Positions 1 through 64,000 of a stretch of 64,000 bases of DNA are shown here, piece after piece. Numbering within the stretch: the stretch's first letter is position 1; every line of letters begins with the position of its first letter. The DNA comes from Bacteroidota bacterium (GTDB taxonomy: Bacteria; Bacteroidota; Bacteroidia; Flavobacteriales; BACL11), in the NCBI GenBank assembly GCA_028408365.1, contig JAOOLD010000001.1, forward strand, positions 64,450 to 128,449, read 5' to 3'. The notes under the pieces were generated by a model. That model had not been told where the DNA came from, did no database searches, and worked only from the letters and a program-made list of their open reading frames with translations. The position numbers and the translations under genes were made by a program.

Positions 1-657
1 CATCTGAACCTTGGCTTTGACAATGATATGTTTAGATTTCATAATCACCAAAATCTAGCTCATTATGCTAACGCTGCCGTTGATATCGAATATAAATTCC
101 CTTTTGGATTTAAAGAGCTCGAAGGGATACACTCAAGAACTGATTTCGACTTGAAATCTCATCAACAATATTCAAAAAGAAAAATACAGTACTTTGATTC
201 GGAACTTAATAAAAGCTATATACCTCATGTTATTGAAACATCAATTGGATTAGATAGAATGTTTTTAGCTATCATGTGCAATTCATACAAAGAAGAGGTA
301 ATGAATGACAATGAAAAAAGAATTGTTTTATCCATTCCACCATTTTTAGCTCCTATTAAGCTAGCAATACTTCCTCTTACGAGAAAAGATGGTCTTAGCG
401 ATAAGGCAAAAAAAATATTTAATGATTTAAAACTTGAATTTAATTGTTATTACGAGGAAAAAGACTCAATAGGTAAGCGATATAGAAGACAAGATGCAAT
501 TGGAACTCCTTTTTGTTTAACAATTGACCATCAAACTCTTGAGGATGAGACGTGCACTCTCAGATATAGAGACAAAATGAATCAAAAAAGATTAAAAATT
601 AAAGAAGTTTTTGAAATAATAGATAAAGAGGTTAATTTGAAAAATTTCATTATTTAG
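1..657 (+). CDS. glyQS: Glycine--tRNA ligase, C-terminal part (5' end lies outside the window)
   Basis: The reading frame is open from base 1 (CAT CTG AAC...). It carries class II GlyRS motifs PHVIETSIGLDRMFLAI and the anticodon-binding-domain motif LAPIKLAILPL. The ATG at 28 in the ORF track is internal. Confidence 0.85.
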   Translation, partial: HLNLGFDNDMFRFHNHQNLAHYANAAVDIEYKFPFGFKELEGIHSRTDFDLKSHQQYSKRKIQYFDSELNKSYIPHVIETSIGLDRMFLAIMCNSYKEEVMNDNEKRIVLSIPPFLAPIKLAILPLTRKDGLSDKAKKIFNDLKLEFNCYYEEKDSIGKRYRRQDAIGTPFCLTIDHQTLEDETCTLRYRDKMNQKRLKIKEVFEIIDKEVNLKNFII

Positions 658-1003
658 ATCTAAATAACTCGACAGATATTTTTTCAAAATTAGCATCAAC
701 AGGAGGACTAATTTTTTCAATTTCAATATTTACTGATTGTATCAAATCTAATTTAAATAATTCGTCTAATATTTCATCTGCAGCTGATTCAATCAAATTT
801 TTTGTTGTTTTCATTTGTTTTTTTACAATATCAATTACTTGAACATAATCAATAGTATCTTCTAATTTATCAGTTGAAATAACTTTATCGGAGTTAAAGC
901 CTATCTCAAGATTTACGATAAAATGTCCTCCCAACTTTTTTTCCTCTTCAAAGTGCCCATGAAATGCATAAATTTTTACTCCCTTTATATTAAGTTTTGT
1001 CAT
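650..1003 (-). CDS. folB: Dihydroneopterin aldolase
   Basis: 117 aa. The N-terminus IKGVKIYAFHGHFEEEKKLGGHF is typical of the FolB tunnel-fold family. Its start overlaps the gltX stop by 4 nt. Confidence 0.8.
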   Translation of the reverse strand: MTKLNIKGVKIYAFHGHFEEEKKLGGHFIVNLEIGFNSDKVISTDKLEDTIDYVQVIDIVKKQMKTTKNLIESAADEILDELFKLDLIQSVNIEIEKISPPVDANFEKISVELFRSK

Positions 1004-2523
1004 GATATTTCTTTTAAAAAATTTTCAATTCTATTAATAGTTTTTTCCTTTCCTAAAATCTCAGCTATTGAATATAATGAAGGACCATAAAGTAAATTCG
1101 TTAAGGCAAATCTAAACAAAGGAAGTAGCATTGACATTTTTAAGTTGAACTCTTCTAAAACCTCTACAAATACAGACTCAACATTTTTTGAAGAAAAATT
1201 CTCAATTTTTTTTAATTTTTCATGAAGAGTTTGTACGTGATCAAAGCTATTTTTCTTTATCCTTTTTTGCACAAGCGAATATGTATACTCATTAATGTCC
1301 TCAAAAAAATACTTTCCCTCAATCCAAAAATCTTTGATAAAAACTACTCTCTCTAAAAAAAGATCACATACTTGTTCAATATAGTCATTTGTAAATTCAA
1401 GATTATTTTTAACTAAATAATCTGATATTTCTTTAACAAGTAGATCTTTGGGTAACTTTCTAATATATTTTTGATTGAACCATTTTGCTTTTTCGAAATC
1501 AAATTTTGCACCAGATTTTCCTATTCTTTCCAAAGAAAAAGCTTGTACTAGTTCGTTTAAATCAAAAATTTCTTTTTCATTTCCAGGATTCCATCCCAAG
1601 AAGACAAGCATGTTAATGAAGCTGTTAGGTAAAAATCCAAATTCTTTATAGCCATCGTATTTCTCACCAGTTGTTAGATTTTCCCAAAGAATTGGAAAAA
1701 CAGGAAATCCAAGTCTTTCACCATCTCTTTTGCTTAATTTTCCATTTCCTTCTGGCTTTAAAATTAGTGGAAGATGAGAAAATACTGGAATCTCTTTTTC
1801 CCAACCAAGATAATTATATAATAGTACGTGCAAAGGGGCCGATGGTAACCATTCCTCTCCGCGAACAACGTGAGAAATTTTCATCAAATAATCATCTACT
1901 ACATTGGCTAGATGATAAGTTGGCATACCGTCAGATTTAAAAATTACTTTATCGTCAAGATTATTTGAATTTATTGACACCCACCCTCTAATCGTATCGT
2001 TTAATTTAATTTCTTCATTTCTGTTAACTTTAATTCTAATAACATATTTTTCTGAATTCAAAATTCTTTTTTTTACTTCGTCTTTTGAAAGTGTCAATGA
2101 ATTCTTCATACTATTTCTTGTAATAGAATTATACTGCGGTGACTGTACTCCAGAGAGCTTCATGTTCTTTCTCATCTTTTCTAACTCATCTGGGGTGTCA
2201 AAAGCATAGTAAGCTTTACCTTCATCAACTAATTGTTGTGCATATTTTTCGTATATTTTTTTTCTTTCTGATTGTCGATATGGCCCAAATTTACCTCCTA
2301 TTTCTGGCCCTTCATCAAATTCAATTCCGCACCAAGAAAGTGAGTCAATAATATATTTTTCAGCTCCTAGAACATACCTATTTTGATCTGTATCTTCAAT
2401 TCTTAATATGAACTTACCCTTTGATTTTTTTGCAAATAAATAATTGTAAAGAGCTGTTCTAACCCCACCAATGTGTAAAGGGCCTGTTGGACTTGGGGCA
2501 AATCTTAATCTAACTGGTCTCAT
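1000..2523 (-). CDS. gltX: Glutamate--tRNA ligase
   Basis: 507 aa with the HIGH-region motif PSPTGPLHIGGVRTAL and the KLSKR (KMSKS-type) loop. The length is as expected for bacterial GluRS. Confidence 0.95.
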   Translation of the reverse strand: MRPVRLRFAPSPTGPLHIGGVRTALYNYLFAKKSKGKFILRIEDTDQNRYVLGAEKYIIDSLSWCGIEFDEGPEIGGKFGPYRQSERKKIYEKYAQQLVDEGKAYYAFDTPDELEKMRKNMKLSGVQSPQYNSITRNSMKNSLTLSKDEVKKRILNSEKYVIRIKVNRNEEIKLNDTIRGWVSINSNNLDDKVIFKSDGMPTYHLANVVDDYLMKISHVVRGEEWLPSAPLHVLLYNYLGWEKEIPVFSHLPLILKPEGNGKLSKRDGERLGFPVFPILWENLTTGEKYDGYKEFGFLPNSFINMLVFLGWNPGNEKEIFDLNELVQAFSLERIGKSGAKFDFEKAKWFNQKYIRKLPKDLLVKEISDYLVKNNLEFTNDYIEQVCDLFLERVVFIKDFWIEGKYFFEDINEYTYSLVQKRIKKNSFDHVQTLHEKLKKIENFSSKNVESVFVEVLEEFNLKMSMLLPLFRFALTNLLYGPSLYSIAEILGKEKTINRIENFLKEIS

Positions 2524-2589
2524 AGCGCAATTTTAGGCAAATATAGTTTTTGATAAATAATTTTTTAATAAAATAGACTCATAAAATTG

Positions 2590-2597
2590 TATTTTTG
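2590..2597 (+). promoter_or_regulatory. Bacteroidota -7 promoter box TAnnTTTG (TATTTTTG), 4 nt upstream of ATG 2602
   Basis: Exact match to the TAnnTTTG consensus. The spacer is CTAT, followed by ATG. No convincing -33 TTTG was found. Confidence 0.45.
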
Positions 2598-2601
2598 CTA
2601 T

Positions 2602-5600
2602 ATGAAAAGTTCTGTAATTATTGAAAAAATAAATTTATTTAGAAATAAGTTTTATTTAAATCTAATAATAAAGGGAATTTTACTTTCAATTTTTTTTTCA
2701 ATTAATGGTTTTTTATTAATTGTATTCTTAGAGCATTTGGTATGGTTTGAATCATTAGTTAGACAATTTATTTTTTGGGGATTCTGCACCTCTAGTTTAA
2801 TATTTATCATATTTAATGTCATTAAACCTTTTCTTAAGATTTATCGCTTTGGCAATATAATTTCAAATAAACAAGCTGCTAATATTATTGGAGAATACTT
2901 TAGAGATATTGATGATAAGCTTCTGAACTTATTAGAGCTTGAAGAGATTAATGATGAAAACTCTGACTTACTAATTGCCAGTATTAATCAAAAAACAGAA
3001 CATTTAAATAAATTTAAATTTGAGGATGTAATAAATTTTAGCTCCAATAAAAAGTATCTAAAGCTACTATTTATACCCACTACAATAATAATATTGATTT
3101 TTATTACTGGAAATAATCAAATTATAAATGAGAGTTCAGCTAGAGTCATAAACTACAATGATATATTTACTAAGCCCGCTCCTTTTAAATTTATTTTAAA
3201 AAATAAAACACTTGATTTAATAGAAAACCGAAAACTTAAAGTTCAGCTAGAGCTTAAAGGTTCTAATTTGCCTAATGAGGTGTTCATTAGAATTGATGAT
3301 AGAGACCTTTTGATGTCAAAAGCTGAAAACTCTGACTTATATTCTTACGAGTTTTACAATATCAAAGAGTCATTCATTTTTAACTTTTATTCCAATGGAT
3401 TCTCATCTGAAAAATATAAAATTGAAGTAAAGAAAAGACCTCTAATTCTAGATTACATGATTAATTTTTCATATCCAAAACATACTTTCAAAAAACATGA
3501 TTCTCAAAAAAATATTGGAGAAATTTTTGTGCCGGAGGGGACTAAGACAAAATGGTCATTTAAAACAAAAAATGTTGATGAATTGATTTTTGCTCTTGAT
3601 AATATAATAGAAAGTAAAAGTTTTAATAATGATGATTTTGAAATTCAAAAAACTTTAATGAATTCTGGCAATTACAAATTAAAGCTTGTAAATAAGAATG
3701 GTGTCATTGATTCTAATTATTATTCAATAAGACTTTTAAAAGATAAATATCCAAAAATTAATGTTGAAGCTAATTTTGATTCAACAAATAATTTATTTGT
3801 ATATAATGGTTCAGCTTTTGACGATTATCAAATTTCAGATATCAAAATCAAGTATTTGAAAAATGAAAAAATAATAAATGAAACCTCATTAAAAATAAAT
3901 AAACAACGTGAAGAGTTTTTTGATTATAAGATTAATACAAATGAAATTAGCGAATTTGAATATGACAAACTTTATTTTGAAGTCTGGGATAATGATGGAG
4001 TAAATGGATTTAAATCGGCTAAAACTGAAGTTTTTAATCTTAATAGCACCAGCAAAATAGATGCAATTGCAAATAGGAACCAAAAAAATAATGAGCTTAA
4101 ATCAGCAATGCAATCCAGCTTTGAAACCATTCAAGAAATGAACGAAGAAATTGAAAAAATCAAGCGCTCATTAATCAATAACAAAAAACTTGATTGGAAC
4201 CAAAAAGAAAATGTCAAAGATTTATTAAAAAAACAAATGAAGCTTGAGAACGAAATTCAAAAATCTAAAGATCTTCTTAACGATTTAATTGAAAAAAATG
4301 AAATTCTTAGCCCAGAAATTATTGAAAAGCAGAAATTGCTAAATGAGATGATGGAAAAAGTTTTTGACGAAGAGCTTTTGAAGATGATGGATGAAATGCA
4401 AAAAGATTTTGAAAATTTAGATAAAGATGAAATTAAAAAACTCTTAGAAAATCTAGAGGACCAGAACTTAAACATTGAAGAAGAGCTAGATAGAGAAATT
4501 GAGTTATTCAAACAAATGGAAATTGAGCAAAGATTATCTGAACTAAATGAAAAAATAAAAGAGATAAAAAGTAAACAAGATAGTTTGACTAACAATAAAG
4601 ATATAGATCAAAACAGCATAGATAAACAAAATGATATAAAAAAAGAGTTTGATGAGTTCAAAAAAGATATTGATGAAATGCAAAATCTAAATGACTCATT
4701 AGAGAATCCTAATAATTTTGAAAATACTGAAGAATTAGAAAAAAAGATTGATGAAAGTCTTAATGAGAGCATAAAGAAAATGAAACTAGGTAATAAAAAA
4801 AGCTCAAAAAAGAGTCAGAAAAATACTAGTGATAAAATGCAAGACTTAGAAGATCAACTGTCAATGATGCTCTCTAGCTGTAAAGCGAATCAAAATTTTG
4901 AAAATCTTGAGACACTTAGACAAATTCTTGAGAATCTAATATCTATTTCTTTCTCTCAAGAGGAACTAATTATAAAAACTAAAGAAACAAACAAAAACAG
5001 TTCAGAATTCATACAAATAATAAGAGCTCAGAAAAAAATTAAAGATGATTCAGAAATTGTGAAAGACTCTCTGCTTGCACTTTCTAAAAGAGTTATTGAG
5101 ATAGAATCAATTGTAAACAAAGAAATAAATAAAATAAATAGCTACTTATCAAAATCTATTAAATCGTTAGAGGATAGGGATATAAGAAAATCAAATATTT
5201 CGCAACAATTTGTGATGACTTCAGCAAATAATCTTGCGCTTTTGTTAGATGAATCACTCAAACAAATGCAAAAACAATTAGCTTCGCAGACCCCTGGAAA
5301 TAAGCAATGTGACAACCCCGGAAGCGGGGCACCTTCACTATCACAACTCAAACAAATGCAGAAAAAATTGTTAGAGGAAATGAAAAATGGAGAAAGTGGT
5401 AAAAATGGATCTAAATCACTCGGAGAATCTCTTTCAAAAAAACTGATGCAACTTGCGCAATTACAACAAGAGGCTAAAGAAAATTTACTAAAAATGAGAG
5501 ATGAGCTAGGCAACGGAAAAAATAAAAGTGATATAGATAAGCTACTAGATGATATGGAAAAAAATAAGGATGATATAATTTTTAACAAAATATCTCAAAA

Positions 5601-5859
5601 AACACTAGATAGACAAAATAAAATATTATCAAGGTTATTAGATTTTGATGAAGCTGAAAGAGAGCAAGGTGAAGATGACAAAAGAGAATCCTTAGAATGG
5701 ATAATGAAAAATGACATTGAAACTGTAGATAAAGAAATTTCCAGGGAAAAGAAAAAAAATATTTCTGAGGAAATTTTAAAAAGAAATAATATTAAACTAA
5801 ACCCTTTTTATAAAAGAATAAATACTGATTATTTTAATAAGATTTCTCAAGATGATTAG
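2602..5859 (+). CDS. Large membrane-anchored coiled-coil protein of unknown function (DUF4175-like)
   Basis: 1085 aa from ATG 2602; the track's TTG at 2587 is less likely. It has N-terminal hydrophobic helices, a beta-rich middle region and a very long K/E/N/D-rich heptad-like C-terminal half with a QCDNPGSGAPS island. The gltX / this gene / ybeY / mnmG synteny matches what I recall for Flavobacteriia DUF4175 proteins. Confidence 0.7.
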   Translation: MKSSVIIEKINLFRNKFYLNLIIKGILLSIFFSINGFLLIVFLEHLVWFESLVRQFIFWGFCTSSLIFIIFNVIKPFLKIYRFGNIISNKQAANIIGEYFRDIDDKLLNLLELEEINDENSDLLIASINQKTEHLNKFKFEDVINFSSNKKYLKLLFIPTTIIILIFITGNNQIINESSARVINYNDIFTKPAPFKFILKNKTLDLIENRKLKVQLELKGSNLPNEVFIRIDDRDLLMSKAENSDLYSYEFYNIKESFIFNFYSNGFSSEKYKIEVKKRPLILDYMINFSYPKHTFKKHDSQKNIGEIFVPEGTKTKWSFKTKNVDELIFALDNIIESKSFNNDDFEIQKTLMNSGNYKLKLVNKNGVIDSNYYSIRLLKDKYPKINVEANFDSTNNLFVYNGSAFDDYQISDIKIKYLKNEKIINETSLKINKQREEFFDYKINTNEISEFEYDKLYFEVWDNDGVNGFKSAKTEVFNLNSTSKIDAIANRNQKNNELKSAMQSSFETIQEMNEEIEKIKRSLINNKKLDWNQKENVKDLLKKQMKLENEIQKSKDLLNDLIEKNEILSPEIIEKQKLLNEMMEKVFDEELLKMMDEMQKDFENLDKDEIKKLLENLEDQNLNIEEELDREIELFKQMEIEQRLSELNEKIKEIKSKQDSLTNNKDIDQNSIDKQNDIKKEFDEFKKDIDEMQNLNDSLENPNNFENTEELEKKIDESLNESIKKMKLGNKKSSKKSQKNTSDKMQDLEDQLSMMLSSCKANQNFENLETLRQILENLISISFSQEELIIKTKETNKNSSEFIQIIRAQKKIKDDSEIVKDSLLALSKRVIEIESIVNKEINKINSYLSKSIKSLEDRDIRKSNISQQFVMTSANNLALLLDESLKQMQKQLASQTPGNKQCDNPGSGAPSLSQLKQMQKKLLEEMKNGESGKNGSKSLGESLSKKLMQLAQLQQEAKENLLKMRDELGNGKNKSDIDKLLDDMEKNKDDIIFNKISQKTLDRQNKILSRLLDFDEAEREQGEDDKRESLEWIMKNDIETVDKEISREKKKNISEEILKRNNIKLNPFYKRINTDYFNKISQDD

Positions 5860-6262
5860 GTTTCATTTTACAAAAAGTTTCACATTAAAAAACAAAAGAA
5901 AAATAAAGAACTGGCTTAAGGAGATCGTTGTAAGTGAGAAAAAAAAGGTTGGTGATATAAACTATATTTTTTGTTCCAAGGAATACTTGAAAAAAATGAA
6001 TAATGACTACTTGTCAAAAAACTATGAGACTGACGTAATTTCTTTTGATTTTACAGATGATAATAAAATTTCTGGTGATATTTATATTAGTAGTGAAACT
6101 GTAAAAAAGAATTCAATTATATTTAATGTTAGTTTTAATAATGAATTAAAAAGAGTTATAGTTCACGGACTACTTCATTTATTAAATTACAATGATAAGA
6201 GTAAGCAAGAACAGAAAATAATGAGAGAAAAAGAAAACTTTTATATTAATTTAAATAATTGA
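5852..6262 (+). CDS. ybeY: rRNA maturation endoribonuclease YbeY
   Basis: 136 aa with the metal-binding motif VHGLLHLLNYND (H-x-x-x-H-x5-type). It overlaps the upstream gene by 8 nt. Confidence 0.9.
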   Translation: MIRFHFTKSFTLKNKRKIKNWLKEIVVSEKKKVGDINYIFCSKEYLKKMNNDYLSKNYETDVISFDFTDDNKISGDIYISSETVKKNSIIFNVSFNNELKRVIVHGLLHLLNYNDKSKQEQKIMREKENFYINLNN

Positions 6263-6281
6263 TTTTCAATATATTACAAGT

Positions 6282-8144
6282 ATGAAGTACGATATCATAG
6301 TAATCGGTGGAGGACATGCTGGATGTGAAGCCGCTCATGCTGCTGCTAAACTTGGATCTAAAGTTTTGATGATAACTCAGAACCTTGAAACAATTGCAAG
6401 GATGTCTTGCAATCCAGCAATGGGTGGCGTTGCAAAAGGTCAAATTTTAAGAGAAATTGATGCTCTAGGTGGGATGTCCGCAGTTGTGACTGATGAGTCA
6501 ATGATTCAGTTTAGAATGTTAAATAGGTCCAAGGGTCCAGCTATGTGGAGCCCTAGAGCTCAATGCGACAAAAAATTATTTGAAAAAAAATGGAGATATA
6601 TATTAGAACAAAATAAAAATATTGATTTCAAGCAAGACACAGTTAAAAATTTAATTATTAAAAGTAATAAAGTATGTGGTGTAATTACAATGCTTGGTAA
6701 TCAAATATTTTCAAATACAGTAATTTTATGTAGCGGAACATTTATGAACGGAATAATTCATCTAGGATTAAAAAATTACAAAGGTGGTAGATCTGGTGAA
6801 CCATCAGCTAAAGGAATTACTAAGCAGCTAATAGATTTAGGCTTTGAACACGGAAGAATGAAAACAGGTACTCCTCCAAGGTTAGATGGCAGGACAATAG
6901 ATTATAATGAACTAATCGAACAAGCAGGTGATAAAAATCCGGGTTCATTTTCATTTACAAATACATCTAAACTATCTAATCAATTAAGTTGCTTTATTAC
7001 TTACACTAATAGCAAGGTTCACGAGATTTTGCAAGAGGGATTTGAAAAATCACCAATGTTCACAGGCAGAATTCAAGGAATTGGGCCAAGATATTGTCCG
7101 TCAATTGAGGATAAAATTGATAGATTTAAGGAAAGAGAAAGACATCAGCTATTTATTGAGCCAGAGGGTAGAGAAACTGTAGAGATATATTTAAATGGAT
7201 TCTCCACCTCATTACCAGAGGAAGTTCAAGTCGAAGCACTAAGACATGTAAAGGGACTTGAAAATGCAAAACTATTTAGAGCAGGTTATGCAATTGAATA
7301 TGATTATTTTCCTCCAACACAATTAAATTATTCTTTAGAAACCAAATTGATAAAGAACTTGTTTTTTTGCGGGCAGATTAACGGAACAACAGGATACGAA
7401 GAGGCAGGTTGTCAAGGTCTCATTGCAGGTATAAATGCACATAGAAAATGTAAAGGTTTAAGTCAATTTATATTAAAAAGGTCCGATGCATATATAGGAG
7501 TTCTAATAGACGATTTAATTACAAAGGGCACTGATGAGCCATATAGAATGTTTACATCAAGAGCAGAGTATAGACTTTTATTAAGACAAGATAATGCAGA
7601 TATAAGATTAACAAAAATAGGATATGAAATTGGACTCATTGACAGAAAGCGATATGATAAACTAGAAAGCAAAATTAATACTGTTAAAAAGCTAGAAAAA
7701 ACAGTAAAGAAAATAAGTGCCGAACCCATTAAATTTAATTCTATTCTAAGTAATAAAAAATCATCACAAATCAAGCAAAAATTAAAGTTAGACTCTTTGC
7801 TTTCACGACCTAATATTAATTTTAATGATCTTAAAAATGGTTCAAATAAGTTAAGTGAATTTATTAATGATAATAATATAAACAAGTTAGAGGAGGAGCA
7901 AGTAGAAATTAATATTAAATATGGAGGTTATCTAAAAAGAGAAAAAGATAATGTTGAAAAATCAAAAAGACTCGAAGATGTAAAAATTCCTGACGATTTT
8001 GAATTTCATAAGCTACACTCTATCTCAAGCGAAGCAAAAGAAAAGCTGTCTTCTATTAATCCCAAAACTATAGGACAGGCGAAGAGAATTAGTGGAGTTA
8101 GTCCAGCTGACGTGAATGTTTTACTCGTTTATATGGGTCGGTGA
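6282..8144 (+). CDS. mnmG: tRNA uridine-5-carboxymethylaminomethyl modification enzyme MnmG (GidA)
   Basis: 620 aa with the FAD motif DIIVIGGGHAGCEAA, plus MSCNPAMGG and GQINGTTGYEEA. Full length. Confidence 0.95.
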   Translation: MKYDIIVIGGGHAGCEAAHAAAKLGSKVLMITQNLETIARMSCNPAMGGVAKGQILREIDALGGMSAVVTDESMIQFRMLNRSKGPAMWSPRAQCDKKLFEKKWRYILEQNKNIDFKQDTVKNLIIKSNKVCGVITMLGNQIFSNTVILCSGTFMNGIIHLGLKNYKGGRSGEPSAKGITKQLIDLGFEHGRMKTGTPPRLDGRTIDYNELIEQAGDKNPGSFSFTNTSKLSNQLSCFITYTNSKVHEILQEGFEKSPMFTGRIQGIGPRYCPSIEDKIDRFKERERHQLFIEPEGRETVEIYLNGFSTSLPEEVQVEALRHVKGLENAKLFRAGYAIEYDYFPPTQLNYSLETKLIKNLFFCGQINGTTGYEEAGCQGLIAGINAHRKCKGLSQFILKRSDAYIGVLIDDLITKGTDEPYRMFTSRAEYRLLLRQDNADIRLTKIGYEIGLIDRKRYDKLESKINTVKKLEKTVKKISAEPIKFNSILSNKKSSQIKQKLKLDSLLSRPNINFNDLKNGSNKLSEFINDNNINKLEEEQVEINIKYGGYLKREKDNVEKSKRLEDVKIPDDFEFHKLHSISSEAKEKLSSINPKTIGQAKRISGVSPADVNVLLVYMGR

Positions 8145-9025
8145 TGGAAAAGATAAACTGCCCACTATTTGAGAAGAAAACAGTCCTAAAGAATTACATT
8201 AATGTAAAGGATTACTCAAACACACAAGAAGAATTTACAATTGTTTCATGTGAAACAACTAATTTTTTATTTACAAATCCTAGGCCCAAAGAAAAAGATA
8301 TTTCAAAATACTATGATTTTGAGGATTACATATCACACTCAAATAAAAAAAATGATTTCATTAGCAAACTATATCAAGTAGTAAGAAGTTTTTCGATTAA
8401 AAGAAAATATAAACTCATCTCTAAATTAATAAGTTCTAAGAAAATTCTAGATGTTGGTAGCGGAACTGGAGAGTTTTTAAGTTACATGAAAATTAAAAGA
8501 TTTGATACATACGGTGTTGAGATAGCAAAAAAAGCAAGAGAACTGTCTATAAAAAATCACGGACTATTTGTTGAAGACTCGCTATCAAGTTTAAAGGAAA
8601 AGAATTTTGATGTTATCACAATGTGGCATGTGCTTGAGCATGTCTATGATCTGGATGGCTATATGAAAAAAATAAAAAGTTTATTGAACGATAATGGCAT
8701 TGTAATAATTGCAGTTCCAAACCATAAATGTTTTGACCAAAAATTTTATGGAAAACATTGGGCGGGTTGGGATGTGCCGCTACATTTATGGCACTTTGAT
8801 AAAGATAGCATGCTAAAACTTTCTAACAAATATGGCCTTGAGATTTCTTCAATTCATCCTTTATATTTTGACTCATTTTATGTATCGCTACTAAGCTCAA
8901 AATATAAACATAACTCATCAAAACTTGTTCAATCATTTATAATTGGATTATATTCTAATTTAATCGCAAAATTTAAAACTGGGGAATACTCAAGCCTGAT
9001 ATACGTATTAAGAAAGAGTATTTAG
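8141..9025 (+). CDS. Class I SAM-dependent methyltransferase
   Basis: 294 aa with SAM-binding motif I ILDVGSGTGEFL and a downstream DVITMWHVLEHV block. ATGA overlap with mnmG. Confidence 0.75.
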   Translation: MMEKINCPLFEKKTVLKNYINVKDYSNTQEEFTIVSCETTNFLFTNPRPKEKDISKYYDFEDYISHSNKKNDFISKLYQVVRSFSIKRKYKLISKLISSKKILDVGSGTGEFLSYMKIKRFDTYGVEIAKKARELSIKNHGLFVEDSLSSLKEKNFDVITMWHVLEHVYDLDGYMKKIKSLLNDNGIVIIAVPNHKCFDQKFYGKHWAGWDVPLHLWHFDKDSMLKLSNKYGLEISSIHPLYFDSFYVSLLSSKYKHNSSKLVQSFIIGLYSNLIAKFKTGEYSSLIYVLRKSI

Positions 9026-9062
9026 GGCGATTTAAGCAATTTTAGCACAAAATTAAGCCCTA
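9023..9062 (+). terminator. Possible terminator / structured 3' end after the methyltransferase gene
   Basis: The outer 6-bp stem TAGGGC (9023-9028) / GCCCTA (9057-9062) includes the stop codon. An inner stem AATTTT (9038-9043) / AAAATT (9049-9054) has a 5-nt loop. It is followed by TTATT. Confidence 0.25.
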
Positions 9063-9150
9063 TTATTAAAAAGTAATTATATTGCCTTATATGAAATATT
9101 TATAACTTGTTGGTTTTCAATACCTTAACTTTAATTTACTATTTTTTGTA

Positions 9151-9158
9151 TATATTTG
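9151..9158 (+). promoter_or_regulatory. -7 promoter box TATATTTG, 4 nt upstream of ATG 9163
   Basis: Exact consensus match. The spacer is TAAA, followed by ATG. This is the first gene of the FN3 / galE / polysaccharide gene string. Confidence 0.45.
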
Positions 9159-9162
9159 TAAA

Positions 9163-10440
9163 ATGTTAAGACTACTGATATTATTTGTATTTGCAGTATG
9201 TATTGAAAGTCAATCTCAATGCTTAAGCACGGATTCGACATATAGTACAAACGTAAATTATACTAATGCCAAAGTAAATTGGGAAAAAGTTGATTCAGCA
9301 ATCTTTTACAGAGTAAGGTACAAAGATGTAAATGCAAGTACTTGGAGCTTTCAAAATAACATTGATTCTTCAGAAATAAATAAACTATTAATTGGACTAA
9401 CACCTCAAACGCAATATGTATGGCAAATAAAATCATATTGTGACAGTCTATCAAATACATCTTCACTATGGTCTACAACAGATAGTTTTTTTACTGAAAA
9501 TATAACACTAGCATACCCTACAAGCATTTACGCTAACAACATAACTTTTTACAATGCACAAGTCAACTGGACTGGAGCAAATAATACAGACCGCTTCAAA
9601 ATCAGATATAGAATATTCGGAACAACCACATGGAATTATCTTTCCAATATAGCAGGTTTTGTCTCAAGCACACAATTACCACAACTAAACCAACTAACTT
9701 TATATGAGTGGTCAATAATGTCATATTATGACACTACAAATCTGCTCGGTTCCCTTTGGTCACCGATTGATACATTTACCACAGCTCAGTTTATTCCGGC
9801 ACCTTTTTTTCCTGTAATAAACACTTCAATTAGCTCAAATTTATGTGGAGAAAAAGTAGATTTATTTGTATCAATCAGTCAATCAGCTAATCAACCGGAC
9901 ATAGAGCAATCGGTTGTTACAACGAACGAAGGACAATTTGATATTGGAGGCTTATCAATTGGTGATACAGTTGGTTATGCAGATGTTTACTTATCAAATT
10001 TATCAGCTACGGCTACATTAAAAGTGGGAATTGTTTTTGGCCAAAACTATGCTTTTATTAACGCTGTAGATAGTTTAGGGGGGTTAATTGGCTTTTTTTC
10101 AATTGAAAATGAAACAAATGGGGTTAAAATCACTTCCACATCCCCACCAGATGGCAATAATTACACAAGCGGTTTAACAACTGATATTACTTTTAATGAA
10201 ATTTTTATAAATCCAAACTTTTATACAAACCTTATAATAACTACAAATATAGAGTCTGAACTTCAAGACCAAATTATGATTAAGGACACAATACAAATAA
10301 ACTGTCCGTCATCAACTTTTGAAATAATTAATGATAAAAAAACAATAGGGTGTTTTAATTTACTAGGAAAAAATGTAAAAAGAAAAAAATACTCTTTTAG
10401 GTTTCTAAACAATCAAAAAAAAATAATAATTTATGAATAA
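9163..10440 (+). CDS. Secreted protein with two tandem FN3-like repeats
   Basis: It has a signal peptide (MLRLLILFVFAVCIESQSQ). Two repeats of about 95 aa share the pattern N-A-(K/Q)-V-N-W ... (F/Y)-(R/K)-(V/I)-R-Y-(K/R) ... T-W ... Y-x-W-x-I-x-S-Y ... S-L-W-S ... F-(F/T)-T. It overlaps galE by 8 nt. Confidence 0.65.
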   Translation: MLRLLILFVFAVCIESQSQCLSTDSTYSTNVNYTNAKVNWEKVDSAIFYRVRYKDVNASTWSFQNNIDSSEINKLLIGLTPQTQYVWQIKSYCDSLSNTSSLWSTTDSFFTENITLAYPTSIYANNITFYNAQVNWTGANNTDRFKIRYRIFGTTTWNYLSNIAGFVSSTQLPQLNQLTLYEWSIMSYYDTTNLLGSLWSPIDTFTTAQFIPAPFFPVINTSISSNLCGEKVDLFVSISQSANQPDIEQSVVTTNEGQFDIGGLSIGDTVGYADVYLSNLSATATLKVGIVFGQNYAFINAVDSLGGLIGFFSIENETNGVKITSTSPPDGNNYTSGLTTDITFNEIFINPNFYTNLIITTNIESELQDQIMIKDTIQINCPSSTFEIINDKKTIGCFNLLGKNVKRKKYSFRFLNNQKKIIIYE

Positions 10441-11425
10441 AGTAATTGTCACTGGTGGCGCAGGATATATAGGTTCACATACTTGTCTTAAACTAATAGA
10501 ATTAGGTTACGAACCTCTTATAATAGACAATCTTTCTAATACAAGTATTGAAAATATAAAGGGGGTTGAAAGCATTACAAATAAAAAATTAAATTTTTAT
10601 GAATTAGACTGCTGTAGTGCTCAAAAGCTTGACATGATCATAAAAAAAGAAAATGGTATAATTGGAGCTATTCATTTTGCAGCATATAAATCAGTTGAAG
10701 AATCAGTAAGAGAGCCTGAAAAATTCTTTTACAACAATTTAAAGTCACTTGAGTCTTTAATTGATGTTATGATTAATCAGAATTTAAATAATTTGATTTT
10801 TTCTTCTTCTTGCACTGTTTATGGTAGTCCAGATAGTTTACCTGTAGATGAAAATGCTCCTTTCAAAAAAGCAGAATCTCCGTATGGAGAAACAAAACAA
10901 CTCTGCGAAAAAATCATTGAAAAATCAACGCTATTTAGTGTTTGTCTTAGATATTTTAATCCAATCGGTTCGCACAATAGCGGATTAATTGGTGACAGAT
11001 CTGCTGATAAGCCAGCAAATTTAGTACCAATAATATGCGAAGTAGCCTATGGAAAAAGAGAGAAATTAATAATTAATGGCAATGATTATAATACAAAAGA
11101 TGGGACTTGTGTTAGAGATTATATTCATGTTGAGGATTTGGCACTAGCACACATAAACGCGCTTGAGTACTGTATCAAAAATAAGAGTAAGAGTATATTT
11201 AACATAGGTACTGGCCAAGGTTTATCAGTAGCTGAAACTGTTAGGATTTTTGAGGAATGTAATAATATTAAAGTAAATTTAGAGTATGGGCCCAGACGAA
11301 CTGGTGATGTCGCTGAAATATACTCTGACACTAAAAAATCTAGTAAATATCTAAAGTGGAAATCAGAAAAATCCATTTCAGATGCATTAAAAAGTGCTTG
11401 GAACTGGGAGCTAAATAAAACTTAA
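10433..11425 (+). CDS. galE: UDP-glucose (or UDP-GlcNAc) 4-epimerase
   Basis: 330 aa SDR with VIVTGGAGYIGSH, a catalytic S...Y-G-x-x-K block (SPYGETK) and RYFNPIG. Confidence 0.85.
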   Translation: MNKVIVTGGAGYIGSHTCLKLIELGYEPLIIDNLSNTSIENIKGVESITNKKLNFYELDCCSAQKLDMIIKKENGIIGAIHFAAYKSVEESVREPEKFFYNNLKSLESLIDVMINQNLNNLIFSSSCTVYGSPDSLPVDENAPFKKAESPYGETKQLCEKIIEKSTLFSVCLRYFNPIGSHNSGLIGDRSADKPANLVPIICEVAYGKREKLIINGNDYNTKDGTCVRDYIHVEDLALAHINALEYCIKNKSKSIFNIGTGQGLSVAETVRIFEECNNIKVNLEYGPRRTGDVAEIYSDTKKSSKYLKWKSEKSISDALKSAWNWELNKT

Positions 11426-11467
11426 ATGAGTCTTATAAGTTTACTACCTTAGTAAATCATCTTCTCA

Positions 11468-12073
11468 ATGAAAAACATTAAAGAACATAGCTACAAAATT
11501 TCAAAAAAAGACAGAGAAAATTTACACAATCATAGTTCTGCTCTTATTTGGTTTACTGGCCTATCTGGCTCGGGCAAGTCGACACTTGCAAATTTACTTG
11601 AACAAGAGCTACATAATCTAAAAATATCTACTTTTGCATTGGATGGTGATAACATAAGGCATGGCCTAAATAAAGATTTGGGCTTTTCATCAGATGATAG
11701 AAGTGAGAATATAAGAAGAATTGGAGAGGTCGCAAAATTATTGACACACGCAGGAATACTAACTATTGCGGCTTTTGTATCACCATTTAAAAAAGATAGA
11801 GAAATAGTAAAAAATATAGTTGGTTCAGATCATTTTATCGAAATCTATGTAAATGCTAGTCTTGCTGAGTGCGAAAAAAGGGATACTAAAGGGTTGTACA
11901 AAAAAGCTAGAAATGGTGAGATAAAAAATATGACAGGTATTTCTTCTGCATATGAAGCGCCAGAAAATCCAACTTTAGAAATTGATACAAACAAGGAAAC
12001 AATTGATGAATCAATGCAAAAAATCAAAAAATGCATAATAAAAAAGCTTAAATATGGTAAATTATATAATTGA
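11468..12073 (+). CDS. cysC: Adenylyl-sulfate (APS) kinase
   Basis: 201 aa with the P-loop [14 protein letters not shown], plus [17 protein letters not shown] and FVSPF motifs. Confidence 0.9.
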
Positions 12074-12959
12074 TCATCTCAAAGAGTTAGAATCAGAAGC
12101 TATTTTTGTTATTAGAGAAATTGCTTCACAATTTGAAAATCCTGCATTACTATTTTCTGGAGGAAAAGATTCGATTATACTTACTCACTTAGCAAAAAAA
12201 GCATTCTATCCTGCCAAAATACCATTTCCGCTAATTCATATTGACACAGGTCATAACTTCCCCGAAACCATAAAATTTAGAGATGATTTAGTTAATGGAC
12301 TTGGAGTTAATTTAATTGTCGGCTTAGTGCAAGAAAGCATAGATAAGGGGCTTGTCAAAGAAGAAACTGGAGTAGATGCGTCAAGAAATTCTCTTCAAAT
12401 AGCTACACTTCTTGAAACATTGGAGGTTAACAAAATTGATGGTGCAATGGGAGGCGCAAGACGGGATGAGGAAAAAGCCAGAGCCAAAGAAAGATTTTTT
12501 TCTCATAGAGATGAATTTGGTCAATGGGATCCAAAAAATCAAAGACCAGAATTGTGGAATTTATTTAACGGAAGAAAAAACTATGGAGAACACTTTAGGA
12601 TTTTTCCAATTTCTAACTGGACAGAAATGGATGTGTGGGAATACATAAAGTTAGAAAAAATAGAACTGCCAAGTCTTTATTTTTCTCATCAAAGAGAATG
12701 TATAATCAGAGACAATATTATCCTTGCGAATTCAAATTTTATTCAGCTTAAAGATAATGAAGAGGTCAAAAAATTAACTGTGAGATTTAGAACATGCGGA
12801 GATATGCCAATCACTGGAGCAGTAGAATCAAAAGCAAATAATATTGACGATATAATAAAAGAAGTTGCTACTACGAGAACTACAGAAAGAGGAGGAAGAG
12901 CCGATGACAAAAGAGCTGAAACAGCCATGGAGGACAGAAAAAAACAAGGGTATTTTTAA
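12054..12959 (+). CDS. cysD: Sulfate adenylyltransferase subunit 2
   Basis: 301 aa with the PAPS-reductase-like fold motif LFSGGKDS, plus [14 protein letters not shown] and a C-terminal EDRKKQGYF. Confidence 0.93.
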
Positions 12960-14221
12960 TGAATAGAAACAAAAAAGAATTATTAAGATTTACTACAGCA
13001 GGTAGTGTTGATGATGGTAAGAGTACATTAATTGGAAGACTTTTGTATGACAGTAAATCAATTTTTCAAGATCAACTAGATGCTGTTGAACGCACCAGTA
13101 AAAATAAAGGATTTGACTACGTAGATTTATCATTACTAACAGATGGGTTAAGGTCTGAAAGAGAGCAAGGCATTACAATAGATGTTGCATATAGATACTT
13201 TGCAACTCCTAAAAGAAAGTTTATCATAGCCGACACACCAGGGCATATTCAATATACTCGTAATATGGTGACCGGAGCCTCTACGGCCAACTTAGCAATC
13301 ATACTTATAGATGCAAGGAAAGGAATGCTTGAACAAACTCATAGACACTCATTTATAGCTTCACTTTTAGGTATTCCTCATGCAATTGTATGTATAAACA
13401 AAATGGACCTTGTAAATTATGATAAAAAAGTATATGACAAAATAGTAAGTGATTTCAAAGCTTTTTCATCAAAACTAGAAGTAAGAGATGTTCAATTTAT
13501 TCCGATTTCAGCATTAAATGGTGACAACGTAGTAAATAGGTCAAAAAATATGACTTGGTATGAGGGGAGCACTTTGCTATATCATTTAGAAAATGTACAT
13601 ATTTCTAGCGACTATAACCAAATTGATTGTAGATTTCCTGTTCAAACAGTAATTAGACCACATACTAAAGAACATCAAGACTATCGTGGTTTTGCTGGAA
13701 GAATTGATGGTGGAATATTTAAAGTTGGTGATAAAATAAAAACATTGCCAACTGGATTCACATCAAAAATAAAAAGCATCTGCTCGCACAATACAGAACT
13801 AAATGAGGCTTACACACCCATGTCAGTGAACATAGTACTTGAAGACGAAATTGATATTAGTAGAGGTGATATGATAGTGCGAGAAAATAATATACCGAAC
13901 GTTAGTCAGGACATTGAATTATTAGTTACTTGGATGAATCAGAATCCCTTGGCCAGCAGAAAAAAAGTTATAATTAAGCATACAACAAATGAATGTGTTG
14001 GACTTGTCAGAGAGTTAAAATATAAAATTGATATTAACACTCTTCACAGAATTGAAAATGTAGAATCTATACAAATGAATGACATTGCTAGAATATCAAT
14101 TAGAACCTCAAAGCCTCTATTTTTTGATAGCTACAAAAAAAATAGAAGAACTGGAAGTTTAATCTTAATAGATGAACAAACTAATGAAACTATTGGAGCA
14201 GGAATGATAATTAACAAATAA
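12959..14221 (+). CDS. cysN: Sulfate adenylyltransferase subunit 1 (GTPase), not fused to an APS kinase
   Basis: 420 aa with GTPase motifs GSVDDGKST, DTPGH and NKMD. TAATG 1-nt overlap with cysD. Confidence 0.93.
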   Translation: MNRNKKELLRFTTAGSVDDGKSTLIGRLLYDSKSIFQDQLDAVERTSKNKGFDYVDLSLLTDGLRSEREQGITIDVAYRYFATPKRKFIIADTPGHIQYTRNMVTGASTANLAIILIDARKGMLEQTHRHSFIASLLGIPHAIVCINKMDLVNYDKKVYDKIVSDFKAFSSKLEVRDVQFIPISALNGDNVVNRSKNMTWYEGSTLLYHLENVHISSDYNQIDCRFPVQTVIRPHTKEHQDYRGFAGRIDGGIFKVGDKIKTLPTGFTSKIKSICSHNTELNEAYTPMSVNIVLEDEIDISRGDMIVRENNIPNVSQDIELLVTWMNQNPLASRKKVIIKHTTNECVGLVRELKYKIDINTLHRIENVESIQMNDIARISIRTSKPLFFDSYKKNRRTGSLILIDEQTNETIGAGMIINK

Positions 14222-14227
14222 TCTTAA

Positions 14228-15277
14228 ATGAAATCAATCTTAATAACTGGTGGCGCAGGGTTTATTGGATCACATGTAGCCAGACTATTTGTGAAAAAGT
14301 ATCCAGAATACAAAATTTATAATTTAGATAAACTCACATATGCTGGCAATCTTGAAAACATTTCAGATATAGAAGATTTCAAAAATTACAGGTTCATCAA
14401 AGGTGATATCTGTGACACTGACCTCTTATTAAGAGTCTTTAATAAATATAAATTTGACAGCATTATCCATTTAGCAGCAGAGTCACATGTTGATAGGTCT
14501 ATTACAAACCCTTTAGATTTTGTAAATACTAACGTGATTGGTACTGTTAATTTATTAAATCAGTTCAAAGAAACACATAAAAATAATTTTGATGGAAAAC
14601 TGTTTTATCATGTAAGTACAGATGAAGTTTATGGTTCACTTGGAGAAAGTGGATTTTTCACTGAAGAAACTTCATATGATCCAAATTCTCCATACTCAGC
14701 TTCAAAAGCCAGCTCTGATCATTTTGTAAGAGCATATGGAGAAACGTACGGACTTCCATATATAATATCAAATTGTTCAAATAATTATGGCCCACATCAA
14801 TTTCCAGAAAAACTTTTACCATTGTTTATTCATAATATAATAAATAGCCGTCCCTTACCTGTCTATGGTGATGGTACTTATACAAGGGACTGGCTTTATG
14901 TAAAAGATCACGCTTGCGCAATAGATATTTTATTTCACTCAAATAAAATAGGCCACACATACAATATTGGGGGCTTCAATGAGTGGAAAAATATAGATTT
15001 AGTTAAAGAGCTCTGTGCTCAGATGGACATAAAGCTGAAGAAAAAAGAAAGTAGTTCTGAAAGTCTTATTGAATTTGTGAAGGATCGTCCTGGTCATGAT
15101 TTAAGATATGCTATTGATGCTTCAAAAATTAAAAAAGATTTAAATTGGAAACCATCTGTTAATTTTAAAAAAGGATTAAGTTTGACTATAGATTGGTATT
15201 TAAATAATAAAAATTGGCTGAAGAATGTTACATCTGGTGAATACAGAAATTATTATAAAAAGCAATACTCAGCATGA
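14228..15277 (+). CDS. rfbB: dTDP-glucose 4,6-dehydratase
   Basis: 349 aa with ILITGGAGFIGSH, HVSTDEVYG, SPYSASKASSD and RPGHDLRYAID. Confidence 0.92.
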   Translation: MKSILITGGAGFIGSHVARLFVKKYPEYKIYNLDKLTYAGNLENISDIEDFKNYRFIKGDICDTDLLLRVFNKYKFDSIIHLAAESHVDRSITNPLDFVNTNVIGTVNLLNQFKETHKNNFDGKLFYHVSTDEVYGSLGESGFFTEETSYDPNSPYSASKASSDHFVRAYGETYGLPYIISNCSNNYGPHQFPEKLLPLFIHNIINSRPLPVYGDGTYTRDWLYVKDHACAIDILFHSNKIGHTYNIGGFNEWKNIDLVKELCAQMDIKLKKKESSSESLIEFVKDRPGHDLRYAIDASKIKKDLNWKPSVNFKKGLSLTIDWYLNNKNWLKNVTSGEYRNYYKKQYSA

Positions 15278-16365
15278 TGTTAGTTGAGTTCGTTAGCGAA
15301 ATATTAAAAGAAAATAGTTTAGCAATGATCTTAGCTGGAATTTTTGGATCATATTTAGTCACATCACAATCACTTCCGTTCATTATTTACTTCAGCAAAG
15401 TAAAGAATCTTACAGCTAAAGTTGATGAAAGAAGCTCTCATACAAGTAATATACCTAATATTGGCGGAATTGGAATTATTGCTGGAATCTACATAGTTAC
15501 GCTATCCTTATCATTTTTCATATTGAATTACGAAGAATCAAAATTTATAATCGCCCTATTTATTTCACTGTTAATTTTATTATTTGTCGGTTTCAAAGAT
15601 GACATGCTAGGCCTATCTGCAATAGCGAAATTGTTAACTGAAATTGGTACTGCAACTGCATTCATTCTTTTAACTGATTGTAGATTGGACAATTTTTATG
15701 GATTATTTGGTATTTATGAACTCAACTACTTTGTTTCAATAATTTTATCAATTTTTATATTTGTTGTTACTATAAATTCATATAACCTAATAGATGGAAT
15801 AGATGGACTAGCTGGCGGTTATGGGATAATTGCGATGATTGCATTTTTATTTCTAAGCTTATCGGCAAATAATTTGGTTGGTTTGATATTGTGTGCAACT
15901 ATAATTGGTAGTCTCGCTGGATTTTTAAAGTTCAATTTAAGCAATAGCAAAAGGAAAATTTTTATGGGAGATACTGGATCTTTAGTAGTTGGATTTTTGA
16001 TTTCTGTGACTGCACTTATTACCTTAAGTTCAAACAATGATTATAGCCAAATTTCTAATAATATACCCGTTTTAGTTCTCTCTATCTTGTCTTTTCCATA
16101 TGTTGATACATTAAGGGTAATGGTAATTAGGAGAAAAAATAAGCAGAAATTCTTTAAACCTGACAAAAACCACATTCACCATAAATTGATAAATGCAGGT
16201 AAAAGCCACGTTTCTTCCTCAATAATAATTTTAGCGGTATATTTATCCTCTATATTGTTTTGTATACTATTTCATGAGATAAATATCACCATTCATTTTA
16301 TAATATCACTTTTATATTCTTTACTTAGCTTGTTAACTTTAGTTTTCATATTTGACAAAAAATGA
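15274..16365 (+). CDS. Polyprenyl-phosphate HexNAc-1-phosphate transferase (MraY/WecA family, initiating transferase)
   Basis: 363 aa polytopic membrane protein with FKDDMLGLS and NLIDGIDGLAGG motifs, as in WecA/WbpL/MraY. ATGA overlap with rfbB. Confidence 0.85.
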   Translation: MMLVEFVSEILKENSLAMILAGIFGSYLVTSQSLPFIIYFSKVKNLTAKVDERSSHTSNIPNIGGIGIIAGIYIVTLSLSFFILNYEESKFIIALFISLLILLFVGFKDDMLGLSAIAKLLTEIGTATAFILLTDCRLDNFYGLFGIYELNYFVSIILSIFIFVVTINSYNLIDGIDGLAGGYGIIAMIAFLFLSLSANNLVGLILCATIIGSLAGFLKFNLSNSKRKIFMGDTGSLVVGFLISVTALITLSSNNDYSQISNNIPVLVLSILSFPYVDTLRVMVIRRKNKQKFFKPDKNHIHHKLINAGKSHVSSSIIILAVYLSSILFCILFHEINITIHFIISLLYSLLSLLTLVFIFDKK

Positions 16366-16411
16366 ATGCATTTGTGATATTTTAGTTGAAAATTAAACTC
16401 ATTTATATATC

Positions 16412-17698
16412 ATGATTTCTAAAAAACTAGTAATTGGTGTGGTTGGGCTTGGTTACGTAGGATTACCATTGTCCATTGAATTTGCAAAAAAGTATAAAGT
16501 TTATGGCTATGATATAAATAAAAAAAGAGTAAATCAGCTAAAAAGAAATATTGACGATTCTAATGAAGTAACAAAAAGTGAATTGTCTAAGGTAAATGTA
16601 TGTGAATTTAAAAAATCTAACAAAGGACTAGTATTAAGTGACACAATTTCAATTTTAAAAAAATGTAACTTTTTTATAGTAACAGTTCCAACTCCTATTG
16701 ACCACAATAACGAGCCAGATTTAAAACATTTGATAAATGTGTCTATAAAATTAGGTCAAATAATTAAAAAAAATGACATTGTGGTATATGAAAGTACCGT
16801 TTTTCCTGGAGCTTCAGAGGAAGTATGTTTGCCTCTGCTAGAAAAAGAAAGTAAAATGAAACTAAACAAAGACTTTTTTTTAGGATACTCACCTGAGAGG
16901 ATTAATATAGGTGATAAGACACATACAATTACGAATATCAAAAAAATTGTTTCTGGCTCAAACATCAAAACCGCAAAATTTATACAAAAAGTTTATGAGA
17001 CGATTATATCCGCGGGGACATACTTAGCGCCAAGTATAAAAGTTGCTGAAGCTGCAAAAGTTATCGAAAACACGCAGAGGTTCATTAATATTTCCTACAT
17101 GAATGAGTTAGCTAAGATTTTTAGTTTACTAAATATTGATACACATTCAGTGCTTGAGGCTGCATCAACTAAATGGAATTTCCATTCATACATTCCTGGT
17201 CTAATTGGCGGTCACTGTATTGGGATTGATCATTTTTATTTAACAAAAAAAGCAAGGGAGGCTGGTTATGAATCTAAAATTATTAACTCATGTTGGGAAG
17301 TGAATAAGTCTATGGGCAATTTTATTGCTGATGAAGTGATTAAAGAATTAACGAATAACAATGTTAAAATCAAAAATTCAAAAATATTAATACTGGGATT
17401 TACTTTCAAAGAAAACTCCTCAGACGTAAGAAATTCTAATATAATTAGTATTGTTAATAGATTTAACCATTTCCAGATTAACACCTCTATCTTTGACCCC
17501 TTAGCCAATAAAAGTGATGTTAAAGCAAAGTATGGCATTACTCTTTTAGAAAGTTTAAAATCTAAAAAATTTGATGCGGTTGTTTTAGCTGTTGCTCACA
17601 GACAATTTAAGAATATTAAAATTGAAAATTTAACAAGTCCAAGCGGAGTTATTTATGATGTAAAGGGATATTTAAATAAGTATACTAAAAGACTTTGA
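16412..17698 (+). CDS. UDP-N-acetylhexosamine 6-dehydrogenase (TviB/WbpO/Cap5O-type nucleotide-sugar dehydrogenase)
   Basis: 428 aa with VVGLGYVGLPLSIEFAK, YGYDIN..R...L and the catalytic-Cys block GLIGGHCIGID. Confidence 0.85.
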   Translation: MISKKLVIGVVGLGYVGLPLSIEFAKKYKVYGYDINKKRVNQLKRNIDDSNEVTKSELSKVNVCEFKKSNKGLVLSDTISILKKCNFFIVTVPTPIDHNNEPDLKHLINVSIKLGQIIKKNDIVVYESTVFPGASEEVCLPLLEKESKMKLNKDFFLGYSPERINIGDKTHTITNIKKIVSGSNIKTAKFIQKVYETIISAGTYLAPSIKVAEAAKVIENTQRFINISYMNELAKIFSLLNIDTHSVLEAASTKWNFHSYIPGLIGGHCIGIDHFYLTKKAREAGYESKIINSCWEVNKSMGNFIADEVIKELTNNNVKIKNSKILILGFTFKENSSDVRNSNIISIVNRFNHFQINTSIFDPLANKSDVKAKYGITLLESLKSKKFDAVVLAVAHRQFKNIKIENLTSPSGVIYDVKGYLNKYTKRL

Positions 17699-17855
17699 TT
17701 GCCAAAAGATTTTTTTAAATATAATAGTGTATAATTAAACGAATACCTTTTTTGTAAAACTTAATAAACAATCAAAAATCTTATTAATCTAAATTAATTT
17801 TAAAATTCATTTATTTAAAATAGATTTTAATATTTTTACAGAAATGGCAATCTAG

Positions 17856-17883
17856 TAGGGTTTAAATTAATGAAACCTATTTG
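17856..17883 (+). terminator. Possible intrinsic terminator hairpin after the 16412-17698 gene
   Basis: TAGGGTTT (17856-17863) pairs with AAACCTA (17873-17879), giving a 7-bp stem with one bulged G and a 9-nt loop, followed by TTTG. The short T-run makes it weak. Confidence 0.25.
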
Positions 17884-17897
17884 AATTAAATTAATTT

Positions 17898-17920
17898 AGA
17901 GCAACTTCAATTGTTGCTCT
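17898..17920 (+). terminator. Second hairpin in the same spacer
   Basis: AGAGCAAC (17898-17905) and GTTGCTCT (17913-17920) form a perfect 8-bp stem with a 7-nt loop (TTCAATT). Only TT follows it. Confidence 0.3.
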
Positions 17921-17970
17921 TTAAAACAATTAATCATATTCAATTATGTGGTTGGCAAAAAATTAATTGA

Positions 17971-19365
17971 ATGAAAGTTAAAACAATTTGTTGTATTGGT
18001 GCGGGTTACGTAGGTGGTCCAACAATGGCAGTTATAGCGCTAAAATGCCCGCATTTAAAAGTAAATGTAGTTGATATAAGCAAAGAAAGAATAGATGCAT
18101 GGAACTCAAAGGACCTTAACAGCTTGCCTGTTTATGAGCCAGGTTTAGCTGATGTAGTAAAGAAAGCTAGAAATCGTAATTTATTTTTCTCAACAGATAT
18201 CGATAATGCAATTGATGAATCTGAAATGATATTTATTGCCGTTAATACCCCAACAAAAAATTATGGTGAGGGTAAAGGTAAAGCTGCTGATTTGAAATAC
18301 GTAGAATTATGCGCACGTTCGATTGCCAGAGTATCGAAATCTGATAAAATTGTCGTTGAAAAATCTACTTTACCCGTTAGAACAGCAGAAGCTGTACAAA
18401 CTGTCTTGGACTCAACAGGAAATGGGGTTAATTTTGAGGTACTCTCTAATCCTGAATTTTTAGCAGAAGGAACAGCAATTGAGGATTTGTTTAAATCAGA
18501 TAGAGTACTCATTGGAGGTCAACAAAGTAAAAATGGAAAAAGAGCTATTTCTGAACTAGTCAATATCTACGCGAATTGGATTCCAAGAGAAAAAATATAC
18601 ACAACTAATGTTTGGTCATCAGAACTGTCTAAATTAGTAGCCAATGCTTTTTTGGCTCAAAGAATTAGCTCAATAAATAGTATCTCAGCTATATGTGAAG
18701 CTACTGAAGCAGACGTAGAAGAAGTTGCCACAGCAGTCGGAATGGATTCAAGAATTGGTAGTAAATTTTTAAAATCCTCAGTTGGTTTTGGAGGAAGTTG
18801 CTTTCAAAAAGATATACTAAATTTAGTTTATATTGCTCAGTCACTAGGCTTAAACCAAGTATCTGAATATTGGCACCAAGTCATAAAAATTAACGATTAC
18901 CAAAGACAACGTTTTGCAAAAAAAATTATGAATTCTCTTTTTGGAACAATCTCTGAAAAAAAAATAACTTTATTTGGCTGGGCATTCAAAAAGAATACTA
19001 ATGATACTAGAGAATCTTCAGCCATTTATGTAGCCGATATGTTAATTGAGAATGGAGCTAATATTTGTGCTTATGACCCAAAAGTTAATGAACAACAAAT
19101 GCTTTCGGACTTGGATAACTTAAATAACCGAACCTCTGATATAAATAAAACTGCACTTAATTTTTGCCCTGATCCTTATGAAGCGTGTAAAAATTCACAT
19201 GCTGTTGTAATTATTACAGAATGGGACGAATTTATTAATTATGACTGGAGCAAAATTTATAATCTTTTATCAAAACCTGCAAAAATCTTCGACGGAAGGA
19301 ATATATTAGATAAAGAAAAGCTTAAGGTTATTGGTTTTGAGATCTATTCAATTGGAAAATCGTAA
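17971..19365 (+). CDS. ugd: UDP-glucose 6-dehydrogenase, eukaryote-like long form
   Basis: 464 aa with [47 protein letters not shown] and [16 protein letters not shown]. These blocks match my memory of animal and plant UGDH. Confidence 0.92.
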
Positions 19366-20382
19366 ATGAAAGTTTTAGTTACTGGTTCAGCAGGCTTTAT
19401 AGGATTTCATACATGCGTTGAATTAGTTAATCGTGGGCATGATGTTTATGGTATTGATAATATAAATAACTATTATGATATTAATCTAAAGTATGATAGA
19501 TTAAAAGAGTTAGGGTTTAATAAAAAAGAAGCCTCAACCAATTTTTTTGAAGCTAAAAGTGGTAAGTATAAAAATTTGAGATTTAGCAAGTTAGATATTT
19601 CAAGCTCAGATTATTTAAATAAAATATTTAAAAAAGAAAAATTTGAAATTGTTTGCCATCTTGCTGCGCAGGCTGGAGTTAGATATAGTATAGAAAACCC
19701 CGAAGCATATATTAAAAGTAACATTTCTGGATTTTTAAATATTATAGAGGGTTGTAGAAATTATAAGGTAAAACATTTAGTTTATGCAAGCAGCTCCAGT
19801 ATCTATGGGAAAAATAATAAAGTTCCTTTCGAAACTTCAGACAAATCTGATAATCCAATAAGTTTATATGCTGCAACAAAAAAAAGCAATGAATTAATGG
19901 CCCACACTTATGGTCATTTATATGGCTTTAAAACTACTGGATTACGTTTCTTCACAGTTTACGGTCCTTGGGGGAGGCCTGACATGTCATATTTTCTATT
20001 TGCAGAAGCAATATCTAACAACAAACCAATTAAAGTTTTCAATAGTGGAAAAATGGAAAGGGATTTTACATACATAGATGATATTATTGAAGGTATAGTA
20101 AATGTTATAGAAAGAGATGTAGAAAAAAGGGAACATTATAAAATTTACAATATTGGCAATAATAAAGTTGAAACGTTAGAAAATTTTATTTCAACAATTG
20201 AATATGAAATGAATAAAAAGGCACTGAAAAAAATGTATCCGATGCAACCTGGAGATATGCTAAAAACTTATGCTAACATTAAAAATTTAAAATCAGATTT
20301 CAATTATCAGCCAACTACGAGCATAAAAACAGGTATCAAAAAATTCATAAACTGGTATCAAAATATTTATTTGAAAAAATGA
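19366..20382 (+). CDS. UDP-glucuronate 4-epimerase (NAD-dependent epimerase, Cap1J/LpsL-type)
   Basis: 338 aa SDR with VLVTGSAGFIGFH, the N-terminal signature NYYD..LK..RL, YAATK and RFFTVYGPWGRPDM. Confidence 0.8.
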   Translation: MKVLVTGSAGFIGFHTCVELVNRGHDVYGIDNINNYYDINLKYDRLKELGFNKKEASTNFFEAKSGKYKNLRFSKLDISSSDYLNKIFKKEKFEIVCHLAAQAGVRYSIENPEAYIKSNISGFLNIIEGCRNYKVKHLVYASSSSIYGKNNKVPFETSDKSDNPISLYAATKKSNELMAHTYGHLYGFKTTGLRFFTVYGPWGRPDMSYFLFAEAISNNKPIKVFNSGKMERDFTYIDDIIEGIVNVIERDVEKREHYKIYNIGNNKVETLENFISTIEYEMNKKALKKMYPMQPGDMLKTYANIKNLKSDFNYQPTTSIKTGIKKFINWYQNIYLKK

Positions 20383-21329
20383 CAAAAAATGTTAAAATTT
20401 ACGTTGCTGGGCATCATGGAATGGTTGGGTCTGCAGTCTTAAGAGCTTTAAAATCATACGGCTATTACAATATAGTTGGAAAAGCAAAAAAAGAATTGAA
20501 TTTAAGAAATCAAAATGATGTAAATGATTTTTTTGATTATCATAAGCCAGATGTTGTAATAAATGCTGCTGCTAAAGTCGGTGGAATTTTAGCTAACAAT
20601 GAATATCCTTATAATTTTTTAATGGAAAACATGCAAATTCAAAATAATTTGATTGACGGCGCATTTAAATCTAAAGTGAAAAAATTTATTTTTCTGGGAA
20701 GTTCTTGTATATACCCAAAGTTTGCGCCTCAGCCCTTAAAAGAAGAATATTTATTGACAAGCTCTTTAGAGCCAACTAATGAATGGTACGCAATTGCCAA
20801 AATAGCTGGAGTTAAAGCATGCGAATCAATAAGAAAGCAATTTGGTAAAGATTATATTAGCCTTATGCCTACTAACTTATATGGTTTTAACGACAACTTT
20901 GATTTAAAGTCCTCACATGTTTTGCCAGCAATGATTCGTAAATTTCATGAAGCTAAGATAGAGAGTCATAAGCCTGTAACACTTTGGGGTAGTGGAAGTC
21001 CCAAGCGCGAGTTTCTATATGTAGATGATCTAGCTGAAGCTGTAATTTACTTTCTAGAAAATAAATTTTCAAAACATTTTTACAATATTGGAACTGGTAA
21101 AGACATAAGCATTAAGATGCTTGCTGAACTAGTTCAAAAAGTTGTTGGTCATAATGGGGAAATTACTTGGGATAATTCAAAGCCAGATGGAACTCCAAGA
21201 AAACTTCTGGACATATCTAGAGCGGAAAAGGTAGGTTGGACATTCAAAACTAATCTAGATGAAGGTATTGATAAAACATACAACTGGTTTTTAAAAAATT
21301 TAAATAACTTTAAAGAAGTTAAATTATGA
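20379..21329 (+). CDS. fcl: GDP-L-fucose synthase
   Basis: 316 aa with [31 protein letters not shown] and NLYG motifs. ATGA overlaps on both sides. Confidence 0.9.
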
Positions 21330-22417
21330 AAGTAGCACTAATTACTGGCGTCACAGGTCAAGATGGCTCATATTTAGCAGAGCTATTACTTAATAAAGGG
21401 TACATGGTTCATGGAATTAAGAGAAGAGCCTCTTCTTTTAATACTCAGAGAATTGACCATATATATCAAGACCCTCACGAGGAAAATCCAAGATTTAAAT
21501 TACATTATGGTGATTTGACTGATTCATTAAATATTACTAAAATTATAAAACTTTGTCAACCGGATGAAATATATAATCTAGGCGCTATGTCTCATGTTAA
21601 AGTGTCATTTGACGTACCTGAATATGTGGGGCAAGTTGATGGGCTGGGAACACTTAGAATACTGGAAGCAGTTCGATTACTTGGCTTGGAGAAAAAAACT
21701 AGAATATACCAAGCCTCTACATCTGAACTTTACGGAGGCATGCAGGGTAACAAAAATGCAAAGGGGTTTTACGACGAGCAATCGACTTTTCATCCTAGAT
21801 CTCCTTACGGTGTTGCAAAATTATATGGGTTTTGGATTACTAAACATTATCGTGAAGCTTACAAGATGTTTGCATGTAATGGAATATTATTCAACCATGA
21901 ATCACCTCGAAGAGGTGAAACTTTTGTAACTCGTAAAATAACTCGTGCTGTTGCTAAAATTGCATTAGGAAAAAAAGATAAGTTTTATTTGGGTAATCTT
22001 GACGCCAAAAGAGATTGGGGGCATGCAAAAGATTACGTAAGAATGATGTGGATGATTTTACAAGCAGAAACAGCTGAGGATTGGGTTATTGCAACATCAG
22101 AAACTACTAGCGTCAGGGATTTTGTAATATTAGCATTTAGAGAAGTTGGTATTGAAATTGAATTTAAGGGTAAAGGATTGGATGAAAAAGCCTTTGTGGT
22201 CGCATGCAACAACAAAAATTATCAAATAACATTAGGCAAAGAAGTTTTATCTATTGATCCACAATATTTTAGACCAACAGAAGTAGATTTGTTAATAGGC
22301 GACCCATCTAAAGCTAAAAACAAACTAGGATGGGAACCCGAATTTAAGATTACTGATTTGGTTGCTGACATGATGAATTCTGATCTATTAATTTTTTCAA
22401 AAAAATACAATGTTTAA
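21326..22417 (+). CDS. gmd: GDP-mannose 4,6-dehydratase
   Basis: 363 aa with [35 protein letters not shown] and [10 protein letters not shown]. Confidence 0.95.
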
Positions 22418-23432
22418 AAATAAAACCTTATTAATAACTGGAGGAACAGGTTCTTTTGGTAATGCTGTTCTAAATTACTTTGTTCAATCTAAAATTAAAG
22501 AAATAAGAGTCTTTAGTAGAGATGAGAAAAAACAAGAGGACATGCGTATTAATCATAAAGATGACAAAATTAACTTTATTATTGGTGATGTAAGGGATTA
22601 TCAAAGCATAAGTAATGCAATGAGTGGCGTTGATTATGTATTTCATGCTGCGGCTCTTAAGCAAGTTCCTTCATGTGAATTTTTTCCAACTGAAGCTATA
22701 AAAACTAATATTCTTGGTGCTGAAAATGTTTTAGAGGCTGCAGCTAATAATAATGTAAAAAAAGTAATTGTTTTAAGCACTGATAAGGCTGTATACCCAA
22801 TTAACACTATGGGAATTTCTAAAGCAATGATGGAAAAGCTTGCTGTAAGTAAGGCAAGAGATTCTAGAGTAATAAATAATAAGGCTGTAATTTGTGCAAC
22901 TAGATATGGAAATGTCATGTGTTCAAGAGGCTCAATAATTCCTCTATTTATTAAACAAATCAAAGAAGGTAAAGACCTTACAATTACAAACCCAAAAATG
23001 ACAAGATTTATGATGTCATTAGCTGATTCTGTGAATTTGGTATTGTTCGCGTTTAAAAATGCTAACCCTGGCGATATATTTGTCCAAAAATCTCCAGCTA
23101 CAACTATCGAGACTTTAGCGAAAGCGCTATTAGAACTGTTTAATGCAAACAACAAAATTAAAATAATTGGAGCAAGACATGGAGAAAAAATGTATGAATC
23201 TTTATGTGCTAAAGAGGAAATGTCAAAGGCTGACGATTTAGGCAGCTTTTTCAGAATACCAGCAGATTTTCGAGATTTAAACTATACAAAATACTTGAAG
23301 AAGGATGGTCCCAAACTACAAGAAAAAGAATATAATTCAGACAATACTAAACGTCTTAACGTTAAAGAGCTAAAGCATCTTTTGTTAACACTTGATGATG
23401 TCAAAGAAGAGTTGAGGAAAAATAGTAATTAA
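22410..23432 (+). CDS. UDP-N-acetylglucosamine 4,6-dehydratase/5-epimerase, CapE/FnlA/WbjB type
   Basis: 340 aa and near-colinear with S. aureus CapE as I remember it. Matching blocks are [39 protein letters not shown], and [21 protein letters not shown] with the MxxxK variant of Yxxx[12 protein letters not shown] and EYNSDNT also match. Confidence 0.85.
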
Positions 23433-23434
23433 AA

Positions 23435-24520
23435 ATGATTCCTATAGTTAAACCTTACATTCCACCTCGAAATCAATTAATGCCTGCTTTGCAGAAAACT
23501 ATCTACTCTGGTTATATTGCTCAAGGCAAAAAAGTAGAAGATTTTGAAAAAATGTTAGGTCAGTATTTTGAAAATAACAAAGTGCTGACTGTTAACTCAG
23601 GGACATCTGCTCTTCATTTGTCTTTAATACTTGCAAACGTTGGTCCTGGCGATGAAGTAATATCAACCGCCTTGACAGCGGAGCCAACAAATACAGCAAT
23701 TTCCCAAACTGGTGCTAAGGTTGTATGGGCAGATATTGAACGGTCAACTGGACTGATATGTCCAAAATCAGCTGAGAAACTAATAAACAACAAAACCAAA
23801 GCTATTATGATTGTTCATTATGCAGGCATGGTTGCTAATTTAAATAAGTTTTATAGTATTAGAAAAAAATATAATATTCCTATAATTGAAGACTGTGCTC
23901 ATGCTTTTGGGGCTGAGTACAAAAATAAAAAGCTTGGATATTGCTCTGATTTTGCTATTTATTCTTTCCAAGCTATAAAACATCTGACAACAATTGATGG
24001 GGGATTATTAATTCTTAAAAAATCTTCTGACTATGATCGTGCAAAAAAACTAAGATGGTTTGGGTTAGATAAAACAAAACCAAGACTAAAGAATAATATA
24101 ACTGAGTGTGGATTTAAGTACCACATGAATGATGTGAACGCCACTTTCGGACTCATTCAATTAAATTATCTAAAAGAGAACGTAAATAAATATATTGAGA
24201 ATGGATTATTTTTTGATAGAGAATTAAAAGATGTTGATGGGATACAAATTATTAAATACCATGATGATACTAAACCATCCTATTGGCTATATACAGCTAT
24301 GGTTGACAGAAAAGATGATTTTATTGAACATATGAACAGCAACGGTATACAGTGCTCTTCTTTACACTTGAGAAACGATAGACATTCAATTTTTGAGGAT
24401 GGTTCTCATTTGAAAGGATTAGAATCCTTTTATGGAAATTATGTTCACTGGGGGTGCGGATGGTGGATCACAGAAAAAAATCGAAATAAAATCGTTGAAC
24501 TGATAAAAAAAGGGTGGTAA
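23435..24520 (+). CDS. DegT/DnrJ/EryC1/StrS-family sugar aminotransferase (canonical)
   Basis: 361 aa with IIEDCAHAFG and the PLP-lysine block YSFQAIKHLTTIDGG. That lysine is K182, codon AAA at 23978-23980. Confidence 0.85.
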   Translation: MIPIVKPYIPPRNQLMPALQKTIYSGYIAQGKKVEDFEKMLGQYFENNKVLTVNSGTSALHLSLILANVGPGDEVISTALTAEPTNTAISQTGAKVVWADIERSTGLICPKSAEKLINNKTKAIMIVHYAGMVANLNKFYSIRKKYNIPIIEDCAHAFGAEYKNKKLGYCSDFAIYSFQAIKHLTTIDGGLLILKKSSDYDRAKKLRWFGLDKTKPRLKNNITECGFKYHMNDVNATFGLIQLNYLKENVNKYIENGLFFDRELKDVDGIQIIKYHDDTKPSYWLYTAMVDRKDDFIEHMNSNGIQCSSLHLRNDRHSIFEDGSHLKGLESFYGNYVHWGCGWWITEKNRNKIVELIKKGW

Positions 24521-25594
24521 ATGATTCCAATTTTCAAACCATACATGCCTGAGAACGTTACAGAGGGAATAAATAAAATTCTTTACTCTGGCTCATTATC
24601 TTATGCAAAATATGGTAAGAAATTTGAAAAAGATCTTTCTAGATATATTGGCTGTAAAAATATTTTGACAATAAGTTCTTATAACCAAGCAATGATGGTT
24701 CTTTTATCTACATTGGAGCTAAATAAAAATGATGAAATAATAGCATCACCTGTTAGTTGTCTTGCTTCAAACCAACCTTTTGCAACTAGGGGCCTTAAAG
24801 TAGTTTGGGCTGATATTAATCCACATAAAGGGACCTTGTGCGTTGATGATGTAAAGTCAAAAATAACTTCGAAAACAAAAGCAATATTCCATAATCATTT
24901 TTGTGGCTATTTAGGTAATGTTAATGAGATTAATTCTTTAGGAAATGAGTTTGGCATACCAGTAATTGACGATTGTATTGAAGCTTTTGGATCAATTCTT
25001 AATAATAAAAAAAGTGGAAATTTAGGTACAGATATATCTGTTTTTTCATTTCAAACTGTGCGATTACCAAATACAATTAACGGCGGCGGATTAGTTTTTA
25101 GTGATGATAAACTGTTTGAAAAGGCAAAAAAAATAAGAGATTATGGTATAGATCGAAGTAAGTTTAGAGATTCTATTAATGAAATTAATGTAGATTGCGA
25201 TATAAAAATTGAGGGTTATGGAGCTTTAATGAGCGAGTTAAATTCATTTATAGGTTCGTGTCAATTAGAAGAAATTTCAAAATTAATCAAACAACATGAA
25301 AAAAATGCTGAAATATGGAACTCAAGAATAAATAGATTTAAAAATATTAAGCCAATCGAAATAACTAATAATTCTTCACCAAATTATTGGGTTTACGGAA
25401 CATTATCAAAAAATAAATATGAAAGTATTAGAAAATTTAGAGACATGGGTTTTTATGCAAGTGGTGTACATATAAATAATAATATTTATTCGATTTTTAA
25501 TAATAAGATTGAATTAAAAGGGGTCAGTGAATTTATTAGTCGCTTTGTTGCGCTTCCATGTGGCTGGTGGTTTAACTTATCAAATATTGAATAA
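24521..25594 (+). CDS. DegT-family paralog lacking the PLP Schiff-base lysine (Lys->Arg)
   Basis: 357 aa. It is a clear tandem paralog of the upstream gene (MIPIFKPYMPE vs MIPIVKPYIPP; VVWADI in both; CGWW near both C-termini). The aligned block reads FSFQTVRLPNTINGG, with R181 (codon CGA at 25061-25063) where the lysine should be. Confidence 0.8.
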   Translation: MIPIFKPYMPENVTEGINKILYSGSLSYAKYGKKFEKDLSRYIGCKNILTISSYNQAMMVLLSTLELNKNDEIIASPVSCLASNQPFATRGLKVVWADINPHKGTLCVDDVKSKITSKTKAIFHNHFCGYLGNVNEINSLGNEFGIPVIDDCIEAFGSILNNKKSGNLGTDISVFSFQTVRLPNTINGGGLVFSDDKLFEKAKKIRDYGIDRSKFRDSINEINVDCDIKIEGYGALMSELNSFIGSCQLEEISKLIKQHEKNAEIWNSRINRFKNIKPIEITNNSSPNYWVYGTLSKNKYESIRKFRDMGFYASGVHINNNIYSIFNNKIELKGVSEFISRFVALPCGWWFNLSNIE

Positions 25595-26369
25595 GAAAAA
25601 GAAAATAAAGATTGCTTTTGCAGCAAGCAGAGATTTGGGACATATTTTAATTTCGTGGATTAAAAAAAATGAAGAGTTACACCAAATTGAAATTGTTGGA
25701 GGCGTAGCTGTTAATTATAAGAATTGGTGGGATGACAAAATTGAAAAATTATATCTTTCTAAAAACATAAAACCTTTCAAATGCATTAAAGAATTAATAG
25801 AACAAACCAATCCTGATCTCATTTTTTCTTTTAATTATTGGAAAATTATTCCCAAAAAACTTTTTGATAAAGTTCCAAATGGAATAATTAATATTCATCA
25901 CTCTTACAAACTGAGATTTAGAGGAAGATATTCAACAAGTTGGGCTATTGTTCGTGCTAGGAAAGATAACAATTGGTGGCACGGAACATCTATTCATTAT
26001 ATAAATGAAAACCTAGATGAGGGGTCAATTATCCTTACTGAAAAAATCCCTATTTTAAAAAACGATACATCTGAAACACTTTTTAAAAAAGTTCAGGATT
26101 TGTCGATTAAATTGTTTAAAGAAAACTTTTCATTTATAATTGATAATTCAAATAAAAAAATAATTAAAAATGATAATAAATATTATTTCTATGATAGTGG
26201 TTCTAAGAACAACATTATACTTCCCGATAATGTAACAAAAGAAGAGATTTTAGATTACGTTAGAGCATGGACATTTAAAGACAGGGCGTTACCCGTGGTA
26301 AAGTATAGAGGAAAAGCTATTTCGTTAAGTATTCTAGCCAAGCAAGTAAGCAATTTAAAAGATGAATAA
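25587..26369 (+). CDS. Sugar N-formyltransferase (Fmt/PurN-like N-terminal domain)
   Basis: The formyltransferase skeleton N-x-H-x-S-x5-R-G is present as NIHHSYKLRFRG, with a downstream Asp in ENLDEGSII. The start is uncertain. I prefer TTG 25587 (MNKKKKIKIAFAAS), which overlaps the upstream stop by 8 nt, over the track's GTG at 25527. Confidence 0.7.
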   Translation: MNKKKKIKIAFAASRDLGHILISWIKKNEELHQIEIVGGVAVNYKNWWDDKIEKLYLSKNIKPFKCIKELIEQTNPDLIFSFNYWKIIPKKLFDKVPNGIINIHHSYKLRFRGRYSTSWAIVRARKDNNWWHGTSIHYINENLDEGSIILTEKIPILKNDTSETLFKKVQDLSIKLFKENFSFIIDNSNKKIIKNDNKYYFYDSGSKNNIILPDNVTKEEILDYVRAWTFKDRALPVVKYRGKAISLSILAKQVSNLKDE

Positions 26370-27777
26370 ATTAATAAAAAACTGGAGCTATTTAATGTTT
26401 TCTGATTTTTTTCAGCAGATTATTGGCTTCTTAGTTGTCATTTTATTGGCTCGAAAATTGTCACCTGACGGTTATGGTTTTTATAATCTTATTTTATCAA
26501 CGGTAACCATTTTTGGAGTGATCGCACAGTTTGGCATGAGTACTGTTGTAATAAGAGAATTATCTTTGAAACCAAAAAAATCTGCATCTTTTTTAAAGAA
26601 ATTTGTAATCCCATTTAGATTCTTATCCTTTATTTTCTCATTGTGCGTCTTTATGATTTATAATAATTACACATCTACCATTGAAAATCATTGGATAATT
26701 TACTTAATGCTAATGATTTTAAATATTTCATTATGGGATTTTTCAGAAAGTATAGCTTTTGGCCATGAAGTCACTAGATTTTCATCGATTTTGAATGTAA
26801 TCACTTCTATTTTGTGGCTTACAGCAATTTTATTAGTGCCTGAAAAGATGTTAAATGTACATGCAGTTGTGATTATTTATTGTTTTTTACATTTTATCAA
26901 AGCTTTTTCATATCTAATTATTGTAACTAAAAATTTTATAATTGGATATAATGAGCAAGAAAGTTATTTAGGAGGTAAAAAAATTTTAAAAATGTCTCTT
27001 CCATATGTGTGGTTACTTATCTTAGTGACATTATCAAATCAGCTGCCTTTTCAGTTTTTGAATTTAAATTCTAATCATACTGAAATAGGTTTTTATTCTG
27101 TTGGATTCAAACTTATGATTCCAATATCAATCGCTGTTGGTACTGGGTTTAAGGCTGTTTTTCCAGCACTAACTAGACTTTATTCAATAAATAAAAAAGA
27201 GTTTCAAAACAAAATTAAATTAGCTTTCGATTTTATCATAATTTTTGGTACGTTAATTGCGATTATTACATCAACCACTAGTCATTATTGGATTCCTTTT
27301 CTTTTTGGTGAAAATTATATTGAGTCTATAACCGTATTTAATTTTTTAATTTGGTTTAGTGTCTTTTCGATCTTAGATTCTTTATTAAGTAATGGTTTGT
27401 CTGCGGCTTACAAAGAACAAACTTTAGCTTTAATTGCAACTATTGATGTTGTTATAATTATTCCTTTTTTATATTATGCCTCTAACTATGGTGCCAACGG
27501 TCTTGCAATAATAAAATTAATATTAGGAGCAATCTTTTTTCTTTACCATTTAATTATTTTTGTTAGAGTATTAAAAGTCAAAATAATAGATCTTAATTTT
27601 ATACTGCTCATTAGTTTTTATTTGTTGAGTTTATTAACTTGCTTACTTGTAAGCTCAATTTTTCTTAAGCTTTTATTTCTTTCATTTTTTGTTTTATTTG
27701 TAATAATGTATAAAAAAACAGAAATAAGTCTACTTCGTAATCAAATCATTAAAAAAATTAAAAATTTTACAGAATGA
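26362..27777 (+). CDS. wzx: Polysaccharide flippase (Wzx, MOP superfamily)
   Basis: 471 aa with about 12-14 hydrophobic helices and an N-terminus typical of Wzx/RfbX (FFQQIIGFLVVILLARKLSPDGYGFY). Confidence 0.8.
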   Translation: MNKLIKNWSYLMFSDFFQQIIGFLVVILLARKLSPDGYGFYNLILSTVTIFGVIAQFGMSTVVIRELSLKPKKSASFLKKFVIPFRFLSFIFSLCVFMIYNNYTSTIENHWIIYLMLMILNISLWDFSESIAFGHEVTRFSSILNVITSILWLTAILLVPEKMLNVHAVVIIYCFLHFIKAFSYLIIVTKNFIIGYNEQESYLGGKKILKMSLPYVWLLILVTLSNQLPFQFLNLNSNHTEIGFYSVGFKLMIPISIAVGTGFKAVFPALTRLYSINKKEFQNKIKLAFDFIIIFGTLIAIITSTTSHYWIPFLFGENYIESITVFNFLIWFSVFSILDSLLSNGLSAAYKEQTLALIATIDVVIIIPFLYYASNYGANGLAIIKLILGAIFFLYHLIIFVRVLKVKIIDLNFILLISFYLLSLLTCLLVSSIFLKLLFLSFFVLFVIMYKKTEISLLRNQIIKKIKNFTE

Positions 27778-28682
27778 AAATTGCTGCAATAACTTTAACA
27801 ATGAACGATTATCATGTTGTAAATCAGTGGTTACAATTTTACAAATCTTATATAAGTGTTATCTATAAACATTTTATTATTCATAATACTGCAAATAAAG
27901 ACTACCAAAAATTAATTGCTGAGAAATTTACTAAATCAATAATTATTGTTAGAAAGTCTAACGGAGGAACCACAGCCGCTTACAATACTGGCATAAAAGA
28001 AGCACTAAAAGACCCTGATGTTGACGCCATAATGCTAATAGCAAATGATATAAATATAAATGCGGATTCAATAAAAAACTTATATAAGAAACTTTATAGT
28101 TTAGACTCTATTGGTGCCGTTGGTCCAATATTATTGGAAAAAGATAACAAAACAATAGTAGCTTTCGGTGAAAATTTAAACTTTAACACTGGCTTAAATC
28201 GTTTACATCACAACCAATATCTAAGCTCAAATCTTCCTGAAACTATTGAATGTGAATGTTTACCTGGAGGTATGAATATGATAAAGCGAGAAGTTTATGA
28301 AAAGGTGGGATTACAGGACGAATCTTTATTTATGTACTGTGATGAAAATGAATTTTTTTTGAGAGTAGCAAAAAAAGGCTATAAAATTATGGCAACAAGC
28401 AAAGCCTTGAGTTCTCATTGTCATATTTTTACTGAAGGGACTAAAAATGATAATAGTTTAGCTTGGTTTTACATTAATAGAAATCATCTATTAGTTTGTA
28501 GGCAATATCGTTCTTTTAGAACTACTTTAGGTCTTTTTTTAAGTAAATTTTTTTTTGTAGGCGTGAAGCAATCTATTAGTTTCTTAATTGATAGAACTCC
28601 TAAAAAAATATTTTACTACTACTTAGGCTTAGTTTGTGGGCTTATAGGGCTCAGAAATAATTTTATTAAAAAAATCAATTAA
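27774..28682 (+). CDS. Glycosyltransferase family 2
   Basis: 302 aa with NGGTTAAYNTGIKEA and a C-terminal CDENEFFLRVAKKGYKI block, as in GT2 rhamnosyltransferase-like enzymes. ATGA overlap. Confidence 0.75.
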   Translation: MKIAAITLTMNDYHVVNQWLQFYKSYISVIYKHFIIHNTANKDYQKLIAEKFTKSIIIVRKSNGGTTAAYNTGIKEALKDPDVDAIMLIANDININADSIKNLYKKLYSLDSIGAVGPILLEKDNKTIVAFGENLNFNTGLNRLHHNQYLSSNLPETIECECLPGGMNMIKREVYEKVGLQDESLFMYCDENEFFLRVAKKGYKIMATSKALSSHCHIFTEGTKNDNSLAWFYINRNHLLVCRQYRSFRTTLGLFLSKFFFVGVKQSISFLIDRTPKKIFYYYLGLVCGLIGLRNNFIKKIN

Positions 28683-28703
28683 AAATTACATGTGTTGTAA
28701 TAT

Positions 28704-29681
28704 ATGAAATCATGTAAAGTATCAATTATAGTTCCTGTCTTTAACGGGTCATTTTTAATCTCACGATGCTTGGATTCTATCTTCACACAAATTGGAAATT
28801 TTAAAATAGAAGTAATTGTAATCGATGACGGATCAACAGACAATACTCTTGAAATTTTAGAGAATTACAAAAAACCTATTACCATCTTAAAGCAAGTTAA
28901 CAATGGTCCTGCAGCTGCAAGAAATGAAGGTATAAAAATATCAACTGGTAAATATCTTACTTTTCTAGATGCTGATGATTACTGGGAACCAGCTTTTTTA
29001 AAAGAAACTATTTCTTTTTTGGATGATAACAATGATGCTATTTCAGTGAGTGTTGGTCAAGTACATAAATTTTATGCTAAAACTGAAAAAATATTACCAA
29101 ATTTCTTGAGCGAAGAGAATAGTAATTTTAAAAAACCTGTGGTTCTAAATGATTTTTATGCTTTTTGGGCAAATCATAATCATGTTTGCACAGGAAGTGT
29201 TTTGTTTAGAACTGACATAGTAAAACAAACTGGAGGGCAAAGATCTGACTTAAGAATTACTGAAGACCTTGAATTCTGGGCTTATTTAGCAACTTTTGGA
29301 AAATGGGGGTTCATTCCAAAAGTTTTATTCGTCAGTGATGGAGGAAAAGTAACTAGAGAAATAGGTTGGTTTAAAAAGAATCAAAAAAGATGGGCGTCAG
29401 CCCCTACAGTTAAAATTTGGGAATCAAGAATTATTAAAAGAATCTCAAACAAACTATTACCTTCGTATGATACTGCAAAAGGAAGAATTGCCAAAAATCT
29501 AGCTTACTCAATGATTTTATCAAAGAGAATCAATCTTTCCAGAAAAACTATAATAAAATATAAACACCTGTTCCCAAAGGATAAATTATCTTTATGCATG
29601 TCATTTTTTGCAAACTATAAATTTATATTCGTATTTTTTTCGAAAATAATGTTTGTGCGAGAAAGGTATAGAAAGTTATGA
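28704..29681 (+). CDS. Glycosyltransferase family 2
   Basis: 325 aa with VSIIVPVFNG, VIDDGSTDNT, GPAAARNEGI and FLDADDYW (DxD). Confidence 0.85.
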   Translation: MKSCKVSIIVPVFNGSFLISRCLDSIFTQIGNFKIEVIVIDDGSTDNTLEILENYKKPITILKQVNNGPAAARNEGIKISTGKYLTFLDADDYWEPAFLKETISFLDDNNDAISVSVGQVHKFYAKTEKILPNFLSEENSNFKKPVVLNDFYAFWANHNHVCTGSVLFRTDIVKQTGGQRSDLRITEDLEFWAYLATFGKWGFIPKVLFVSDGGKVTREIGWFKKNQKRWASAPTVKIWESRIIKRISNKLLPSYDTAKGRIAKNLAYSMILSKRINLSRKTIIKYKHLFPKDKLSLCMSFFANYKFIFVFFSKIMFVRERYRKL

Positions 29682-30910
29682 ATACAATTCAAAAGCAATT
29701 CTCTTTGTTAGAGCTGTTCAGAGCTGCCGGTGTTCCAGGATATTTACTTTTTTTTCAAAATATACTACTTTTCTTTGTCAAAAGAAAAAGAGATTTAATT
29801 GAATATTCTATTATTGACAATTCAGCATTATTTCAAATTTTATTTGTATTTGTAGTTTTTGCTCTTTGCCTAAACCAAATAATTTCATCTAAAAATTACG
29901 TTAGATTTATTCAAAGAAAACCAAATTTATACATATTAATTTTTAGTGTAATTTGTCTAGCTTCGGGCATATGGTCATCAAATAGTTATTTAACCATATA
30001 TAGATCATTTGAGATGATTACATTTTTACTGCTTATTTTTTGGACAGTCTATAAACTAGCTTTAAGATTAGATTTCCAAAATATTATTGAATGGTTAGTT
30101 TTTTGGGCAGTATGGTCTATAATTTGGGGATTCTTTACTTATCTTAAACTTTATGGTATTTCTTACACTTTTTCAGAAATTAATAATGTTGCAAGATTAG
30201 AGTATCCGGCAGTATTATTCTTTGCTCTATTAATTTCGAAACGTAAATTATTTATGTTGATAATAGTTTCTTTAGCTATATTTTCTTTATCAAATAAGAT
30301 TTATTTAGGTATTGTATTGGGATCTTTAGCTATGATTTTTGGTAATCTAAAAAACAAATTATTTTTTATCTTATTTGCTCTAATTACTTCAATATTTGTA
30401 TTGTTTTTTGACTTAAATACTGTTTTATTAGAAACCATTTTTGTAGGTAGAGAAGCTGTTAGTATTGAAAATTCTAGCGGAAGAAATTTAGTTTGGCAGA
30501 AATCTATAGAAGCAATTAAAAATAAACCCTTTTTGGGATATGGGTTTGTAGCTGGTGAAAATAAAATTTTATTTCAAGATTTTTCAGGTGCAATTTCATC
30601 ACATAATTTTTTGATTTCTTCATTACTAAATACTGGAATTTTAGGCTCTATTTTCATGATTCTATATTTTATTTCATATATAAAAATCTCTTTAAATAAT
30701 TTCTGGCCAAAAAATAAATGGCGAGTTGCAATTTTAGGGAGTTTTATTATGTGTTTAATTTTATCATTAACATCTCCTGGTTTAGGTAGTCGTGTTTATG
30801 GCTCTTTTATTAGTGTTGCTCTAGTATTATCTACAATAAATGTATTAAGCATAAAGTCTTATAATAATTTTAAAAAAATAAATAATGAAAATAACATGGG
30901 TAACTCGTAG
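29678..30910 (+). CDS. O-antigen polymerase / O-antigen-ligase-like membrane protein (Wzy candidate)
   Basis: 410 aa with about 10 hydrophobic helices and a larger loop (GREAVSIENSSGRNLVWQKSIEAIKNKPFLGYGF...HNFLIS) typical of the Wzy_C/O-antigen ligase family. Confidence 0.7.
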   Translation: MNTIQKQFSLLELFRAAGVPGYLLFFQNILLFFVKRKRDLIEYSIIDNSALFQILFVFVVFALCLNQIISSKNYVRFIQRKPNLYILIFSVICLASGIWSSNSYLTIYRSFEMITFLLLIFWTVYKLALRLDFQNIIEWLVFWAVWSIIWGFFTYLKLYGISYTFSEINNVARLEYPAVLFFALLISKRKLFMLIIVSLAIFSLSNKIYLGIVLGSLAMIFGNLKNKLFFILFALITSIFVLFFDLNTVLLETIFVGREAVSIENSSGRNLVWQKSIEAIKNKPFLGYGFVAGENKILFQDFSGAISSHNFLISSLLNTGILGSIFMILYFISYIKISLNNFWPKNKWRVAILGSFIMCLILSLTSPGLGSRVYGSFISVALVLSTINVLSIKSYNNFKKINNENNMGNS

Positions 30911-32054
30911 TTTTTTAGATTATCGAATTCCAATTTATGAAGAGATAAATAGGCTTTCTAATAACCAATTAATTGTCATATACAATGCAGAAGTAACTCC
31001 TTTAAGATGTCAAGAAGGTTTGAAGAAAATTTTAGGCTCTAGAGCAGTTGGTTTAAAAGGAGAAATTAGATTCGGTGGAAAAAAAATTGAAAATCAAACT
31101 TTTGCAAATAAAGGTGGTCTAAGAATTCCTTTACTACCTGGTTTAATAAATAAAATCAAAAAATCAGAACCAGATATTATATTATCAGATGGTTTTTTTC
31201 AATGGACATATGCAGCATTAATAAATAATGCAATATGGCAAACTCCGCATTTAATGCTTTATGAGAGAACCAAACATACAGAAAGAAACGTTTCTTTTCT
31301 TAGATATTATTTAAGACAAATTGCCTCAAAATTTATTACAGCAATTTCATGTAATGGAATTCAAACAAAAGAGTATTTACAAGAATTTGGTATTGCTGAA
31401 AAGAAATTATTTATTGGTAATATGGCCGCAGATAGTTCTGGACTTCAAAATGCTATTTCTAAAATTTCAAAAAATGAAATTTTAAAATTAAAGAAAAGCT
31501 TCAATTTAAAAGAAGATGTATTTTTATTTGTGGGGCAATTAATTCCAAGAAAAGGAGTGATTGAATTAATTAAAGCTTGGAAAGATTTTGAAAAAAATTT
31601 TTCAAACGCGTCTTTAGTTCTATTAGGAAGTGGAGAACAGTTAGAATTGGCAAGTGATTTGTTGAACAAAAATCGAATTAATAATGTGTGTTTACCAGGC
31701 AAAGTAGATTATTCAGAAGTTGCAACGTTTTATGCAGTCGCCGATATTTTTATTATTCCTACATTAGAGGATAATTGGTCATTGGTTGTTCCAGAAGCAA
31801 TGAGCTGTAGCCTTCCAATAATTTGTTCAAAATATAATGGCTGTTGGCCCGAATTGGTAAAAAAAGAAAATGGTTGGGTGTTTGATCCATTGGATACTAG
31901 TAATTTTAATCATACACTTAATTTAGCGTATAAAAACAAAGAGAAATGGAAAGAAATGGGTGAATCCTCTGCAAAAATAGTATCAGATTTTTCTACCGAA
32001 AAAATTGCAAATAAGATTGTTAACTCATGTAAAGAGATTATTTCAGATAAATAA
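30885..32054 (+). CDS. Glycosyltransferase family 4 (GT-B, retaining)
   Basis: 389 aa with FVGQLIPRKG and the EX7E-type block LEDNWSLVVPEAMSCSLPIICS. Confidence 0.85.
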   Translation: MKITWVTRSFLDYRIPIYEEINRLSNNQLIVIYNAEVTPLRCQEGLKKILGSRAVGLKGEIRFGGKKIENQTFANKGGLRIPLLPGLINKIKKSEPDIILSDGFFQWTYAALINNAIWQTPHLMLYERTKHTERNVSFLRYYLRQIASKFITAISCNGIQTKEYLQEFGIAEKKLFIGNMAADSSGLQNAISKISKNEILKLKKSFNLKEDVFLFVGQLIPRKGVIELIKAWKDFEKNFSNASLVLLGSGEQLELASDLLNKNRINNVCLPGKVDYSEVATFYAVADIFIIPTLEDNWSLVVPEAMSCSLPIICSKYNGCWPELVKKENGWVFDPLDTSNFNHTLNLAYKNKEKWKEMGESSAKIVSDFSTEKIANKIVNSCKEIISDK

Positions 32055-32055
32055 A

Positions 32056-33384
32056 ATGAATATTACTGATTACATTTTCTTAAAGCGTTATTCCCTTGCA
32101 AAAAATGGAGCTTTGGATGCATATAAAACAGCTATTTTAAATCAAAGAATGGATGAAAGTGCACTCAACGAGTTAGTTTGGGAAAAAACAAAAAAATTAG
32201 TTTCTCACGCTTATGCGAATGTTAGTTGGTATAAAGACAAATTTGATGAATTAGGTTTACATCCATTTGACATAACTAAGCCTGAGTATTTTGGTCAAAT
32301 CCCAATCTTAAAACGTCATGAAATTATTAATAATTTCGACAAATTTATATCGAAAGGTGTTACATCTAAAAATCTTAAATTTATTACAACTGGCGGTTCC
32401 TCTGGTAAACCATTGAAAATTGGGGTAAGTAAAAGAAGGATTAGAGAAATTCAAAAATGGCAAATGTTTGATTGGTGGAATGTTCCACTAAATGCAAATA
32501 TGGCAAGTATATATAGAGGTGTTCCAGTAAATGGATTAAAGAAGTTAGCATTAAGTTTTATAAATTGGCCGCAAAAAATTATTAGACTAGATGCGGCAAA
32601 AATTACTTCACATAATATAAGGCAATTTATTCATCAATATAGAAAAGTTCGTCCAAAATTAATTCACGGTTATGTTGGTGCTCTCGATGCTTTAGCAGAT
32701 TATATTTTAGAAAATAATATCAAGTTTGACTTTAAACCAAATTCAATTTGGTGTACCGCTGCTCCAATTTCAGTTGTACAAGAAAATAAGATTTCAAAGG
32801 CTTTCAACGCACCTGTTTGTGATCAATACGGTTGTAGCGAGTTATATTTTGTTTCAGCAGAATGTTCACATAAAAGAGGATTGCATATTTTTTCAGATTC
32901 TGTTAAAGTTGAGATTGTTGATTATAGAGGACAAGCAGTTCGTAATGATCTCTATGGGAATATTATTCTTACAAATTTAGATGAATATGCATTCCCATTA
33001 ATTAGATATGAAAATGGGGATAGAGGAAGAATTTTAGATGACAAATGTTCATGTGGAATGACTTTACCACTTATGGATAAAGTTAAAGGAAGAATTTCTG
33101 ACAATATTAATCTCCCAAACAGTGTAGTTTTATCTGGTGAATACCTAACAACAATATTTGACAATCATACAGATTATGTGAAGCAGTTTCAGATAATTCA
33201 AAAGAAAGATTTAAGTCTAAAGATAAAGGTTAAGCTATCTAACAGTAATTATACAGATTTAATAAAAAAATTTTTAGAACGTGAATTAGGTGAAAAAATT
33301 AACAATCAAGTTGGTTATACTATCGATTTTGTTGATGAAATATTTTCAGATAAAGGAAAACTTAGATTTATAATTAAAGAATGA
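32056..33384 (+). CDS. CapK / phenylacetate-CoA-ligase-like adenylate-forming enzyme
   Basis: 442 aa from ATG 32056; the track's upstream extension overlaps the previous gene. It has the AMP-binding P-loop TTGGSSGKPLK, a later ENGDRG block and a C-terminal GKLRFI. Confidence 0.75.
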   Translation: MNITDYIFLKRYSLAKNGALDAYKTAILNQRMDESALNELVWEKTKKLVSHAYANVSWYKDKFDELGLHPFDITKPEYFGQIPILKRHEIINNFDKFISKGVTSKNLKFITTGGSSGKPLKIGVSKRRIREIQKWQMFDWWNVPLNANMASIYRGVPVNGLKKLALSFINWPQKIIRLDAAKITSHNIRQFIHQYRKVRPKLIHGYVGALDALADYILENNIKFDFKPNSIWCTAAPISVVQENKISKAFNAPVCDQYGCSELYFVSAECSHKRGLHIFSDSVKVEIVDYRGQAVRNDLYGNIILTNLDEYAFPLIRYENGDRGRILDDKCSCGMTLPLMDKVKGRISDNINLPNSVVLSGEYLTTIFDNHTDYVKQFQIIQKKDLSLKIKVKLSNSNYTDLIKKFLERELGEKINNQVGYTIDFVDEIFSDKGKLRFIIKE

Positions 33385-34568
33385 CCATGAAAATCCTTTT
33401 TGTACATAATAATTACGCCAGCAATAACAGCGGTGAGGAACATGCCTCTCAAGCGTTAGCAACTTTATTAATTGCAAATGGTCATAAAGTTGATTGGTAT
33501 AGAAAGAGCTCAGACATTATAAAAGATTCTGTATGGATGAAGATGAAAGCTTTTATCTTCGGAATATACAATCCTTACGCTGTTAAAGATTTGATGGCAA
33601 AAATAAATCAGTTTTCGCCAGACATTATTCAATGTCAAAATTTATATCCTTTTATTTCTCCAGCTATTATTAAACCAATTAAAAAGTTAAACATTCCTTT
33701 AATAATGAGGTGTCCAAATTATAGATTATTTTGCCCAACAGGCCTTCATCTCGATAGCAGTAATAAAATTTGTGAAAGTTGTTTAACTAAATTAAAAGAG
33801 TTTAACTGTGTTATGAAAAATTGTGAAAAAAATTGGTTTAAATCAATCGGCTATGCACTTCGAAATTTAGTTGCAAGAAAATATTGGAATATTACAAAAT
33901 TGTTCGATGCCTATATTGTTCAAACAGAATTTCAAAAGCAAAAGTTCGTCAAAAATGGTATTTCAAAAGAAAAATTATTTGTTGTTCCAGGGCTAACTCC
34001 TGAAATTAAAGCTATTGACAACAGAAATATTGCTTCAAACTATGTTAGTTTCATAGGCAGAGTCAGTGAAGAAAAAGGAATAGAAGAATTTATTTATGCT
34101 GCGAATAAATTACAAGACATATCATTTAAAGTAGTCGGAGCATACTCAGATTCTTTTATAAACCTAAAACAAAAATCATCTCGCAATGTTGAGTGGACTG
34201 GTTTTATGAGTGGTAAAAATTTAGATGAAATTTTTGTAAAATCTAGAATTATTGTTGTTCCAGGCAAGTGGTATGAAGGGTTTCCAAATGTAATTACTCG
34301 TGCCATGAGACACGGCAAAGCAATTATAACTTCTGATTTAGGAGCAATGTCTTCAATTATTGATCATAAAAAAAATGGACTCTTGGTTAGTGCTGGAGAC
34401 GGAGAATTGTTACATTCAGCTATAAAAAAACTATTTTATGATAAAAGTTTATGCGCTAAATACGGAGAAAATGCAAAGAAAAAAGCATCTGATTATTATT
34501 CAAACAAAATAATTTACGAAAAACTTTTAGATTCTTACAACTACATACTAAATAAAAATGTTATTTAA
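33381..34568 (+). CDS. Glycosyltransferase family 4
   Basis: 395 aa with MKILFVHNNY, FIGRVSEEKG and WYEGFPNVITRAMRHGKAIITSDLG. The start may be ATG 33387. Confidence 0.8.
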   Translation: MTMKILFVHNNYASNNSGEEHASQALATLLIANGHKVDWYRKSSDIIKDSVWMKMKAFIFGIYNPYAVKDLMAKINQFSPDIIQCQNLYPFISPAIIKPIKKLNIPLIMRCPNYRLFCPTGLHLDSSNKICESCLTKLKEFNCVMKNCEKNWFKSIGYALRNLVARKYWNITKLFDAYIVQTEFQKQKFVKNGISKEKLFVVPGLTPEIKAIDNRNIASNYVSFIGRVSEEKGIEEFIYAANKLQDISFKVVGAYSDSFINLKQKSSRNVEWTGFMSGKNLDEIFVKSRIIVVPGKWYEGFPNVITRAMRHGKAIITSDLGAMSSIIDHKKNGLLVSAGDGELLHSAIKKLFYDKSLCAKYGENAKKKASDYYSNKIIYEKLLDSYNYILNKNVI

Positions 34569-35991
34569 CTCTTGGGAATATCTTTTTTTATTTTTAGTAA
34601 CAACAATACTATACTTTAATATATCTCTGAAGTATAGAACATTTTTGCTGCTAATTAGTTCATATATATTTTATATATCTTGGCGCTTAGATTTTGCTCT
34701 TTTAATGCTAGCTGTTACAATGGTAAATTTTTTTGGCGGCATAAAAATCAATGCCTCAAGATCAAAGAAATCAAAGAAATACTGGTTAGCCTTAACAATA
34801 TTTTTATCTCTTATACCACTAATTTATTTTAAGTATTTTAATTTTTTGATTGAGAATATTAATTTCATCATTCCGTTTTTTGATAACAATTTGCAATTAC
34901 CTTATATCGAAATTATCTTACCTGTAGGTATTTCCTTTTTCACATTTCAAGCACTAAGTTACTCTTTGGATGTATATTATGGAAAAACTAATGTTGAGTA
35001 TAATTTCATAAATTTCAGCGGATTTGTAGCTTTTTTTCCTCAACTTGTTGCCGGCCCCATTGAACGCTCTTCAAATTTACTTTCTCAATTTAGAAACAAA
35101 CATTTGTTCCTGAAAGAAAATTTTTTAATTGGAGCAAAATTATTTATATGGGGTTTATTTAAAAAAGTTGTAATTGCGGATCGTCTAGCAATTTATGTTA
35201 ATAATATTTATGATAACCCAGAACTATTTAACTCTGCTACTTTAGCTGTAGCAACAATGTTTTTTGCTTTTCAAATATATTGTGATTTTAGTGGTTATTC
35301 TGATATGGCAATTGGTTCTGCTAAAATTTTAGGGTTTAATCTAAGACAAAACTTCAATTTACCATACCTCGCAAATTCTATTGGAGACTTTTGGAAACGT
35401 TGGCACATATCATTATCGTCTTGGTTTGGAGACTACCTTTATATTCCTCTTGGCGGTAATAGAGTTCGTTACTACAGGTGGGTTATTAATATTTTTCTTG
35501 TTTTTTTACTAAGTGGTTTTTGGCATGGTGCTAGCTGGACTTTTATAATATGGGGCTCATTGCATGCTTTTTACTATTTAGTTGAAAGCTGGGGTGATAA
35601 GTTTCTTAATTTGATTGATTTCAATTTTATTAAAAGGTATTGGGGTTATAAAGTATTTAAGATTTTAACTGTTTTCGTTTTAGTTTGTTTTGCATGGGTT
35701 TTTTTTCGTGCAAATTCAATCACAGATGCCTTCTTTATAATTGATGAAATTTTATCTTTTAAAAAAGGTGATTTATATATTGGCAGTTCAGCTGTTACAT
35801 TTATATTGTCAATATTTTTAATCTTTCTCTTATTAATAGTACAAATAATGCAGTATCTCAAAATTGCATCTATGTACTTTTATAAATCTAAAGCTCCTGC
35901 ATCAATTCAATTTTTATGGTATTTATTAATATGCGTGGCGATATCAACTTTGAGTGTCAGTTCAAATGCCTTTATTTACTTTCAATTTTAA
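34558..35991 (+). CDS. MBOAT-family membrane O-acyltransferase (AlgI/DltB-like)
   Basis: 477 aa with MLFNSWEYL, FWKRWHISLSSWFGDYLYIPLGGNR and the catalytic-His block FLLSGFWHGASW. Confidence 0.9.
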   Translation: MLFNSWEYLFLFLVTTILYFNISLKYRTFLLLISSYIFYISWRLDFALLMLAVTMVNFFGGIKINASRSKKSKKYWLALTIFLSLIPLIYFKYFNFLIENINFIIPFFDNNLQLPYIEIILPVGISFFTFQALSYSLDVYYGKTNVEYNFINFSGFVAFFPQLVAGPIERSSNLLSQFRNKHLFLKENFLIGAKLFIWGLFKKVVIADRLAIYVNNIYDNPELFNSATLAVATMFFAFQIYCDFSGYSDMAIGSAKILGFNLRQNFNLPYLANSIGDFWKRWHISLSSWFGDYLYIPLGGNRVRYYRWVINIFLVFLLSGFWHGASWTFIIWGSLHAFYYLVESWGDKFLNLIDFNFIKRYWGYKVFKILTVFVLVCFAWVFFRANSITDAFFIIDEILSFKKGDLYIGSSAVTFILSIFLIFLLLIVQIMQYLKIASMYFYKSKAPASIQFLWYLLICVAISTLSVSSNAFIYFQF

Positions 35992-35994
35992 ATC

Positions 35995-36930
35995 ATGGCC
36001 CTAAAAAAAATTTTAAAGTTTAAAATCATAAACACATTTACAATAGTTATTTCATTTATAGTCTCATTTTTCATTTTAGATTTAGGCGTAAATTCATTTC
36101 TAAGAAAAGGGTTGAAAAAATACTATGGTATTGAAGATAATTCTGAAATAGCACTTATTGGTCACTCTCATATAATGTTGGGTTTAGATAAAGAAAGTAT
36201 GGAGAAAAAACTAAACATAAAAGTTGCAAAATATACAAGCGAAGGTGTTGATATATTAAATAGAAAAGTAATGATTGACTACTTACTTGAAAAAAATGAC
36301 AGCATAAGATTATTAATTTATGGGGTTGATGCCTGGTCATTTAGTGGGGAGGGTTTAAGTGCAAATTCTCAAGTATTGTTTTATCCTTTTTTAGATAATG
36401 TTAATATTGACCACTATTTGAGAGAATGTGTCCCTTTCAAAGATTATTTGACTAGAAAAATAATAAAAACTACACGCTATAACGAAGGCCTTATATCTTC
36501 TTCTTTTAGAGGATATTTACGAAACTGGGATAATATGAAATCTGGAACTGTAAATTTAAAAAAAGTAAAAGAGCAAATTGCCAAAAATAAGTACAGGAAA
36601 ATCAATAATAATCCACTTTATATTGAGACCCTAACGCAAACAATTGAAACTCTATCATTAAACAAGATAGAAATTATTTTGTTTTATATTCCAACTTTGC
36701 ATCTTATAAACCAAGTGGAAAATAAAAAGTTTAAAAAAAATATAGATATTTTTGAGCAAATTGAGTCAGATTATGATAATGTGAAATTCATTAATTTTAC
36801 AGATGCATATTCACATCGCTATGAATTATTTTACGACCCCATACATTTAAACTCAGTTGGACAAAAAGTAGTTACAGATTCATTAATTAAAATTCTACAA
36901 AAAAATTACTACAATGATATTGGGATATGA
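35995..36930 (+). CDS. Membrane-anchored SGNH-like partner of the MBOAT (AlgJ/AlgX/DltD functional analogue)
   Basis: 311 aa with an N-terminal anchor helix. The block-I-like motif is ALIGHSHIMLG (GHS instead of GDS) and the block-V DxxH motif is YDPIHLN. Its position right after the MBOAT gene supports the call. Confidence 0.5.
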   Translation: MALKKILKFKIINTFTIVISFIVSFFILDLGVNSFLRKGLKKYYGIEDNSEIALIGHSHIMLGLDKESMEKKLNIKVAKYTSEGVDILNRKVMIDYLLEKNDSIRLLIYGVDAWSFSGEGLSANSQVLFYPFLDNVNIDHYLRECVPFKDYLTRKIIKTTRYNEGLISSSFRGYLRNWDNMKSGTVNLKKVKEQIAKNKYRKINNNPLYIETLTQTIETLSLNKIEIILFYIPTLHLINQVENKKFKKNIDIFEQIESDYDNVKFINFTDAYSHRYELFYDPIHLNSVGQKVVTDSLIKILQKNYYNDIGI

Positions 36931-37633
36931 CATCTTTTCAAATAAGCTTGAGGACATTAATCTTGAGAAAAAACTTATTATTAATACGATAAATCCTCAT
37001 AGTTATTGTATTGCAAAAAAGGATGAGGTTTTTCAACAAGCTTTAAAATCATCTGATATTTTATTGCCTGACGGTATTGGAATTGTGTGGGCTGCAAAAT
37101 TTTTAAGAAACTTCAAATTAAAAAAAATAGCTGGCTTTGATCTTTTTATTTTTTTAATGAATGACATTAATAAAAAAAATGGTTCTGTTTACTTTCTTGG
37201 ATCGACTGAAAATACACTGAAACTAATTAGTGAAAAAATAGTAGTAGAATATCCTAAAATTAATTTTAAAAAATATTCTCCGCCTTTTAAAGACGAATTT
37301 TCACATGAAGAATCGCTTGAAATTTGTAATAGAATTAATGACTTTAGTGCCGATATTTTATTTGTTGGAATGACAGCTCCCAAACAAGAAAAATGGATTC
37401 ACAAATACAAAAATGAAATAAATGTCAAAAAAATATGTGCCGTAGGTGCTGTTTTTGATTTTTATGCAGGTAATATAAAGCGTTCATCTAATTTTTGGAT
37501 TAGTATTGGTTTAGAGTGGTTGCCGAGATTTTTGCGTGAACCGAAAAGACTATACAAAAGAACTTTTTTTTCAACTCCCAAATTTATTTTAGAGGTTTTA
37601 TTTCACAAATTATTTGGTAAAGGCATCTTATGA
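36914..37633 (+). CDS. WecB/TagA/CpsF-family glycosyltransferase (GT26)
   Basis: 239 aa with INTINPHSY, DILLPDGIGIVWA, GMTAPKQEKW and GAVFDFYAG. These are typical GT26 blocks. Confidence 0.8.
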   Translation: MILGYDIFSNKLEDINLEKKLIINTINPHSYCIAKKDEVFQQALKSSDILLPDGIGIVWAAKFLRNFKLKKIAGFDLFIFLMNDINKKNGSVYFLGSTENTLKLISEKIVVEYPKINFKKYSPPFKDEFSHEESLEICNRINDFSADILFVGMTAPKQEKWIHKYKNEINVKKICAVGAVFDFYAGNIKRSSNFWISIGLEWLPRFLREPKRLYKRTFFSTPKFILEVLFHKLFGKGIL

Positions 37634-37728
37634 AAAACATAAGTTATTTTTAAATTTACATTTAACATAAAAACTTTAAAATAAAATCCATACAAAAACA
37701 TATAAACCCATTATTAATAAAATATGAT

Positions 37729-37736
37729 TATTTTTG
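37729..37736 (+). promoter_or_regulatory. -7 promoter box TATTTTTG, 4 nt upstream of wza ATG 37741
   Basis: Exact consensus match. The spacer is GTAT, followed by ATG. It lies in the 107-bp gap before wza-wzc. Confidence 0.45.
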
Positions 37737-37740
37737 GTAT

Positions 37741-38508
37741 ATGAAATGGTTTGTTCTTTTAATAACATGTGCATTAATAACCTCATGCTCGACTAAAAAT
37801 CAGTTGATATATCTAAAAGATTCAAAAAAAGAAGAAGCAAATTCATGGGCTAAATACTCTGAAATAGATAATTTAATTCAAAAAGGAGATATTTTAAAGA
37901 TTGATATTCACACTGCTATTTCTGAAGCCTCAGTAGCTTACAATAGAAATAATCCCAAAAGTGTTTCAAACAACATAGATTTGTTAATGTTAGATGGGTA
38001 TTTAGTAGATGAAAATATGACAATAAACTTTCCTATACTAGGAAAAATCAGCGTAGAAAAACTAAATGAAACTAAACTTGAGGAAAAGATAAAATCACTT
38101 TTGATAAAAGGAAATCATCTTACAAAGCCAACTGTAAAAATAACTAGACTAAATAATAAATTTACTGTTTTGGGAGAGGTGAAAAATCCAGGCACATTTT
38201 CGTACATTAATAAAGAGTTGAATATTCTACAGGCACTTGGATATGCGGGTGATATTACTATTGATGGTAAAAGAAAAGATGTAACATTAATTAGAGAAAA
38301 AAATGGCAAAAGAAAAATCTTTAATATTGAACTAACAAAATCTGATTTTTTAGAAAGCCCTGTATATAAAATAAGAAATAATGATGTCATAATTATAAAC
38401 CCAAATTTTAGTAAAGTTAAAAGTGCTGGATTTATTGGCAGTCCTACTTCTATCGCTTCAATTGCATCTATTCTACTTAGCATCACGTTATTAATTACAA
38501 ATAATTAA
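37741..38508 (+). CDS. wza: Polysaccharide export outer-membrane lipoprotein (Wza family)
   Basis: 255 aa with the lipobox LITSCS, a Poly_export motif (GDILKIDI ... TVLGEVKNPG) and a SLBB-like segment. Confidence 0.85.
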   Translation: MKWFVLLITCALITSCSTKNQLIYLKDSKKEEANSWAKYSEIDNLIQKGDILKIDIHTAISEASVAYNRNNPKSVSNNIDLLMLDGYLVDENMTINFPILGKISVEKLNETKLEEKIKSLLIKGNHLTKPTVKITRLNNKFTVLGEVKNPGTFSYINKELNILQALGYAGDITIDGKRKDVTLIREKNGKRKIFNIELTKSDFLESPVYKIRNNDVIIINPNFSKVKSAGFIGSPTSIASIASILLSITLLITNN

Positions 38509-38510
38509 AC

Positions 38511-40874
38511 ATGAACAGCCAACAAGAAAATTTTGATTTGAATCAAAGTACAGATGATGGTTTAGATTTGAAAAAGTCGTTTTTCAAATACTTCTATTAT
38601 TGGAAGTTTTTTGTTGTAAGTTGTTTACTTACGATGATTGCTGCATATTCATATTTAAGATACACTCCTAATGTTTACAGCGTATCTGCTAAAATTAAGA
38701 TTATTGATGAAAAAGATTACTCACTTGAACTTCCTTCAGCTTCCAATTTATTAAATAAATCTAAAATCAATTTAGAAAACAGTGTTGAAATTTTATCATC
38801 ATATCCAATACTAAGCCAAGTAGTTAAAAATAAAAATCTAAATATCTCTGTTTATGAAGCAGGTAATGTAATCAAATCATTGACAGTAAATTACCCATTT
38901 GAAATAATACCAACTTTACCTATTGATAGTTTATTATACTACAAATTCAAAATTGATATCACTGAGCAAGGATTTGAGATTATTGACTTTCAAAAAGATG
39001 AAAAAAAATATAATTTTAACGGAATCTCAACAAAAAAATATAAACATAACCTTCCTTTTGAAATCGTAAATTTTAATAAAGAGCTTTACGTTGCTGATAA
39101 AGGATATTACTTTAGCTTTCTTCCTACTTATGATGTGGTACAATCATTGAAAAAATCAATTCAAGTTTCTCAAGTTGGTAATGAAAGTGATATTATTCAA
39201 TTAGAATTAAAATCAACAAGTTCAGAATATTCAAAGATTGTTATAAATGAAGTCATAAAAGTTTTTAATAATGACGGAATAAGTGACCGTCGTTTAGTAC
39301 ATAAAAGAACTATAGATTTTGTTAATGAGAGATACGCATTTCTTTCTTTAGAGCTAGACTCGATTGAAGTGTCAAAACAGCAGTATAAAGTTAACAATGA
39401 TTTGGTTGATTTTGAAATTAACTCTAATATTTCATTAGAAAAAAGTTCTGCATCTAAGGATAATATATTTTCAACTGAGAACCAAATTTTTCTTACCAAT
39501 CTATTAATTAATACTCTAGGTGACAGTCAACTTAAATTACTGCCGTCCAATTTAGGTATTGAAAACAGTGAGATAAATCTACTAATATCAAATTATAATC
39601 AATTTATTCTAGATAGAAAAAAGTTAGTTATTAGTGCTGGATCAAATAATCCTTCCTTAGCATATATTGATGATTTAATTTATGAAGGGAAAAAGAATAT
39701 AATTTTTTCTTTACAAAACCATCTTTCACAACTTAAAAATTTAAAGAATAAACTAAACTTTAAAGTTGAAGAGTATGATAGTCAAGTATCAAATTTACCT
39801 AAAAAAGAAAAAATACTTAGAGCTATAGAGCGTAATCAGCAAATTAAAGAAGCTCTTTATTTATTTCTACTACAAAAAAGAGAAGAGGCAGAAGTTAGTT
39901 ATGCTGTAACTGAGCCTAGCATTAAGGTTGTAGAGTATGCAATGATAGATAGTTCTCCAGTATCCCCAAGAAGAAATACAATTTATATTGTTGCGTTTAT
40001 TATGGGGCTTCTGACACCTTTTTTTACAATTTATTTCTCATTTCTATTGAACAGAAAAATATTTTCTAAAAATCAATTTCAAGAGCTTGGGATTCCTATT
40101 CCCTTAATTGGAGAAGTTCCTGAGATCACAGATCAGCCAAATAAAATAATTTTGTCGTCCGAAGAAAGATCACCACTTGCAGAGTCATTTAGAGTATTGT
40201 GCTCTAATTTGAAGTTTTTTACTAAAAAAACTAATGATTGTCAAGTTATAATGGTAACCTCAACAATTAAAGGTGAAGGTAAAACATTTTGTGCCACAAA
40301 TATTGCATTTACTAAAGCTTCACTTGGTAAAAAAGTTCTTCTCATTGGGGCTGATTTGCATAACCCTCAGATTCATTCTTATCTTGATTTAGAAAAAAAT
40401 ATTAATGGACTAGTTAATTATTTAGTTGATGACAGTTTTGATTGGAAGAAGTCATTATTGAGACCTAATTCATCTTTAAATTGTGACGTTATGCTATGCG
40501 GGCAAATTCCTCCTAATCCTGCACAGCTGCTAAATAATAGTAGTTTTAAAAAATTAATTGATGAGGCAAAAAACTCTTATGACTTTATAGTTATAGATAC
40601 ACCACCTTGCTTATTGGTTTCAGACACATTAAGTATTAGTTATTTATCTGATTTGCTTTTATTTGTTGTACGCTGTAATCATACGAAAATTGAAGTCCTT
40701 GATTTCTTAAAGGACATTCATAAAAAAGGAGTTATTAAAGATAATTCTATGATAATTCTTAATGGAATAGGTGCTAACAATAAATATGGTTACGGTTACG
40801 CTTACAATTATAACTATAGTTATAAATATGGATATAATTATGGATATGGGTATGAATACAACTCTTCAGAATGA
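38511..40874 (+). CDS. wzc: Polysaccharide co-polymerase / tyrosine autokinase (Wzc, PCP-2a)
   Basis: 787 aa with a Wzz-like N-terminal domain carrying two TM helices. It has the Walker A motif TSTIKGEGKT and VIDTPP (Walker B-like). The C-terminal Tyr cluster is YGYGYAYNYNYSYKYGYNYGYGYEY. Confidence 0.88.
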   Translation: MNSQQENFDLNQSTDDGLDLKKSFFKYFYYWKFFVVSCLLTMIAAYSYLRYTPNVYSVSAKIKIIDEKDYSLELPSASNLLNKSKINLENSVEILSSYPILSQVVKNKNLNISVYEAGNVIKSLTVNYPFEIIPTLPIDSLLYYKFKIDITEQGFEIIDFQKDEKKYNFNGISTKKYKHNLPFEIVNFNKELYVADKGYYFSFLPTYDVVQSLKKSIQVSQVGNESDIIQLELKSTSSEYSKIVINEVIKVFNNDGISDRRLVHKRTIDFVNERYAFLSLELDSIEVSKQQYKVNNDLVDFEINSNISLEKSSASKDNIFSTENQIFLTNLLINTLGDSQLKLLPSNLGIENSEINLLISNYNQFILDRKKLVISAGSNNPSLAYIDDLIYEGKKNIIFSLQNHLSQLKNLKNKLNFKVEEYDSQVSNLPKKEKILRAIERNQQIKEALYLFLLQKREEAEVSYAVTEPSIKVVEYAMIDSSPVSPRRNTIYIVAFIMGLLTPFFTIYFSFLLNRKIFSKNQFQELGIPIPLIGEVPEITDQPNKIILSSEERSPLAESFRVLCSNLKFFTKKTNDCQVIMVTSTIKGEGKTFCATNIAFTKASLGKKVLLIGADLHNPQIHSYLDLEKNINGLVNYLVDDSFDWKKSLLRPNSSLNCDVMLCGQIPPNPAQLLNNSSFKKLIDEAKNSYDFIVIDTPPCLLVSDTLSISYLSDLLLFVVRCNHTKIEVLDFLKDIHKKGVIKDNSMIILNGIGANNKYGYGYAYNYNYSYKYGYNYGYGYEYNSSE

Positions 40875-40987
40875 TTTTATGTGTGAATTTGCTTAGTTTA
40901 ATAGCTTTTTTACTTTACTAAATTGACTAAGAATTTCAATCAACAACAAAATTATAATGAAACCCCCAACAAGAACTTGAGTACATG

Positions 40988-41061
40988 TGACCTAGAGAGG
41001 ATTCGAACCCCTAACCATCAGAGCCGAAATCTGACATTCTATCCAGTTGAACTACTAGGCC
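40988..41061 (-). tRNA. tRNA-Arg (anticodon UCG)
   Basis: I folded the reverse complement by hand: GGCCTAG-TA-GTTC-AACTGGATA-GAAT-G-TCAGA-TTTCGGC-TCTGA-TGGTT-AGGGG-TTCGAAT-CCTCT-CTAGGTC-A. This gives a 7-bp acceptor stem, U33, anticodon TCG and a GTTCGAATC T-loop. CCA is not encoded. Confidence 0.9.
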
Positions 41062-41066
41062 TACCA

Positions 41067-41074
41067 CAAATTTA
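41067..41074 (-). promoter_or_regulatory. -7 promoter box TAAATTTG (minus strand), 5 nt upstream of the tRNA-Arg 5' end
   Basis: The reverse complement of 41062-41074 reads TAAATTTG-TGGTA, followed directly by G1 of the tRNA at 41061. Confidence 0.5.
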
Positions 41075-41114
41075 AATCATTAAATCATATTTGTAAATAA
41101 TCTTCGTTTATATT

Positions 41115-41122
41115 TAAATTTG
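41115..41122 (+). promoter_or_regulatory. -7 promoter box TAAATTTG, 4 nt upstream of GTG 41127 (PorZ-like gene)
   Basis: Exact consensus match. The spacer is TGTT, followed by GTG. Confidence 0.4.
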
Positions 41123-41126
41123 TGTT

Positions 41127-43382
41127 GTGAGAATTCTTCTTGTCTTATTTTTTATCGTTAATCAAAGTTTTTCTAACGAGATTGGAATTTGGAAAGATTA
41201 CTATTCTTACAGTGGTGCAAAAAAAGTTTTTTATACAAACTATCAAACCTACTGTGTTACTAATAATGGGTTGTTTAGCTATAACAAAAACAATGAACTA
41301 TTTCTTTACAATAAATTAAACTTTACAAGTGATTATGGAATTAACAATTTAGCTTTTGGCTCAAATAAAATTATTATTTCGTATGAAAATTCAAATATTG
41401 ATATAATTGAGGATAATTTAACAACAAGTATCAGGGATATAAAAAATTTAGAGATTGCTGGCAAAAGAATAAATAACTTAACTGTGATAGACAATGAGTT
41501 ATTCGTTTCTACATCTTATGGTATCTCTAAAGTAAACTTAGTTAAAAAAGAAATTAGTGATACATATTATCTTTATAAAAATGGAGAATCTATTGAAATC
41601 AATGATTTTAAGAAAATTGACAATTATTATTTAGCAGCTACAAACACTGGTGTGTTTAAAGCTGAACAGAATTCATTGTTGAACGACCCAAATAATTGGA
41701 GCCTGATTGATACTAACTCAAATGTTATTAAAATAATTAATGGTTCAAGAATTATTTTCTTATATGAAAATGAATCTGAAACTAATTACAAAGTTTCACA
41801 AGACTTATCAAATATAAGTTCTAATTTGATTAGCTCTAATAATCTTAATGATATAACATACAGTGATAATAAGTTTTTATTTGTCTATGACAATTCAGTT
41901 GTAACTAGCGTTAATGGTATTGACACGATTGATATTTATAATGAAAACTCGCGACTCGTAAAATTTAAAAGCGCATGCTACGACAATCAAAACAATATTT
42001 GGATAGCTGATAGTATAAATGGATTAGTTAAAATAACTAATGGTAGTATAGAATCTTCTATCCTTCCAAATGGTCCAGCATCGAATATTATATTTGATTT
42101 AAACTTTGCAAATTCAAAATTGTATATTTCTCACGGTGGACACTCTAATTATAATGTGAACAATTTAAATTATCAAGGTGTTTCTTTACTTGAAAATAAT
42201 TCATGGACAGAATATTCATCCCAATTTCTTGGAAACAGTAGAGATATTGTCTCTAGTGTAACTAATGGTGATTATGAATATTTTACTTCTTGGTATGACG
42301 GAATATCAGAAATATTAAACGGAAATCTTTCAAACAAATTTGGATACAACAATACTAATGGTATACTTGATACAACGTACTACTCTAATAACAGAATCCA
42401 AATTTCGGACTTAAAATTTGATAATAATGGAAATTTATGGGGGCTAAATTCACAAGTTCAAAAACCATTATTTGTTAAAACACCTCAAAATGAATGGTAT
42501 TCATATACATTAAATTTAGCTATTGAGGGTTTATATTTTGATGAAATTTTAATAGATGACTCAAACCAAAAGTGGGGAATAATTGCAAAGGGAAGTGGAA
42601 AAGGGTTATTTGTTTATAGCGATAACAATACAATAGATAATCAGTATGATGACGATTACAAGTTAATCACCACAAATTTAGGTCAGGGAGCACTTCCAAA
42701 TAACAACGTTAACTGCATAACTAATGACAGAAATGGGGAAATTTGGGTGGGCACCTATGAAGGGATTTGTGTTTTTAATAATCCTTCACTAGTTTTTAGT
42801 GGGTATAATTTTGATGCACAACAAATATTAATCACAGAGGGAGAATATGGACAATATCTTCTGAGTACTGAGTCTGTGAAATGTATTGCTGTTGACGGAG
42901 GTAATAGAAAATGGATTGGAACGCTGGGTGCTGGATTATATTTGTTATCATCTGATGGAACAGAAGAAATTCATCATTTCACAAGTGAAAACTCTCCTCT
43001 TCCTTCAAATAACATAATTGATATTGCTGTTAATTCGAAAAATGGGGAAGTATTTATTGGCACAGACAAAGGATTAATGTCATATACTAGCGACGCAACT
43101 GTCGGAGAGAGCTCTCAAAGCAATTTAAAAATCTTTCCAAATCCAGTTAGACAAAGCTACAGTGGCCTGATCACAATAGACAAGATTTACACTGATGCCA
43201 ATATTAAAATCACTGACATGAACTTTAATTTGATTTATGAAGGCTTTGCAAATGGTGGTAGAGCCACTTGGAATGGTAGAGATATTGACGGAAATAAAGT
43301 GCCAACTGGGGTATATTTGATTTTTACTTCAGACGATATGGGAGATGAAAAGATTTCTGGAAAAATATTAATTATTAAGTAG
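41127..43382 (+). CDS. PorZ-like beta-propeller protein with T9SS C-terminal sorting domain
   Basis: 751 aa with a GTG start and signal peptide (RILLVLFFIVNQSFS). It has repeated two-component-regulator-propeller-like blades (NNV/I..I..D..G.IW.GT..G). The C-terminal domain is KIFPNPV...VPTGVYLIF...GKILIIK. PorZ-like proteins often sit next to recO in flavobacterial genomes; that is from my recollection. Confidence 0.6.
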   Translation: MRILLVLFFIVNQSFSNEIGIWKDYYSYSGAKKVFYTNYQTYCVTNNGLFSYNKNNELFLYNKLNFTSDYGINNLAFGSNKIIISYENSNIDIIEDNLTTSIRDIKNLEIAGKRINNLTVIDNELFVSTSYGISKVNLVKKEISDTYYLYKNGESIEINDFKKIDNYYLAATNTGVFKAEQNSLLNDPNNWSLIDTNSNVIKIINGSRIIFLYENESETNYKVSQDLSNISSNLISSNNLNDITYSDNKFLFVYDNSVVTSVNGIDTIDIYNENSRLVKFKSACYDNQNNIWIADSINGLVKITNGSIESSILPNGPASNIIFDLNFANSKLYISHGGHSNYNVNNLNYQGVSLLENNSWTEYSSQFLGNSRDIVSSVTNGDYEYFTSWYDGISEILNGNLSNKFGYNNTNGILDTTYYSNNRIQISDLKFDNNGNLWGLNSQVQKPLFVKTPQNEWYSYTLNLAIEGLYFDEILIDDSNQKWGIIAKGSGKGLFVYSDNNTIDNQYDDDYKLITTNLGQGALPNNNVNCITNDRNGEIWVGTYEGICVFNNPSLVFSGYNFDAQQILITEGEYGQYLLSTESVKCIAVDGGNRKWIGTLGAGLYLLSSDGTEEIHHFTSENSPLPSNNIIDIAVNSKNGEVFIGTDKGLMSYTSDATVGESSQSNLKIFPNPVRQSYSGLITIDKIYTDANIKITDMNFNLIYEGFANGGRATWNGRDIDGNKVPTGVYLIFTSDDMGDEKISGKILIIK

Positions 43383-44075
43383 ATGTCTTACATCTGTAAA
43401 GCCATCTCGTTGGGATATAAAAAAATTAATTCAAGCACAGTAATTTGCAGTCTGATTACTGAAAAGTTTGGTCTAGTATCTTATTTAATTAAAGGATTTC
43501 AATCAAAAAAAAGTAAAACCAAAATAAATACTCTAGAACCCATGGGGTTAATTCAAATTAAATCAGCTCAATCTAAAAATAGAAATTTACAAAGGTTAGA
43601 TGAAATACGGCTTTTAGTTCCTCCAACAAATTTTATTTCGGCCAAACTTTTGAAACTGTTTTATGCAGAGTTTCTTAAAAAAGTTATTAGTGAATCAACT
43701 GAAGATATTAGCTTGTTTAACTTCTTATGGAAAATCATTTTTGATTTAAATAGTGATAAGAGAATCAATAAGTCAGATCATTTATTGTTCATAATTAAAT
43801 TAACTAATTATTTAGGCTTTTACCCAAATGTTATGAATATAAAAAACAGTTATTTTAACTTAGAAAATGGTGATTTTGAAAATATTAAATCTGAAAACAC
43901 TATTACAAAAAAAGAGTCAGATATTTTTAAATCAATACTAAATGACAAGTGTGATGATTTTAATAAAAATGACAGGGAAGTAGGTCTTGATATTTTAGTT
44001 AAATACTATAACTATCATAATCATGAAATTAAAAATTTAAAATCAAAAAAAATAATTGAATCATTAAATGAATAA
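43383..44075 (+). CDS. recO: DNA repair protein RecO
   Basis: 230 aa with an N-terminal OB-fold-like segment (AISLGYKKINSSTVICSLITEKFGLVSYLIKG). Size and architecture fit RecO, but the sequence is divergent. Confidence 0.75.
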   Translation: MSYICKAISLGYKKINSSTVICSLITEKFGLVSYLIKGFQSKKSKTKINTLEPMGLIQIKSAQSKNRNLQRLDEIRLLVPPTNFISAKLLKLFYAEFLKKVISESTEDISLFNFLWKIIFDLNSDKRINKSDHLLFIIKLTNYLGFYPNVMNIKNSYFNLENGDFENIKSENTITKKESDIFKSILNDKCDDFNKNDREVGLDILVKYYNYHNHEIKNLKSKKIIESLNE

Positions 44076-46182
44076 GATAAAATTAATATTTGGTTTTTTT
44101 CTTTTAGCTCACTCACATGGTGTTTTAAGTCAAATTATCTTCAACAATTATGAGCTAGATTCAGTTACGATAATTTCTCCAAAATTTGAATTTAATAACA
44201 AAGAGTTTCAAAAAATAAAAAAAAAGGAATTAGAACTTGCTCCAGTAAAAAATATTGATGATGTTCTACTCTCAAAGTTAAATGTGAGTATACAAAAAAG
44301 TCAATCAGGCTCGGGAAGCCCAAATGTTAGAGGTATGGAGGCTAGCAGACTACAATTAATATTCAACGGAATTTCTTTAAACAATTGTATTACAAGAAGT
44401 GGGCACTCTCAGAACTTAAAATATATAGATTATTTTAATATTAATGATATCTATACATCATCATCTAATAGTGTAAGTTTTGGTTCTGGAATTATGAACA
44501 GTGCTATATATATTAATAGTGCTCCAATAAGAAAAAGTGATTCACTTAATTCAAGTTTTTTTCAAGAATTCTCTTCAGCACTTAATAGTGCAAAAATGAA
44601 TCTTAGTTCTGCTTATAGAATTGGTAAAGTTAATGCCTTTACATCTATATCAATTAACGATTACGGTCTTATAAAAGCAGGTAAAAATAGGGCACACGGA
44701 TATGATGATTGGGGGGGCTTACCTCACATGTTTGAAAACAAAAGGCAAAAATATACTCAAAATCATTCTGTTTATTTAACACAAAGGATTAGTAAAAATA
44801 TCTCTGATTTTTCTATTGCGAATATAAACTTGTACAGCTCTCATTTTAGTAAGCTAAATAGAATCGATAAATTAAATGACCTAAAGGACGGAGTGCCAAA
44901 GTTCGAAAAGTGGTATTATGGCCCTCAAAATTATTTTTTATCTAAACTGTCTTTATTAAATTACAAGAGTTATATGTTAAGTGACAAGTTTCAAATAACA
45001 GCTGCTTATCAAAATCTAAACGAATCTCGTCACAAAAAAAAATATACAGATTACTTTCAAAGTAACAGGTATGAAGATTTAGATGTTATTGATTCAAAAA
45101 TGGATTTTAAAAAAAATTTTACAAAAAGCACTTTAAATTACGGTATCAGTAACAGAGTAGAGATTTTAAATTCAAAAGCGAACCTTTCAGATAGTATTTG
45201 CAATACTTTTTATAATTCTACAAGGTACCCAGATGGTGGTAGTTATGTGGTTGATAACAATATATATGCCCAAATCCAATATGAGATAAATGATTTATTT
45301 TCTTTAACTCTAAGTGGCGGACTAAACGATTATTTTATTAGCTCTAAGTTTAGTGATACTAGCACAATTAATCTTGGCTATAAAAAATTAGAACTCAACA
45401 ACTTATCAATAATAAAAAACTTTTCACTAAACTACGCCAAATCCAATTTGGTAATAAACTTTAAGTTATTTGATGGATTTAGAAATCCAAATGTTGATGA
45501 TATGACTAAAATTTTCTCAAAAGATGATAAAAATGTTGTTATCCCAAATAACAATTTAAGTTCTGAGAAAGTAAGTAATTATGAAATTGCAACAACTTAT
45601 AAAACAAATAAATTTGAACTTTCATTTAATAGTTATTTAAGCTTAATAAATAATGCTATTTCGAGAGAATTTTCACAAATAAATAATCAAGACTCGATAT
45701 TATACGATGGTGAAGTTATGAGAGTTCAAATGAATAAGAATATTTATAAAATTACAATTTATGGATTTGAAGCTTTCATAAAAAGTTTGTTTGCTAATAA
45801 TTACACAATGGATAGCAAGTTAATATATACAGCTGGACAAAAATCCAATAATGACCCATTAGCGCATATTGCCCCCATTCAAATAAAGAATAACTTTAAA
45901 AAGAAAATTGGTAATTCATATATTGTGCTGTCACACACATACAATGGTAAGAAAGACCGTGAAGATTTTGACTTAAGTGGTATTGATAATTTAGATGAAG
46001 CTACAATTGACGGAATTCCCTCCGTTAACTTTTTTGATATTTCATATTTTAATCAGATAAACAAAAATATAATTATTAATTTTTCCATAGAAAACATCTT
46101 TGATATACACCATAAATTTTTCTCCTCAGCAATTGTTAGCAGTGGAAGAAATTATGTCATATCTTTGCAAAAAAAGTTTTAA
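44068..46182 (+). CDS. TonB-dependent receptor
   Basis: 704 aa with a signal peptide, plug-domain motifs (GSGSPNVRGMEASRLQLIFNGISLNN), GFRNPNVDD and a beta-barrel ending in a terminal Phe. Confidence 0.85.
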   Translation: MNKIKLIFGFFLLAHSHGVLSQIIFNNYELDSVTIISPKFEFNNKEFQKIKKKELELAPVKNIDDVLLSKLNVSIQKSQSGSGSPNVRGMEASRLQLIFNGISLNNCITRSGHSQNLKYIDYFNINDIYTSSSNSVSFGSGIMNSAIYINSAPIRKSDSLNSSFFQEFSSALNSAKMNLSSAYRIGKVNAFTSISINDYGLIKAGKNRAHGYDDWGGLPHMFENKRQKYTQNHSVYLTQRISKNISDFSIANINLYSSHFSKLNRIDKLNDLKDGVPKFEKWYYGPQNYFLSKLSLLNYKSYMLSDKFQITAAYQNLNESRHKKKYTDYFQSNRYEDLDVIDSKMDFKKNFTKSTLNYGISNRVEILNSKANLSDSICNTFYNSTRYPDGGSYVVDNNIYAQIQYEINDLFSLTLSGGLNDYFISSKFSDTSTINLGYKKLELNNLSIIKNFSLNYAKSNLVINFKLFDGFRNPNVDDMTKIFSKDDKNVVIPNNNLSSEKVSNYEIATTYKTNKFELSFNSYLSLINNAISREFSQINNQDSILYDGEVMRVQMNKNIYKITIYGFEAFIKSLFANNYTMDSKLIYTAGQKSNNDPLAHIAPIQIKNNFKKKIGNSYIVLSHTYNGKKDREDFDLSGIDNLDEATIDGIPSVNFFDISYFNQINKNIIINFSIENIFDIHHKFFSSAIVSSGRNYVISLQKKF

Positions 46183-46183
46183 T

Positions 46184-48715
46184 ATGTTAAGATTTTTATT
46201 GCTTTCTATATCTCTGTTTTTTACACAAGGTTTATATGCTCAGATTTGGGAAGATAATCTAAGAAAAACAAATGCTTCCCCATCAATTGAAGATAAAGTA
46301 AATGCTTTCAATAAGTACAGAGAAAGCATTCCTTATGAAAAAGGGAATGGATATAAGCCTTATGCTAGAGAGATAGATTTTGTTGAGAAAAGAGTTTCAA
46401 ATGATAGACCATTTCCTCATTTAGCTCTTTACAATGAGTGGGTCAAAGAAAAAGGTAAAAGCGAGAAAGCAAGCAATTCAAACTGGAAGCCACTAGGCCC
46501 AACAAACGTTCCAATAATTTTATCCAACGGAAAAAATCGCGGTGTTGGCAGAATTAATGCAATTGCTTTTGACCCGTATGATCAAAATATTATTTACGTG
46601 GGTTCTCCAGGTGGTGGATTTTGGAAATCAATTGATGGAGGGGCTAATTGGTTGACAACAAGTGATGACTTACCAGTCCTTGGCGTTTCTTCAATTGCTG
46701 TTGACCCAATCAATACAGATATAATTTATATAGCAACTGGTGATGCAAATGCTTCAGACACATACAGCATAGGAGTTTTGAAATCTATCGACCAAGGAGA
46801 CACGTGGAGTACAACAGGCCTAAGTTATAATGTAAGTGCTAACAAGAGAGTCAACAAAATATTGATCAACCCCAATAACACAGATAGTGTTTTTGCTGCA
46901 ACAAACACAAACATAATGTTAAGCGTTGATGGCGGCATAAGTTGGAATAATTGTGCTCCCTTGGGTAGATGGAGAGATATAGAGTTTATGCCAGGCAATC
47001 CCAATATTATTTACGCAGCTAAACAATCAAGTGGCGGTTCAAACGTGTACAGATCCTTGGACGGTGGTGGCAACTGGTCTGTAATTAATAATGGCGTTGC
47101 TTCTTCGGGAAAATATAGGCCGCTAATTGCTGTTACACCAATTAATCCTAACGTAATTTATGCACTTTATTCAGCTTCTGATTATAGTTTTCATGGAATT
47201 TATAAATCTATTGATGGAGGAAATAATTGGAATCTACAATCTAATTCACCAAATATACTTGGAAGAGATACTGACGGTACAGGAACAGGAGGTCAGTCTT
47301 GGTATGATCTAAGTTTAGGTGTTTCGAATAATAATGAAAACCATTTATTTGTTGGTGGAATAAACTTATGGGAAAGTACTGATGGAGGTGCAAATTGGAC
47401 TATTGAAGCATCGAGCGGAAATGGCAATTATGCATATATGCATGTTGATCAGCATTGTCTAGAATTTCATCCAATAACTAATGTGCCTTATGCTGGAAAT
47501 GATGGTGGTTTGTACAAGTATTTAGATAATTTAAATAACTGGATAGATATTAGCGATGGACTAGAAATATCACAATTTTACAAGCTAGGGCTTTCTGAAT
47601 CAAATGCAAGTAGATTAATCGCAGGTGCGCAGGATAATGGAACTGAGATGCTAACAAATGGGGTGTGGGATGCGGTTAGAGGTGCAGACGGAATGGAATG
47701 TGCTATTGATCCTTATGATGAAGATTTGTTATATTCTTCATCTCAATATGGAGGATTAAGAAAATCATTTAATGGCGGAAATAATTGGGACAACATTAAA
47801 CCTGTTTCGTATGACGGCGCATGGGTTACTCCTTACAAAATACATCCAAACAATAATAATATGATTGTTGCTGGTTATGATGAGGTTTACTTGTCTCTTA
47901 CTTCTGGTGCAGTTTGGGACTCTATCTCATACAATGTTAGTGGAGGACAATCAGTTAGAACAATAGCTCTAGCTCCCTCTAACGAAGATTATATTTACGC
48001 TGCAACCTATTCTAGATTAATGAAGACAATAAACAGCGGTCAGTCTTGGACTAGCATAAAACCAGGGCTACCTAATTATAATATCTCAGACGTTACAGTA
48101 AGCGATAACGACCCCGATAGGCTTTGGGTTACTATGTCGGAATATAATGCATCTAATAAAGTTTTTGAGTCTAGCAATGGAGGTGCAACTTGGACAAATA
48201 TAACAGGTGCTAATCTTCCCAACCTTCCTGTTAACTGTATTGTTTATCAAGCCAATGCAAATGAAGATCTTTATATTGGCACAGATATTGGTGTATATCA
48301 TAAAGATAATACTATGAGCGATTGGGTGCCATATAAGAACGGACTCCCTAGCGTTGTTATCAATGAGCTTGAAATACATTACCCCACCAACAGAATTAGA
48401 GCTGCAACTTTTGGTAGAGGTGTTTGGGATAGCCCCTTAAACTCAAGCTCTACGTATACAAACTCTGAAATAGTTAATAATTTAAATATTTACCCAAATC
48501 CAGCCAGCAATCAATTATTCGTTAAATTAAAATCAAGTGATTTAATTCATTTTGAAATTAGAAGTATTTCTGGAAAAATTATAAAAGAGGGGAGCCTTGT
48601 TTCTAGTAACCATATAGATGTAAGCAGAATTAACTCGGGTACTTATATTATTAAAATTAGAGTAGGCAACTCAGTATATCGTCAAAAAATCAGCATTACT
48701 CAAAACTCAAGATAG
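46184..48715 (+). CDS. BNR/Asp-box repeat beta-propeller protein with T9SS type-A C-terminal domain
   Basis: 843 aa from ATG 46184 with signal peptide MLRFLLLSISLFFTQGLYAQ. It has about nine SxDxGxxW-type boxes (SIDGGANW, SIDQGDTW, SVDGGISW, SLDGGGNW, SIDGGNNW, STDGGANW and others). The C-terminal domain is LNIYPNPASNQLFV...GTYIIKI. Confidence 0.8.
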   Translation: MLRFLLLSISLFFTQGLYAQIWEDNLRKTNASPSIEDKVNAFNKYRESIPYEKGNGYKPYAREIDFVEKRVSNDRPFPHLALYNEWVKEKGKSEKASNSNWKPLGPTNVPIILSNGKNRGVGRINAIAFDPYDQNIIYVGSPGGGFWKSIDGGANWLTTSDDLPVLGVSSIAVDPINTDIIYIATGDANASDTYSIGVLKSIDQGDTWSTTGLSYNVSANKRVNKILINPNNTDSVFAATNTNIMLSVDGGISWNNCAPLGRWRDIEFMPGNPNIIYAAKQSSGGSNVYRSLDGGGNWSVINNGVASSGKYRPLIAVTPINPNVIYALYSASDYSFHGIYKSIDGGNNWNLQSNSPNILGRDTDGTGTGGQSWYDLSLGVSNNNENHLFVGGINLWESTDGGANWTIEASSGNGNYAYMHVDQHCLEFHPITNVPYAGNDGGLYKYLDNLNNWIDISDGLEISQFYKLGLSESNASRLIAGAQDNGTEMLTNGVWDAVRGADGMECAIDPYDEDLLYSSSQYGGLRKSFNGGNNWDNIKPVSYDGAWVTPYKIHPNNNNMIVAGYDEVYLSLTSGAVWDSISYNVSGGQSVRTIALAPSNEDYIYAATYSRLMKTINSGQSWTSIKPGLPNYNISDVTVSDNDPDRLWVTMSEYNASNKVFESSNGGATWTNITGANLPNLPVNCIVYQANANEDLYIGTDIGVYHKDNTMSDWVPYKNGLPSVVINELEIHYPTNRIRAATFGRGVWDSPLNSSSTYTNSEIVNNLNIYPNPASNQLFVKLKSSDLIHFEIRSISGKIIKEGSLVSSNHIDVSRINSGTYIIKIRVGNSVYRQKISITQNSR

Positions 48716-49577
48716 CCTCCATTTTTTTTATATAGCTACGCTTATCCTTATTTGGTGCAAAAATAATACCAAAAGTTATAATCTCTAATTCATTGTAGTT
48801 GCTAATGATAATCGGTCCACCCATAAATCCTTTATTAAGCTTCCACAAGCCTCTATAAAACCCTTTATAAAGAACTGGTTCGTACATATTCTCAATCTTG
48901 ACATGCGAACCTAATTTACCCCCTTTTAATAATCTTTCAGATAATGAGTCTGTTAACATATACAATTGATTTTTTGAAAGGACGGTTTTTTCAGGTTTAA
49001 AGAATACTATGTGTTGTATGAGTTCACTGTTTGACTTATTATCTGTGATAATTGTAACTTTATCTCCATCATATGCTTTTATAAAATTATTGGTAATAAT
49101 AAATTGCTTGCCATACTTTAGACTCAAAAGTTCTGAAAGTTTAGTATTTCTATTGCCTCGATTAATGGCCTTGTAAGATTTTAGCTCTTGTAAATAAAAG
49201 TCATCAAAAATCTCATTAATTTTTTGATTAAAATTTATATCGTTGTAGTCAAGATACCACACTATTTGATTTTTTGACCAAATATTATTCATCTTTTTTG
49301 TCTGATACTTGTCTGTAAAAATGATTATATTTTTGTGTCTTCTTATGATGCTTTTAAAATTAGACTCTTTTACATTTAAAAGTTTGAAATGGGGCTCAAA
49401 TCTAGTTAAGCCATAAATCTCACTTGAAAATAATTTTTCAAGTTTTTCTATTTGCTCATTATTTGCCGTGCTAGCATTTGAAACAATAACAATTTCACTT
49501 GAATGACCAGTAGAATCTAATTTAATAGACTCTGTTGAACAAGCAAATAAAAAAATTAATATAATTAGTATTCTCAC
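48696..49577 (-). CDS. Lipoprotein of unknown function (possibly DUF4837 family)
   Basis: 293 aa with the lipobox LIFLFACS. ATGA-type overlap with the upstream transglycosylase gene. The family guess is from memory only. Confidence 0.6.
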   Translation of the reverse strand: MRILIILIFLFACSTESIKLDSTGHSSEIVIVSNASTANNEQIEKLEKLFSSEIYGLTRFEPHFKLLNVKESNFKSIIRRHKNIIIFTDKYQTKKMNNIWSKNQIVWYLDYNDINFNQKINEIFDDFYLQELKSYKAINRGNRNTKLSELLSLKYGKQFIITNNFIKAYDGDKVTIITDNKSNSELIQHIVFFKPEKTVLSKNQLYMLTDSLSERLLKGGKLGSHVKIENMYEPVLYKGFYRGLWKLNKGFMGGPIIISNYNELEIITFGIIFAPNKDKRSYIKKMEAILSFE

Positions 49578-50866
49578 GTTTGAGGTATAATTATTTCCAT
49601 GCCTGGCTTTAAATTATCAGAATCAAGGTTATTCATCTCTTTTAACTTCCATATTGACAAACCATCATACCTACTTGCTATTCCCCAAAGAGTATCTCCT
49701 GGCTGAACTTTATATACATGAAGATTCCTGGATTGATTGTCAACTTGATTAGAATTATTTTTTACATATATGACTAACCTATCATTTATATCAATAAGTG
49801 ATGTTCTAAGATTGTTCCACTTCTTAATTTCATAAACTTTAACTCCAAAATACCTTGCAATCTTTCCTAAATAATCTCCATCTTTAACAAAATATTCGAC
49901 ACGTTGCTCATCTATTAATATTTCTTTTTTTTCAACTGAAGCAATAAAATTAATGCATACTTCCTCATTTTGCAAATAATCTTCAACTGCAAAGCTTGGT
50001 AAGATTATTCTATTATTATTGGGCACAATGTTTGACTTATACTGAGGATTCAGAAATACAAGCTCATCATTGGTAACACATAACATTTCTCTGATACATG
50101 AATAACTTACCTGATCATTTAATGTCAGCGTATCTAATTCTTTTAATCTCAAATCGATAGTATCTTTAATTATAGCATGTTCGTTATAAAAACTCATAAT
50201 ATAATTCATTGCTATAAAAGTCGGAACATAATTTCTTGTTTCTGTTCTTAGATAAGGTCTTAAACTCCAAAAGTCCTGCGTTCCTGTTTTATTAATTTTT
50301 CTTTTAATATAACCTGGCCCTCCGTTGTAGGCGGCTAAAACTAGATTCCAATCTCCAAACATATCATAAAGTTTTTGAAAATAAATACATGCAGCCTCAG
50401 TGGATTTATAAGGGTCTTGTCTTTCGTCTAGATAAGATGTTACTTTTAAATCATATTCTTTGCCAGTTGTATACATAAACTGCCACAAACCAACTGCTCC
50501 AGATTTAGATCTGGCTTTGGGGTTGAGTGCTGACTCAACAATAGACAAATATTTAAGTTCAAGAGGTAGATCATATTTATCTAAACATTGTTCAAAAATT
50601 GGGAAGTAGTACTCGCAAAGATTTAACATTCTTGATATTAATCTACTATTTTTATTTATATAATTTTTAATGAAAGAATCTACATGTTCATTGTATTTTA
50701 AATCCATTGGAGATTGATTGTTCAAATGATTTAACCTTTTTAAAAAAACATTTGCATCACACATTTGTGTTTGGATTGAATCTTTTTCTTTTTTAAAACA
50801 CACACCATAACTTCTTGTGCTTAAAAAAATAAAAAAAACCAGTAAGCATCTTATATAAATATGCAT
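49574..50866 (-). CDS. Membrane-bound lytic murein transglycosylase (MltD-like, SLT domain plus two LysM)
   Basis: 430 aa with the SLT catalytic block LSIVESALNPKARSKSGAVGLWQFM. The two C-terminal LysM repeats are YFVKDGDYLGKIARYFGV and YKVQPGDTLWGIASRYDG. Confidence 0.88.
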   Translation of the reverse strand: MHIYIRCLLVFFIFLSTRSYGVCFKKEKDSIQTQMCDANVFLKRLNHLNNQSPMDLKYNEHVDSFIKNYINKNSRLISRMLNLCEYYFPIFEQCLDKYDLPLELKYLSIVESALNPKARSKSGAVGLWQFMYTTGKEYDLKVTSYLDERQDPYKSTEAACIYFQKLYDMFGDWNLVLAAYNGGPGYIKRKINKTGTQDFWSLRPYLRTETRNYVPTFIAMNYIMSFYNEHAIIKDTIDLRLKELDTLTLNDQVSYSCIREMLCVTNDELVFLNPQYKSNIVPNNNRIILPSFAVEDYLQNEEVCINFIASVEKKEILIDEQRVEYFVKDGDYLGKIARYFGVKVYEIKKWNNLRTSLIDINDRLVIYVKNNSNQVDNQSRNLHVYKVQPGDTLWGIASRYDGLSIWKLKEMNNLDSDNLKPGMEIIIPQT

Positions 50867-50984
50867 TTTACAAAATTCTTAATTACTTTTAGGGATTTAC
50901 AAATTAAATCATGCAATTATCAACTTATTATTGTTGATTATGACAACAAATACAAGAGTTAATGTTTTTTGATTAGTGTGAAAA

Positions 50985-52319
50985 TTATTTTACGGTTTCG
51001 TTAATAATTTTGCCTGATAGCCTGTAAAGATTGAGTTCTGCTATTTTCGCCTTAAATAATGATTGGTTTAATCTATTTTTTGAAATACTTAAATCAACTT
51101 GAGCTAATCTAAAATCACTTCTGCTTAATTGACCTTGAAAAAACTGATTTTTTGCTCTCTGAAAAAATCTTTCAGACGCTTCATTATTTCTTTTTTCAAT
51201 TTCAATTAACTTAATATTATTTTCATATTGTTGGTAGGTAACATTGAATTCTTTTTGAATCTCTTTTTTAATAGCTTCTAATTTTAATTCATTTGACTCA
51301 ATTTCTATTTGTGTATTTTGAGCAATTCTTTTTCTTGCCATAGCATCAAACATATCCCATGATAAATTTACAAATCCTGTTAGTCCGACATTTGATTGAT
51401 CTAAAATTATACTAGTATTGCTTTCGTTTTGATTGTAACCGTATTGAGCAGAAACACTTACTCTAGGAAAAATTGAGGTATTATTAATTTTTTTATCTTT
51501 TCTAGCAATCTCAATCAAATATTGATGAAATAAAATGTTATTGTTGTTTTGGCTTGTTAGATCTAATAACTCACTGTAATTTAAAGCCTTATTAATTTCA
51601 ACATAGCTTTCAACTTCATAATCTGTACTTAAGTCTCTATTAAGTATTTGATTCAGCCTTTCTTTTGCCGCTTTTAATTCATGGTCTGAGCTCATAACAT
51701 TTACGCTGTCTTTGTTTAAATCTATTTCAGCAGCTAGCAAATCTAATTTTGATGCATTTCCAAACTCGTTCTGAATCTTAACTCTAGAATACCTTTCTTT
51801 AGAAACTTCTAATAATTCATATAATATTTTATTTTCTTCTTGTAAATAAGCAATATCATAGTACTGTTTAGCAGTATTTAACAGTACTTGCTCCATTTTC
51901 ATGAGTAGTTCTGTAGATTTTAAATCACTTTGTTTTTTTAATTTTTGGTATGTATATATCGATGCTAGGCCTCCAAACAAACTGTAGCTGATTTCTACAT
52001 TTCCGTTTATACTTTTTGATTCTGAATCAGCATCATTAATTTCAGGGAAGTCTTCTGTTGCAAATTCAATGCTAGAGCTACCTGTATTTCCAGATGCCGC
52101 ACCATTAACTTTAATTTTAGGTAGAACTCCTAAAACACCTACTTTTTCATAATTTTTTACCTGGTCTAACTCTGTAATTTTTATTTTAATATCAATGTTT
52201 TCCTCAATTGTTATTGCTAAAATTTTCTCCAAACTTATTGAGTTCTGAGCATCAACAGCTCCAAAGATGGAAAGCAAAATAAATGTCCACATGGCCTTTA
52301 ATTTATTAAATGTTTTCAT
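50985..52319 (-). CDS. TolC-family outer-membrane efflux protein
   Basis: 444 aa from ATG 52319 with signal peptide MKTFNKLKAMWTFILLSIFGAVDAQ. It has two OEP-type coiled-coil repeats and overlaps the RND pump gene by 14 nt. Confidence 0.85.
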   Translation of the reverse strand: MKTFNKLKAMWTFILLSIFGAVDAQNSISLEKILAITIEENIDIKIKITELDQVKNYEKVGVLGVLPKIKVNGAASGNTGSSSIEFATEDFPEINDADSESKSINGNVEISYSLFGGLASIYTYQKLKKQSDLKSTELLMKMEQVLLNTAKQYYDIAYLQEENKILYELLEVSKERYSRVKIQNEFGNASKLDLLAAEIDLNKDSVNVMSSDHELKAAKERLNQILNRDLSTDYEVESYVEINKALNYSELLDLTSQNNNNILFHQYLIEIARKDKKINNTSIFPRVSVSAQYGYNQNESNTSIILDQSNVGLTGFVNLSWDMFDAMARKRIAQNTQIEIESNELKLEAIKKEIQKEFNVTYQQYENNIKLIEIEKRNNEASERFFQRAKNQFFQGQLSRSDFRLAQVDLSISKNRLNQSLFKAKIAELNLYRLSGKIINETVK

Positions 52320-55300
52320 ACTCCATTTCTTTAATTGCGGGCTCTCTAAGCTCACTATTGAGGCTTTTACCGGTGAAAATCCATTCTTTAGTATATCTAA
52401 TTTTATTAACGACCTTTAAAAATGCAGGTAGGAAAACAAGTGTCAATAACGTTGCTAAAACAAGTCCATATGCAATAGCTATTGCCATTGGAATTAAAAA
52501 TTGAGCTTGTAATTGCTTTTCAAAAATTAATGGAGCAAGTCCAACAATTGTTGTTATCGAAGTTAAAATAATTGGTCTAAACCTGGACATACCAGTAGCT
52601 GTTAGTGCATCCTCAAACTTTAAACCATCTTTTAGGTTTTTATTAAACTTACTTATAAAGACAAGTGAGTCATTAACCAATATTCCAATTAATGCAATCA
52701 TACCGAAATATGAAAACATTGAAAGCTGAAAGTCATGAATAAAATGTCCCCAGCCTACGCCAATAAAGCCAAATGGAATAAGAACAAAAACAGCAAATGT
52801 TTGTAATATACTCCTAAAAGTAAATAATACAATAGTGAGCATTAATATTAGCACAATTGGTCCAGAAAATTTTAATGAGTTGCCTGTCTCTGCTTGTGAC
52901 CTGATTTGCCCCTCAACTGAGTGTTTAATAGACGGATAAATCGTTTTAATATTTGAGTTAATAAAGTCCTCTAAACTTGAGGCAATAGCAATAGGGTTAT
53001 CTATTTTTGGGTTTAAAAGGTCAGCATCAATTTGCACTGATCTTTTTCCGTCTAGATGATCAATACTGAGTAAATCTCTTTCGATTTTAATATCAACTAA
53101 ATCTCCAACAAGATAATTATTTCCCATTATTTTTATTCTCATATTTTCAAGATCATATATTGAATTTCTGTCTTGATTATCATATCTAATCCATATTTTG
53201 ACTTCATCCGTTCCAATTTGTAATCTTTGTGACTCAAAACCGTAAAAACCATTTCTTACTTGACTTAAAATTTGAGCTGTTGACAAATTCATTTGATAAG
53301 CTTTATTTTTGAGTCTTAGCTTTAATTCCTTCAACCCCTTTTGATCACTACTTTCGATATTTTTCATCATATTTAAGCTAATCATATAGTCTTTTAATAT
53401 TTTAACAGCACTTAGCAGTTCACTATTATTTTGGGAGTAAAGAGCTATACTAATAGGTCGTCCAAATGGAGATTCAATATCAAATGAAAGTGATTCGGCA
53501 CCTGGAATTTCACCGACAGCTTCTTTAAAATACTTGGTTATTTCAGAAGTTCCTATCGATCTTTCTTCAGATGGGATTAATAGTACATTTAAATAACTTT
53601 TTTCAGAGCTTTGTGCGGTTGATAGTGTCCATTGATCAGCCGCTTGATTGTTTCCATATGTTTTTTCTATAGCTCTAATTAGTGAGTTACCATTGTTAAA
53701 CTCACCGCTTATTTTATTATTGACATCTAAAATTTTATTTTCAACATAATTAATCCATTTTATAGATTTTTCTTCACTTGAGCCTGGCTCAAACTTTAAA
53801 TTCACTAAAATACTTTCTCCTTCAATATTTGGAAAAACTGTTGATTTGATCAAGCCTGCACTCATTGCACTAACAGTAATAATCAGTGAACAGACAAATA
53901 TTAAAATTACCGTTAATGGATTTTTTAAAGTAAACCTCAATAATGGAGCATAAAACTTATTCTTTATAATATCAAGTGTTTCAGTGGTTTTATTTATTAT
54001 CTTTTTTAATCTGTAATGAGGCTCAACTCCCATTAACGCTTTTGAATGAGCAATGTGAGTTGGTAGTATAATAATTCCTTCAATTAAAGAAAAAATTAAC
54101 GTTCCAATTACAACAAAACCCATTTCAGGAAAAAAATCACCAAGTATTCCTTCTAACATAAAAAACAATGAAAAAGCTACAATAGTTGTTAAAATTGCTG
54201 AAGTAACAGCTGGTAACACCTCCAAAGTTCCATTAATTGCAGCACTTATTCTATCTTCCCCTTTTTCAAATCTTTGATAGATATTTTCTCCAATAATTAT
54301 ACCGTCATCGACCAAAATACCTATCACAATTATCATTCCAAATAATGAAATAACATTTAAGGTAACACCATATAAAGAGGCAAGGATAAACATTCCCGAA
54401 AAAGAAATAGGAATAGCTACAGCAACCCATCCCGCTAGACTAGGGTGTAAAAATAGAGTTAAAACTAAAAGAACTAGAACAAATCCAATAACTCCATTTT
54501 TTGTAAGAAGTGCGATTCTTTGTTCAATAATAACTGAGTTGTCAACAATTATATCTGCTTTTATATTTTTATTAATATTATTGAAGTTTTGAAGATAAGA
54601 TCTAGCTTTTGAAGCAACTATTGTAATATCTTCACTATTTGTGTTAAAAACATTGATAACTACGCCTGGTATATTATTGTAGAACTTTCTGTTAGGTATA
54701 TCCTGCCAAATTCTTTTAACAGTTGCTACATCTTTAATTTTTATTATTCTCTCGTTTATTTTTTTTATAACTATTTCTGAAATTTCATTCGCAGTGTATT
54801 TTTTATTATTACTTCTGATTTTAAAATTTTCATCTTTACTTTTTATAGTTCCACCAGTAATATCAATGTTTTCAGAACTAATCGCATTGTTTATGTCTTG
54901 AAATGATAATCCATATTTTTTAATGTCATTTTCTCTGACAGAGATTTCTATTTCTTCACTTGGATATCCAGAGATTCTCACCTTAGAAATTCCTTTCATA
55001 GCTTTTAAATCGTCTTCTATTTCCTCAGCTGTTTTTTTGAGTTGGTTCAAGGACACATCTCCGTTTATTGCAAATGAAATAGCTGGGTTGAGGTCTTCCA
55101 TTAAAGATATCGAGGGAGATTCCATATCATCAGGAAAAGAATTAATCCTGTCAATAGCATTTTTAATATCTTGAACTACCAATTGATTATTAACATCATT
55201 CTCTATTTCAACAATAATAGTACTAGTGTTTTCTAATGACTTAGATGTTATTTTTTTTATTCCTGTAATCCCATCTATATTATCCTCTATTTTAAGTGTT

Positions 55301-55491
55301 ACCATCTGTTCAATTTCTAGAGGTGAGGCTCCTGGTAATACTGAGTTGACAAAAATTATTTTTGCTGACCTCTCAGGAAAGAAAGTTTTTCTCAAATTGA
55401 ATAAACTCATCGATCCAAATATTATAATAAGAACCATAATAACATTTGCTGATACTGGATACTTGACAAAATATTTAACAAGATCTCTCAT
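52306..55491 (-). CDS. RND efflux transporter (AcrB/AcrD/AcrF family)
   Basis: 1061 aa with 12-TM architecture and two large periplasmic loops. The TM4 region reads GMIIVIGILVDDGIIIGENI and the pseudo-repeat reads GMIALIGILVNDSLVFI. Confidence 0.93.
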   Translation of the reverse strand: MRDLVKYFVKYPVSANVIMVLIIIFGSMSLFNLRKTFFPERSAKIIFVNSVLPGASPLEIEQMVTLKIEDNIDGITGIKKITSKSLENTSTIIVEIENDVNNQLVVQDIKNAIDRINSFPDDMESPSISLMEDLNPAISFAINGDVSLNQLKKTAEEIEDDLKAMKGISKVRISGYPSEEIEISVRENDIKKYGLSFQDINNAISSENIDITGGTIKSKDENFKIRSNNKKYTANEISEIVIKKINERIIKIKDVATVKRIWQDIPNRKFYNNIPGVVINVFNTNSEDITIVASKARSYLQNFNNINKNIKADIIVDNSVIIEQRIALLTKNGVIGFVLVLLVLTLFLHPSLAGWVAVAIPISFSGMFILASLYGVTLNVISLFGMIIVIGILVDDGIIIGENIYQRFEKGEDRISAAINGTLEVLPAVTSAILTTIVAFSLFFMLEGILGDFFPEMGFVVIGTLIFSLIEGIIILPTHIAHSKALMGVEPHYRLKKIINKTTETLDIIKNKFYAPLLRFTLKNPLTVILIFVCSLIITVSAMSAGLIKSTVFPNIEGESILVNLKFEPGSSEEKSIKWINYVENKILDVNNKISGEFNNGNSLIRAIEKTYGNNQAADQWTLSTAQSSEKSYLNVLLIPSEERSIGTSEITKYFKEAVGEIPGAESLSFDIESPFGRPISIALYSQNNSELLSAVKILKDYMISLNMMKNIESSDQKGLKELKLRLKNKAYQMNLSTAQILSQVRNGFYGFESQRLQIGTDEVKIWIRYDNQDRNSIYDLENMRIKIMGNNYLVGDLVDIKIERDLLSIDHLDGKRSVQIDADLLNPKIDNPIAIASSLEDFINSNIKTIYPSIKHSVEGQIRSQAETGNSLKFSGPIVLILMLTIVLFTFRSILQTFAVFVLIPFGFIGVGWGHFIHDFQLSMFSYFGMIALIGILVNDSLVFISKFNKNLKDGLKFEDALTATGMSRFRPIILTSITTIVGLAPLIFEKQLQAQFLIPMAIAIAYGLVLATLLTLVFLPAFLKVVNKIRYTKEWIFTGKSLNSELREPAIKEMEYENI

Positions 55492-55492
55492 T

Positions 55493-56596
55493 CTAATTTT
55501 TATGTCTTATTTCCATGCCGTCATAAGCATCTTTTATTGACTCATTTAAAATTAAATCATTGTTTTTTAAACCTCTGATGATAGCATTTTCCTCAAACAC
55601 TTGTACAATCTCAATTTTCTTTGAAACCAATTTATTATCCAAAACCACATAAATTTGGTTTTTATCAATTAAATTCCTTTTAACTAAAAATGTGTTTTCA
55701 GCCTCACCAACAATTATTTCACCAAAAACATACATCCCGTTATATAAGTCATTATCAGTACTCTCAATGAATACACTCATGTTTTGAGAATTTGCATTTA
55801 TTGTTTTATTTATTCTTGAGACATATCCTAATCTTTCACCTTGAAACTCGTCACTTTTTAGTAAAACTTTCGCTTTATTTTTCACAAGCAAGGTGTTTTT
55901 AATTGATGTACTTGATTCAAACTCTAAAGTTTTAGGACTGTGATACTTAGCAATTTTTTGACCGAATACAATTGCTGTTCCGTTTTTGATAGAGACCTCA
56001 CTTAAACAGCCACTAAATTCAGAAATAAATAAATGCTTCTTTAGCCTATCCTCTGTTGCTTTAGCATTAAAATATGTGTTGAAGAAATTTTTTCCTGATA
56101 GGTAATTCTTAAGTTTTTTATTTTCTATGTTTGGTAGTTGAGGTAAAGGAGAATTAAATCTGATTTCCTGCATAAAATCATACCATAAATTATAAGACGC
56201 TGGAAAATCAAACTTTATTTCTGAAACTATTTTTGAAACTTGATTTAACAAGCTACTTTTTTGACTATTTAAACTACTTTCTATTTCTTCAAATTTTACA
56301 AACCCTAAGGTGTCTCCTTTAGAAAAATTGACTCCTGATTTAAAGTTTGTACTGTAAAATATACCGTTAACCTCTGAAACTATATTTATTTCATTGCTCG
56401 AAGACAGCTTTCCATACACGGGTACCGTTATTTTATTGCTTTCTAATTTTACATTTTTTACACTTACTAATCTTGTAGATTCTGTTAATTTATTTATGCT
56501 TGTATCTTTTTTAAAGCTCATTATAAGCTTTACGAAAAGAAATGATGCAAAAATTATTACTACAGCTCTTATGGTTTTTCTTTTTGTTTCACTCAT
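55493..56596 (-). CDS. Efflux RND periplasmic adaptor (membrane fusion protein, HlyD family)
   Basis: 367 aa with an N-terminal anchor and a lipoyl/beta-barrel-like organisation. It lies immediately upstream of the RND pump with a 1-nt gap. Confidence 0.8.
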   Translation of the reverse strand: MSETKRKTIRAVVIIFASFLFVKLIMSFKKDTSINKLTESTRLVSVKNVKLESNKITVPVYGKLSSSNEINIVSEVNGIFYSTNFKSGVNFSKGDTLGFVKFEEIESSLNSQKSSLLNQVSKIVSEIKFDFPASYNLWYDFMQEIRFNSPLPQLPNIENKKLKNYLSGKNFFNTYFNAKATEDRLKKHLFISEFSGCLSEVSIKNGTAIVFGQKIAKYHSPKTLEFESSTSIKNTLLVKNKAKVLLKSDEFQGERLGYVSRINKTINANSQNMSVFIESTDNDLYNGMYVFGEIIVGEAENTFLVKRNLIDKNQIYVVLDNKLVSKKIEIVQVFEENAIIRGLKNNDLILNESIKDAYDGMEIRHKN

Positions 56597-56638
56597 ATTT
56601 TGGTTTTATATTGGTGCTAAGCCTATTTTTAGGGTTTG

Positions 56639-56646
56639 CAAATTTA
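56639..56646 (-). promoter_or_regulatory. -7 promoter box TAAATTTG (minus strand), 42 nt upstream of the RND operon start (56596)
   Basis: The plus strand reads CAAATTTA, whose reverse complement is TAAATTTG. It is the only consensus match I saw upstream of the MFP gene. Confidence 0.3.
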
Positions 56647-56722
56647 CTTTATTTATTTGTTATAGTAATTGATGCAATAACTTTGAGAGTCATAAAGCTT
56701 ATAAAATCTGTGAATAAAGCGT

Positions 56723-56730
56723 TATCTTTG
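56723..56730 (+). promoter_or_regulatory. -7 promoter box TATCTTTG, 15 nt upstream of dxs ATG 56746
   Basis: Exact consensus match in the divergent intergenic region between the MFP gene and dxs. Confidence 0.35.
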
Positions 56731-56745
56731 TATAATTATTTTAAC

Positions 56746-58665
56746 ATGTTTAAACAAGGGTCTATACTATCTAAAATTAACGCGCCTAGTGATATTAAAA
56801 ATTTATCATCAGAGAATCTATTAACATTATGTGTTGAGCTTAGAGATTACATTATTAGTGTTGTTTCTGAAAAAGGTGGTCATTTAGGTGCTAGTTTAGG
56901 AGTAGTTGAGTTAACAGTAGCTTTGCATTATGTGTTTAATACGCCATATGATCAGCTAGTTTGGGATGTTGGTCATCAAGCTTATGGTCATAAAATTTTA
57001 ACAGGCAGAAAAGATAATTTTCACACAAACAGAATATATGATGGTATAAGTGGGTTTCCAAAAAGAAGTGAAAGTATATATGACACCTTTGGTGTTGGCC
57101 ATTCATCAACTTCTATATCAGCTGCACTTGGAATGGCTACTGCTTCAAAGCTAAACAGTATAAAGGACAAACAACATATCGCTGTTATTGGTGATGGATC
57201 GATGAGTGCCGGACTTGCATTTGAAGGCTTAAACAATGCTGGGATAGAAAAATCTAACTTATTAGTGATTTTAAATGATAATTGCATGTCGATTGATCCT
57301 GCCGTAGGCGCATTGAAAGACTATTTAACATCTATATCTACCTCAAAAAACTATAATAAAACCAGAAAAAAAATATGGAAGTTGTTAGGAGAAATTGGAA
57401 AATTTGGCCCTAATCCACAAAAAATTGTAAAAAAACTAGAAGGGGCAATAAAATCAACAGTACTATCTGAGAGCAATTATTTTGAATCTTTAAATTTCAG
57501 ATACTTTGGTCCTGTGGATGGTCATGATGTTGAACAACTATCAAAAGTTTTAACTGATTTAAAAGATATTGACGGGCCTAAAATTCTGCACTGTTTAACA
57601 GTTAAGGGTAAGGGATATACTCATGCAGAAAGAGGAGACACAACTAAGTGGCATGCACCAGGACTATTTGATAAAAAAACAGGCAGTATAATAAAAGGAA
57701 ATGGGAATAAATCAGCTCCTAAGTATCAGGATGTTTTTGGAGAAACAATAATTGAGTTAGCTAAAGAAAATGAAAAAATTGTTGGAGTAACACCTGCAAT
57801 GTTGACTGGATCTTCTCTTAAACATATGATGGAGGCTATGCCTGACAGGACTTTTGATGTTGGTATTGCCGAACAACATGCTGTAACATTTTCAGCAGGA
57901 CTAGCTACACAAGACATCATTCCTTTTTGTAACATATACTCAACTTTTATGCAAAGAGCTTACGATCAGGTAATTCATGATGTTGCTATTCAAAACTTAA
58001 ATGTTGTGTTTTGCCTTGACAGGGGCGGACTTGTTGGTGCTGATGGAGCTACACATCATGGAGCTTTTGATATTGCATATTTCAGATGTATTCCCAATAT
58101 GATTGTCTCCGCACCAATGAATGAGATAGAACTAAGGAACTTAATGTATACTGCTCAACTTCCCAATCAGGGACCCTTTTCTATTAGATACCCTAGGGGG
58201 AAAGGTGTTATAATAGATTGGGTAAAACCTTTTAAAGAATTAAAAATAGGTAAGGGAGTTGCAGTAAAAGAAGGAAATGATGTTGCAATTTTATCAATTG
58301 GCCATGTAGGAAATTATGTTATTGAATCTTACGAAAAATTACAAAAAAAAGGAATAGATGTGGCGCATTACAATATGATTTTTGTGAAGCCGCTTGACGA
58401 AAAACTTTTACATAAAGTATTTCAAAAATTTGAAAATATAGTAACAATTGAAGACGGTTGTATACAAGGAGGATTTGGAAGTGCAGTTATTGAATTTATG
58501 TCAGACAACAATTACAAAGCGAATGTTGTTAGGCTAGGTATTCCTGATAAATTTATAAATCATGGAACTCAGGAGGAACTACATAAAGAGTGTTTATATG
58601 ATGCTGAAACTTTACAGAAAACTGTTGTTAAACTAGTCACCAAAACAGTTGCCAATGTTGGATGA
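56746..58665 (+). CDS. dxs: 1-deoxy-D-xylulose-5-phosphate synthase
   Basis: 639 aa from ATG 56746; the track's 56542 start gives an implausible hydrophobic extension that overlaps the MFP gene. Motifs are GGHLGASLGVVELTVALH, WDVGHQAY.HKILTGR, the ThDP motif GDGSMSAGLAFEGLNNAG and DVGIAEQHAVTF. Confidence 0.95.
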   Translation: MFKQGSILSKINAPSDIKNLSSENLLTLCVELRDYIISVVSEKGGHLGASLGVVELTVALHYVFNTPYDQLVWDVGHQAYGHKILTGRKDNFHTNRIYDGISGFPKRSESIYDTFGVGHSSTSISAALGMATASKLNSIKDKQHIAVIGDGSMSAGLAFEGLNNAGIEKSNLLVILNDNCMSIDPAVGALKDYLTSISTSKNYNKTRKKIWKLLGEIGKFGPNPQKIVKKLEGAIKSTVLSESNYFESLNFRYFGPVDGHDVEQLSKVLTDLKDIDGPKILHCLTVKGKGYTHAERGDTTKWHAPGLFDKKTGSIIKGNGNKSAPKYQDVFGETIIELAKENEKIVGVTPAMLTGSSLKHMMEAMPDRTFDVGIAEQHAVTFSAGLATQDIIPFCNIYSTFMQRAYDQVIHDVAIQNLNVVFCLDRGGLVGADGATHHGAFDIAYFRCIPNMIVSAPMNEIELRNLMYTAQLPNQGPFSIRYPRGKGVIIDWVKPFKELKIGKGVAVKEGNDVAILSIGHVGNYVIESYEKLQKKGIDVAHYNMIFVKPLDEKLLHKVFQKFENIVTIEDGCIQGGFGSAVIEFMSDNNYKANVVRLGIPDKFINHGTQEELHKECLYDAETLQKTVVKLVTKTVANVG

Positions 58666-60091
58666 TCAAATTATTTCAGTTAAGAAAATTCTTGAATTAG
58701 AAGCAAATAATCAAAAAATTGAAGTCAAAGGTTGGATTCGAAACAAAAGAGGTAGTAAAAAAACATCATTTTTATCTATCAATGACGGGTCTACAATTAA
58801 TACATTGCAAGTAATTGCAGAAGGTCAAATAATCAATGAAGCCACAATAAAAGATATAACTACAGGCTGCTGTGTTCAAATAAATGGAATTCTAAAAAAA
58901 TCAATTGGTGCCAACCAGCGATCAGAGCTTTTCGCTGAAAAAATCAAAATATTGGGGTTGGCTGATCCCAATGAATACCCTTTACAACCAAAAAAACATA
59001 GCTTAGAATTTTTAAGAGAAAAAGCGCATTTAAGGTTTAGAACAAATACTTTTTCTGCAGTTTTTAGAATTAGGCATTGCATTTCTTTTGCAATACACAA
59101 ATACTTTAATGATAGAGGTTTTTATTATATCAACACTCCTATTATTACCTCCGCTGATGCAGAAGGAGCTGGAGAATTATTTCAGGTAACAAATTTGAAA
59201 AATATAAATTCTTCTGACGCTAATTATGAGAATGACTTCTTTGGCAAGAAAACTAATCTGACTGTTTCTGGTCAGCTAGAAGCTGAATTAGCTGCACTAG
59301 GCTTGGGCAAGGTATATACATTTGGGCCGACATTTAGAGCTGAAAACTCAAACACCTCAAGACATTTAGCCGAGTTTTGGATGATAGAGCCTGAAGTTGC
59401 CTTCTATGATTTGAAAAAAAATGCTGCTTTAGCAGAAGATTTTCTGAAGTATTGTATTAATCATTGTCTCGAACACTGTAAAGATGATTTGTTGTTTTTA
59501 GAACAAAGGCTAGCTTCAGAGGAATCCTCATTAAAAAAAGAGCTTAGATCAGAACAATCTTTGATAGAAAAACTTATGCATATTTCAAAATCTAGTTTTG
59601 AAAACCTTACTTATACAGAAGCAATAAGTATTTTAAAAAACTCCAAGCCAAACAAAAAGAAAAAATTTAAATATCTCATTTCAGAATTTGGGAATGAGCT
59701 ACAGTCAGAACATGAAAGGTTTTTAGTAGAAAAAGTATTTAAAAAACCTGTTATCATTACTGATTACCCAAAAAAAATTAAAGCTTTCTACATGAGACTT
59801 AACGATGATAATAAAACAGTAAGGGCAATGGATATCCTGTTTCCAGGAATTGGTGAAATTATTGGAGGTTCACAAAGAGAAGAAAGATTAGATGTTTTAA
59901 ATAAAAATATCCTTGATTTCAAAATTGATAAAGAAGAACTGTGGTGGTTTTTAGAGACAAGGAAATTTGGAACTTGTGAACATAGTGGTTTCGGACTTGG
60001 CCTTGAAAGATTGGTTATGTTTATCACTGGAATGAAAAATATTAGAGATGTTATTCCATTTCCAAGAACACCAAAAAATGTTTCTTTTTAA
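58655..60091 (+). CDS. asnS: Asparagine--tRNA ligase
   Basis: About 478 aa from ATG 58655 (the track uses TTG 58649). It has class II motifs FRAENSNTSRHLAEFWMIEPE and GFGLGLERLVMF. Confidence 0.93.
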   Translation: MLDDQIISVKKILELEANNQKIEVKGWIRNKRGSKKTSFLSINDGSTINTLQVIAEGQIINEATIKDITTGCCVQINGILKKSIGANQRSELFAEKIKILGLADPNEYPLQPKKHSLEFLREKAHLRFRTNTFSAVFRIRHCISFAIHKYFNDRGFYYINTPIITSADAEGAGELFQVTNLKNINSSDANYENDFFGKKTNLTVSGQLEAELAALGLGKVYTFGPTFRAENSNTSRHLAEFWMIEPEVAFYDLKKNAALAEDFLKYCINHCLEHCKDDLLFLEQRLASEESSLKKELRSEQSLIEKLMHISKSSFENLTYTEAISILKNSKPNKKKKFKYLISEFGNELQSEHERFLVEKVFKKPVIITDYPKKIKAFYMRLNDDNKTVRAMDILFPGIGEIIGGSQREERLDVLNKNILDFKIDKEELWWFLETRKFGTCEHSGFGLGLERLVMFITGMKNIRDVIPFPRTPKNVSF

Positions 60092-60094
60092 AGG

Positions 60095-61429
60095 ATGCAA
60101 AAACAGAAGTTACAACAAAATCAAAAACTAAATATTAGTGTTGAGCAAATTCAGTTTTTAAACCTGCTACAAATTCCTGCAATTAATTTAGAACAAAGAA
60201 TTAGAGAGGAGCTTGAAGATAATCCAACATTAGAAGAGGAGTTAGTAGATGATGAAATAGAAGAAAAATCAGAAACAGGATACTCAAAAAACACTTACTC
60301 ATTAAAAAGCAAGGAAAATAAGACTGAGAAGATTACTTTATCTTCACACTTAAAAACCCAACTAATTGGTGAAGATTTTGATGATAGAAAGCTTTTTATT
60401 TTAGACTACATCATTGAAAGCATAGACACAAGAGGCTATTTAACAAGAAATGCATATTCAATTTCTAGTGATTTGTTAACTAACCATGATATTGAAATAG
60501 ATGAAGACTATATAAAAAATTGCATTAAAATATTACAAACTTTAGAGCCAAAAGGTGTTGGTGCTTCTGACTTAAAAGAATGTATACTGATCCAGCTTCA
60601 ATTACTTGAAAAAAATGAGATATCAGAAAAGTCCATTGAAGTTATAGCTGATTTTTATGAGGATTTTATAAACAAAAAATATGAGTTATTATGTGAAAAA
60701 TTAAAAATAGACTTAAATACTCTAAAAAAAATTTATCAGCAAATTGAAAAATTAAATCCTTTTCCTGGTAAAAGTTTTGATACAGATGAAGTGAAAAACA
60801 ACTTTATCGTTCATGACTTTTCTATCTTGAACGTAGGTGGAAAGCTAGAAATGAAAATTGAGAAAGGTCATAATATTAATCTTAATATTAGTTCTTATTA
60901 TGAAAACCTGATACAAGAAACAAAGGATAAGGAAGCAAAAAAGTTCTTAAAAGAAAAGATTGGTAAGGCAATGTGGTTCAAAGAATCACTAATAAAAAGA
61001 CAGATAACCTTAAAAAAGGTCGCTAAAGCCATTATGTCTTTACAAGAAAGTTATTTTTTGTCAGGAGATATATCTACATTGAAACCCATGAAGCTTGCAG
61101 ACGTTTCTGAAATTATCAACATGGACGTTTCAACTGTATCAAGGGTCTCAAACGGAAAATATATAGAAACTTCTTTTGGGAGTTTTTTGATGAAAGAACT
61201 GTTTTCTGAAGCTTATAAAAAAGAAAATGGCGAAAGTGTTTCAAACAAGTATGTTAAAATGCTACTAAAAGACATTGTTGAGAAAGAAAATAAATTAAAG
61301 CCTTTTAATGATGAAAAAATTGTTGAAATTTTAGAAAAAGACGAGTTTTTTATTTCAAGAAGAACCGTTGCAAAATATCGTAAAGAGTTAAAAATTCCCA
61401 ATGCTAGATTGAGGAAATCTATTGTTTAG
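60095..61429 (+). CDS. rpoN: RNA polymerase sigma-54 factor
   Basis: 444 aa with a Gln-rich N-terminus (MQKQKLQQNQKL), a core-binding region, an HTH, and the RpoN box SRRTVAKYRKELKIP. Confidence 0.92.
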   Translation: MQKQKLQQNQKLNISVEQIQFLNLLQIPAINLEQRIREELEDNPTLEEELVDDEIEEKSETGYSKNTYSLKSKENKTEKITLSSHLKTQLIGEDFDDRKLFILDYIIESIDTRGYLTRNAYSISSDLLTNHDIEIDEDYIKNCIKILQTLEPKGVGASDLKECILIQLQLLEKNEISEKSIEVIADFYEDFINKKYELLCEKLKIDLNTLKKIYQQIEKLNPFPGKSFDTDEVKNNFIVHDFSILNVGGKLEMKIEKGHNINLNISSYYENLIQETKDKEAKKFLKEKIGKAMWFKESLIKRQITLKKVAKAIMSLQESYFLSGDISTLKPMKLADVSEIINMDVSTVSRVSNGKYIETSFGSFLMKELFSEAYKKENGESVSNKYVKMLLKDIVEKENKLKPFNDEKIVEILEKDEFFISRRTVAKYRKELKIPNARLRKSIV

Positions 61430-62020
61430 ATGCATTGTTTTTCTTATTTGTTCCACCCTATTTTCATTCCCCTAATGGTTTTCATGTTTGTTCACCTTGG
61501 AAACAAGTTATTTGTTTATCCTATTCAAACTCATTTAAGCTATTTTTATCTCATATTAATCTTCACGACAATTATTGCTCCTTTATCAATAATAGCATTG
61601 AAAAAAAAATACGGAATCATTGATTCGTATGAGATAATTAATCACAAAAAAAGACATCATGCTCTTTTTCCTGCACTTATTTGGAACTGTGTTTGTTACT
61701 ACCTAGTTCGTGGCTTATTATATTTTTCTGCTGAACTAAACATTATTTTTATTACTCCAATTGTTTTGATTTTTATTTGTTTAATAATCTCTAACTTTTG
61801 GAAAATCAGTATACACATGACAGCTTTAGGCGGAGCAACAGGAATATTTTATTACCTTTCGATTAATTACAATGAATATTTTTTAATTTTTTGCTTTTTT
61901 GTTATCATTTCAGGCTTAGTTGCTAGCTCAAGGCACCTCAAGAAAGCTCACAGTTTCACTCAAATATACTCAGGCTATTTGTTAGGTGCATTAGTTTTTT
62001 TCCTTTTAATTAATATTTAA
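61430..62020 (+). CDS. Integral membrane protein, degenerate PAP2-like
   Basis: 196 aa with about 6 hydrophobic helices. SIHMT and SRHLKKAHSFTQ resemble PAP2 motifs C2 (PSGH) and C3 (SRxxxxxHxxxD), with D replaced by Q. It abuts rpoN. Confidence 0.55.
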   Translation: MHCFSYLFHPIFIPLMVFMFVHLGNKLFVYPIQTHLSYFYLILIFTTIIAPLSIIALKKKYGIIDSYEIINHKKRHHALFPALIWNCVCYYLVRGLLYFSAELNIIFITPIVLIFICLIISNFWKISIHMTALGGATGIFYYLSINYNEYFLIFCFFVIISGLVASSRHLKKAHSFTQIYSGYLLGALVFFLLINI

Positions 62021-62025
62021 ACTAT

Positions 62026-63420
62026 TTAAAAAACCTCAACACTACTTATTCTTACTTTCCTCTCTAAAACATATTCTATATTATAGATTGCTTCATCTTT
62101 ATTTTTTGGTATTTCCAAAATGCTATTATATTCGCCAAAAGGCATTAACTTAATGTCTATTTGATCATTTTCAAAAAATTGTTTTAAAACATAAGAGTCA
62201 TAAGATTCGATATAGTTTTTTACACTTGAGATTCTTCTTTTTGATAAAGATTGATTATATAAACTTTCAAATAATGGACTTGCGTAACCCTCAATTGTAA
62301 TCGATATGCTTTTCCCTTGTCTAACTAAGATAATTATCTGATCAATAAGATTATTGAATTTATTAAAGTTTTTAATCAATGAATCTTCAAAAAAACTAAT
62401 GATTTGATTATTTCTATTAAAATCATAATACTGATTTTTTAAAAGATAATAATCAACGTAAGACTCATAATAATCTTTATTAGTAGTTGTATCTAATGTG
62501 CAGCAATCAGGTTGATCATTATGAAAATATAAATTAATTGGTAATTCAAATTTTTGACTAAATTTTAATTTATCATCTCTCGAATATACTTTTTTTAAAA
62601 AATAAATATCGCTACAACAACTTATCGAATCACTACAATTATCTCTACTAGATGAAAAATAAGAAACGGTATCACTAATGACTGAAAAATATGTTTCATC
62701 ATATTTAGAGTTAATCTCTGAGTAAGATTTCGATGATTCCCATTTATTTAGAAAACCTGATGAATAATATATGTCAAAACCCATTGATAAGTTTTTATTT
62801 GAACTGTAATACATGAGTTCCCGCGAAGTATCATAAAAAGGAGTTATTTCATCATATTCTGAGTTAACTGCAGGCCCTGCATTTATTGGTGAACTGAATG
62901 TTCCGTCGTCATTTTTAAAAGAAAACCATATATCCAAACCGCCATAACCTCCTTTTCTGTCGCTAGCAAAATATAAAACTTTTCTATTATTATGATCAAC
63001 GAAGAACGGATTTGTATTGTTATAATTTTTTTCGTTTATGCTTTTTGAAAGAAGTTTAAACCTTCTAACATTTGTAATATTCTCTACATATGAAATCTTA
63101 CATGATTTAGCGTTTTCACAAATACTAAAATATCCGGAATTATTATTTTCAAAACAAAAGTTTGCAATTTTTTTAATTGAATTAAATTTAAGTTCTCTTG
63201 ACTTAAACCATTCGTCTTGTTTTTTTACCGCATAAGACAAATTAGATTTCTCATTATTTAGCTCCGTGTAAATTGCTGTACTGTCGTTAATATATCTAAA
63301 GTTGAGTTCAGAATTTTTAATAGTATTAATACTGCCCTTTAGCTTTTCTATTTGCAAAGATTGCGAAGTAGAAAAAAAATATAGATGAAGAAAAATTAAA
63401 ATTAAATATAACTTGGACAT
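62026..63420 (-). CDS. OmpA-family protein with PD40/TolB-like repeats
   Basis: 464 aa with a signal peptide and a PD40-like block FASDRKGGYGGLDIWFS. The C-terminal OmpA-like block is ITIEGYASPLFESLYNQSLSKRRISSVKNYI. Confidence 0.75.
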   Translation of the reverse strand: MSKLYLILIFLHLYFFSTSQSLQIEKLKGSINTIKNSELNFRYINDSTAIYTELNNEKSNLSYAVKKQDEWFKSRELKFNSIKKIANFCFENNNSGYFSICENAKSCKISYVENITNVRRFKLLSKSINEKNYNNTNPFFVDHNNRKVLYFASDRKGGYGGLDIWFSFKNDDGTFSSPINAGPAVNSEYDEITPFYDTSRELMYYSSNKNLSMGFDIYYSSGFLNKWESSKSYSEINSKYDETYFSVISDTVSYFSSSRDNCSDSISCCSDIYFLKKVYSRDDKLKFSQKFELPINLYFHNDQPDCCTLDTTTNKDYYESYVDYYLLKNQYYDFNRNNQIISFFEDSLIKNFNKFNNLIDQIIILVRQGKSISITIEGYASPLFESLYNQSLSKRRISSVKNYIESYDSYVLKQFFENDQIDIKLMPFGEYNSILEIPKNKDEAIYNIEYVLERKVRISSVEVF

Positions 63421-64000
63421 TTAACTATTGTATTTTGTTGTTGCTTTTTAAAAAGATAGTAAATTAAAGTAAACTCAATAGCTCCACTGTAATTGGTAGC
63501 TTTTGAAAACTCAGAAACATTAATGTCATATGTAAATGTAAACTCGTAGTTATTATGACGAAATCCAGATCCTGCAACTATTGCGTCAGAAAATCTATAG
63601 CACAAAAGTGGTTTTATTATTGTTTTATTTTTAATAGTATTTCTAAAAATATATTGAAGATTAAAGCCTAGTAATGTTTCGTTCTGGCTGTTTTGAAGAG
63701 AATGAAAAAGGAATGTTTCATAATTTATATTGTTAAGATTCAAATTATAAAAGTATGCGAAATTATATTTCAATTGTAATTTATCATCTGATGAAATTAA
63801 TGAAACATTAGGTTTATTCAAATGATTAATGGATAGTCCAAGGTTGTGAGAATGATTATTATTAAAATCAAAAGAGTAATTAGTTCCAAGAGCAAGGTCA
63901 AAGTAGTTTTTTTTTGAGCTTGAAAAGTATTCATATTGTTCAAAATTTAATTCGGAAAAATTTACTGACCGCTGGTTAAAAGAAATTCCCGTGCCAAATG
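63402..64000 (-). CDS. PorP/SprF-family type IX secretion membrane protein (N-terminus outside the window)
   Basis: I translated the minus frame by hand beyond the track's TTG at 63821. It stays open to base 64000 (...FGTGISFNQRSVNFSELNFEQYEYFSSSKKNYFDLALGTNYSFDFNNNHSHNLGLSINHLNKPNVSL...). The GLS..HLNKPN.S motif and beta-barrel-like alternation are typical of PorP/SprF. Confidence 0.7.
   Translation of the reverse strand, partial: FGTGISFNQRSVNFSELNFEQYEYFSSSKKNYFDLALGTNYSFDFNNNHSHNLGLSINHLNKPNVSLISSDDKLQLKYNFAYFYNLNLNNINYETFLFHSLQNSQNETLLGFNLQYIFRNTIKNKTIIKPLLCYRFSDAIVAGSGFRHNNYEFTFTYDINVSEFSKATNYSGAIEFTLIYYLFKKQQQNTIVKCPSYI

Follow-up and report, generated by a model that had tools for sequence, protein, structure and literature searches.

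A probable acidic heteropolysaccharide locus in a replaceable chromosomal slot of a marine Flavobacteriales bacterium

The window analysed here is a 64-kb stretch of DNA from an uncultured marine Flavobacteriales bacterium. Within it, 27 co-oriented genes of the plus strand follow one another over 30 kb, from galE (10433) to wzc (40874), as delimited by a longest-ORF analysis (Table 1). Six of their junctions are 4-bp ATGA overlaps (at 15274, 20379, 21326, 27774, 29678 and 33381), or five if the second GT4 gene begins at the NCBI start 33387, and only four intergenic gaps are wider than 40 bp (42, 46, 272 and 107 bp). Two longer apparent overlaps, -68 and -50 bp, merely reflect the choice of start codon: one lies at the formyltransferase gene, which most likely starts at TTG 25587 (the longest ORF runs from GTG 25527), the other at the CapK-like gene, whose most likely start is ATG 32056, the one annotated in the NCBI assembly. 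A first-pass annotation had given the same numbers of genes, overlaps and wide gaps, and its functional classes were all recovered, with nearly every gene call reproduced by Pfam, NCBIfam and PDB searches. The plus-strand run is longer than the locus (2587 to 48715) and the flanks keep their orientation in relatives without it, so that the single-strandedness of the locus is partly a property of its chromosomal context.

Table 1. Features of the locus and its flanks, with positions in the window and supporting matches.
Feature	Position	Strand	Evidence or remark
FN3-like secreted protein, 425 aa	9163-10440	+	Flank, outside locus; weak fn3 matches
galE, UDP-glucose (or UDP-HexNAc) 4-epimerase	10433-11425	+	TIGR01179 356.9 bits (cutoff 262)
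cysC	11468-12073	+	APS/PAPS synthesis; NCBIfam score above cutoff
cysD	12054-12959	+	APS/PAPS synthesis; NCBIfam score above cutoff
cysN	12959-14221	+	APS/PAPS synthesis; NCBIfam score above cutoff
rfbB/rmlB, dTDP-glucose 4,6-dehydratase	14228-15277	+	TIGR01181 449.8 bits (cutoff 365)
WecA/MraY-superfamily polyprenyl-phosphate HexNAc-1-P transferase (initiator)	15274-16365	+	PF00953 E 4e-33
TviB/WbpO-like UDP-HexNAc 6-dehydrogenase	16412-17698	+	TIGR03026 357 bits, above cutoff
Long intergenic gap, 272 bp	17699-17970	.	Hairpin with 8-bp stem, 17898-17920
ugd	17971-19365	+	Three UDPG_MGDP_dh domains; TIGR03026 351.7 bits
UDP-glucuronate 4-epimerase-like SDR	19366-20382	+	PDB 5u4q 377 bits; 6zl6/6zla 159 bits
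fcl, GDP-L-fucose branch	20379-21329	+	NF047922 473 bits, slightly under cutoff 500
gmd, GDP-L-fucose branch	21326-22417	+	TIGR01472 543.6 bits (cutoff 415)
CapE/FnlA-type UDP-GlcNAc 4,6-dehydratase/5-epimerase	22410-23432	+	PDB CapE 3vvb 453.7 bits; FnlA 4j2o 452.5 bits
DegT/DnrJ/EryC1 sugar aminotransferase, first	23435-24520	+	PF01041 E 2.5e-81
DegT/DnrJ/EryC1 sugar aminotransferase, second	24521-25594	+	PF01041 E 3.2e-55
Sugar N-formyltransferase	25587-26369	+	PF00551
Wzx flippase	26362-27777	+	PF01943 E 1.5e-21; multi-pass membrane protein
GT2 glycosyltransferase, first	27774-28682	+	PF00535 E 1e-7
GT2 glycosyltransferase, second	28704-29681	+	PF00535 E 1e-34
Wzy-type polymerase (Wzy_C domain)	29678-30910	+	PF04932 E 8e-12, a match that does not tell Wzy from WaaL; ~11 hydrophobic segments
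GT4 'a', first gene of conserved core cassette	30885-32054	+	PF00534
CapK/PaaK-like adenylate-forming enzyme	32056-33384	+	PF27533 CapK_C; PaaK 4r1l E 4e-22
GT4 'b'	33381-34568	+	PF00534
MBOAT (DltB/AlgI-like) membrane O-acyltransferase	34558-35991	+	PF03062 E 3e-29
Membrane-anchored SGNH-fold protein, DltD-like	35995-36930	+	Motif, AF2 model, Foldseek
GT26 (WecG/TagA/CpsF-family) glycosyltransferase	36914-37633	+	PF03808 E 2e-51
Wza-type outer-membrane polysaccharide export protein, short form, 255 aa	37741-38508	+	PF02563 and SLBB
Wzc-type PCP-2a/BY-kinase	38511-40874	+	Wzz, GNVR and AAA_31 domains
tRNA-Arg(TCG)	40987-41061	-	Flank, right edge of variable slot

The FN3-like gene overlaps the start of galE by 8 bp, and comparative data place it in the flank; homologs of its product occur only in marine Flavobacteriales MAGs and TARA contigs. 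The only TAnnTTTG promoter-like motif upstream of the locus lies at this gene (9151). At the other end, the tRNA-Arg is followed by porZ at 41127, 250 bp downstream of the locus, and in relatives without the locus the tRNA is also directly upstream of porZ and adjoined by the FN3 gene. Among the relatives, the three TARA contigs L085-87 share identical flanks but have nothing in the slot, L084 carries two unrelated genes there, and L083 has the polysaccharide locus at this place. Judged from these comparisons, the locus is a predicted replaceable island, inserted in a variable slot between the FN3-domain gene and the tRNA-Arg/porZ pair. Identity to L083 is 82% for galE, 83-92% for cysC, cysD and cysN, and 82-92% from galE to rfbB, then falls to 60% at the initiator, where the variable part begins, and to 32% at the next position, where L083 encodes a different dehydrogenase. 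The 5′ block galE-cysCDN-rfbB is thus lineage-conserved, with divergence starting at the initiator gene. The earlier description of one unitary 30-kb locus is not supported: the block is conserved at 82-92% and the genes downstream of it have been exchanged.

The precursor genes first annotated (GalE, a TviB-like dehydrogenase, Ugd with a UDP-GlcA-4-epimerase-like SDR, Gmd/Fcl, RfbB alone and a CapE/FnlA-type dehydratase) stand, as do those for modification (two DegT aminotransferases, a sugar N-formyltransferase, an MBOAT, a PaaK/CapK-like adenylating enzyme and CysC/D/N). The initiator, a multi-pass membrane protein, scores 132 bits against the WecA model (below the cutoff of 326), and the TviB-like dehydrogenase 447.8 bits against NF011729 (cutoff 592). 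The CapE-type dehydratase, which matches Staphylococcus aureus CapE with 454 bits, reaches 507 bits with TIGR04130 (below the cutoff of 730), and its partners CapF/CapG (FnlB/FnlC) are absent. Both aminotransferases find their best PDB matches among enzymes of the NDP-4-keto-6-deoxyhexose 4-aminotransferase type (4zwv/4xau with 245 bits for the first, CalS13 with 129 bits for the second). For the formyltransferase, these are sugar N-formyltransferases (4xcz, 5uij, 5vys and WlaRD; E 4e-16 or weaker), an enzymatic support for the predicted N-formylation. Unlinked genes would be needed to complete the pathways, since the window lacks rmlA, manB/manC and a Wzc phosphatase, and likewise rmlC and rmlD. 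Among its ORFs of at least 150 aa there is, as had been noted, no regulator, LMW-PTP/PHP phosphatase or UpxY/NusG-like gene.

The set for assembly and export is complete, in agreement with the first-pass annotation: a PNPT initiator, Wzx, Wzy, two GT2, two GT4 and one GT26 enzymes, Wza and Wzc. A TAnnTTTG motif lies ahead of wza (37729), and Wzc shows a Walker A motif (GEGKT), DTPP and a C-terminal tyrosine cluster (14 Tyr among the final ~35 residues). Six transferases limit the repeat to about six residues, which roughly equals the number of end-product donors; the unusually heavy decoration first proposed gains no support from the sequence. The order GT2-Wzy-GT4-CapK-GT4-MBOAT-SGNH-GT26 is collinear in the cultured Winogradskyella sp. 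HB-48 at 50-62% identity (55% for the second GT2, 50% for the Wzy-type gene). The core GT4-CapK-GT4-GT26 recurs in Balneolaceae YR4-1 (52-59%) and Sulfurovum riftiae (42-56%), and Marinoscillum carries CapK-GT4-SDR-GT26. GT4 'a' (59% identity in Balneolaceae, 53% in Winogradskyella, 42% in Sulfurovum) is always directly upstream of CapK or MBOAT, GT4 'b' is 48-62% identical to the genes that directly follow CapK in four other taxa, and the GT26 enzyme, likely the second-sugar transferase, is 52-56% identical across loci bearing the cassette. The CapK-like family comprises 1,435 clusters at 50% identity (E<=1e-30). The recurrence of the gene order points to a horizontally shared assembly cassette, also present in other bacterial phyla. 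The gene combination, formerly regarded as undescribed, is not unique, because its core recurs in Balneolaceae and Sulfurovum and its assembly half is collinear in a cultured Winogradskyella. The region is a gene-rich yet ordinary Wzx/Wzy plus Wza/Wzc heteropolysaccharide locus, of a known kind.

How far the 5′ block belongs to this polymer can be argued both ways. A composite region, where the block, perhaps with wecA and the TviB-like dehydrogenase gene, is a general, lineage-conserved supply operon for several glycans, is somewhat unlikely. Its APS/PAPS would then serve sulfur assimilation or the sulfation of unrelated acceptors, the polymer-specific locus would span only ~17971-40874, and the precursor palette first described would be overcounted. 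Such a reading draws on the drop in identity to L083 (at most 60% downstream of rfbB), the lack of a sulfotransferase in the window, the place of the PNPT initiator in Winogradskyella and Seonamhaeicola (at the 3′ end beside wza, not in a 5′ block), the rml genes of Flavobacterium psychrophilum, which lie partly in the O-PS locus and partly elsewhere (PMC6519341), and the sole long gap, whose hairpin might serve for partial termination or processing, terminator-like sites overall being no commoner than chance. Given this conservation and the gap, the genes from galE to tviB may serve several glycans. However, the gap lacks a TAnnTTTG motif, the block adjoins the remaining locus with gaps of at most 46 bp, the downstream cassette needs the initiator and the TviB-like dehydrogenase, and the wza-wzc-wzx locus of a Mucilaginibacter MAG is also headed by cysCDN. 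Moreover, the slot of locus-free relatives also lacks the block, which therefore travels with the island. In a further reading, proposed in the first-pass annotation, the polymer would be sulfated, with PAPS from CysC/D/N feeding a sulfotransferase encoded elsewhere in the genome, or one of an unrecognised family in the locus. We consider such a sulfated product unlikely, in spite of the cysC-cysD-cysN set between galE and rfbB (gaps of 42 and 6 bp), the cysQ-cysC-cysD-cysN genes directly upstream of wza-wzc-wzx in Mucilaginibacter and a Sulfotransfer_1 protein encoded in the Balneolaceae locus with the same cassette. CysDNC is also used in assimilatory sulfate reduction via PAPS reductase. 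No protein of the 64-kb window matches a sulfotransferase family (unassigned proteins were searched even at E<=1), tblastn with the Balneolaceae protein found no homolog in it (best E-value 2.4), and all locus proteins are confidently assigned to other functions. Vibrio sp. KMM 8419, with a proven sulfated CPS, does have extra cysNDC copies within its CPS cluster, but the hallmark of sulfated CPS is PAPS genes together with sulfotransferase genes (PMC11641403). The claim that PAPS supply implies sulfate is thus unsupported, since the window lacks a sulfotransferase, and sulfation of the glycan is not predicted with any confidence.

At the 3′ half, the SGNH protein shows G56-H57-S58, N124 and D281-x-x-H284 invariant over 44 homologs, its AF2 model (pLDDT 93.4) has DltD and SGNH esterases as top Foldseek matches, and its gene adjoins MBOAT in four other loci; the modelled fold supports a role as MBOAT partner and, for the pair, the predicted O-acylation. 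These DltD matches, the best NCBIfam match of the MBOAT (DltB), an ANL-superfamily adenylating enzyme two genes upstream and the contiguous order MBOAT-SGNH-CapK in Sulfurovum could also suggest a Dlt-like pathway without carrier protein, which would attach an amino acid, or another carboxylic acid, to the exported glycan as an ester. This is highly improbable: no carrier protein ORF was found in the locus, the MBOAT is far under the DltB cutoff (147.8 bits against 375), acetylation in the cluster of VpsH is performed by a soluble acetyltransferase, and the conserved neighbours of CapK are the two GT4 genes. The modules are also separable, Seonamhaeicola having MBOAT-SGNH without CapK, and Balneolaceae and Marinoscillum CapK without MBOAT-SGNH. 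As for the product, the adjacent porZ, an 'anionic LPS delivery protein' in NCBIfam, prompted the idea of an LPS O-antigen or T9SS-related anionic LPS anchor glycan, and a Wzy_C-domain protein with a WecA-type initiator is typical of O-antigen loci. Nevertheless, the porZ/tRNA-Arg/FN3 neighbourhood is present in locus-free relatives, so the adjacency is inherited synteny; the locus ends with the capsule/EPS export genes wza-wzc, no separate waaL or wzz is identifiable, and an LPS glycan is quite improbable.

The region is likely a single locus for an acidic heteropolysaccharide (capsule/EPS) that depends on Wzx/Wzy and is exported by Wza/Wzc; the locus lies in a replaceable slot and has three layers. 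The lineage-conserved supply block (galE, cysC/D/N, rfbB) would be followed by exchangeable nucleotide-sugar genes (the TviB-like dehydrogenase, ugd and 4-epimerase, fcl/gmd, the CapE-type dehydratase, two 4-aminotransferase-like enzymes and the N-formyltransferase) and by the horizontally shared cassette GT2-GT2-Wzy-GT4-CapK-GT4-MBOAT-SGNH-GT26 with wza-wzc. In the proposed model, the WecA-like enzyme would transfer HexNAc-phosphate to undecaprenyl phosphate and GT26 would add an acidic second sugar of the HexNAcA type. On this lipid-linked intermediate, the CapK-like enzyme could adenylate the carboxylate of the second sugar and join an amino acid or amine to it as an amide. Up to four further residues would be attached by the GT4 and GT2 enzymes, the candidates being GalA/GlcA, L-Fuc, Gal and 4-amino-4,6-dideoxy sugars, N-formylated or free. 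The repeat unit would be flipped by Wzx and polymerised by Wzy, the glycan O-acylated by the MBOAT/SGNH pair at the outer face of the inner membrane, and the polymer exported by Wzc and Wza.

[quoted passage not shown] By protein family and GT26/GT4 context, VpsH would be the functional analogue of the CapK/PaaK-like ligase of the locus, an analogy that supports the proposed amidation of a uronic acid.

Among related marine Flavobacteriales both flanks of the polysaccharide locus are conserved, with the genes glyRS-folB-gltX-ORF1090-ybeY-mnmG-methyltransferase-FN3 protein on the left and tRNA-Arg(TCG)-porZ-recO-TonB receptor-sortilin-like T9SS protein-DUF4837-SLT on the right, and it is the DNA between the FN3 gene and the tRNA that differs. 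This slot is empty in three TARA contigs and occupied by two unrelated genes in L084, a 478-kb contig; in the window and in the MAG GCA_002716345.1 it contains a polysaccharide locus. Its right edge is the tRNA-Arg(TCG) in every relative checked. Such variable contents between conserved flanks define the locus as a flexible island in a fixed slot. No integrase family was matched in the window and no word of at least 11 nt, as expected of att-like repeats, is common to the two junction regions, so that site-specific integration is a less likely route of exchange than homologous recombination within the flanks. The tRNA was the sole find of an Rfam search of the window.

The FN3 gene and porZ are therefore flank genes. 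Downstream of the locus lie PorZ and a T9SS-sorted protein, and a functional link of the island to porZ, the T9SS or anionic LPS was considered and rejected, because the porZ neighbours are unchanged in relatives without the locus. The FN3 protein was likewise rejected as a T9SS cargo, since neither Pfam nor NCBIfam finds a C-terminal sorting domain in it (the positive control within the window scores 53 bits). This protein carries a signal or anchor sequence and two weak FN3-like repeats, shows around 45% identity across the lineage, has homologs almost only in marine Flavobacteriales MAGs and TARA contigs, and keeps a constant place between the methyltransferase gene and tRNA-Arg/porZ. Two other flank proteins deserve a mention. 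The 1090-aa ORF has no Pfam match even at E<=1 and is found in the same place, between gltX and ybeY, with 92% identity in GCA_002716345.1 and 38% in L084. The sortilin/Vps10-repeat protein has a T9SS type A sorting domain, weakly matches the F510_1955-family glycosylhydrolase model, and is 62% identical in L084, a relative without the island.

The island itself is layered. When compared with the locus of GCA_002716345.1, galE, cysC, cysD, cysN and rfbB are 82-92% identical, and after rfbB come lower values, with 60% identity in the initiator, 69% in ugd, 53% in fcl and 32% in the dehydrogenase, which is a different enzyme. This drop indicates that the 5′ supply block is conserved in the lineage, and that the remainder has been exchanged. 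Within this remainder, a PaaK/CapK-like gene adjoins GT4 and GT26 genes in the order GT4a-CapK-GT4b-MBOAT-SGNH-GT26, and the core of this cassette occurs in four further taxa. In Winogradskyella sp. HB-48 (CP187934), GT2-Wzy-GT4-CapK-GT4-MBOAT-SGNH-GT26 are collinear and followed by wza-wzc, with 50-62% amino acid identity (50% for Wzy); marine metagenome contigs carry GT2-GT4-CapK (81%) and GT4-MBOAT-SGNH-GT26-Wza, and Seonamhaeicola sp. MEBiC1930 (CP104270) carries GT4b-MBOAT-SGNH-GT26 at 51-64% identity without CapK. The GT4-CapK-GT4-GT26 core shows 52-59% identity in Balneolaceae YR4-1 and 42-56% in Sulfurovum riftiae, and Marinoscillum has the order CapK-GT4-SDR-GT26. Unlike the window, the Winogradskyella and Seonamhaeicola loci have a PNPT initiator between the GT26 gene and wza, accompanied in Winogradskyella by a WecB gene, and their upstream precursor genes also differ from those of the window. 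In Sulfurovum riftiae the end of the cassette adjoins toxin-antitoxin and abortive-infection-type genes (AbiEii, HigB, PemK, PhdYeFM, ParE), as would fit a region that is mobile or variable.

These comparisons bear on the novelty of the locus, which the first-pass annotation had placed in an undescribed combination of genes: half of that combination turns out to be a recurrent cassette. It had proposed a search for syntenic loci of solved structure; collinear gene sets do exist, and the searched literature has no product structure for either Flavobacteriaceae strain, Winogradskyella sp. HB-48 or Seonamhaeicola sp. MEBiC1930. None was found there for the window's organism either, nor is one to be expected for an uncultured marine Flavobacteriales lineage. 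A gene combination without a described product is normal for serotype-type islands of uncultured bacteria, and three points are worth keeping: a variable slot with defined borders, a CapK cassette that crosses phyla and has a putative, now testable, amidation function, and the orphan PAPS genes.

The earlier description of the layout, in 27 co-oriented genes with few gaps, is accurate and was reproduced in a longest-ORF map of this AT-rich DNA (about 29% GC), which gives six 4-bp ATGA overlaps and four gaps above 40 bp (42, 46, 272 and 107 bp). Both large overlaps in the map are start-codon artefacts; the start probably used by the CapK-like gene matches the NCBI gene call. Co-orientation extends past the locus on both sides, and relatives without the locus have their flanks oriented in this way too, so the single-strand arrangement is partly a trait of the chromosomal neighbourhood. 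Two sister assemblies, GCA_028411005.1 and GCA_028407245.1 (locus tags OA405_), are 99.86-99.99% identical to the window in DNA and differ from it by single-base homopolymer indels that would frameshift genes, with the MBOAT gene uncalled in GCA_028411005.1 and the 1090-aa ORF split into 551 + 540 aa in GCA_028407245.1. These indels could be either assembly errors or genuine on/off variation.

Coordinates of the features discussed, in the window and in related contigs
Feature	Sequence	Position	Strand	Detail
Co-oriented gene run	window	2587-48715	+	
ORF1090	window	2587-5859		1090 aa
Homopolymer in ORF1090	window	4227		A7 vs A6
Range scanned for TAnnTTTG	window	6000-43400	+	24 sites
TAnnTTTG before FN3 gene	window	9151-9158	+	intergenic
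FN3 protein gene	window	9163-10440		425 aa
Polysaccharide locus, galE to wzc	window	10433-40874	+	27 genes
CapE/FnlA-like dehydratase gene	window	22410	+	
Homopolymer in second aminotransferase gene	window	25007		A7 in window vs A6
Probable formyltransferase start	window	25587	+	TTG
Probable CapK-like gene start	window	32056	+	ATG
Homopolymer in MBOAT gene	window	35260		T6 in window, T7 in GCA_028411005.1
TAnnTTTG before wza	window	37729-37736	+	intergenic
wza	window	37741-38508	+	255 aa
TAnnTTTG before porZ	window	41115-41122	+	intergenic
porZ start codon	window	41127		
Sortilin/Vps10-repeat protein gene	window	46100-48715		871 aa
PAPS-headed polysaccharide locus	L017, Mucilaginibacter MAG DASRTD010000216	4361-15181		
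Cassette end and toxin-antitoxin-type genes	L080, Sulfurovum riftiae LNKT01000071	9613-16000		
Sulfotransfer_1, formyltransferase and deacetylase genes	L081, Balneolaceae YR4-1 JAALLT010000002	3328-4128, 14335-15117		

Judged from its predicted proteins, the locus belongs to the well-known Wzx/Wzy plus Wza/Wzc class, whose defining components are all present apart from two: a linked phosphatase, which is absent, and Wzy, which the Wzy_C domain does not by itself separate from WaaL. The flippase matches PF01943 (E 1.5e-21) and PF13440. The Wzy_C protein (PF04932, 45.6 bits against a cutoff of 31.7), with about 11 hydrophobic segments, has a domain common to WaaL ligases, and its position among glycosyltransferase genes favours Wzy. 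The Wza-type OPX protein combines PF02563 (Poly_export) and PF10531 (SLBB) and ends in a hydrophobic segment (residues 234-254); its homologs in other Flavobacteriaceae-type loci are of 254-259 aa, and E. coli Wza is of 379 aa. Wzc has Wzz, GNVR and AAA_31 domains, the Walker motifs GEGKT and DTPP, and a tail with 14 Tyr.

Among the window's ORFs of 150 aa or more, none has a Pfam match to an LMW-PTP Wzb or a PHP CpsB-type phosphatase, and the earlier reading that the locus has neither phosphatase nor UpxY or other regulator holds for all window ORFs of that size. A NusG/KOW (UpxY) match is missing, and the genes found upstream are mnmG, the methyltransferase and the FN3 protein gene; with no UpxY/NusG-like gene at the 5′ end, a Bacteroides-type CPS locus was rejected. 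These absences are unremarkable, since UpxY is a Bacteroides feature, and a linked Wzc phosphatase is likewise missing in the Winogradskyella and Seonamhaeicola loci. As for transcription, three of the TAnnTTTG sites (the Bacteroidota -7 promoter motif) are intergenic, each beginning 12 nt ahead of a start codon, that of the FN3 gene, wza or porZ; most of the 24 sites are intragenic and the statistical weight is small. The placement of the three suggests very short or absent leaders and three separate putative starts of transcription, a joint one for the FN3 gene and the locus, one for wza-wzc and one for porZ. Scans for sigma-70 promoters (82 vs 78, 105 vs 105) and intrinsic terminators (9 vs 6, 5 vs 4.9) gave chance levels.

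Nearly all gene calls of the first-pass annotation were reproduced by Pfam, NCBIfam and PDB sequence searches. GalE, CysC, CysD, CysN, RfbB and Gmd exceed curated NCBIfam cutoffs, whereas Fcl (473 bits vs a cutoff of 500), Ugd, two DegT aminotransferases, Formyl_trans_N, Wzx, two GT2, Wzy_C, two GT4, MBOAT, GT26, Wza and Wzc are assigned at the family level. The initiator is a multi-pass membrane protein (PF00953, E 4e-33) that scores under the WecA equivalog cutoff. The dehydrogenase is TviB-like, at 448 bits (cutoff 592) against 170-186 bits for the WecC models; a search of genome contigs gave relatives of up to 54% identity, mostly from Pedobacter, and recovered no syntenic loci. The SDR encoded after ugd scores 377 bits to PDB 5u4q and 159 bits to 6zl6/6zla, epimerase entries that we take to be the Bacillus cereus UDP-GlcA 4-epimerase (6ZLA is mentioned together with that enzyme in one paper). 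The dehydratase scores 454 bits to S. aureus CapE and 452 bits to FnlA, the aminotransferases resemble NDP-4-keto-6-deoxyhexose 4-aminotransferases such as CalS13 in PDB comparisons, and the top PDB matches of the formyltransferase are sugar N-formyltransferases. Neither rmlA nor manB/manC is present in the 64-kb window, and WecB (Epimerase_2) has no match there. The missing rmlA and manB/manC are unremarkable too, as the rml pathway of Flavobacterium psychrophilum is split and incomplete within its O-PS locus (PMC6519341).

From this inventory, the possible donors would be UDP-Gal or UDP-GalNAc, UDP-HexNAcA, UDP-GlcA and UDP-GalA, GDP-L-Fuc, a dTDP-4-amino-4,6-dideoxyhexose, and a UDP-4-amino-4,6-dideoxy-L-HexNAc, the last if, after the CapE-type enzyme, transamination took the place of the CapF/CapG steps (reduction and epimerisation); of the two amines, one would be N-formylated.

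The decorations are not all equally backed. N-formylation is supported at the level of the predicted enzyme family, O-acylation is supported by the MBOAT and its conserved SGNH partner, an amide is plausible by analogy with VpsH of Vibrio cholerae, and sulfate is not supported. The SGNH partner is a membrane-anchored protein of 311 aa, in which G56-H57-S58, N124 and D281-x-x-H284 are invariant among 44 homologs. Its model (pLDDT 93.4) gives DltD and SGNH esterases as top Foldseek matches, with DltD as the closest fold (E 3e-5, TM 0.45), a likeness at the fold level only, and this SGNH fold led us to reject the protein as the missing sulfotransferase. The best NCBIfam model for the MBOAT is DltB, at 147.8 bits vs a cutoff of 375.

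Sulfation had been read from the PAPS supply in the first-pass annotation, and cysC, cysD and cysN are indeed there above cutoffs, but no protein of the 64-kb window matches a sulfotransferase family, and tblastn of the window with a Balneolaceae Sulfotransfer_1 protein retrieved no homolog (best E-value 2.4). According to a study of Vibrio sp. KMM 8419, it is PAPS genes together with sulfotransferases that are the hallmark of sulfated CPS (PMC11641403). A second Bacteroidota polysaccharide locus headed by PAPS-cycle genes occurs in a Mucilaginibacter MAG, in the order rpoC, TviB-like, CysQ-like inositol-phosphatase-family gene, cysC, cysD, cysN, wza, wzc and wzx, with no sulfotransferase in the available 15.6 kb. 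Given this second case and the presence of cysCDN inside the island, an unlinked sulfotransferase may exist. In Balneolaceae YR4-1 the locus with the core cassette has further genes for a Sulfotransfer_1 protein, a formyltransferase and a polysaccharide deacetylase, and by this gene content the product of the cassette may carry sulfate and formyl groups in at least one phylum besides this one.

The 442-aa CapK-like protein is an adenylate-forming enzyme of the CapK/PaaK type (PF27533; PaaK 4r1l, E 4e-22), from a family of 1,435 clusters at 50% identity (E<=1e-30); the “CapK” of S. aureus capsule papers is a different thing. Characterised relatives of the GT26 protein, such as WecG, TarA and VpsK, add a second, often acidic, sugar. 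[quoted passage not shown]

With family assignments taken from the tools and an order of reactions that we infer, the PNPT would begin the repeat on undecaprenyl phosphate and the GT26 enzyme would add a residue of the HexNAcA type, made available by the TviB-like dehydrogenase. The CapK-like enzyme would then activate the sugar carboxylate to form an amide, a step modelled on the role of VpsH (PMC13463779), and two GT4 and two GT2 enzymes would finish a repeat of up to six residues. Wzx would flip this unit and Wzy polymerise it, with O-acylation by MBOAT/SGNH outside the cytoplasm and export through Wzc and Wza. A far broader hypothesis, to which we give a low probability, is that the GT4-CapK-GT4-GT26 core of marine Flavobacteriales, Balneolaceae and Sulfurovum, with or without MBOAT/SGNH, could define a laterally spread, VPS-like family of surface glycans in which an amino acid is joined by an amide to a HexNAc-uronic acid while this is still part of the lipid-linked intermediate. 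Under this hypothesis the polymer of the present lineage would also bear N-formyl, O-acyl and sulfate groups, the last from a sulfotransferase that is unlinked or has escaped recognition and draws on the PAPS genes of the locus.

Abundant marine bacteria vary at the strain level mainly in their surface-glycan islands, which shape the susceptibility to phages and grazers as well as the chemistry of dissolved and particulate polysaccharide in the sea. Our analysis adds an insertion slot with defined borders (FN3 gene / tRNA-Arg-porZ) in a Flavobacteriales lineage that is widespread but uncultured, an example in which exchangeable genes follow a conserved supply block, and a cross-phylum assembly cassette whose CapK-like enzyme has a function now plausible through the 2026 VPS work. 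The existing understanding of how such loci operate is unchanged, and the amidation hypothesis is testable in Winogradskyella sp. HB-48, a cultured carrier of the cassette.

Among known systems, the E. coli group 1 capsule and colanic acid, an acidic hexasaccharide repeat with fucose, uronic acid and acyl decorations, follow the same assembly and export logic, and their Wzc BY-kinase likewise has a C-terminal Tyr cluster. In contrast to them, the window has no Wzb phosphatase, a short Wza, a PNPT initiator instead of WcaJ/WbaP, and a promoter context of the Bacteroidota type without a JUMPstart/RfaH-type element. Closer in taxonomy, the F. psychrophilum O-PS locus (19 ORFs, for a trisaccharide of solved structure) provides a Flavobacteriia Wzx/Wzy system with amino-dideoxy HexNAc sugars, where rmlC and rmlD are encoded outside the locus and wzy and R-group genes are exchangeable modules (PMC6519341). 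Unlike the window, it has the full FnlABC route to L-FucNAc, and the cited description names no uronic acid genes, CapK or MBOAT (PMC6519341). The sulfated CPS cluster of Vibrio sp. KMM 8419 also holds extra cysC, cysN and cysD genes inside a polysaccharide cluster (PMC11641403), but with three sulfotransferases and an ABC (Kps) transporter, whereas the window lacks a sulfotransferase, and our locus is not demonstrably a cluster of this kind.

The DltB/DltD, AlgI/AlgJ-AlgX and PatA/PatB pairs share with the window the succession of a polytopic MBOAT and a membrane-anchored protein of the SGNH fold, which has a Ser/His/Asp-type motif; the window has no equivalent of DltA/DltC and no AlgF/AlgX-type carbohydrate-binding module. 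A Dlt system was rejected because a carrier protein is missing (no free ORF of at least 40 aa lies between the locus genes to encode one), the MBOAT falls under the cutoff for DltB, and CapK and MBOAT/SGNH are modules found one without the other; the adenylating enzyme of the locus is of the PaaK/CapK type, as opposed to the DltA that Dlt systems require. The VPS system, by gene order and described roles, offers another likeness: its vpsH-I-J-K order mirrors CapK-GT4-(two genes)-GT26 in the window, a shared arrangement with one or two genes inserted ahead of GT26, and both are Wzx/Wzy-dependent with Wza/Wzc-type export (PMC13463779). VPS starts with a Glc-1-P PGT (VpsL) where the window has a WecA-type PNPT, makes its acid sugar with WecB/WecC-type enzymes and the VpsJ epimerase where the window has a TviB-type dehydrogenase without WecB or VpsJ, and carries its O-acetyl decoration through soluble acetyltransferases instead of an MBOAT/SGNH pair. 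The window goes beyond VPS in its fucose, uronate-epimerase, amino-dideoxy and formyl branches.

Follow-up and report, generated by a model that had tools for sequence, protein, structure and literature searches.

A conserved PAPS-synthesis module in the surface-polysaccharide locus of a marine flavobacterium whose strain-specific cassette carries no recognizable sulfotransferase

In the genome of an uncultured marine flavobacterium, three genes for PAPS synthesis, cysC, cysD, and cysN, lie inside a Wzx/Wzy-type polysaccharide locus (about 10.4 to 40.9 kb of the 64-kb stretch of DNA that we analyzed, hereafter the window), at its 5' end. On balance, we lean toward the view that cysCDN is a conserved PAPS-supply module and that sulfotransferases belong to a swappable cassette, being absent from the one carried by this strain. 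Under this scenario, the trio would be part of the conserved 5' block of the main surface-polysaccharide locus and, in Flavobacteriia, the part of the system that stays fixed. The sulfotransferases that use its PAPS would ride in a strain-specific cassette, situated between the 5' sugar-nucleotide genes and wza/wzc, that is exchanged between strains. With a cassette that has no sulfotransferase, PAPS would therefore be used by a transferase elsewhere in the genome, or not for this glycan. In the latter case, the module could be kept through its linkage to the locus, or for a second role in supplying sulfur assimilation.

The identities and positions of the three genes, first proposed in an earlier note on this DNA, are borne out by Pfam and NCBIfam, and all three reading frames are intact (these and all other window genes given here with coordinates are on the + strand). 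cysC (11468 to 12073) encodes an adenylyl-sulfate (APS) kinase that matches PF01583 (APS_kinase) over its full length (5.7e-66; 221.7 bits against a cutoff of 21.1), along with NF003013 (285 bits; cutoff, 163) and TIGR00455 (257 bits; cutoff, 138.7). Its P-loop GLSGSGKST (residues 31 to 39), LDGDNIR (58 to 64), FVSP (103 to 106), and KGLYKKAR motifs are invariant in an alignment of 10 homologues. cysD (12054 to 12959) encodes the small subunit of sulfate adenylyltransferase (NF003587, 1.6e-133, 444.6 bits, cutoff 195; NF009214, 421 bits, cutoff 413) with the PP-loop SGGKDS, and cysN (12959 to 14221) encodes the GTPase subunit (NF003478, 592.7 bits, cutoff 590; TIGR02034, 4.8e-170, 566 bits, cutoff 336) with the motifs GSVDDGKST, DTPGH, and NKMD. 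CysN has no fused kinase domain. Equivalog matches for both subunits, their motifs, and the adjoining genes identify a heterodimeric CysD/CysN ATP sulfurylase. This enzyme uses GTP hydrolysis to drive the adenylylation of sulfate to APS, and CysC phosphorylates APS to PAPS.

The arrangement of the genes suggests a shared transcript. As the earlier note had described, cysCDN sits between galE and rfbB on one strand with overlapping or nearly abutting junctions: 42 bp separate galE from cysC, cysC and cysD overlap by 20 bp, cysD and cysN overlap by 1 bp, and cysN is followed after 6 bp by rfbB, which overlaps the next gene by 4 bp. The galE-like NAD-dependent epimerase (10433 to 11425; Pfam Epimerase, 9.7e-45) is the conserved 5' neighbor of the module and occupies the same position in relatives L002, L004, and L011. 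On the other side are an rfbB-type dTDP-glucose 4,6-dehydratase (14228 to 15277; GDP_Man_Dehyd, 1.1e-96; Epimerase, 3.1e-66) and a WecA-like GT4 initiating phosphoglycosyl transferase (15274 to 16365; Glycos_transf_4, 3.9e-33). No terminator-like site was found on the + strand at the cysCDN junctions, the sole + strand match being inside cysC. Scans of 8.8 to 18.2 kb for sigma-70 promoters, a model that is wrong for Bacteroidota, and for terminators stayed at chance level (55 versus 51.5 and 5 versus 2.9, respectively). The Bacteroidetes-type promoter pattern gave 10 matches with 8.1 expected, of which the one ahead of porZ alone seems meaningful; there was no + strand match within 10.3 to 15.7 kb, and none before cysC. 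Upstream of galE, and overlapping its start by 8 bp, is a gene for a secreted fn3-repeat protein (9163 to 10440; weak fn3 matches) that is syntenic and 82 to 94% identical in relatives. Just ahead of it, at 9151 to 9158, is TATATTTG, a Bacteroidetes -7-like element, and the fn3-repeat gene is probably the first of the transcription unit. Judging from spacing, cysCDN probably shares a transcript with galE, rfbB, and the initiating GT4.

The usual companions of such genes are missing from the window. Our Pfam scan covered main-strand open reading frames (ORFs) of at least 100 amino acids, leaving out gidA, which was named by eye and from the Pfam annotation of relatives. Among these ORFs there was no PAPS/APS reductase (cysH) other than CysD itself, no sulfite reductase, and no sulfate transporter or permease. 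This agrees with the earlier remark that cysH, cysI/J, and a sulfate permease do not accompany the trio, and it means that no assimilatory operon is linked to cysDN within the 64 kb. Likewise, neither CysQ (inositol-monophosphatase type, Inositol_P) nor DUF2061 had a Pfam match in the window, so neither adjoins cysC; where L002 and L004 have DUF2061, there is here only the gap between galE and cysC. Because both are absent, we regard the module as a reduced version. Sulfotransferases were sought in several ways. Sulfotransfer_1 to Sulfotransfer_5, Stf0, Gal-3-O, and ASST gave no Pfam match at E values up to 0.01 in the scanned ORFs, those of the locus included; 15 sulfotransferases of relatives, searched with HMMs and phmmer against the six-frame translation, gave best E values of 0.08 to 0.7; and the 5'-PSB-like pattern [KR]xG[ST][TS] was absent from all six-frame ORFs of at least 150 amino acids. 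The earlier statement that the window has no canonical sulfotransferase and no PKxGTT-type loop thus holds, also under the HMM search of locus proteins that the note had proposed, and not one sulfotransferase gene, the mark of a sulfated-polysaccharide locus, was recognized in this locus.

The same module recurs among polysaccharide genes well beyond this genome. In a comparison set of 32 Bacteroidota species loci, cysC-cysD-cysN was found among such genes in at least 22. Blocks of cysQ-DUF2061-cysCDN occur in Winogradskyella, Xanthomarina, Formosa, Algicola, Salinimicrobium, Crocinitomicaceae, and others; they resemble the window in having orthologous enzymes (CysC 55 to 68% identical) in the same order, with the trio embedded among rfb, ugd, gmd, wzx, and GT genes. 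Unlike the window, the loci elsewhere mostly have cysQ (26 of 32), many have DUF2061 (16 of 32), and nine (L006, L007, L013, L018, L020, L024, L025, L030, and L038) carry canonical sulfotransferases (Sulfotransfer_1/3, with canonical 5'-PSB motifs) within 10 kb of the module. In genomes of the same lineage, which we found through exact-protein look-ups, the gene order is galE-(DUF2061)-cysC-cysD-cysN-rfbB-GT4-ugd, and a CysC scan of a genome collection returned relatives that were at most 66% identical among the matches listed. L011 has a GidA 96% identical to that of the window, but its CysC (63%), CysN (78%), and RfbB (73%) are divergent and its gene order is rearranged, which argues that the module evolves with the polysaccharide locus and not with the chromosome. 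One ORF of L011 (18450 to 19754) had a weak sulfotransferase HMM match (2.4e-5) and was rejected, since Pfam assigns it as Wzx-like. A metagenome scan with GDP-mannose dehydratase gave no sulfotransferase matches, the contigs being mostly short or unrelated and few still linked to cysCDN, and a literature search on DUF2061 and on sulfated O-antigens of Flavobacteriaceae turned up nothing specific.

Differences between relatives are concentrated in the region between the flanks. At the conserved 3' end of the locus, wza and wzc (37741 to 40874; Poly_export/SLBB and Wzz/GNVR/AAA_31), for export and chain length, are syntenic with porZ-recO in relatives, and look-ups of Wza homologues gave access to the relatives' variable regions. 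These hold differing cassettes between the same flanks. L172, a single genome of the window's own lineage, shares the 3' flank (PorZ is 88.5% identical) and has a variable cassette in the order cysC-epimerase-wzx-ST-wzy-ST-ST-GT. Two of its sulfotransferases are clear; the third, the first of the three in order, has only a faint Pfam match. Five more cassette types (L166, L169/170, L173, L177, and L181) had no sulfotransferase by Pfam, and four of them have the wzc-ugd-porZ flank of the window, with that of L177 differing. The earlier suggestion that the placement of cysCDN implies sulfation of the glycan therefore stands as a general inference, given the module's presence in loci across Bacteroidota, the nine with sulfotransferases, and L172. 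It carries less force for the glycan of this strain, whose cassette has no recognizable sulfotransferase and whose module is not accompanied by cysQ or DUF2061.

An argument can also be made that the trio is the cell's general, and possibly only, route of sulfate activation, feeding assimilation through a PAPS-dependent CysH elsewhere, and that it sits in the locus through inherited synteny, which would say nothing about this strain's glycan. We regard this joint reading as possible, though doubtful. It would fit a window that has no sulfotransferase, cysQ, or DUF2061, as well as the strong conservation of CysD and CysN, which are 91 to 94% identical to those of same-lineage relatives. There is also precedent in Zunongwangia profunda SM-A87, where the one cysC-cysD-cysN trio is the only reported cysDN and the PAPS and sulfite reductases are elsewhere (PMC2864250), which makes it plausible that the trio serves assimilation, either solely or in addition to sulfation. 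Assimilatory clusters of Flavobacteriaceae share the CysD/CysN ATP sulfurylase with the window, but they include cysH and sulfite reductase, have no cysC, and lie near methionine genes, whereas the window trio has cysC, no cysH or sir, and sugar-nucleotide genes around it. In Kordia, for example, cysND-cysH-sir functions with no cysC, and a second copy of cysND, linked to cysC, lies apart from it (PMC7477175), which speaks against an assimilatory role for the trio. So do the L011 module, which diverges and rearranges with polysaccharide genes and not with housekeeping flanks, and the relatives that pair the module with cysQ and sulfotransferases. The genome papers annotate the trio as assimilatory in both Kordia (PMC7477175) and Zunongwangia (PMC2864250), an annotation that may be misleading.

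We consider it improbable that the module is a functionless, decaying leftover of a cassette swap that removed the sulfotransferases. The loss of DUF2061, which left a clean gap between galE and cysC, together with the missing cysQ and sulfotransferases, suggests erosion of a sulfation system. Yet none of the three frames is broken, every catalytic motif is kept, the conservation of CysD and CysN equals or exceeds that of neighboring rfbB and galE, and another assembly from this population also has cysC, cysD, and cysN.

The strain-specific cassette itself (22410 to 37633), which had no sulfotransferase by Pfam or NCBIfam, comprises genes for a PseB/FnlA-like dehydratase, two DegT aminotransferases, a formyltransferase, Wzx, two GT2 and two GT1 glycosyltransferases, Wzy, a PaaK/CapK-like adenylating enzyme, a membrane O-acyltransferase of the MBOAT family (34558 to 35991; MBOAT, 3.2e-29), its SGNH partner, and WecG. 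From its gene content, we predict that the cassette specifies an aminated, N-formylated, O-acylated glycan. The earlier note had proposed that the transferase could be a locus protein read as something else, but each of its three candidates proved to belong elsewhere: 24521 to 25594 is a clear DegT aminotransferase (3.2e-55), 27774 to 28682 is a GT2, and its top candidate, 35995 to 36930, is an SGNH-fold protein. The last was the only protein with no family match in either library. Its homologues carry SGNH/GDSL names, PF07611 or PF13472 is annotated in some of them, and the residues G56-H57-S58 (with the serine nucleophile of block I) and D281-x-x-H284 (block V) are invariant. The AF2 model (pLDDT, 93.8) has an N-terminal helix at residues 2 to 44, and the top Foldseek matches are SGNH esterases, DltD (3bma, 6o93, and 7dxm), and PatB (7tjb), with E values of 6e-6 to 1e-4. 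The gene starts 4 bp past the MBOAT stop. Fold, catalytic residues, N-terminal anchor, and adjacency all correspond to an acyltransferase partner of the DltD/PatB/OatA-C type.

That the strain's glycan is sulfated by a cassette protein, or an unlinked one, of an unrecognized family is very unlikely in our estimation; if true, it would mean a new bacterial family of carbohydrate sulfotransferases, present in a flavobacterium that is abundant in the open ocean. Within the locus, the same slim chance would fall to the GT2 protein (27774 to 28682), whose match is weak (9.8e-8, with TIGR01556 below cutoff), or to the PaaK/CapK-like protein (32005 to 33384), which has no Pfam match at E values up to 0.01, and an intact cysCDN apparently cotranscribed with the locus would accord with it, but each cassette protein is positively assigned to another fold or family (the PaaK-like protein matches AMP-forming ligase models at 1.5e-34), the SGNH domain is modeled as facing outward from its membrane anchor, where PAPS would be unavailable, and the relatives that sulfate use canonical Sulfotransfer_1/3 enzymes.

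A PAPS-supply module within a polysaccharide locus is not peculiar to this genome. In rhizobia, nodPQ/nodH dedicate PAPS synthesis to sulfating a secreted glycoconjugate; in NodQ, CysN and CysC are fused into one protein, and the gene for the matching sulfotransferase, NodH, accompanies nodPQ. Unlike that system, the window has a separate CysC and no linked transferase. In Vibrio sp. KMM 8419, the capsule cluster carries sulfotransferases and a second set of cysC/N/D; sulfation of this capsule was chemically proven, and a sister strain that does not have one of the sulfotransferases was predicted to be unsulfated (PMC11641403). There too, a dedicated PAPS-synthesis set lies within a surface-polysaccharide locus, and related strains differ in the sulfotransferase content of the variable region. 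In contrast to the Vibrio cluster, which has three sulfotransferase genes and an ABC-transporter (Kps) route, the window has no sulfotransferase, a Wzx/Wzy/Wza/Wzc system, and the kinase-first order cysC-cysD-cysN. Having cysCDN in a locus is insufficient to predict sulfation, since the transferase moves with the strain-specific cassette. More generally, bacterial surface glycans that carry sulfate are regarded as uncommon, with most descriptions coming from cyanobacteria and a few marine Proteobacteria. The recurrence of the PAPS module, with sulfotransferases in nine of the 32 loci, suggests that sulfation of capsules or O-antigens is fairly widespread among these Bacteroidota. If so, the sulfated glycans of these major degraders of marine polymers would bear on recognition by phages and grazers, and also on the seawater pool of sulfated, slowly degraded polysaccharide.

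The three genes for PAPS synthesis are complete in the window. The APS kinase gene cysC (11468-12073; PF01583, 5.7e-66; NF003013 and TIGR00455 over cutoff) retains its P-loop, LDGD, and FVSP catalytic motifs, cysD (12054-12959; NF003587, 1.6e-133; NF009214 over cutoff) its SGGKDS PP-loop, and cysN (12959-14221; NF003478 and TIGR02034 over cutoff), which carries no kinase fusion, its GSVDDGKST, DTPGH, and NKMD motifs. A 42-bp gap separates a galE-like gene from cysC, cysC and cysD overlap by 20 bp and cysD and cysN by 1 bp, 6 bp lie between cysN and rfbB, and rfbB overlaps a WecA-like GT4 gene by 4 bp. Family matches, motifs, and junction distances thus bear out the tightly spaced, same-strand trio described in the earlier note. 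The conversion of sulfate to APS and then PAPS by these enzymes is established. The window has a G+C content of about 29%. The nearest homologues of CysC are marine metagenome proteins and proteins labeled "MAG: Flavobacteriales bacterium," with Winogradskyella the nearest cultured genus (~67% identity). These matches place the window in an uncultured marine flavobacterium. An identical CysN occurs on contig JAOOLV010000008.1 (assembly GCA_028408945.1), which ends inside the polysaccharide locus, within the GT4 gene (window 15274 onward) and right before the variable region. A break at such a point is usually seen when co-occurring strains carry different versions of the cassette, the strain-specific middle of the locus (22410-37633 in the window).

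From about 10.4 to 40.9 kb, all genes lie on one strand and form a Wzx/Wzy locus. Its 5' block consists of the galE-like gene, cysCDN, rfbB, GT4, two UDP-sugar dehydrogenases, epimerases, and gmd, followed by a PseB/FnlA-like dehydratase, two DegT aminotransferases, a formyltransferase, Wzx, two GT2 proteins, and Wzy, then by a GT1, a PaaK/CapK-like adenylating enzyme, a second GT1, an MBOAT protein, a 311-aa orphan, and WecG, and finally by Wza and Wzc. Judging from the cassette genes, the glycan would contain amino sugars and be N-formylated and O-acylated. The adenylate-forming enzyme between the two GT1 genes (32005-33384; AMP-ligase models, 1.5e-34; no Pfam match) suggests decoration with an acyl group or amino acid. 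Outside the locus, the window holds housekeeping genes (tRNA synthetases, ybeY, gidA, porZ, recO, an RND efflux system, dxs, and rpoN), along with a 1,090-aa open reading frame between gltX and ybeY (2587-5859) that has no Pfam family and is syntenic and 91-94% identical in same-lineage genomes. As the earlier note had reported, cysH, sulfite reductase, and sulfate transporter genes were not found within the 64 kb; neither was a CysQ-type phosphatase.

No terminator-like site was found on the + strand at gene junctions from galE to GT4; the sole + strand match sits inside cysC, and total counts were at chance level. The Bacteroidetes-type promoter pattern was not enriched and had no + strand match from 10.3 to 15.7 kb. 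A TATATTTG element lies at 9151-9158, just before a gene (9163-10440) whose secreted product has a lipoprotein-like signal and weak fn3 repeats. This gene, which shares its last 8 bp with the start of galE and whose product is conserved (82-94%) within the lineage at the 5' edge of the locus, may be part of the polysaccharide locus. The arrangement is weakly compatible with a single transcript that starts at the fn3 gene and reaches at least ugd1. A 272-bp AT-rich gap (17699-17970) separates the two UDP-sugar dehydrogenase genes; with its 8-bp G+C-containing hairpin (AGAGCAAC...GTTGCTCT, 17898-17920), it may represent an internal operon boundary or regulatory site.

The association of the module with polysaccharide genes is conserved across the phylum. 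Our CysC-alignment scan, with one genome per species and genes called and labeled against window proteins, yielded at least 80 loci, including 32 from Bacteroidota among the matches listed. In 22 of these 32, at least two polysaccharide genes lay within 10 kb of cysC; 26 carried a CysQ-type (PAP) phosphatase, and 9 encoded Sulfotransfer_1/3 proteins (Pfam). Same-lineage genomes (GidA 95-97% and PorZ 88% identical to the window) have the order galE-DUF2061-cysC-cysD-cysN-rfbB-GT4-ugd (L002-L004), and Winogradskyella schleiferi has DUF2061-cysC-cysD-cysN-cysQ-gmd-fcl-wecB-rfbB-rfbA-rfbC-ABC2. DUF2061 immediately precedes cysC in half of the Bacteroidota loci (16/32; L002:9586-9990, L004:9593-9994, L005:9564-10004, and 13 others); its product of ~140 aa is an internal duplication of the unit KRHxAKTITWRxxGTxDT...GLKIG...TKMxLYYxHERxW. 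In the window, that position is occupied by a clean gap of 42 bp (11426-11467). An SLC13-type sulfate symporter (CitMHS/Na_sulph_symp plus two TrkA_C domains) sits immediately before cysC in three loci (L015:7672-9465, divergently; L031:1356-3131; L059:1846-3654) and probably provides dedicated sulfate uptake for the module; the window has none. In two loci, from Maribacter and Arenibacter MAGs, an ASST-like Arylsulfotran_2 gene immediately follows cysN (L021:12915-14249 and L032:6677-8008), an odd neighbor, since no characterized ASST is known to depend on PAPS.

A close published parallel to the window is the Vibrio pair KMM 8419/8434, in which second cysC/N/D copies and sulfotransferases lie in the cluster of a proven sulfated capsule and the sister strain lacks one sulfotransferase (PMC11641403). 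In addition, Kordia genomes carry an assimilatory cysND-cysH-sir cluster that lacks cysC, and a separate cysC and cysND set is present in K. antarctica (PMC7477175), which speaks against a primarily assimilatory role of cysC-linked copies in this family. Yet, a dual role of the window trio in sulfation and assimilation is possible because Zunongwangia profunda is described as having a single cysC-cysD-cysN trio (ZPR_0539-0541, near a polysaccharide cluster around ZPR_0565), with the PAPS reductase encoded elsewhere (PMC2864250).

A hidden sulfotransferase in the locus is unlikely. No sulfotransferase family was detected in the 64 kb, consistent with the earlier reading. An HMM built from eight relatives' locus sulfotransferases and run unfiltered on the six-frame translation reached a best E-value of 0.73, phmmer with seven more single sulfotransferases (three from a same-lineage genome) reached 0.08, and the relaxed 5'-PSB pattern [KR]xG[ST][TS] was absent from all open reading frames of at least 150 aa. 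The three proteins previously proposed as candidates belong to other families: one is a DegT/PLP aminotransferase (24521-25594; 3.2e-55), another a GT2 (27774-28682; Pfam, 9.8e-8; rhamnosyltransferase model, 2.4e-15, under its cutoff), and the third, the 311-aa orphan (35995-36930), is SGNH type. Homologues of the latter are named SGNH/GDSL hydrolases at NCBI (a few with PF07611 or PF13472), G-H-S58 and D281-x-x-H284 are invariant in their alignment, and the profile matches acetyltransferase chains 6vjp and 6wn9 (E = 0.0017). Its AlphaFold model (pLDDT 93.8) places an alpha/beta domain after a long N-terminal helix, and its 50 best PDB matches include no sulfotransferase and are nearly all SGNH esterases, DltD, and PatB. 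DltB/DltD and PatA/PatB pair an MBOAT protein with an acyl-transfer partner; by analogy, 35995-36930, which begins 4 bp past the MBOAT stop, is the partner of that protein.

Cassette turnover accounts for the "missing" sulfotransferase better than a hidden enzyme does. Among same-lineage variable regions, reached through Wza homologues on long contigs, one with the same wza-wzc-ugd-porZ flank as the window (L172, GCA_902526335.1) has the cassette cysC-epimerase-wzx-ST-wzy-ST-ST-GT1-epimerase-GT. All three of its sulfotransferases (ST), including the first, whose Pfam match is faint, carry canonical 5'-PSB (RSGST/RSGTT/RAGTT) and 3'-PB (RDP/RNP) motifs. Five other cassette types (L166, L169/170, L173, L177, and L181) have no sulfotransferase. 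In some of these, an NKWYS-family protein (PF10364, "putative capsular polysaccharide synthesis protein"), absent from the window, just precedes wecG (L169:5145-5984, L170:8188-9027, L173:8249-9118). The L177 cassette, with a different 3' flank, five proteins without a Pfam match, and a Phosphodiest protein (PF01663; L177:5573-6661), may encode phospho-substituent decoration. The module itself moves together with the polysaccharide locus, since L011 has a GidA 96% identical to that of the window but a CysC, CysN, and RfbB of only 63%, 78%, and 73% identity, in rearranged order.

The earlier proposal that the placement of cysCDN implies a sulfated glycan therefore holds in part: the module occurs in such loci across the phylum, often with sulfotransferases, but the cassette of this strain has none, which leaves two options for its glycan: no sulfation, or sulfation by an unlinked enzyme. 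The role we propose for cysCDN is to supply PAPS to cassette-encoded sulfotransferases. The trio in the window represents a PAPS-supply module of an already known kind, whose genomic context recurs widely in Flavobacteriia.
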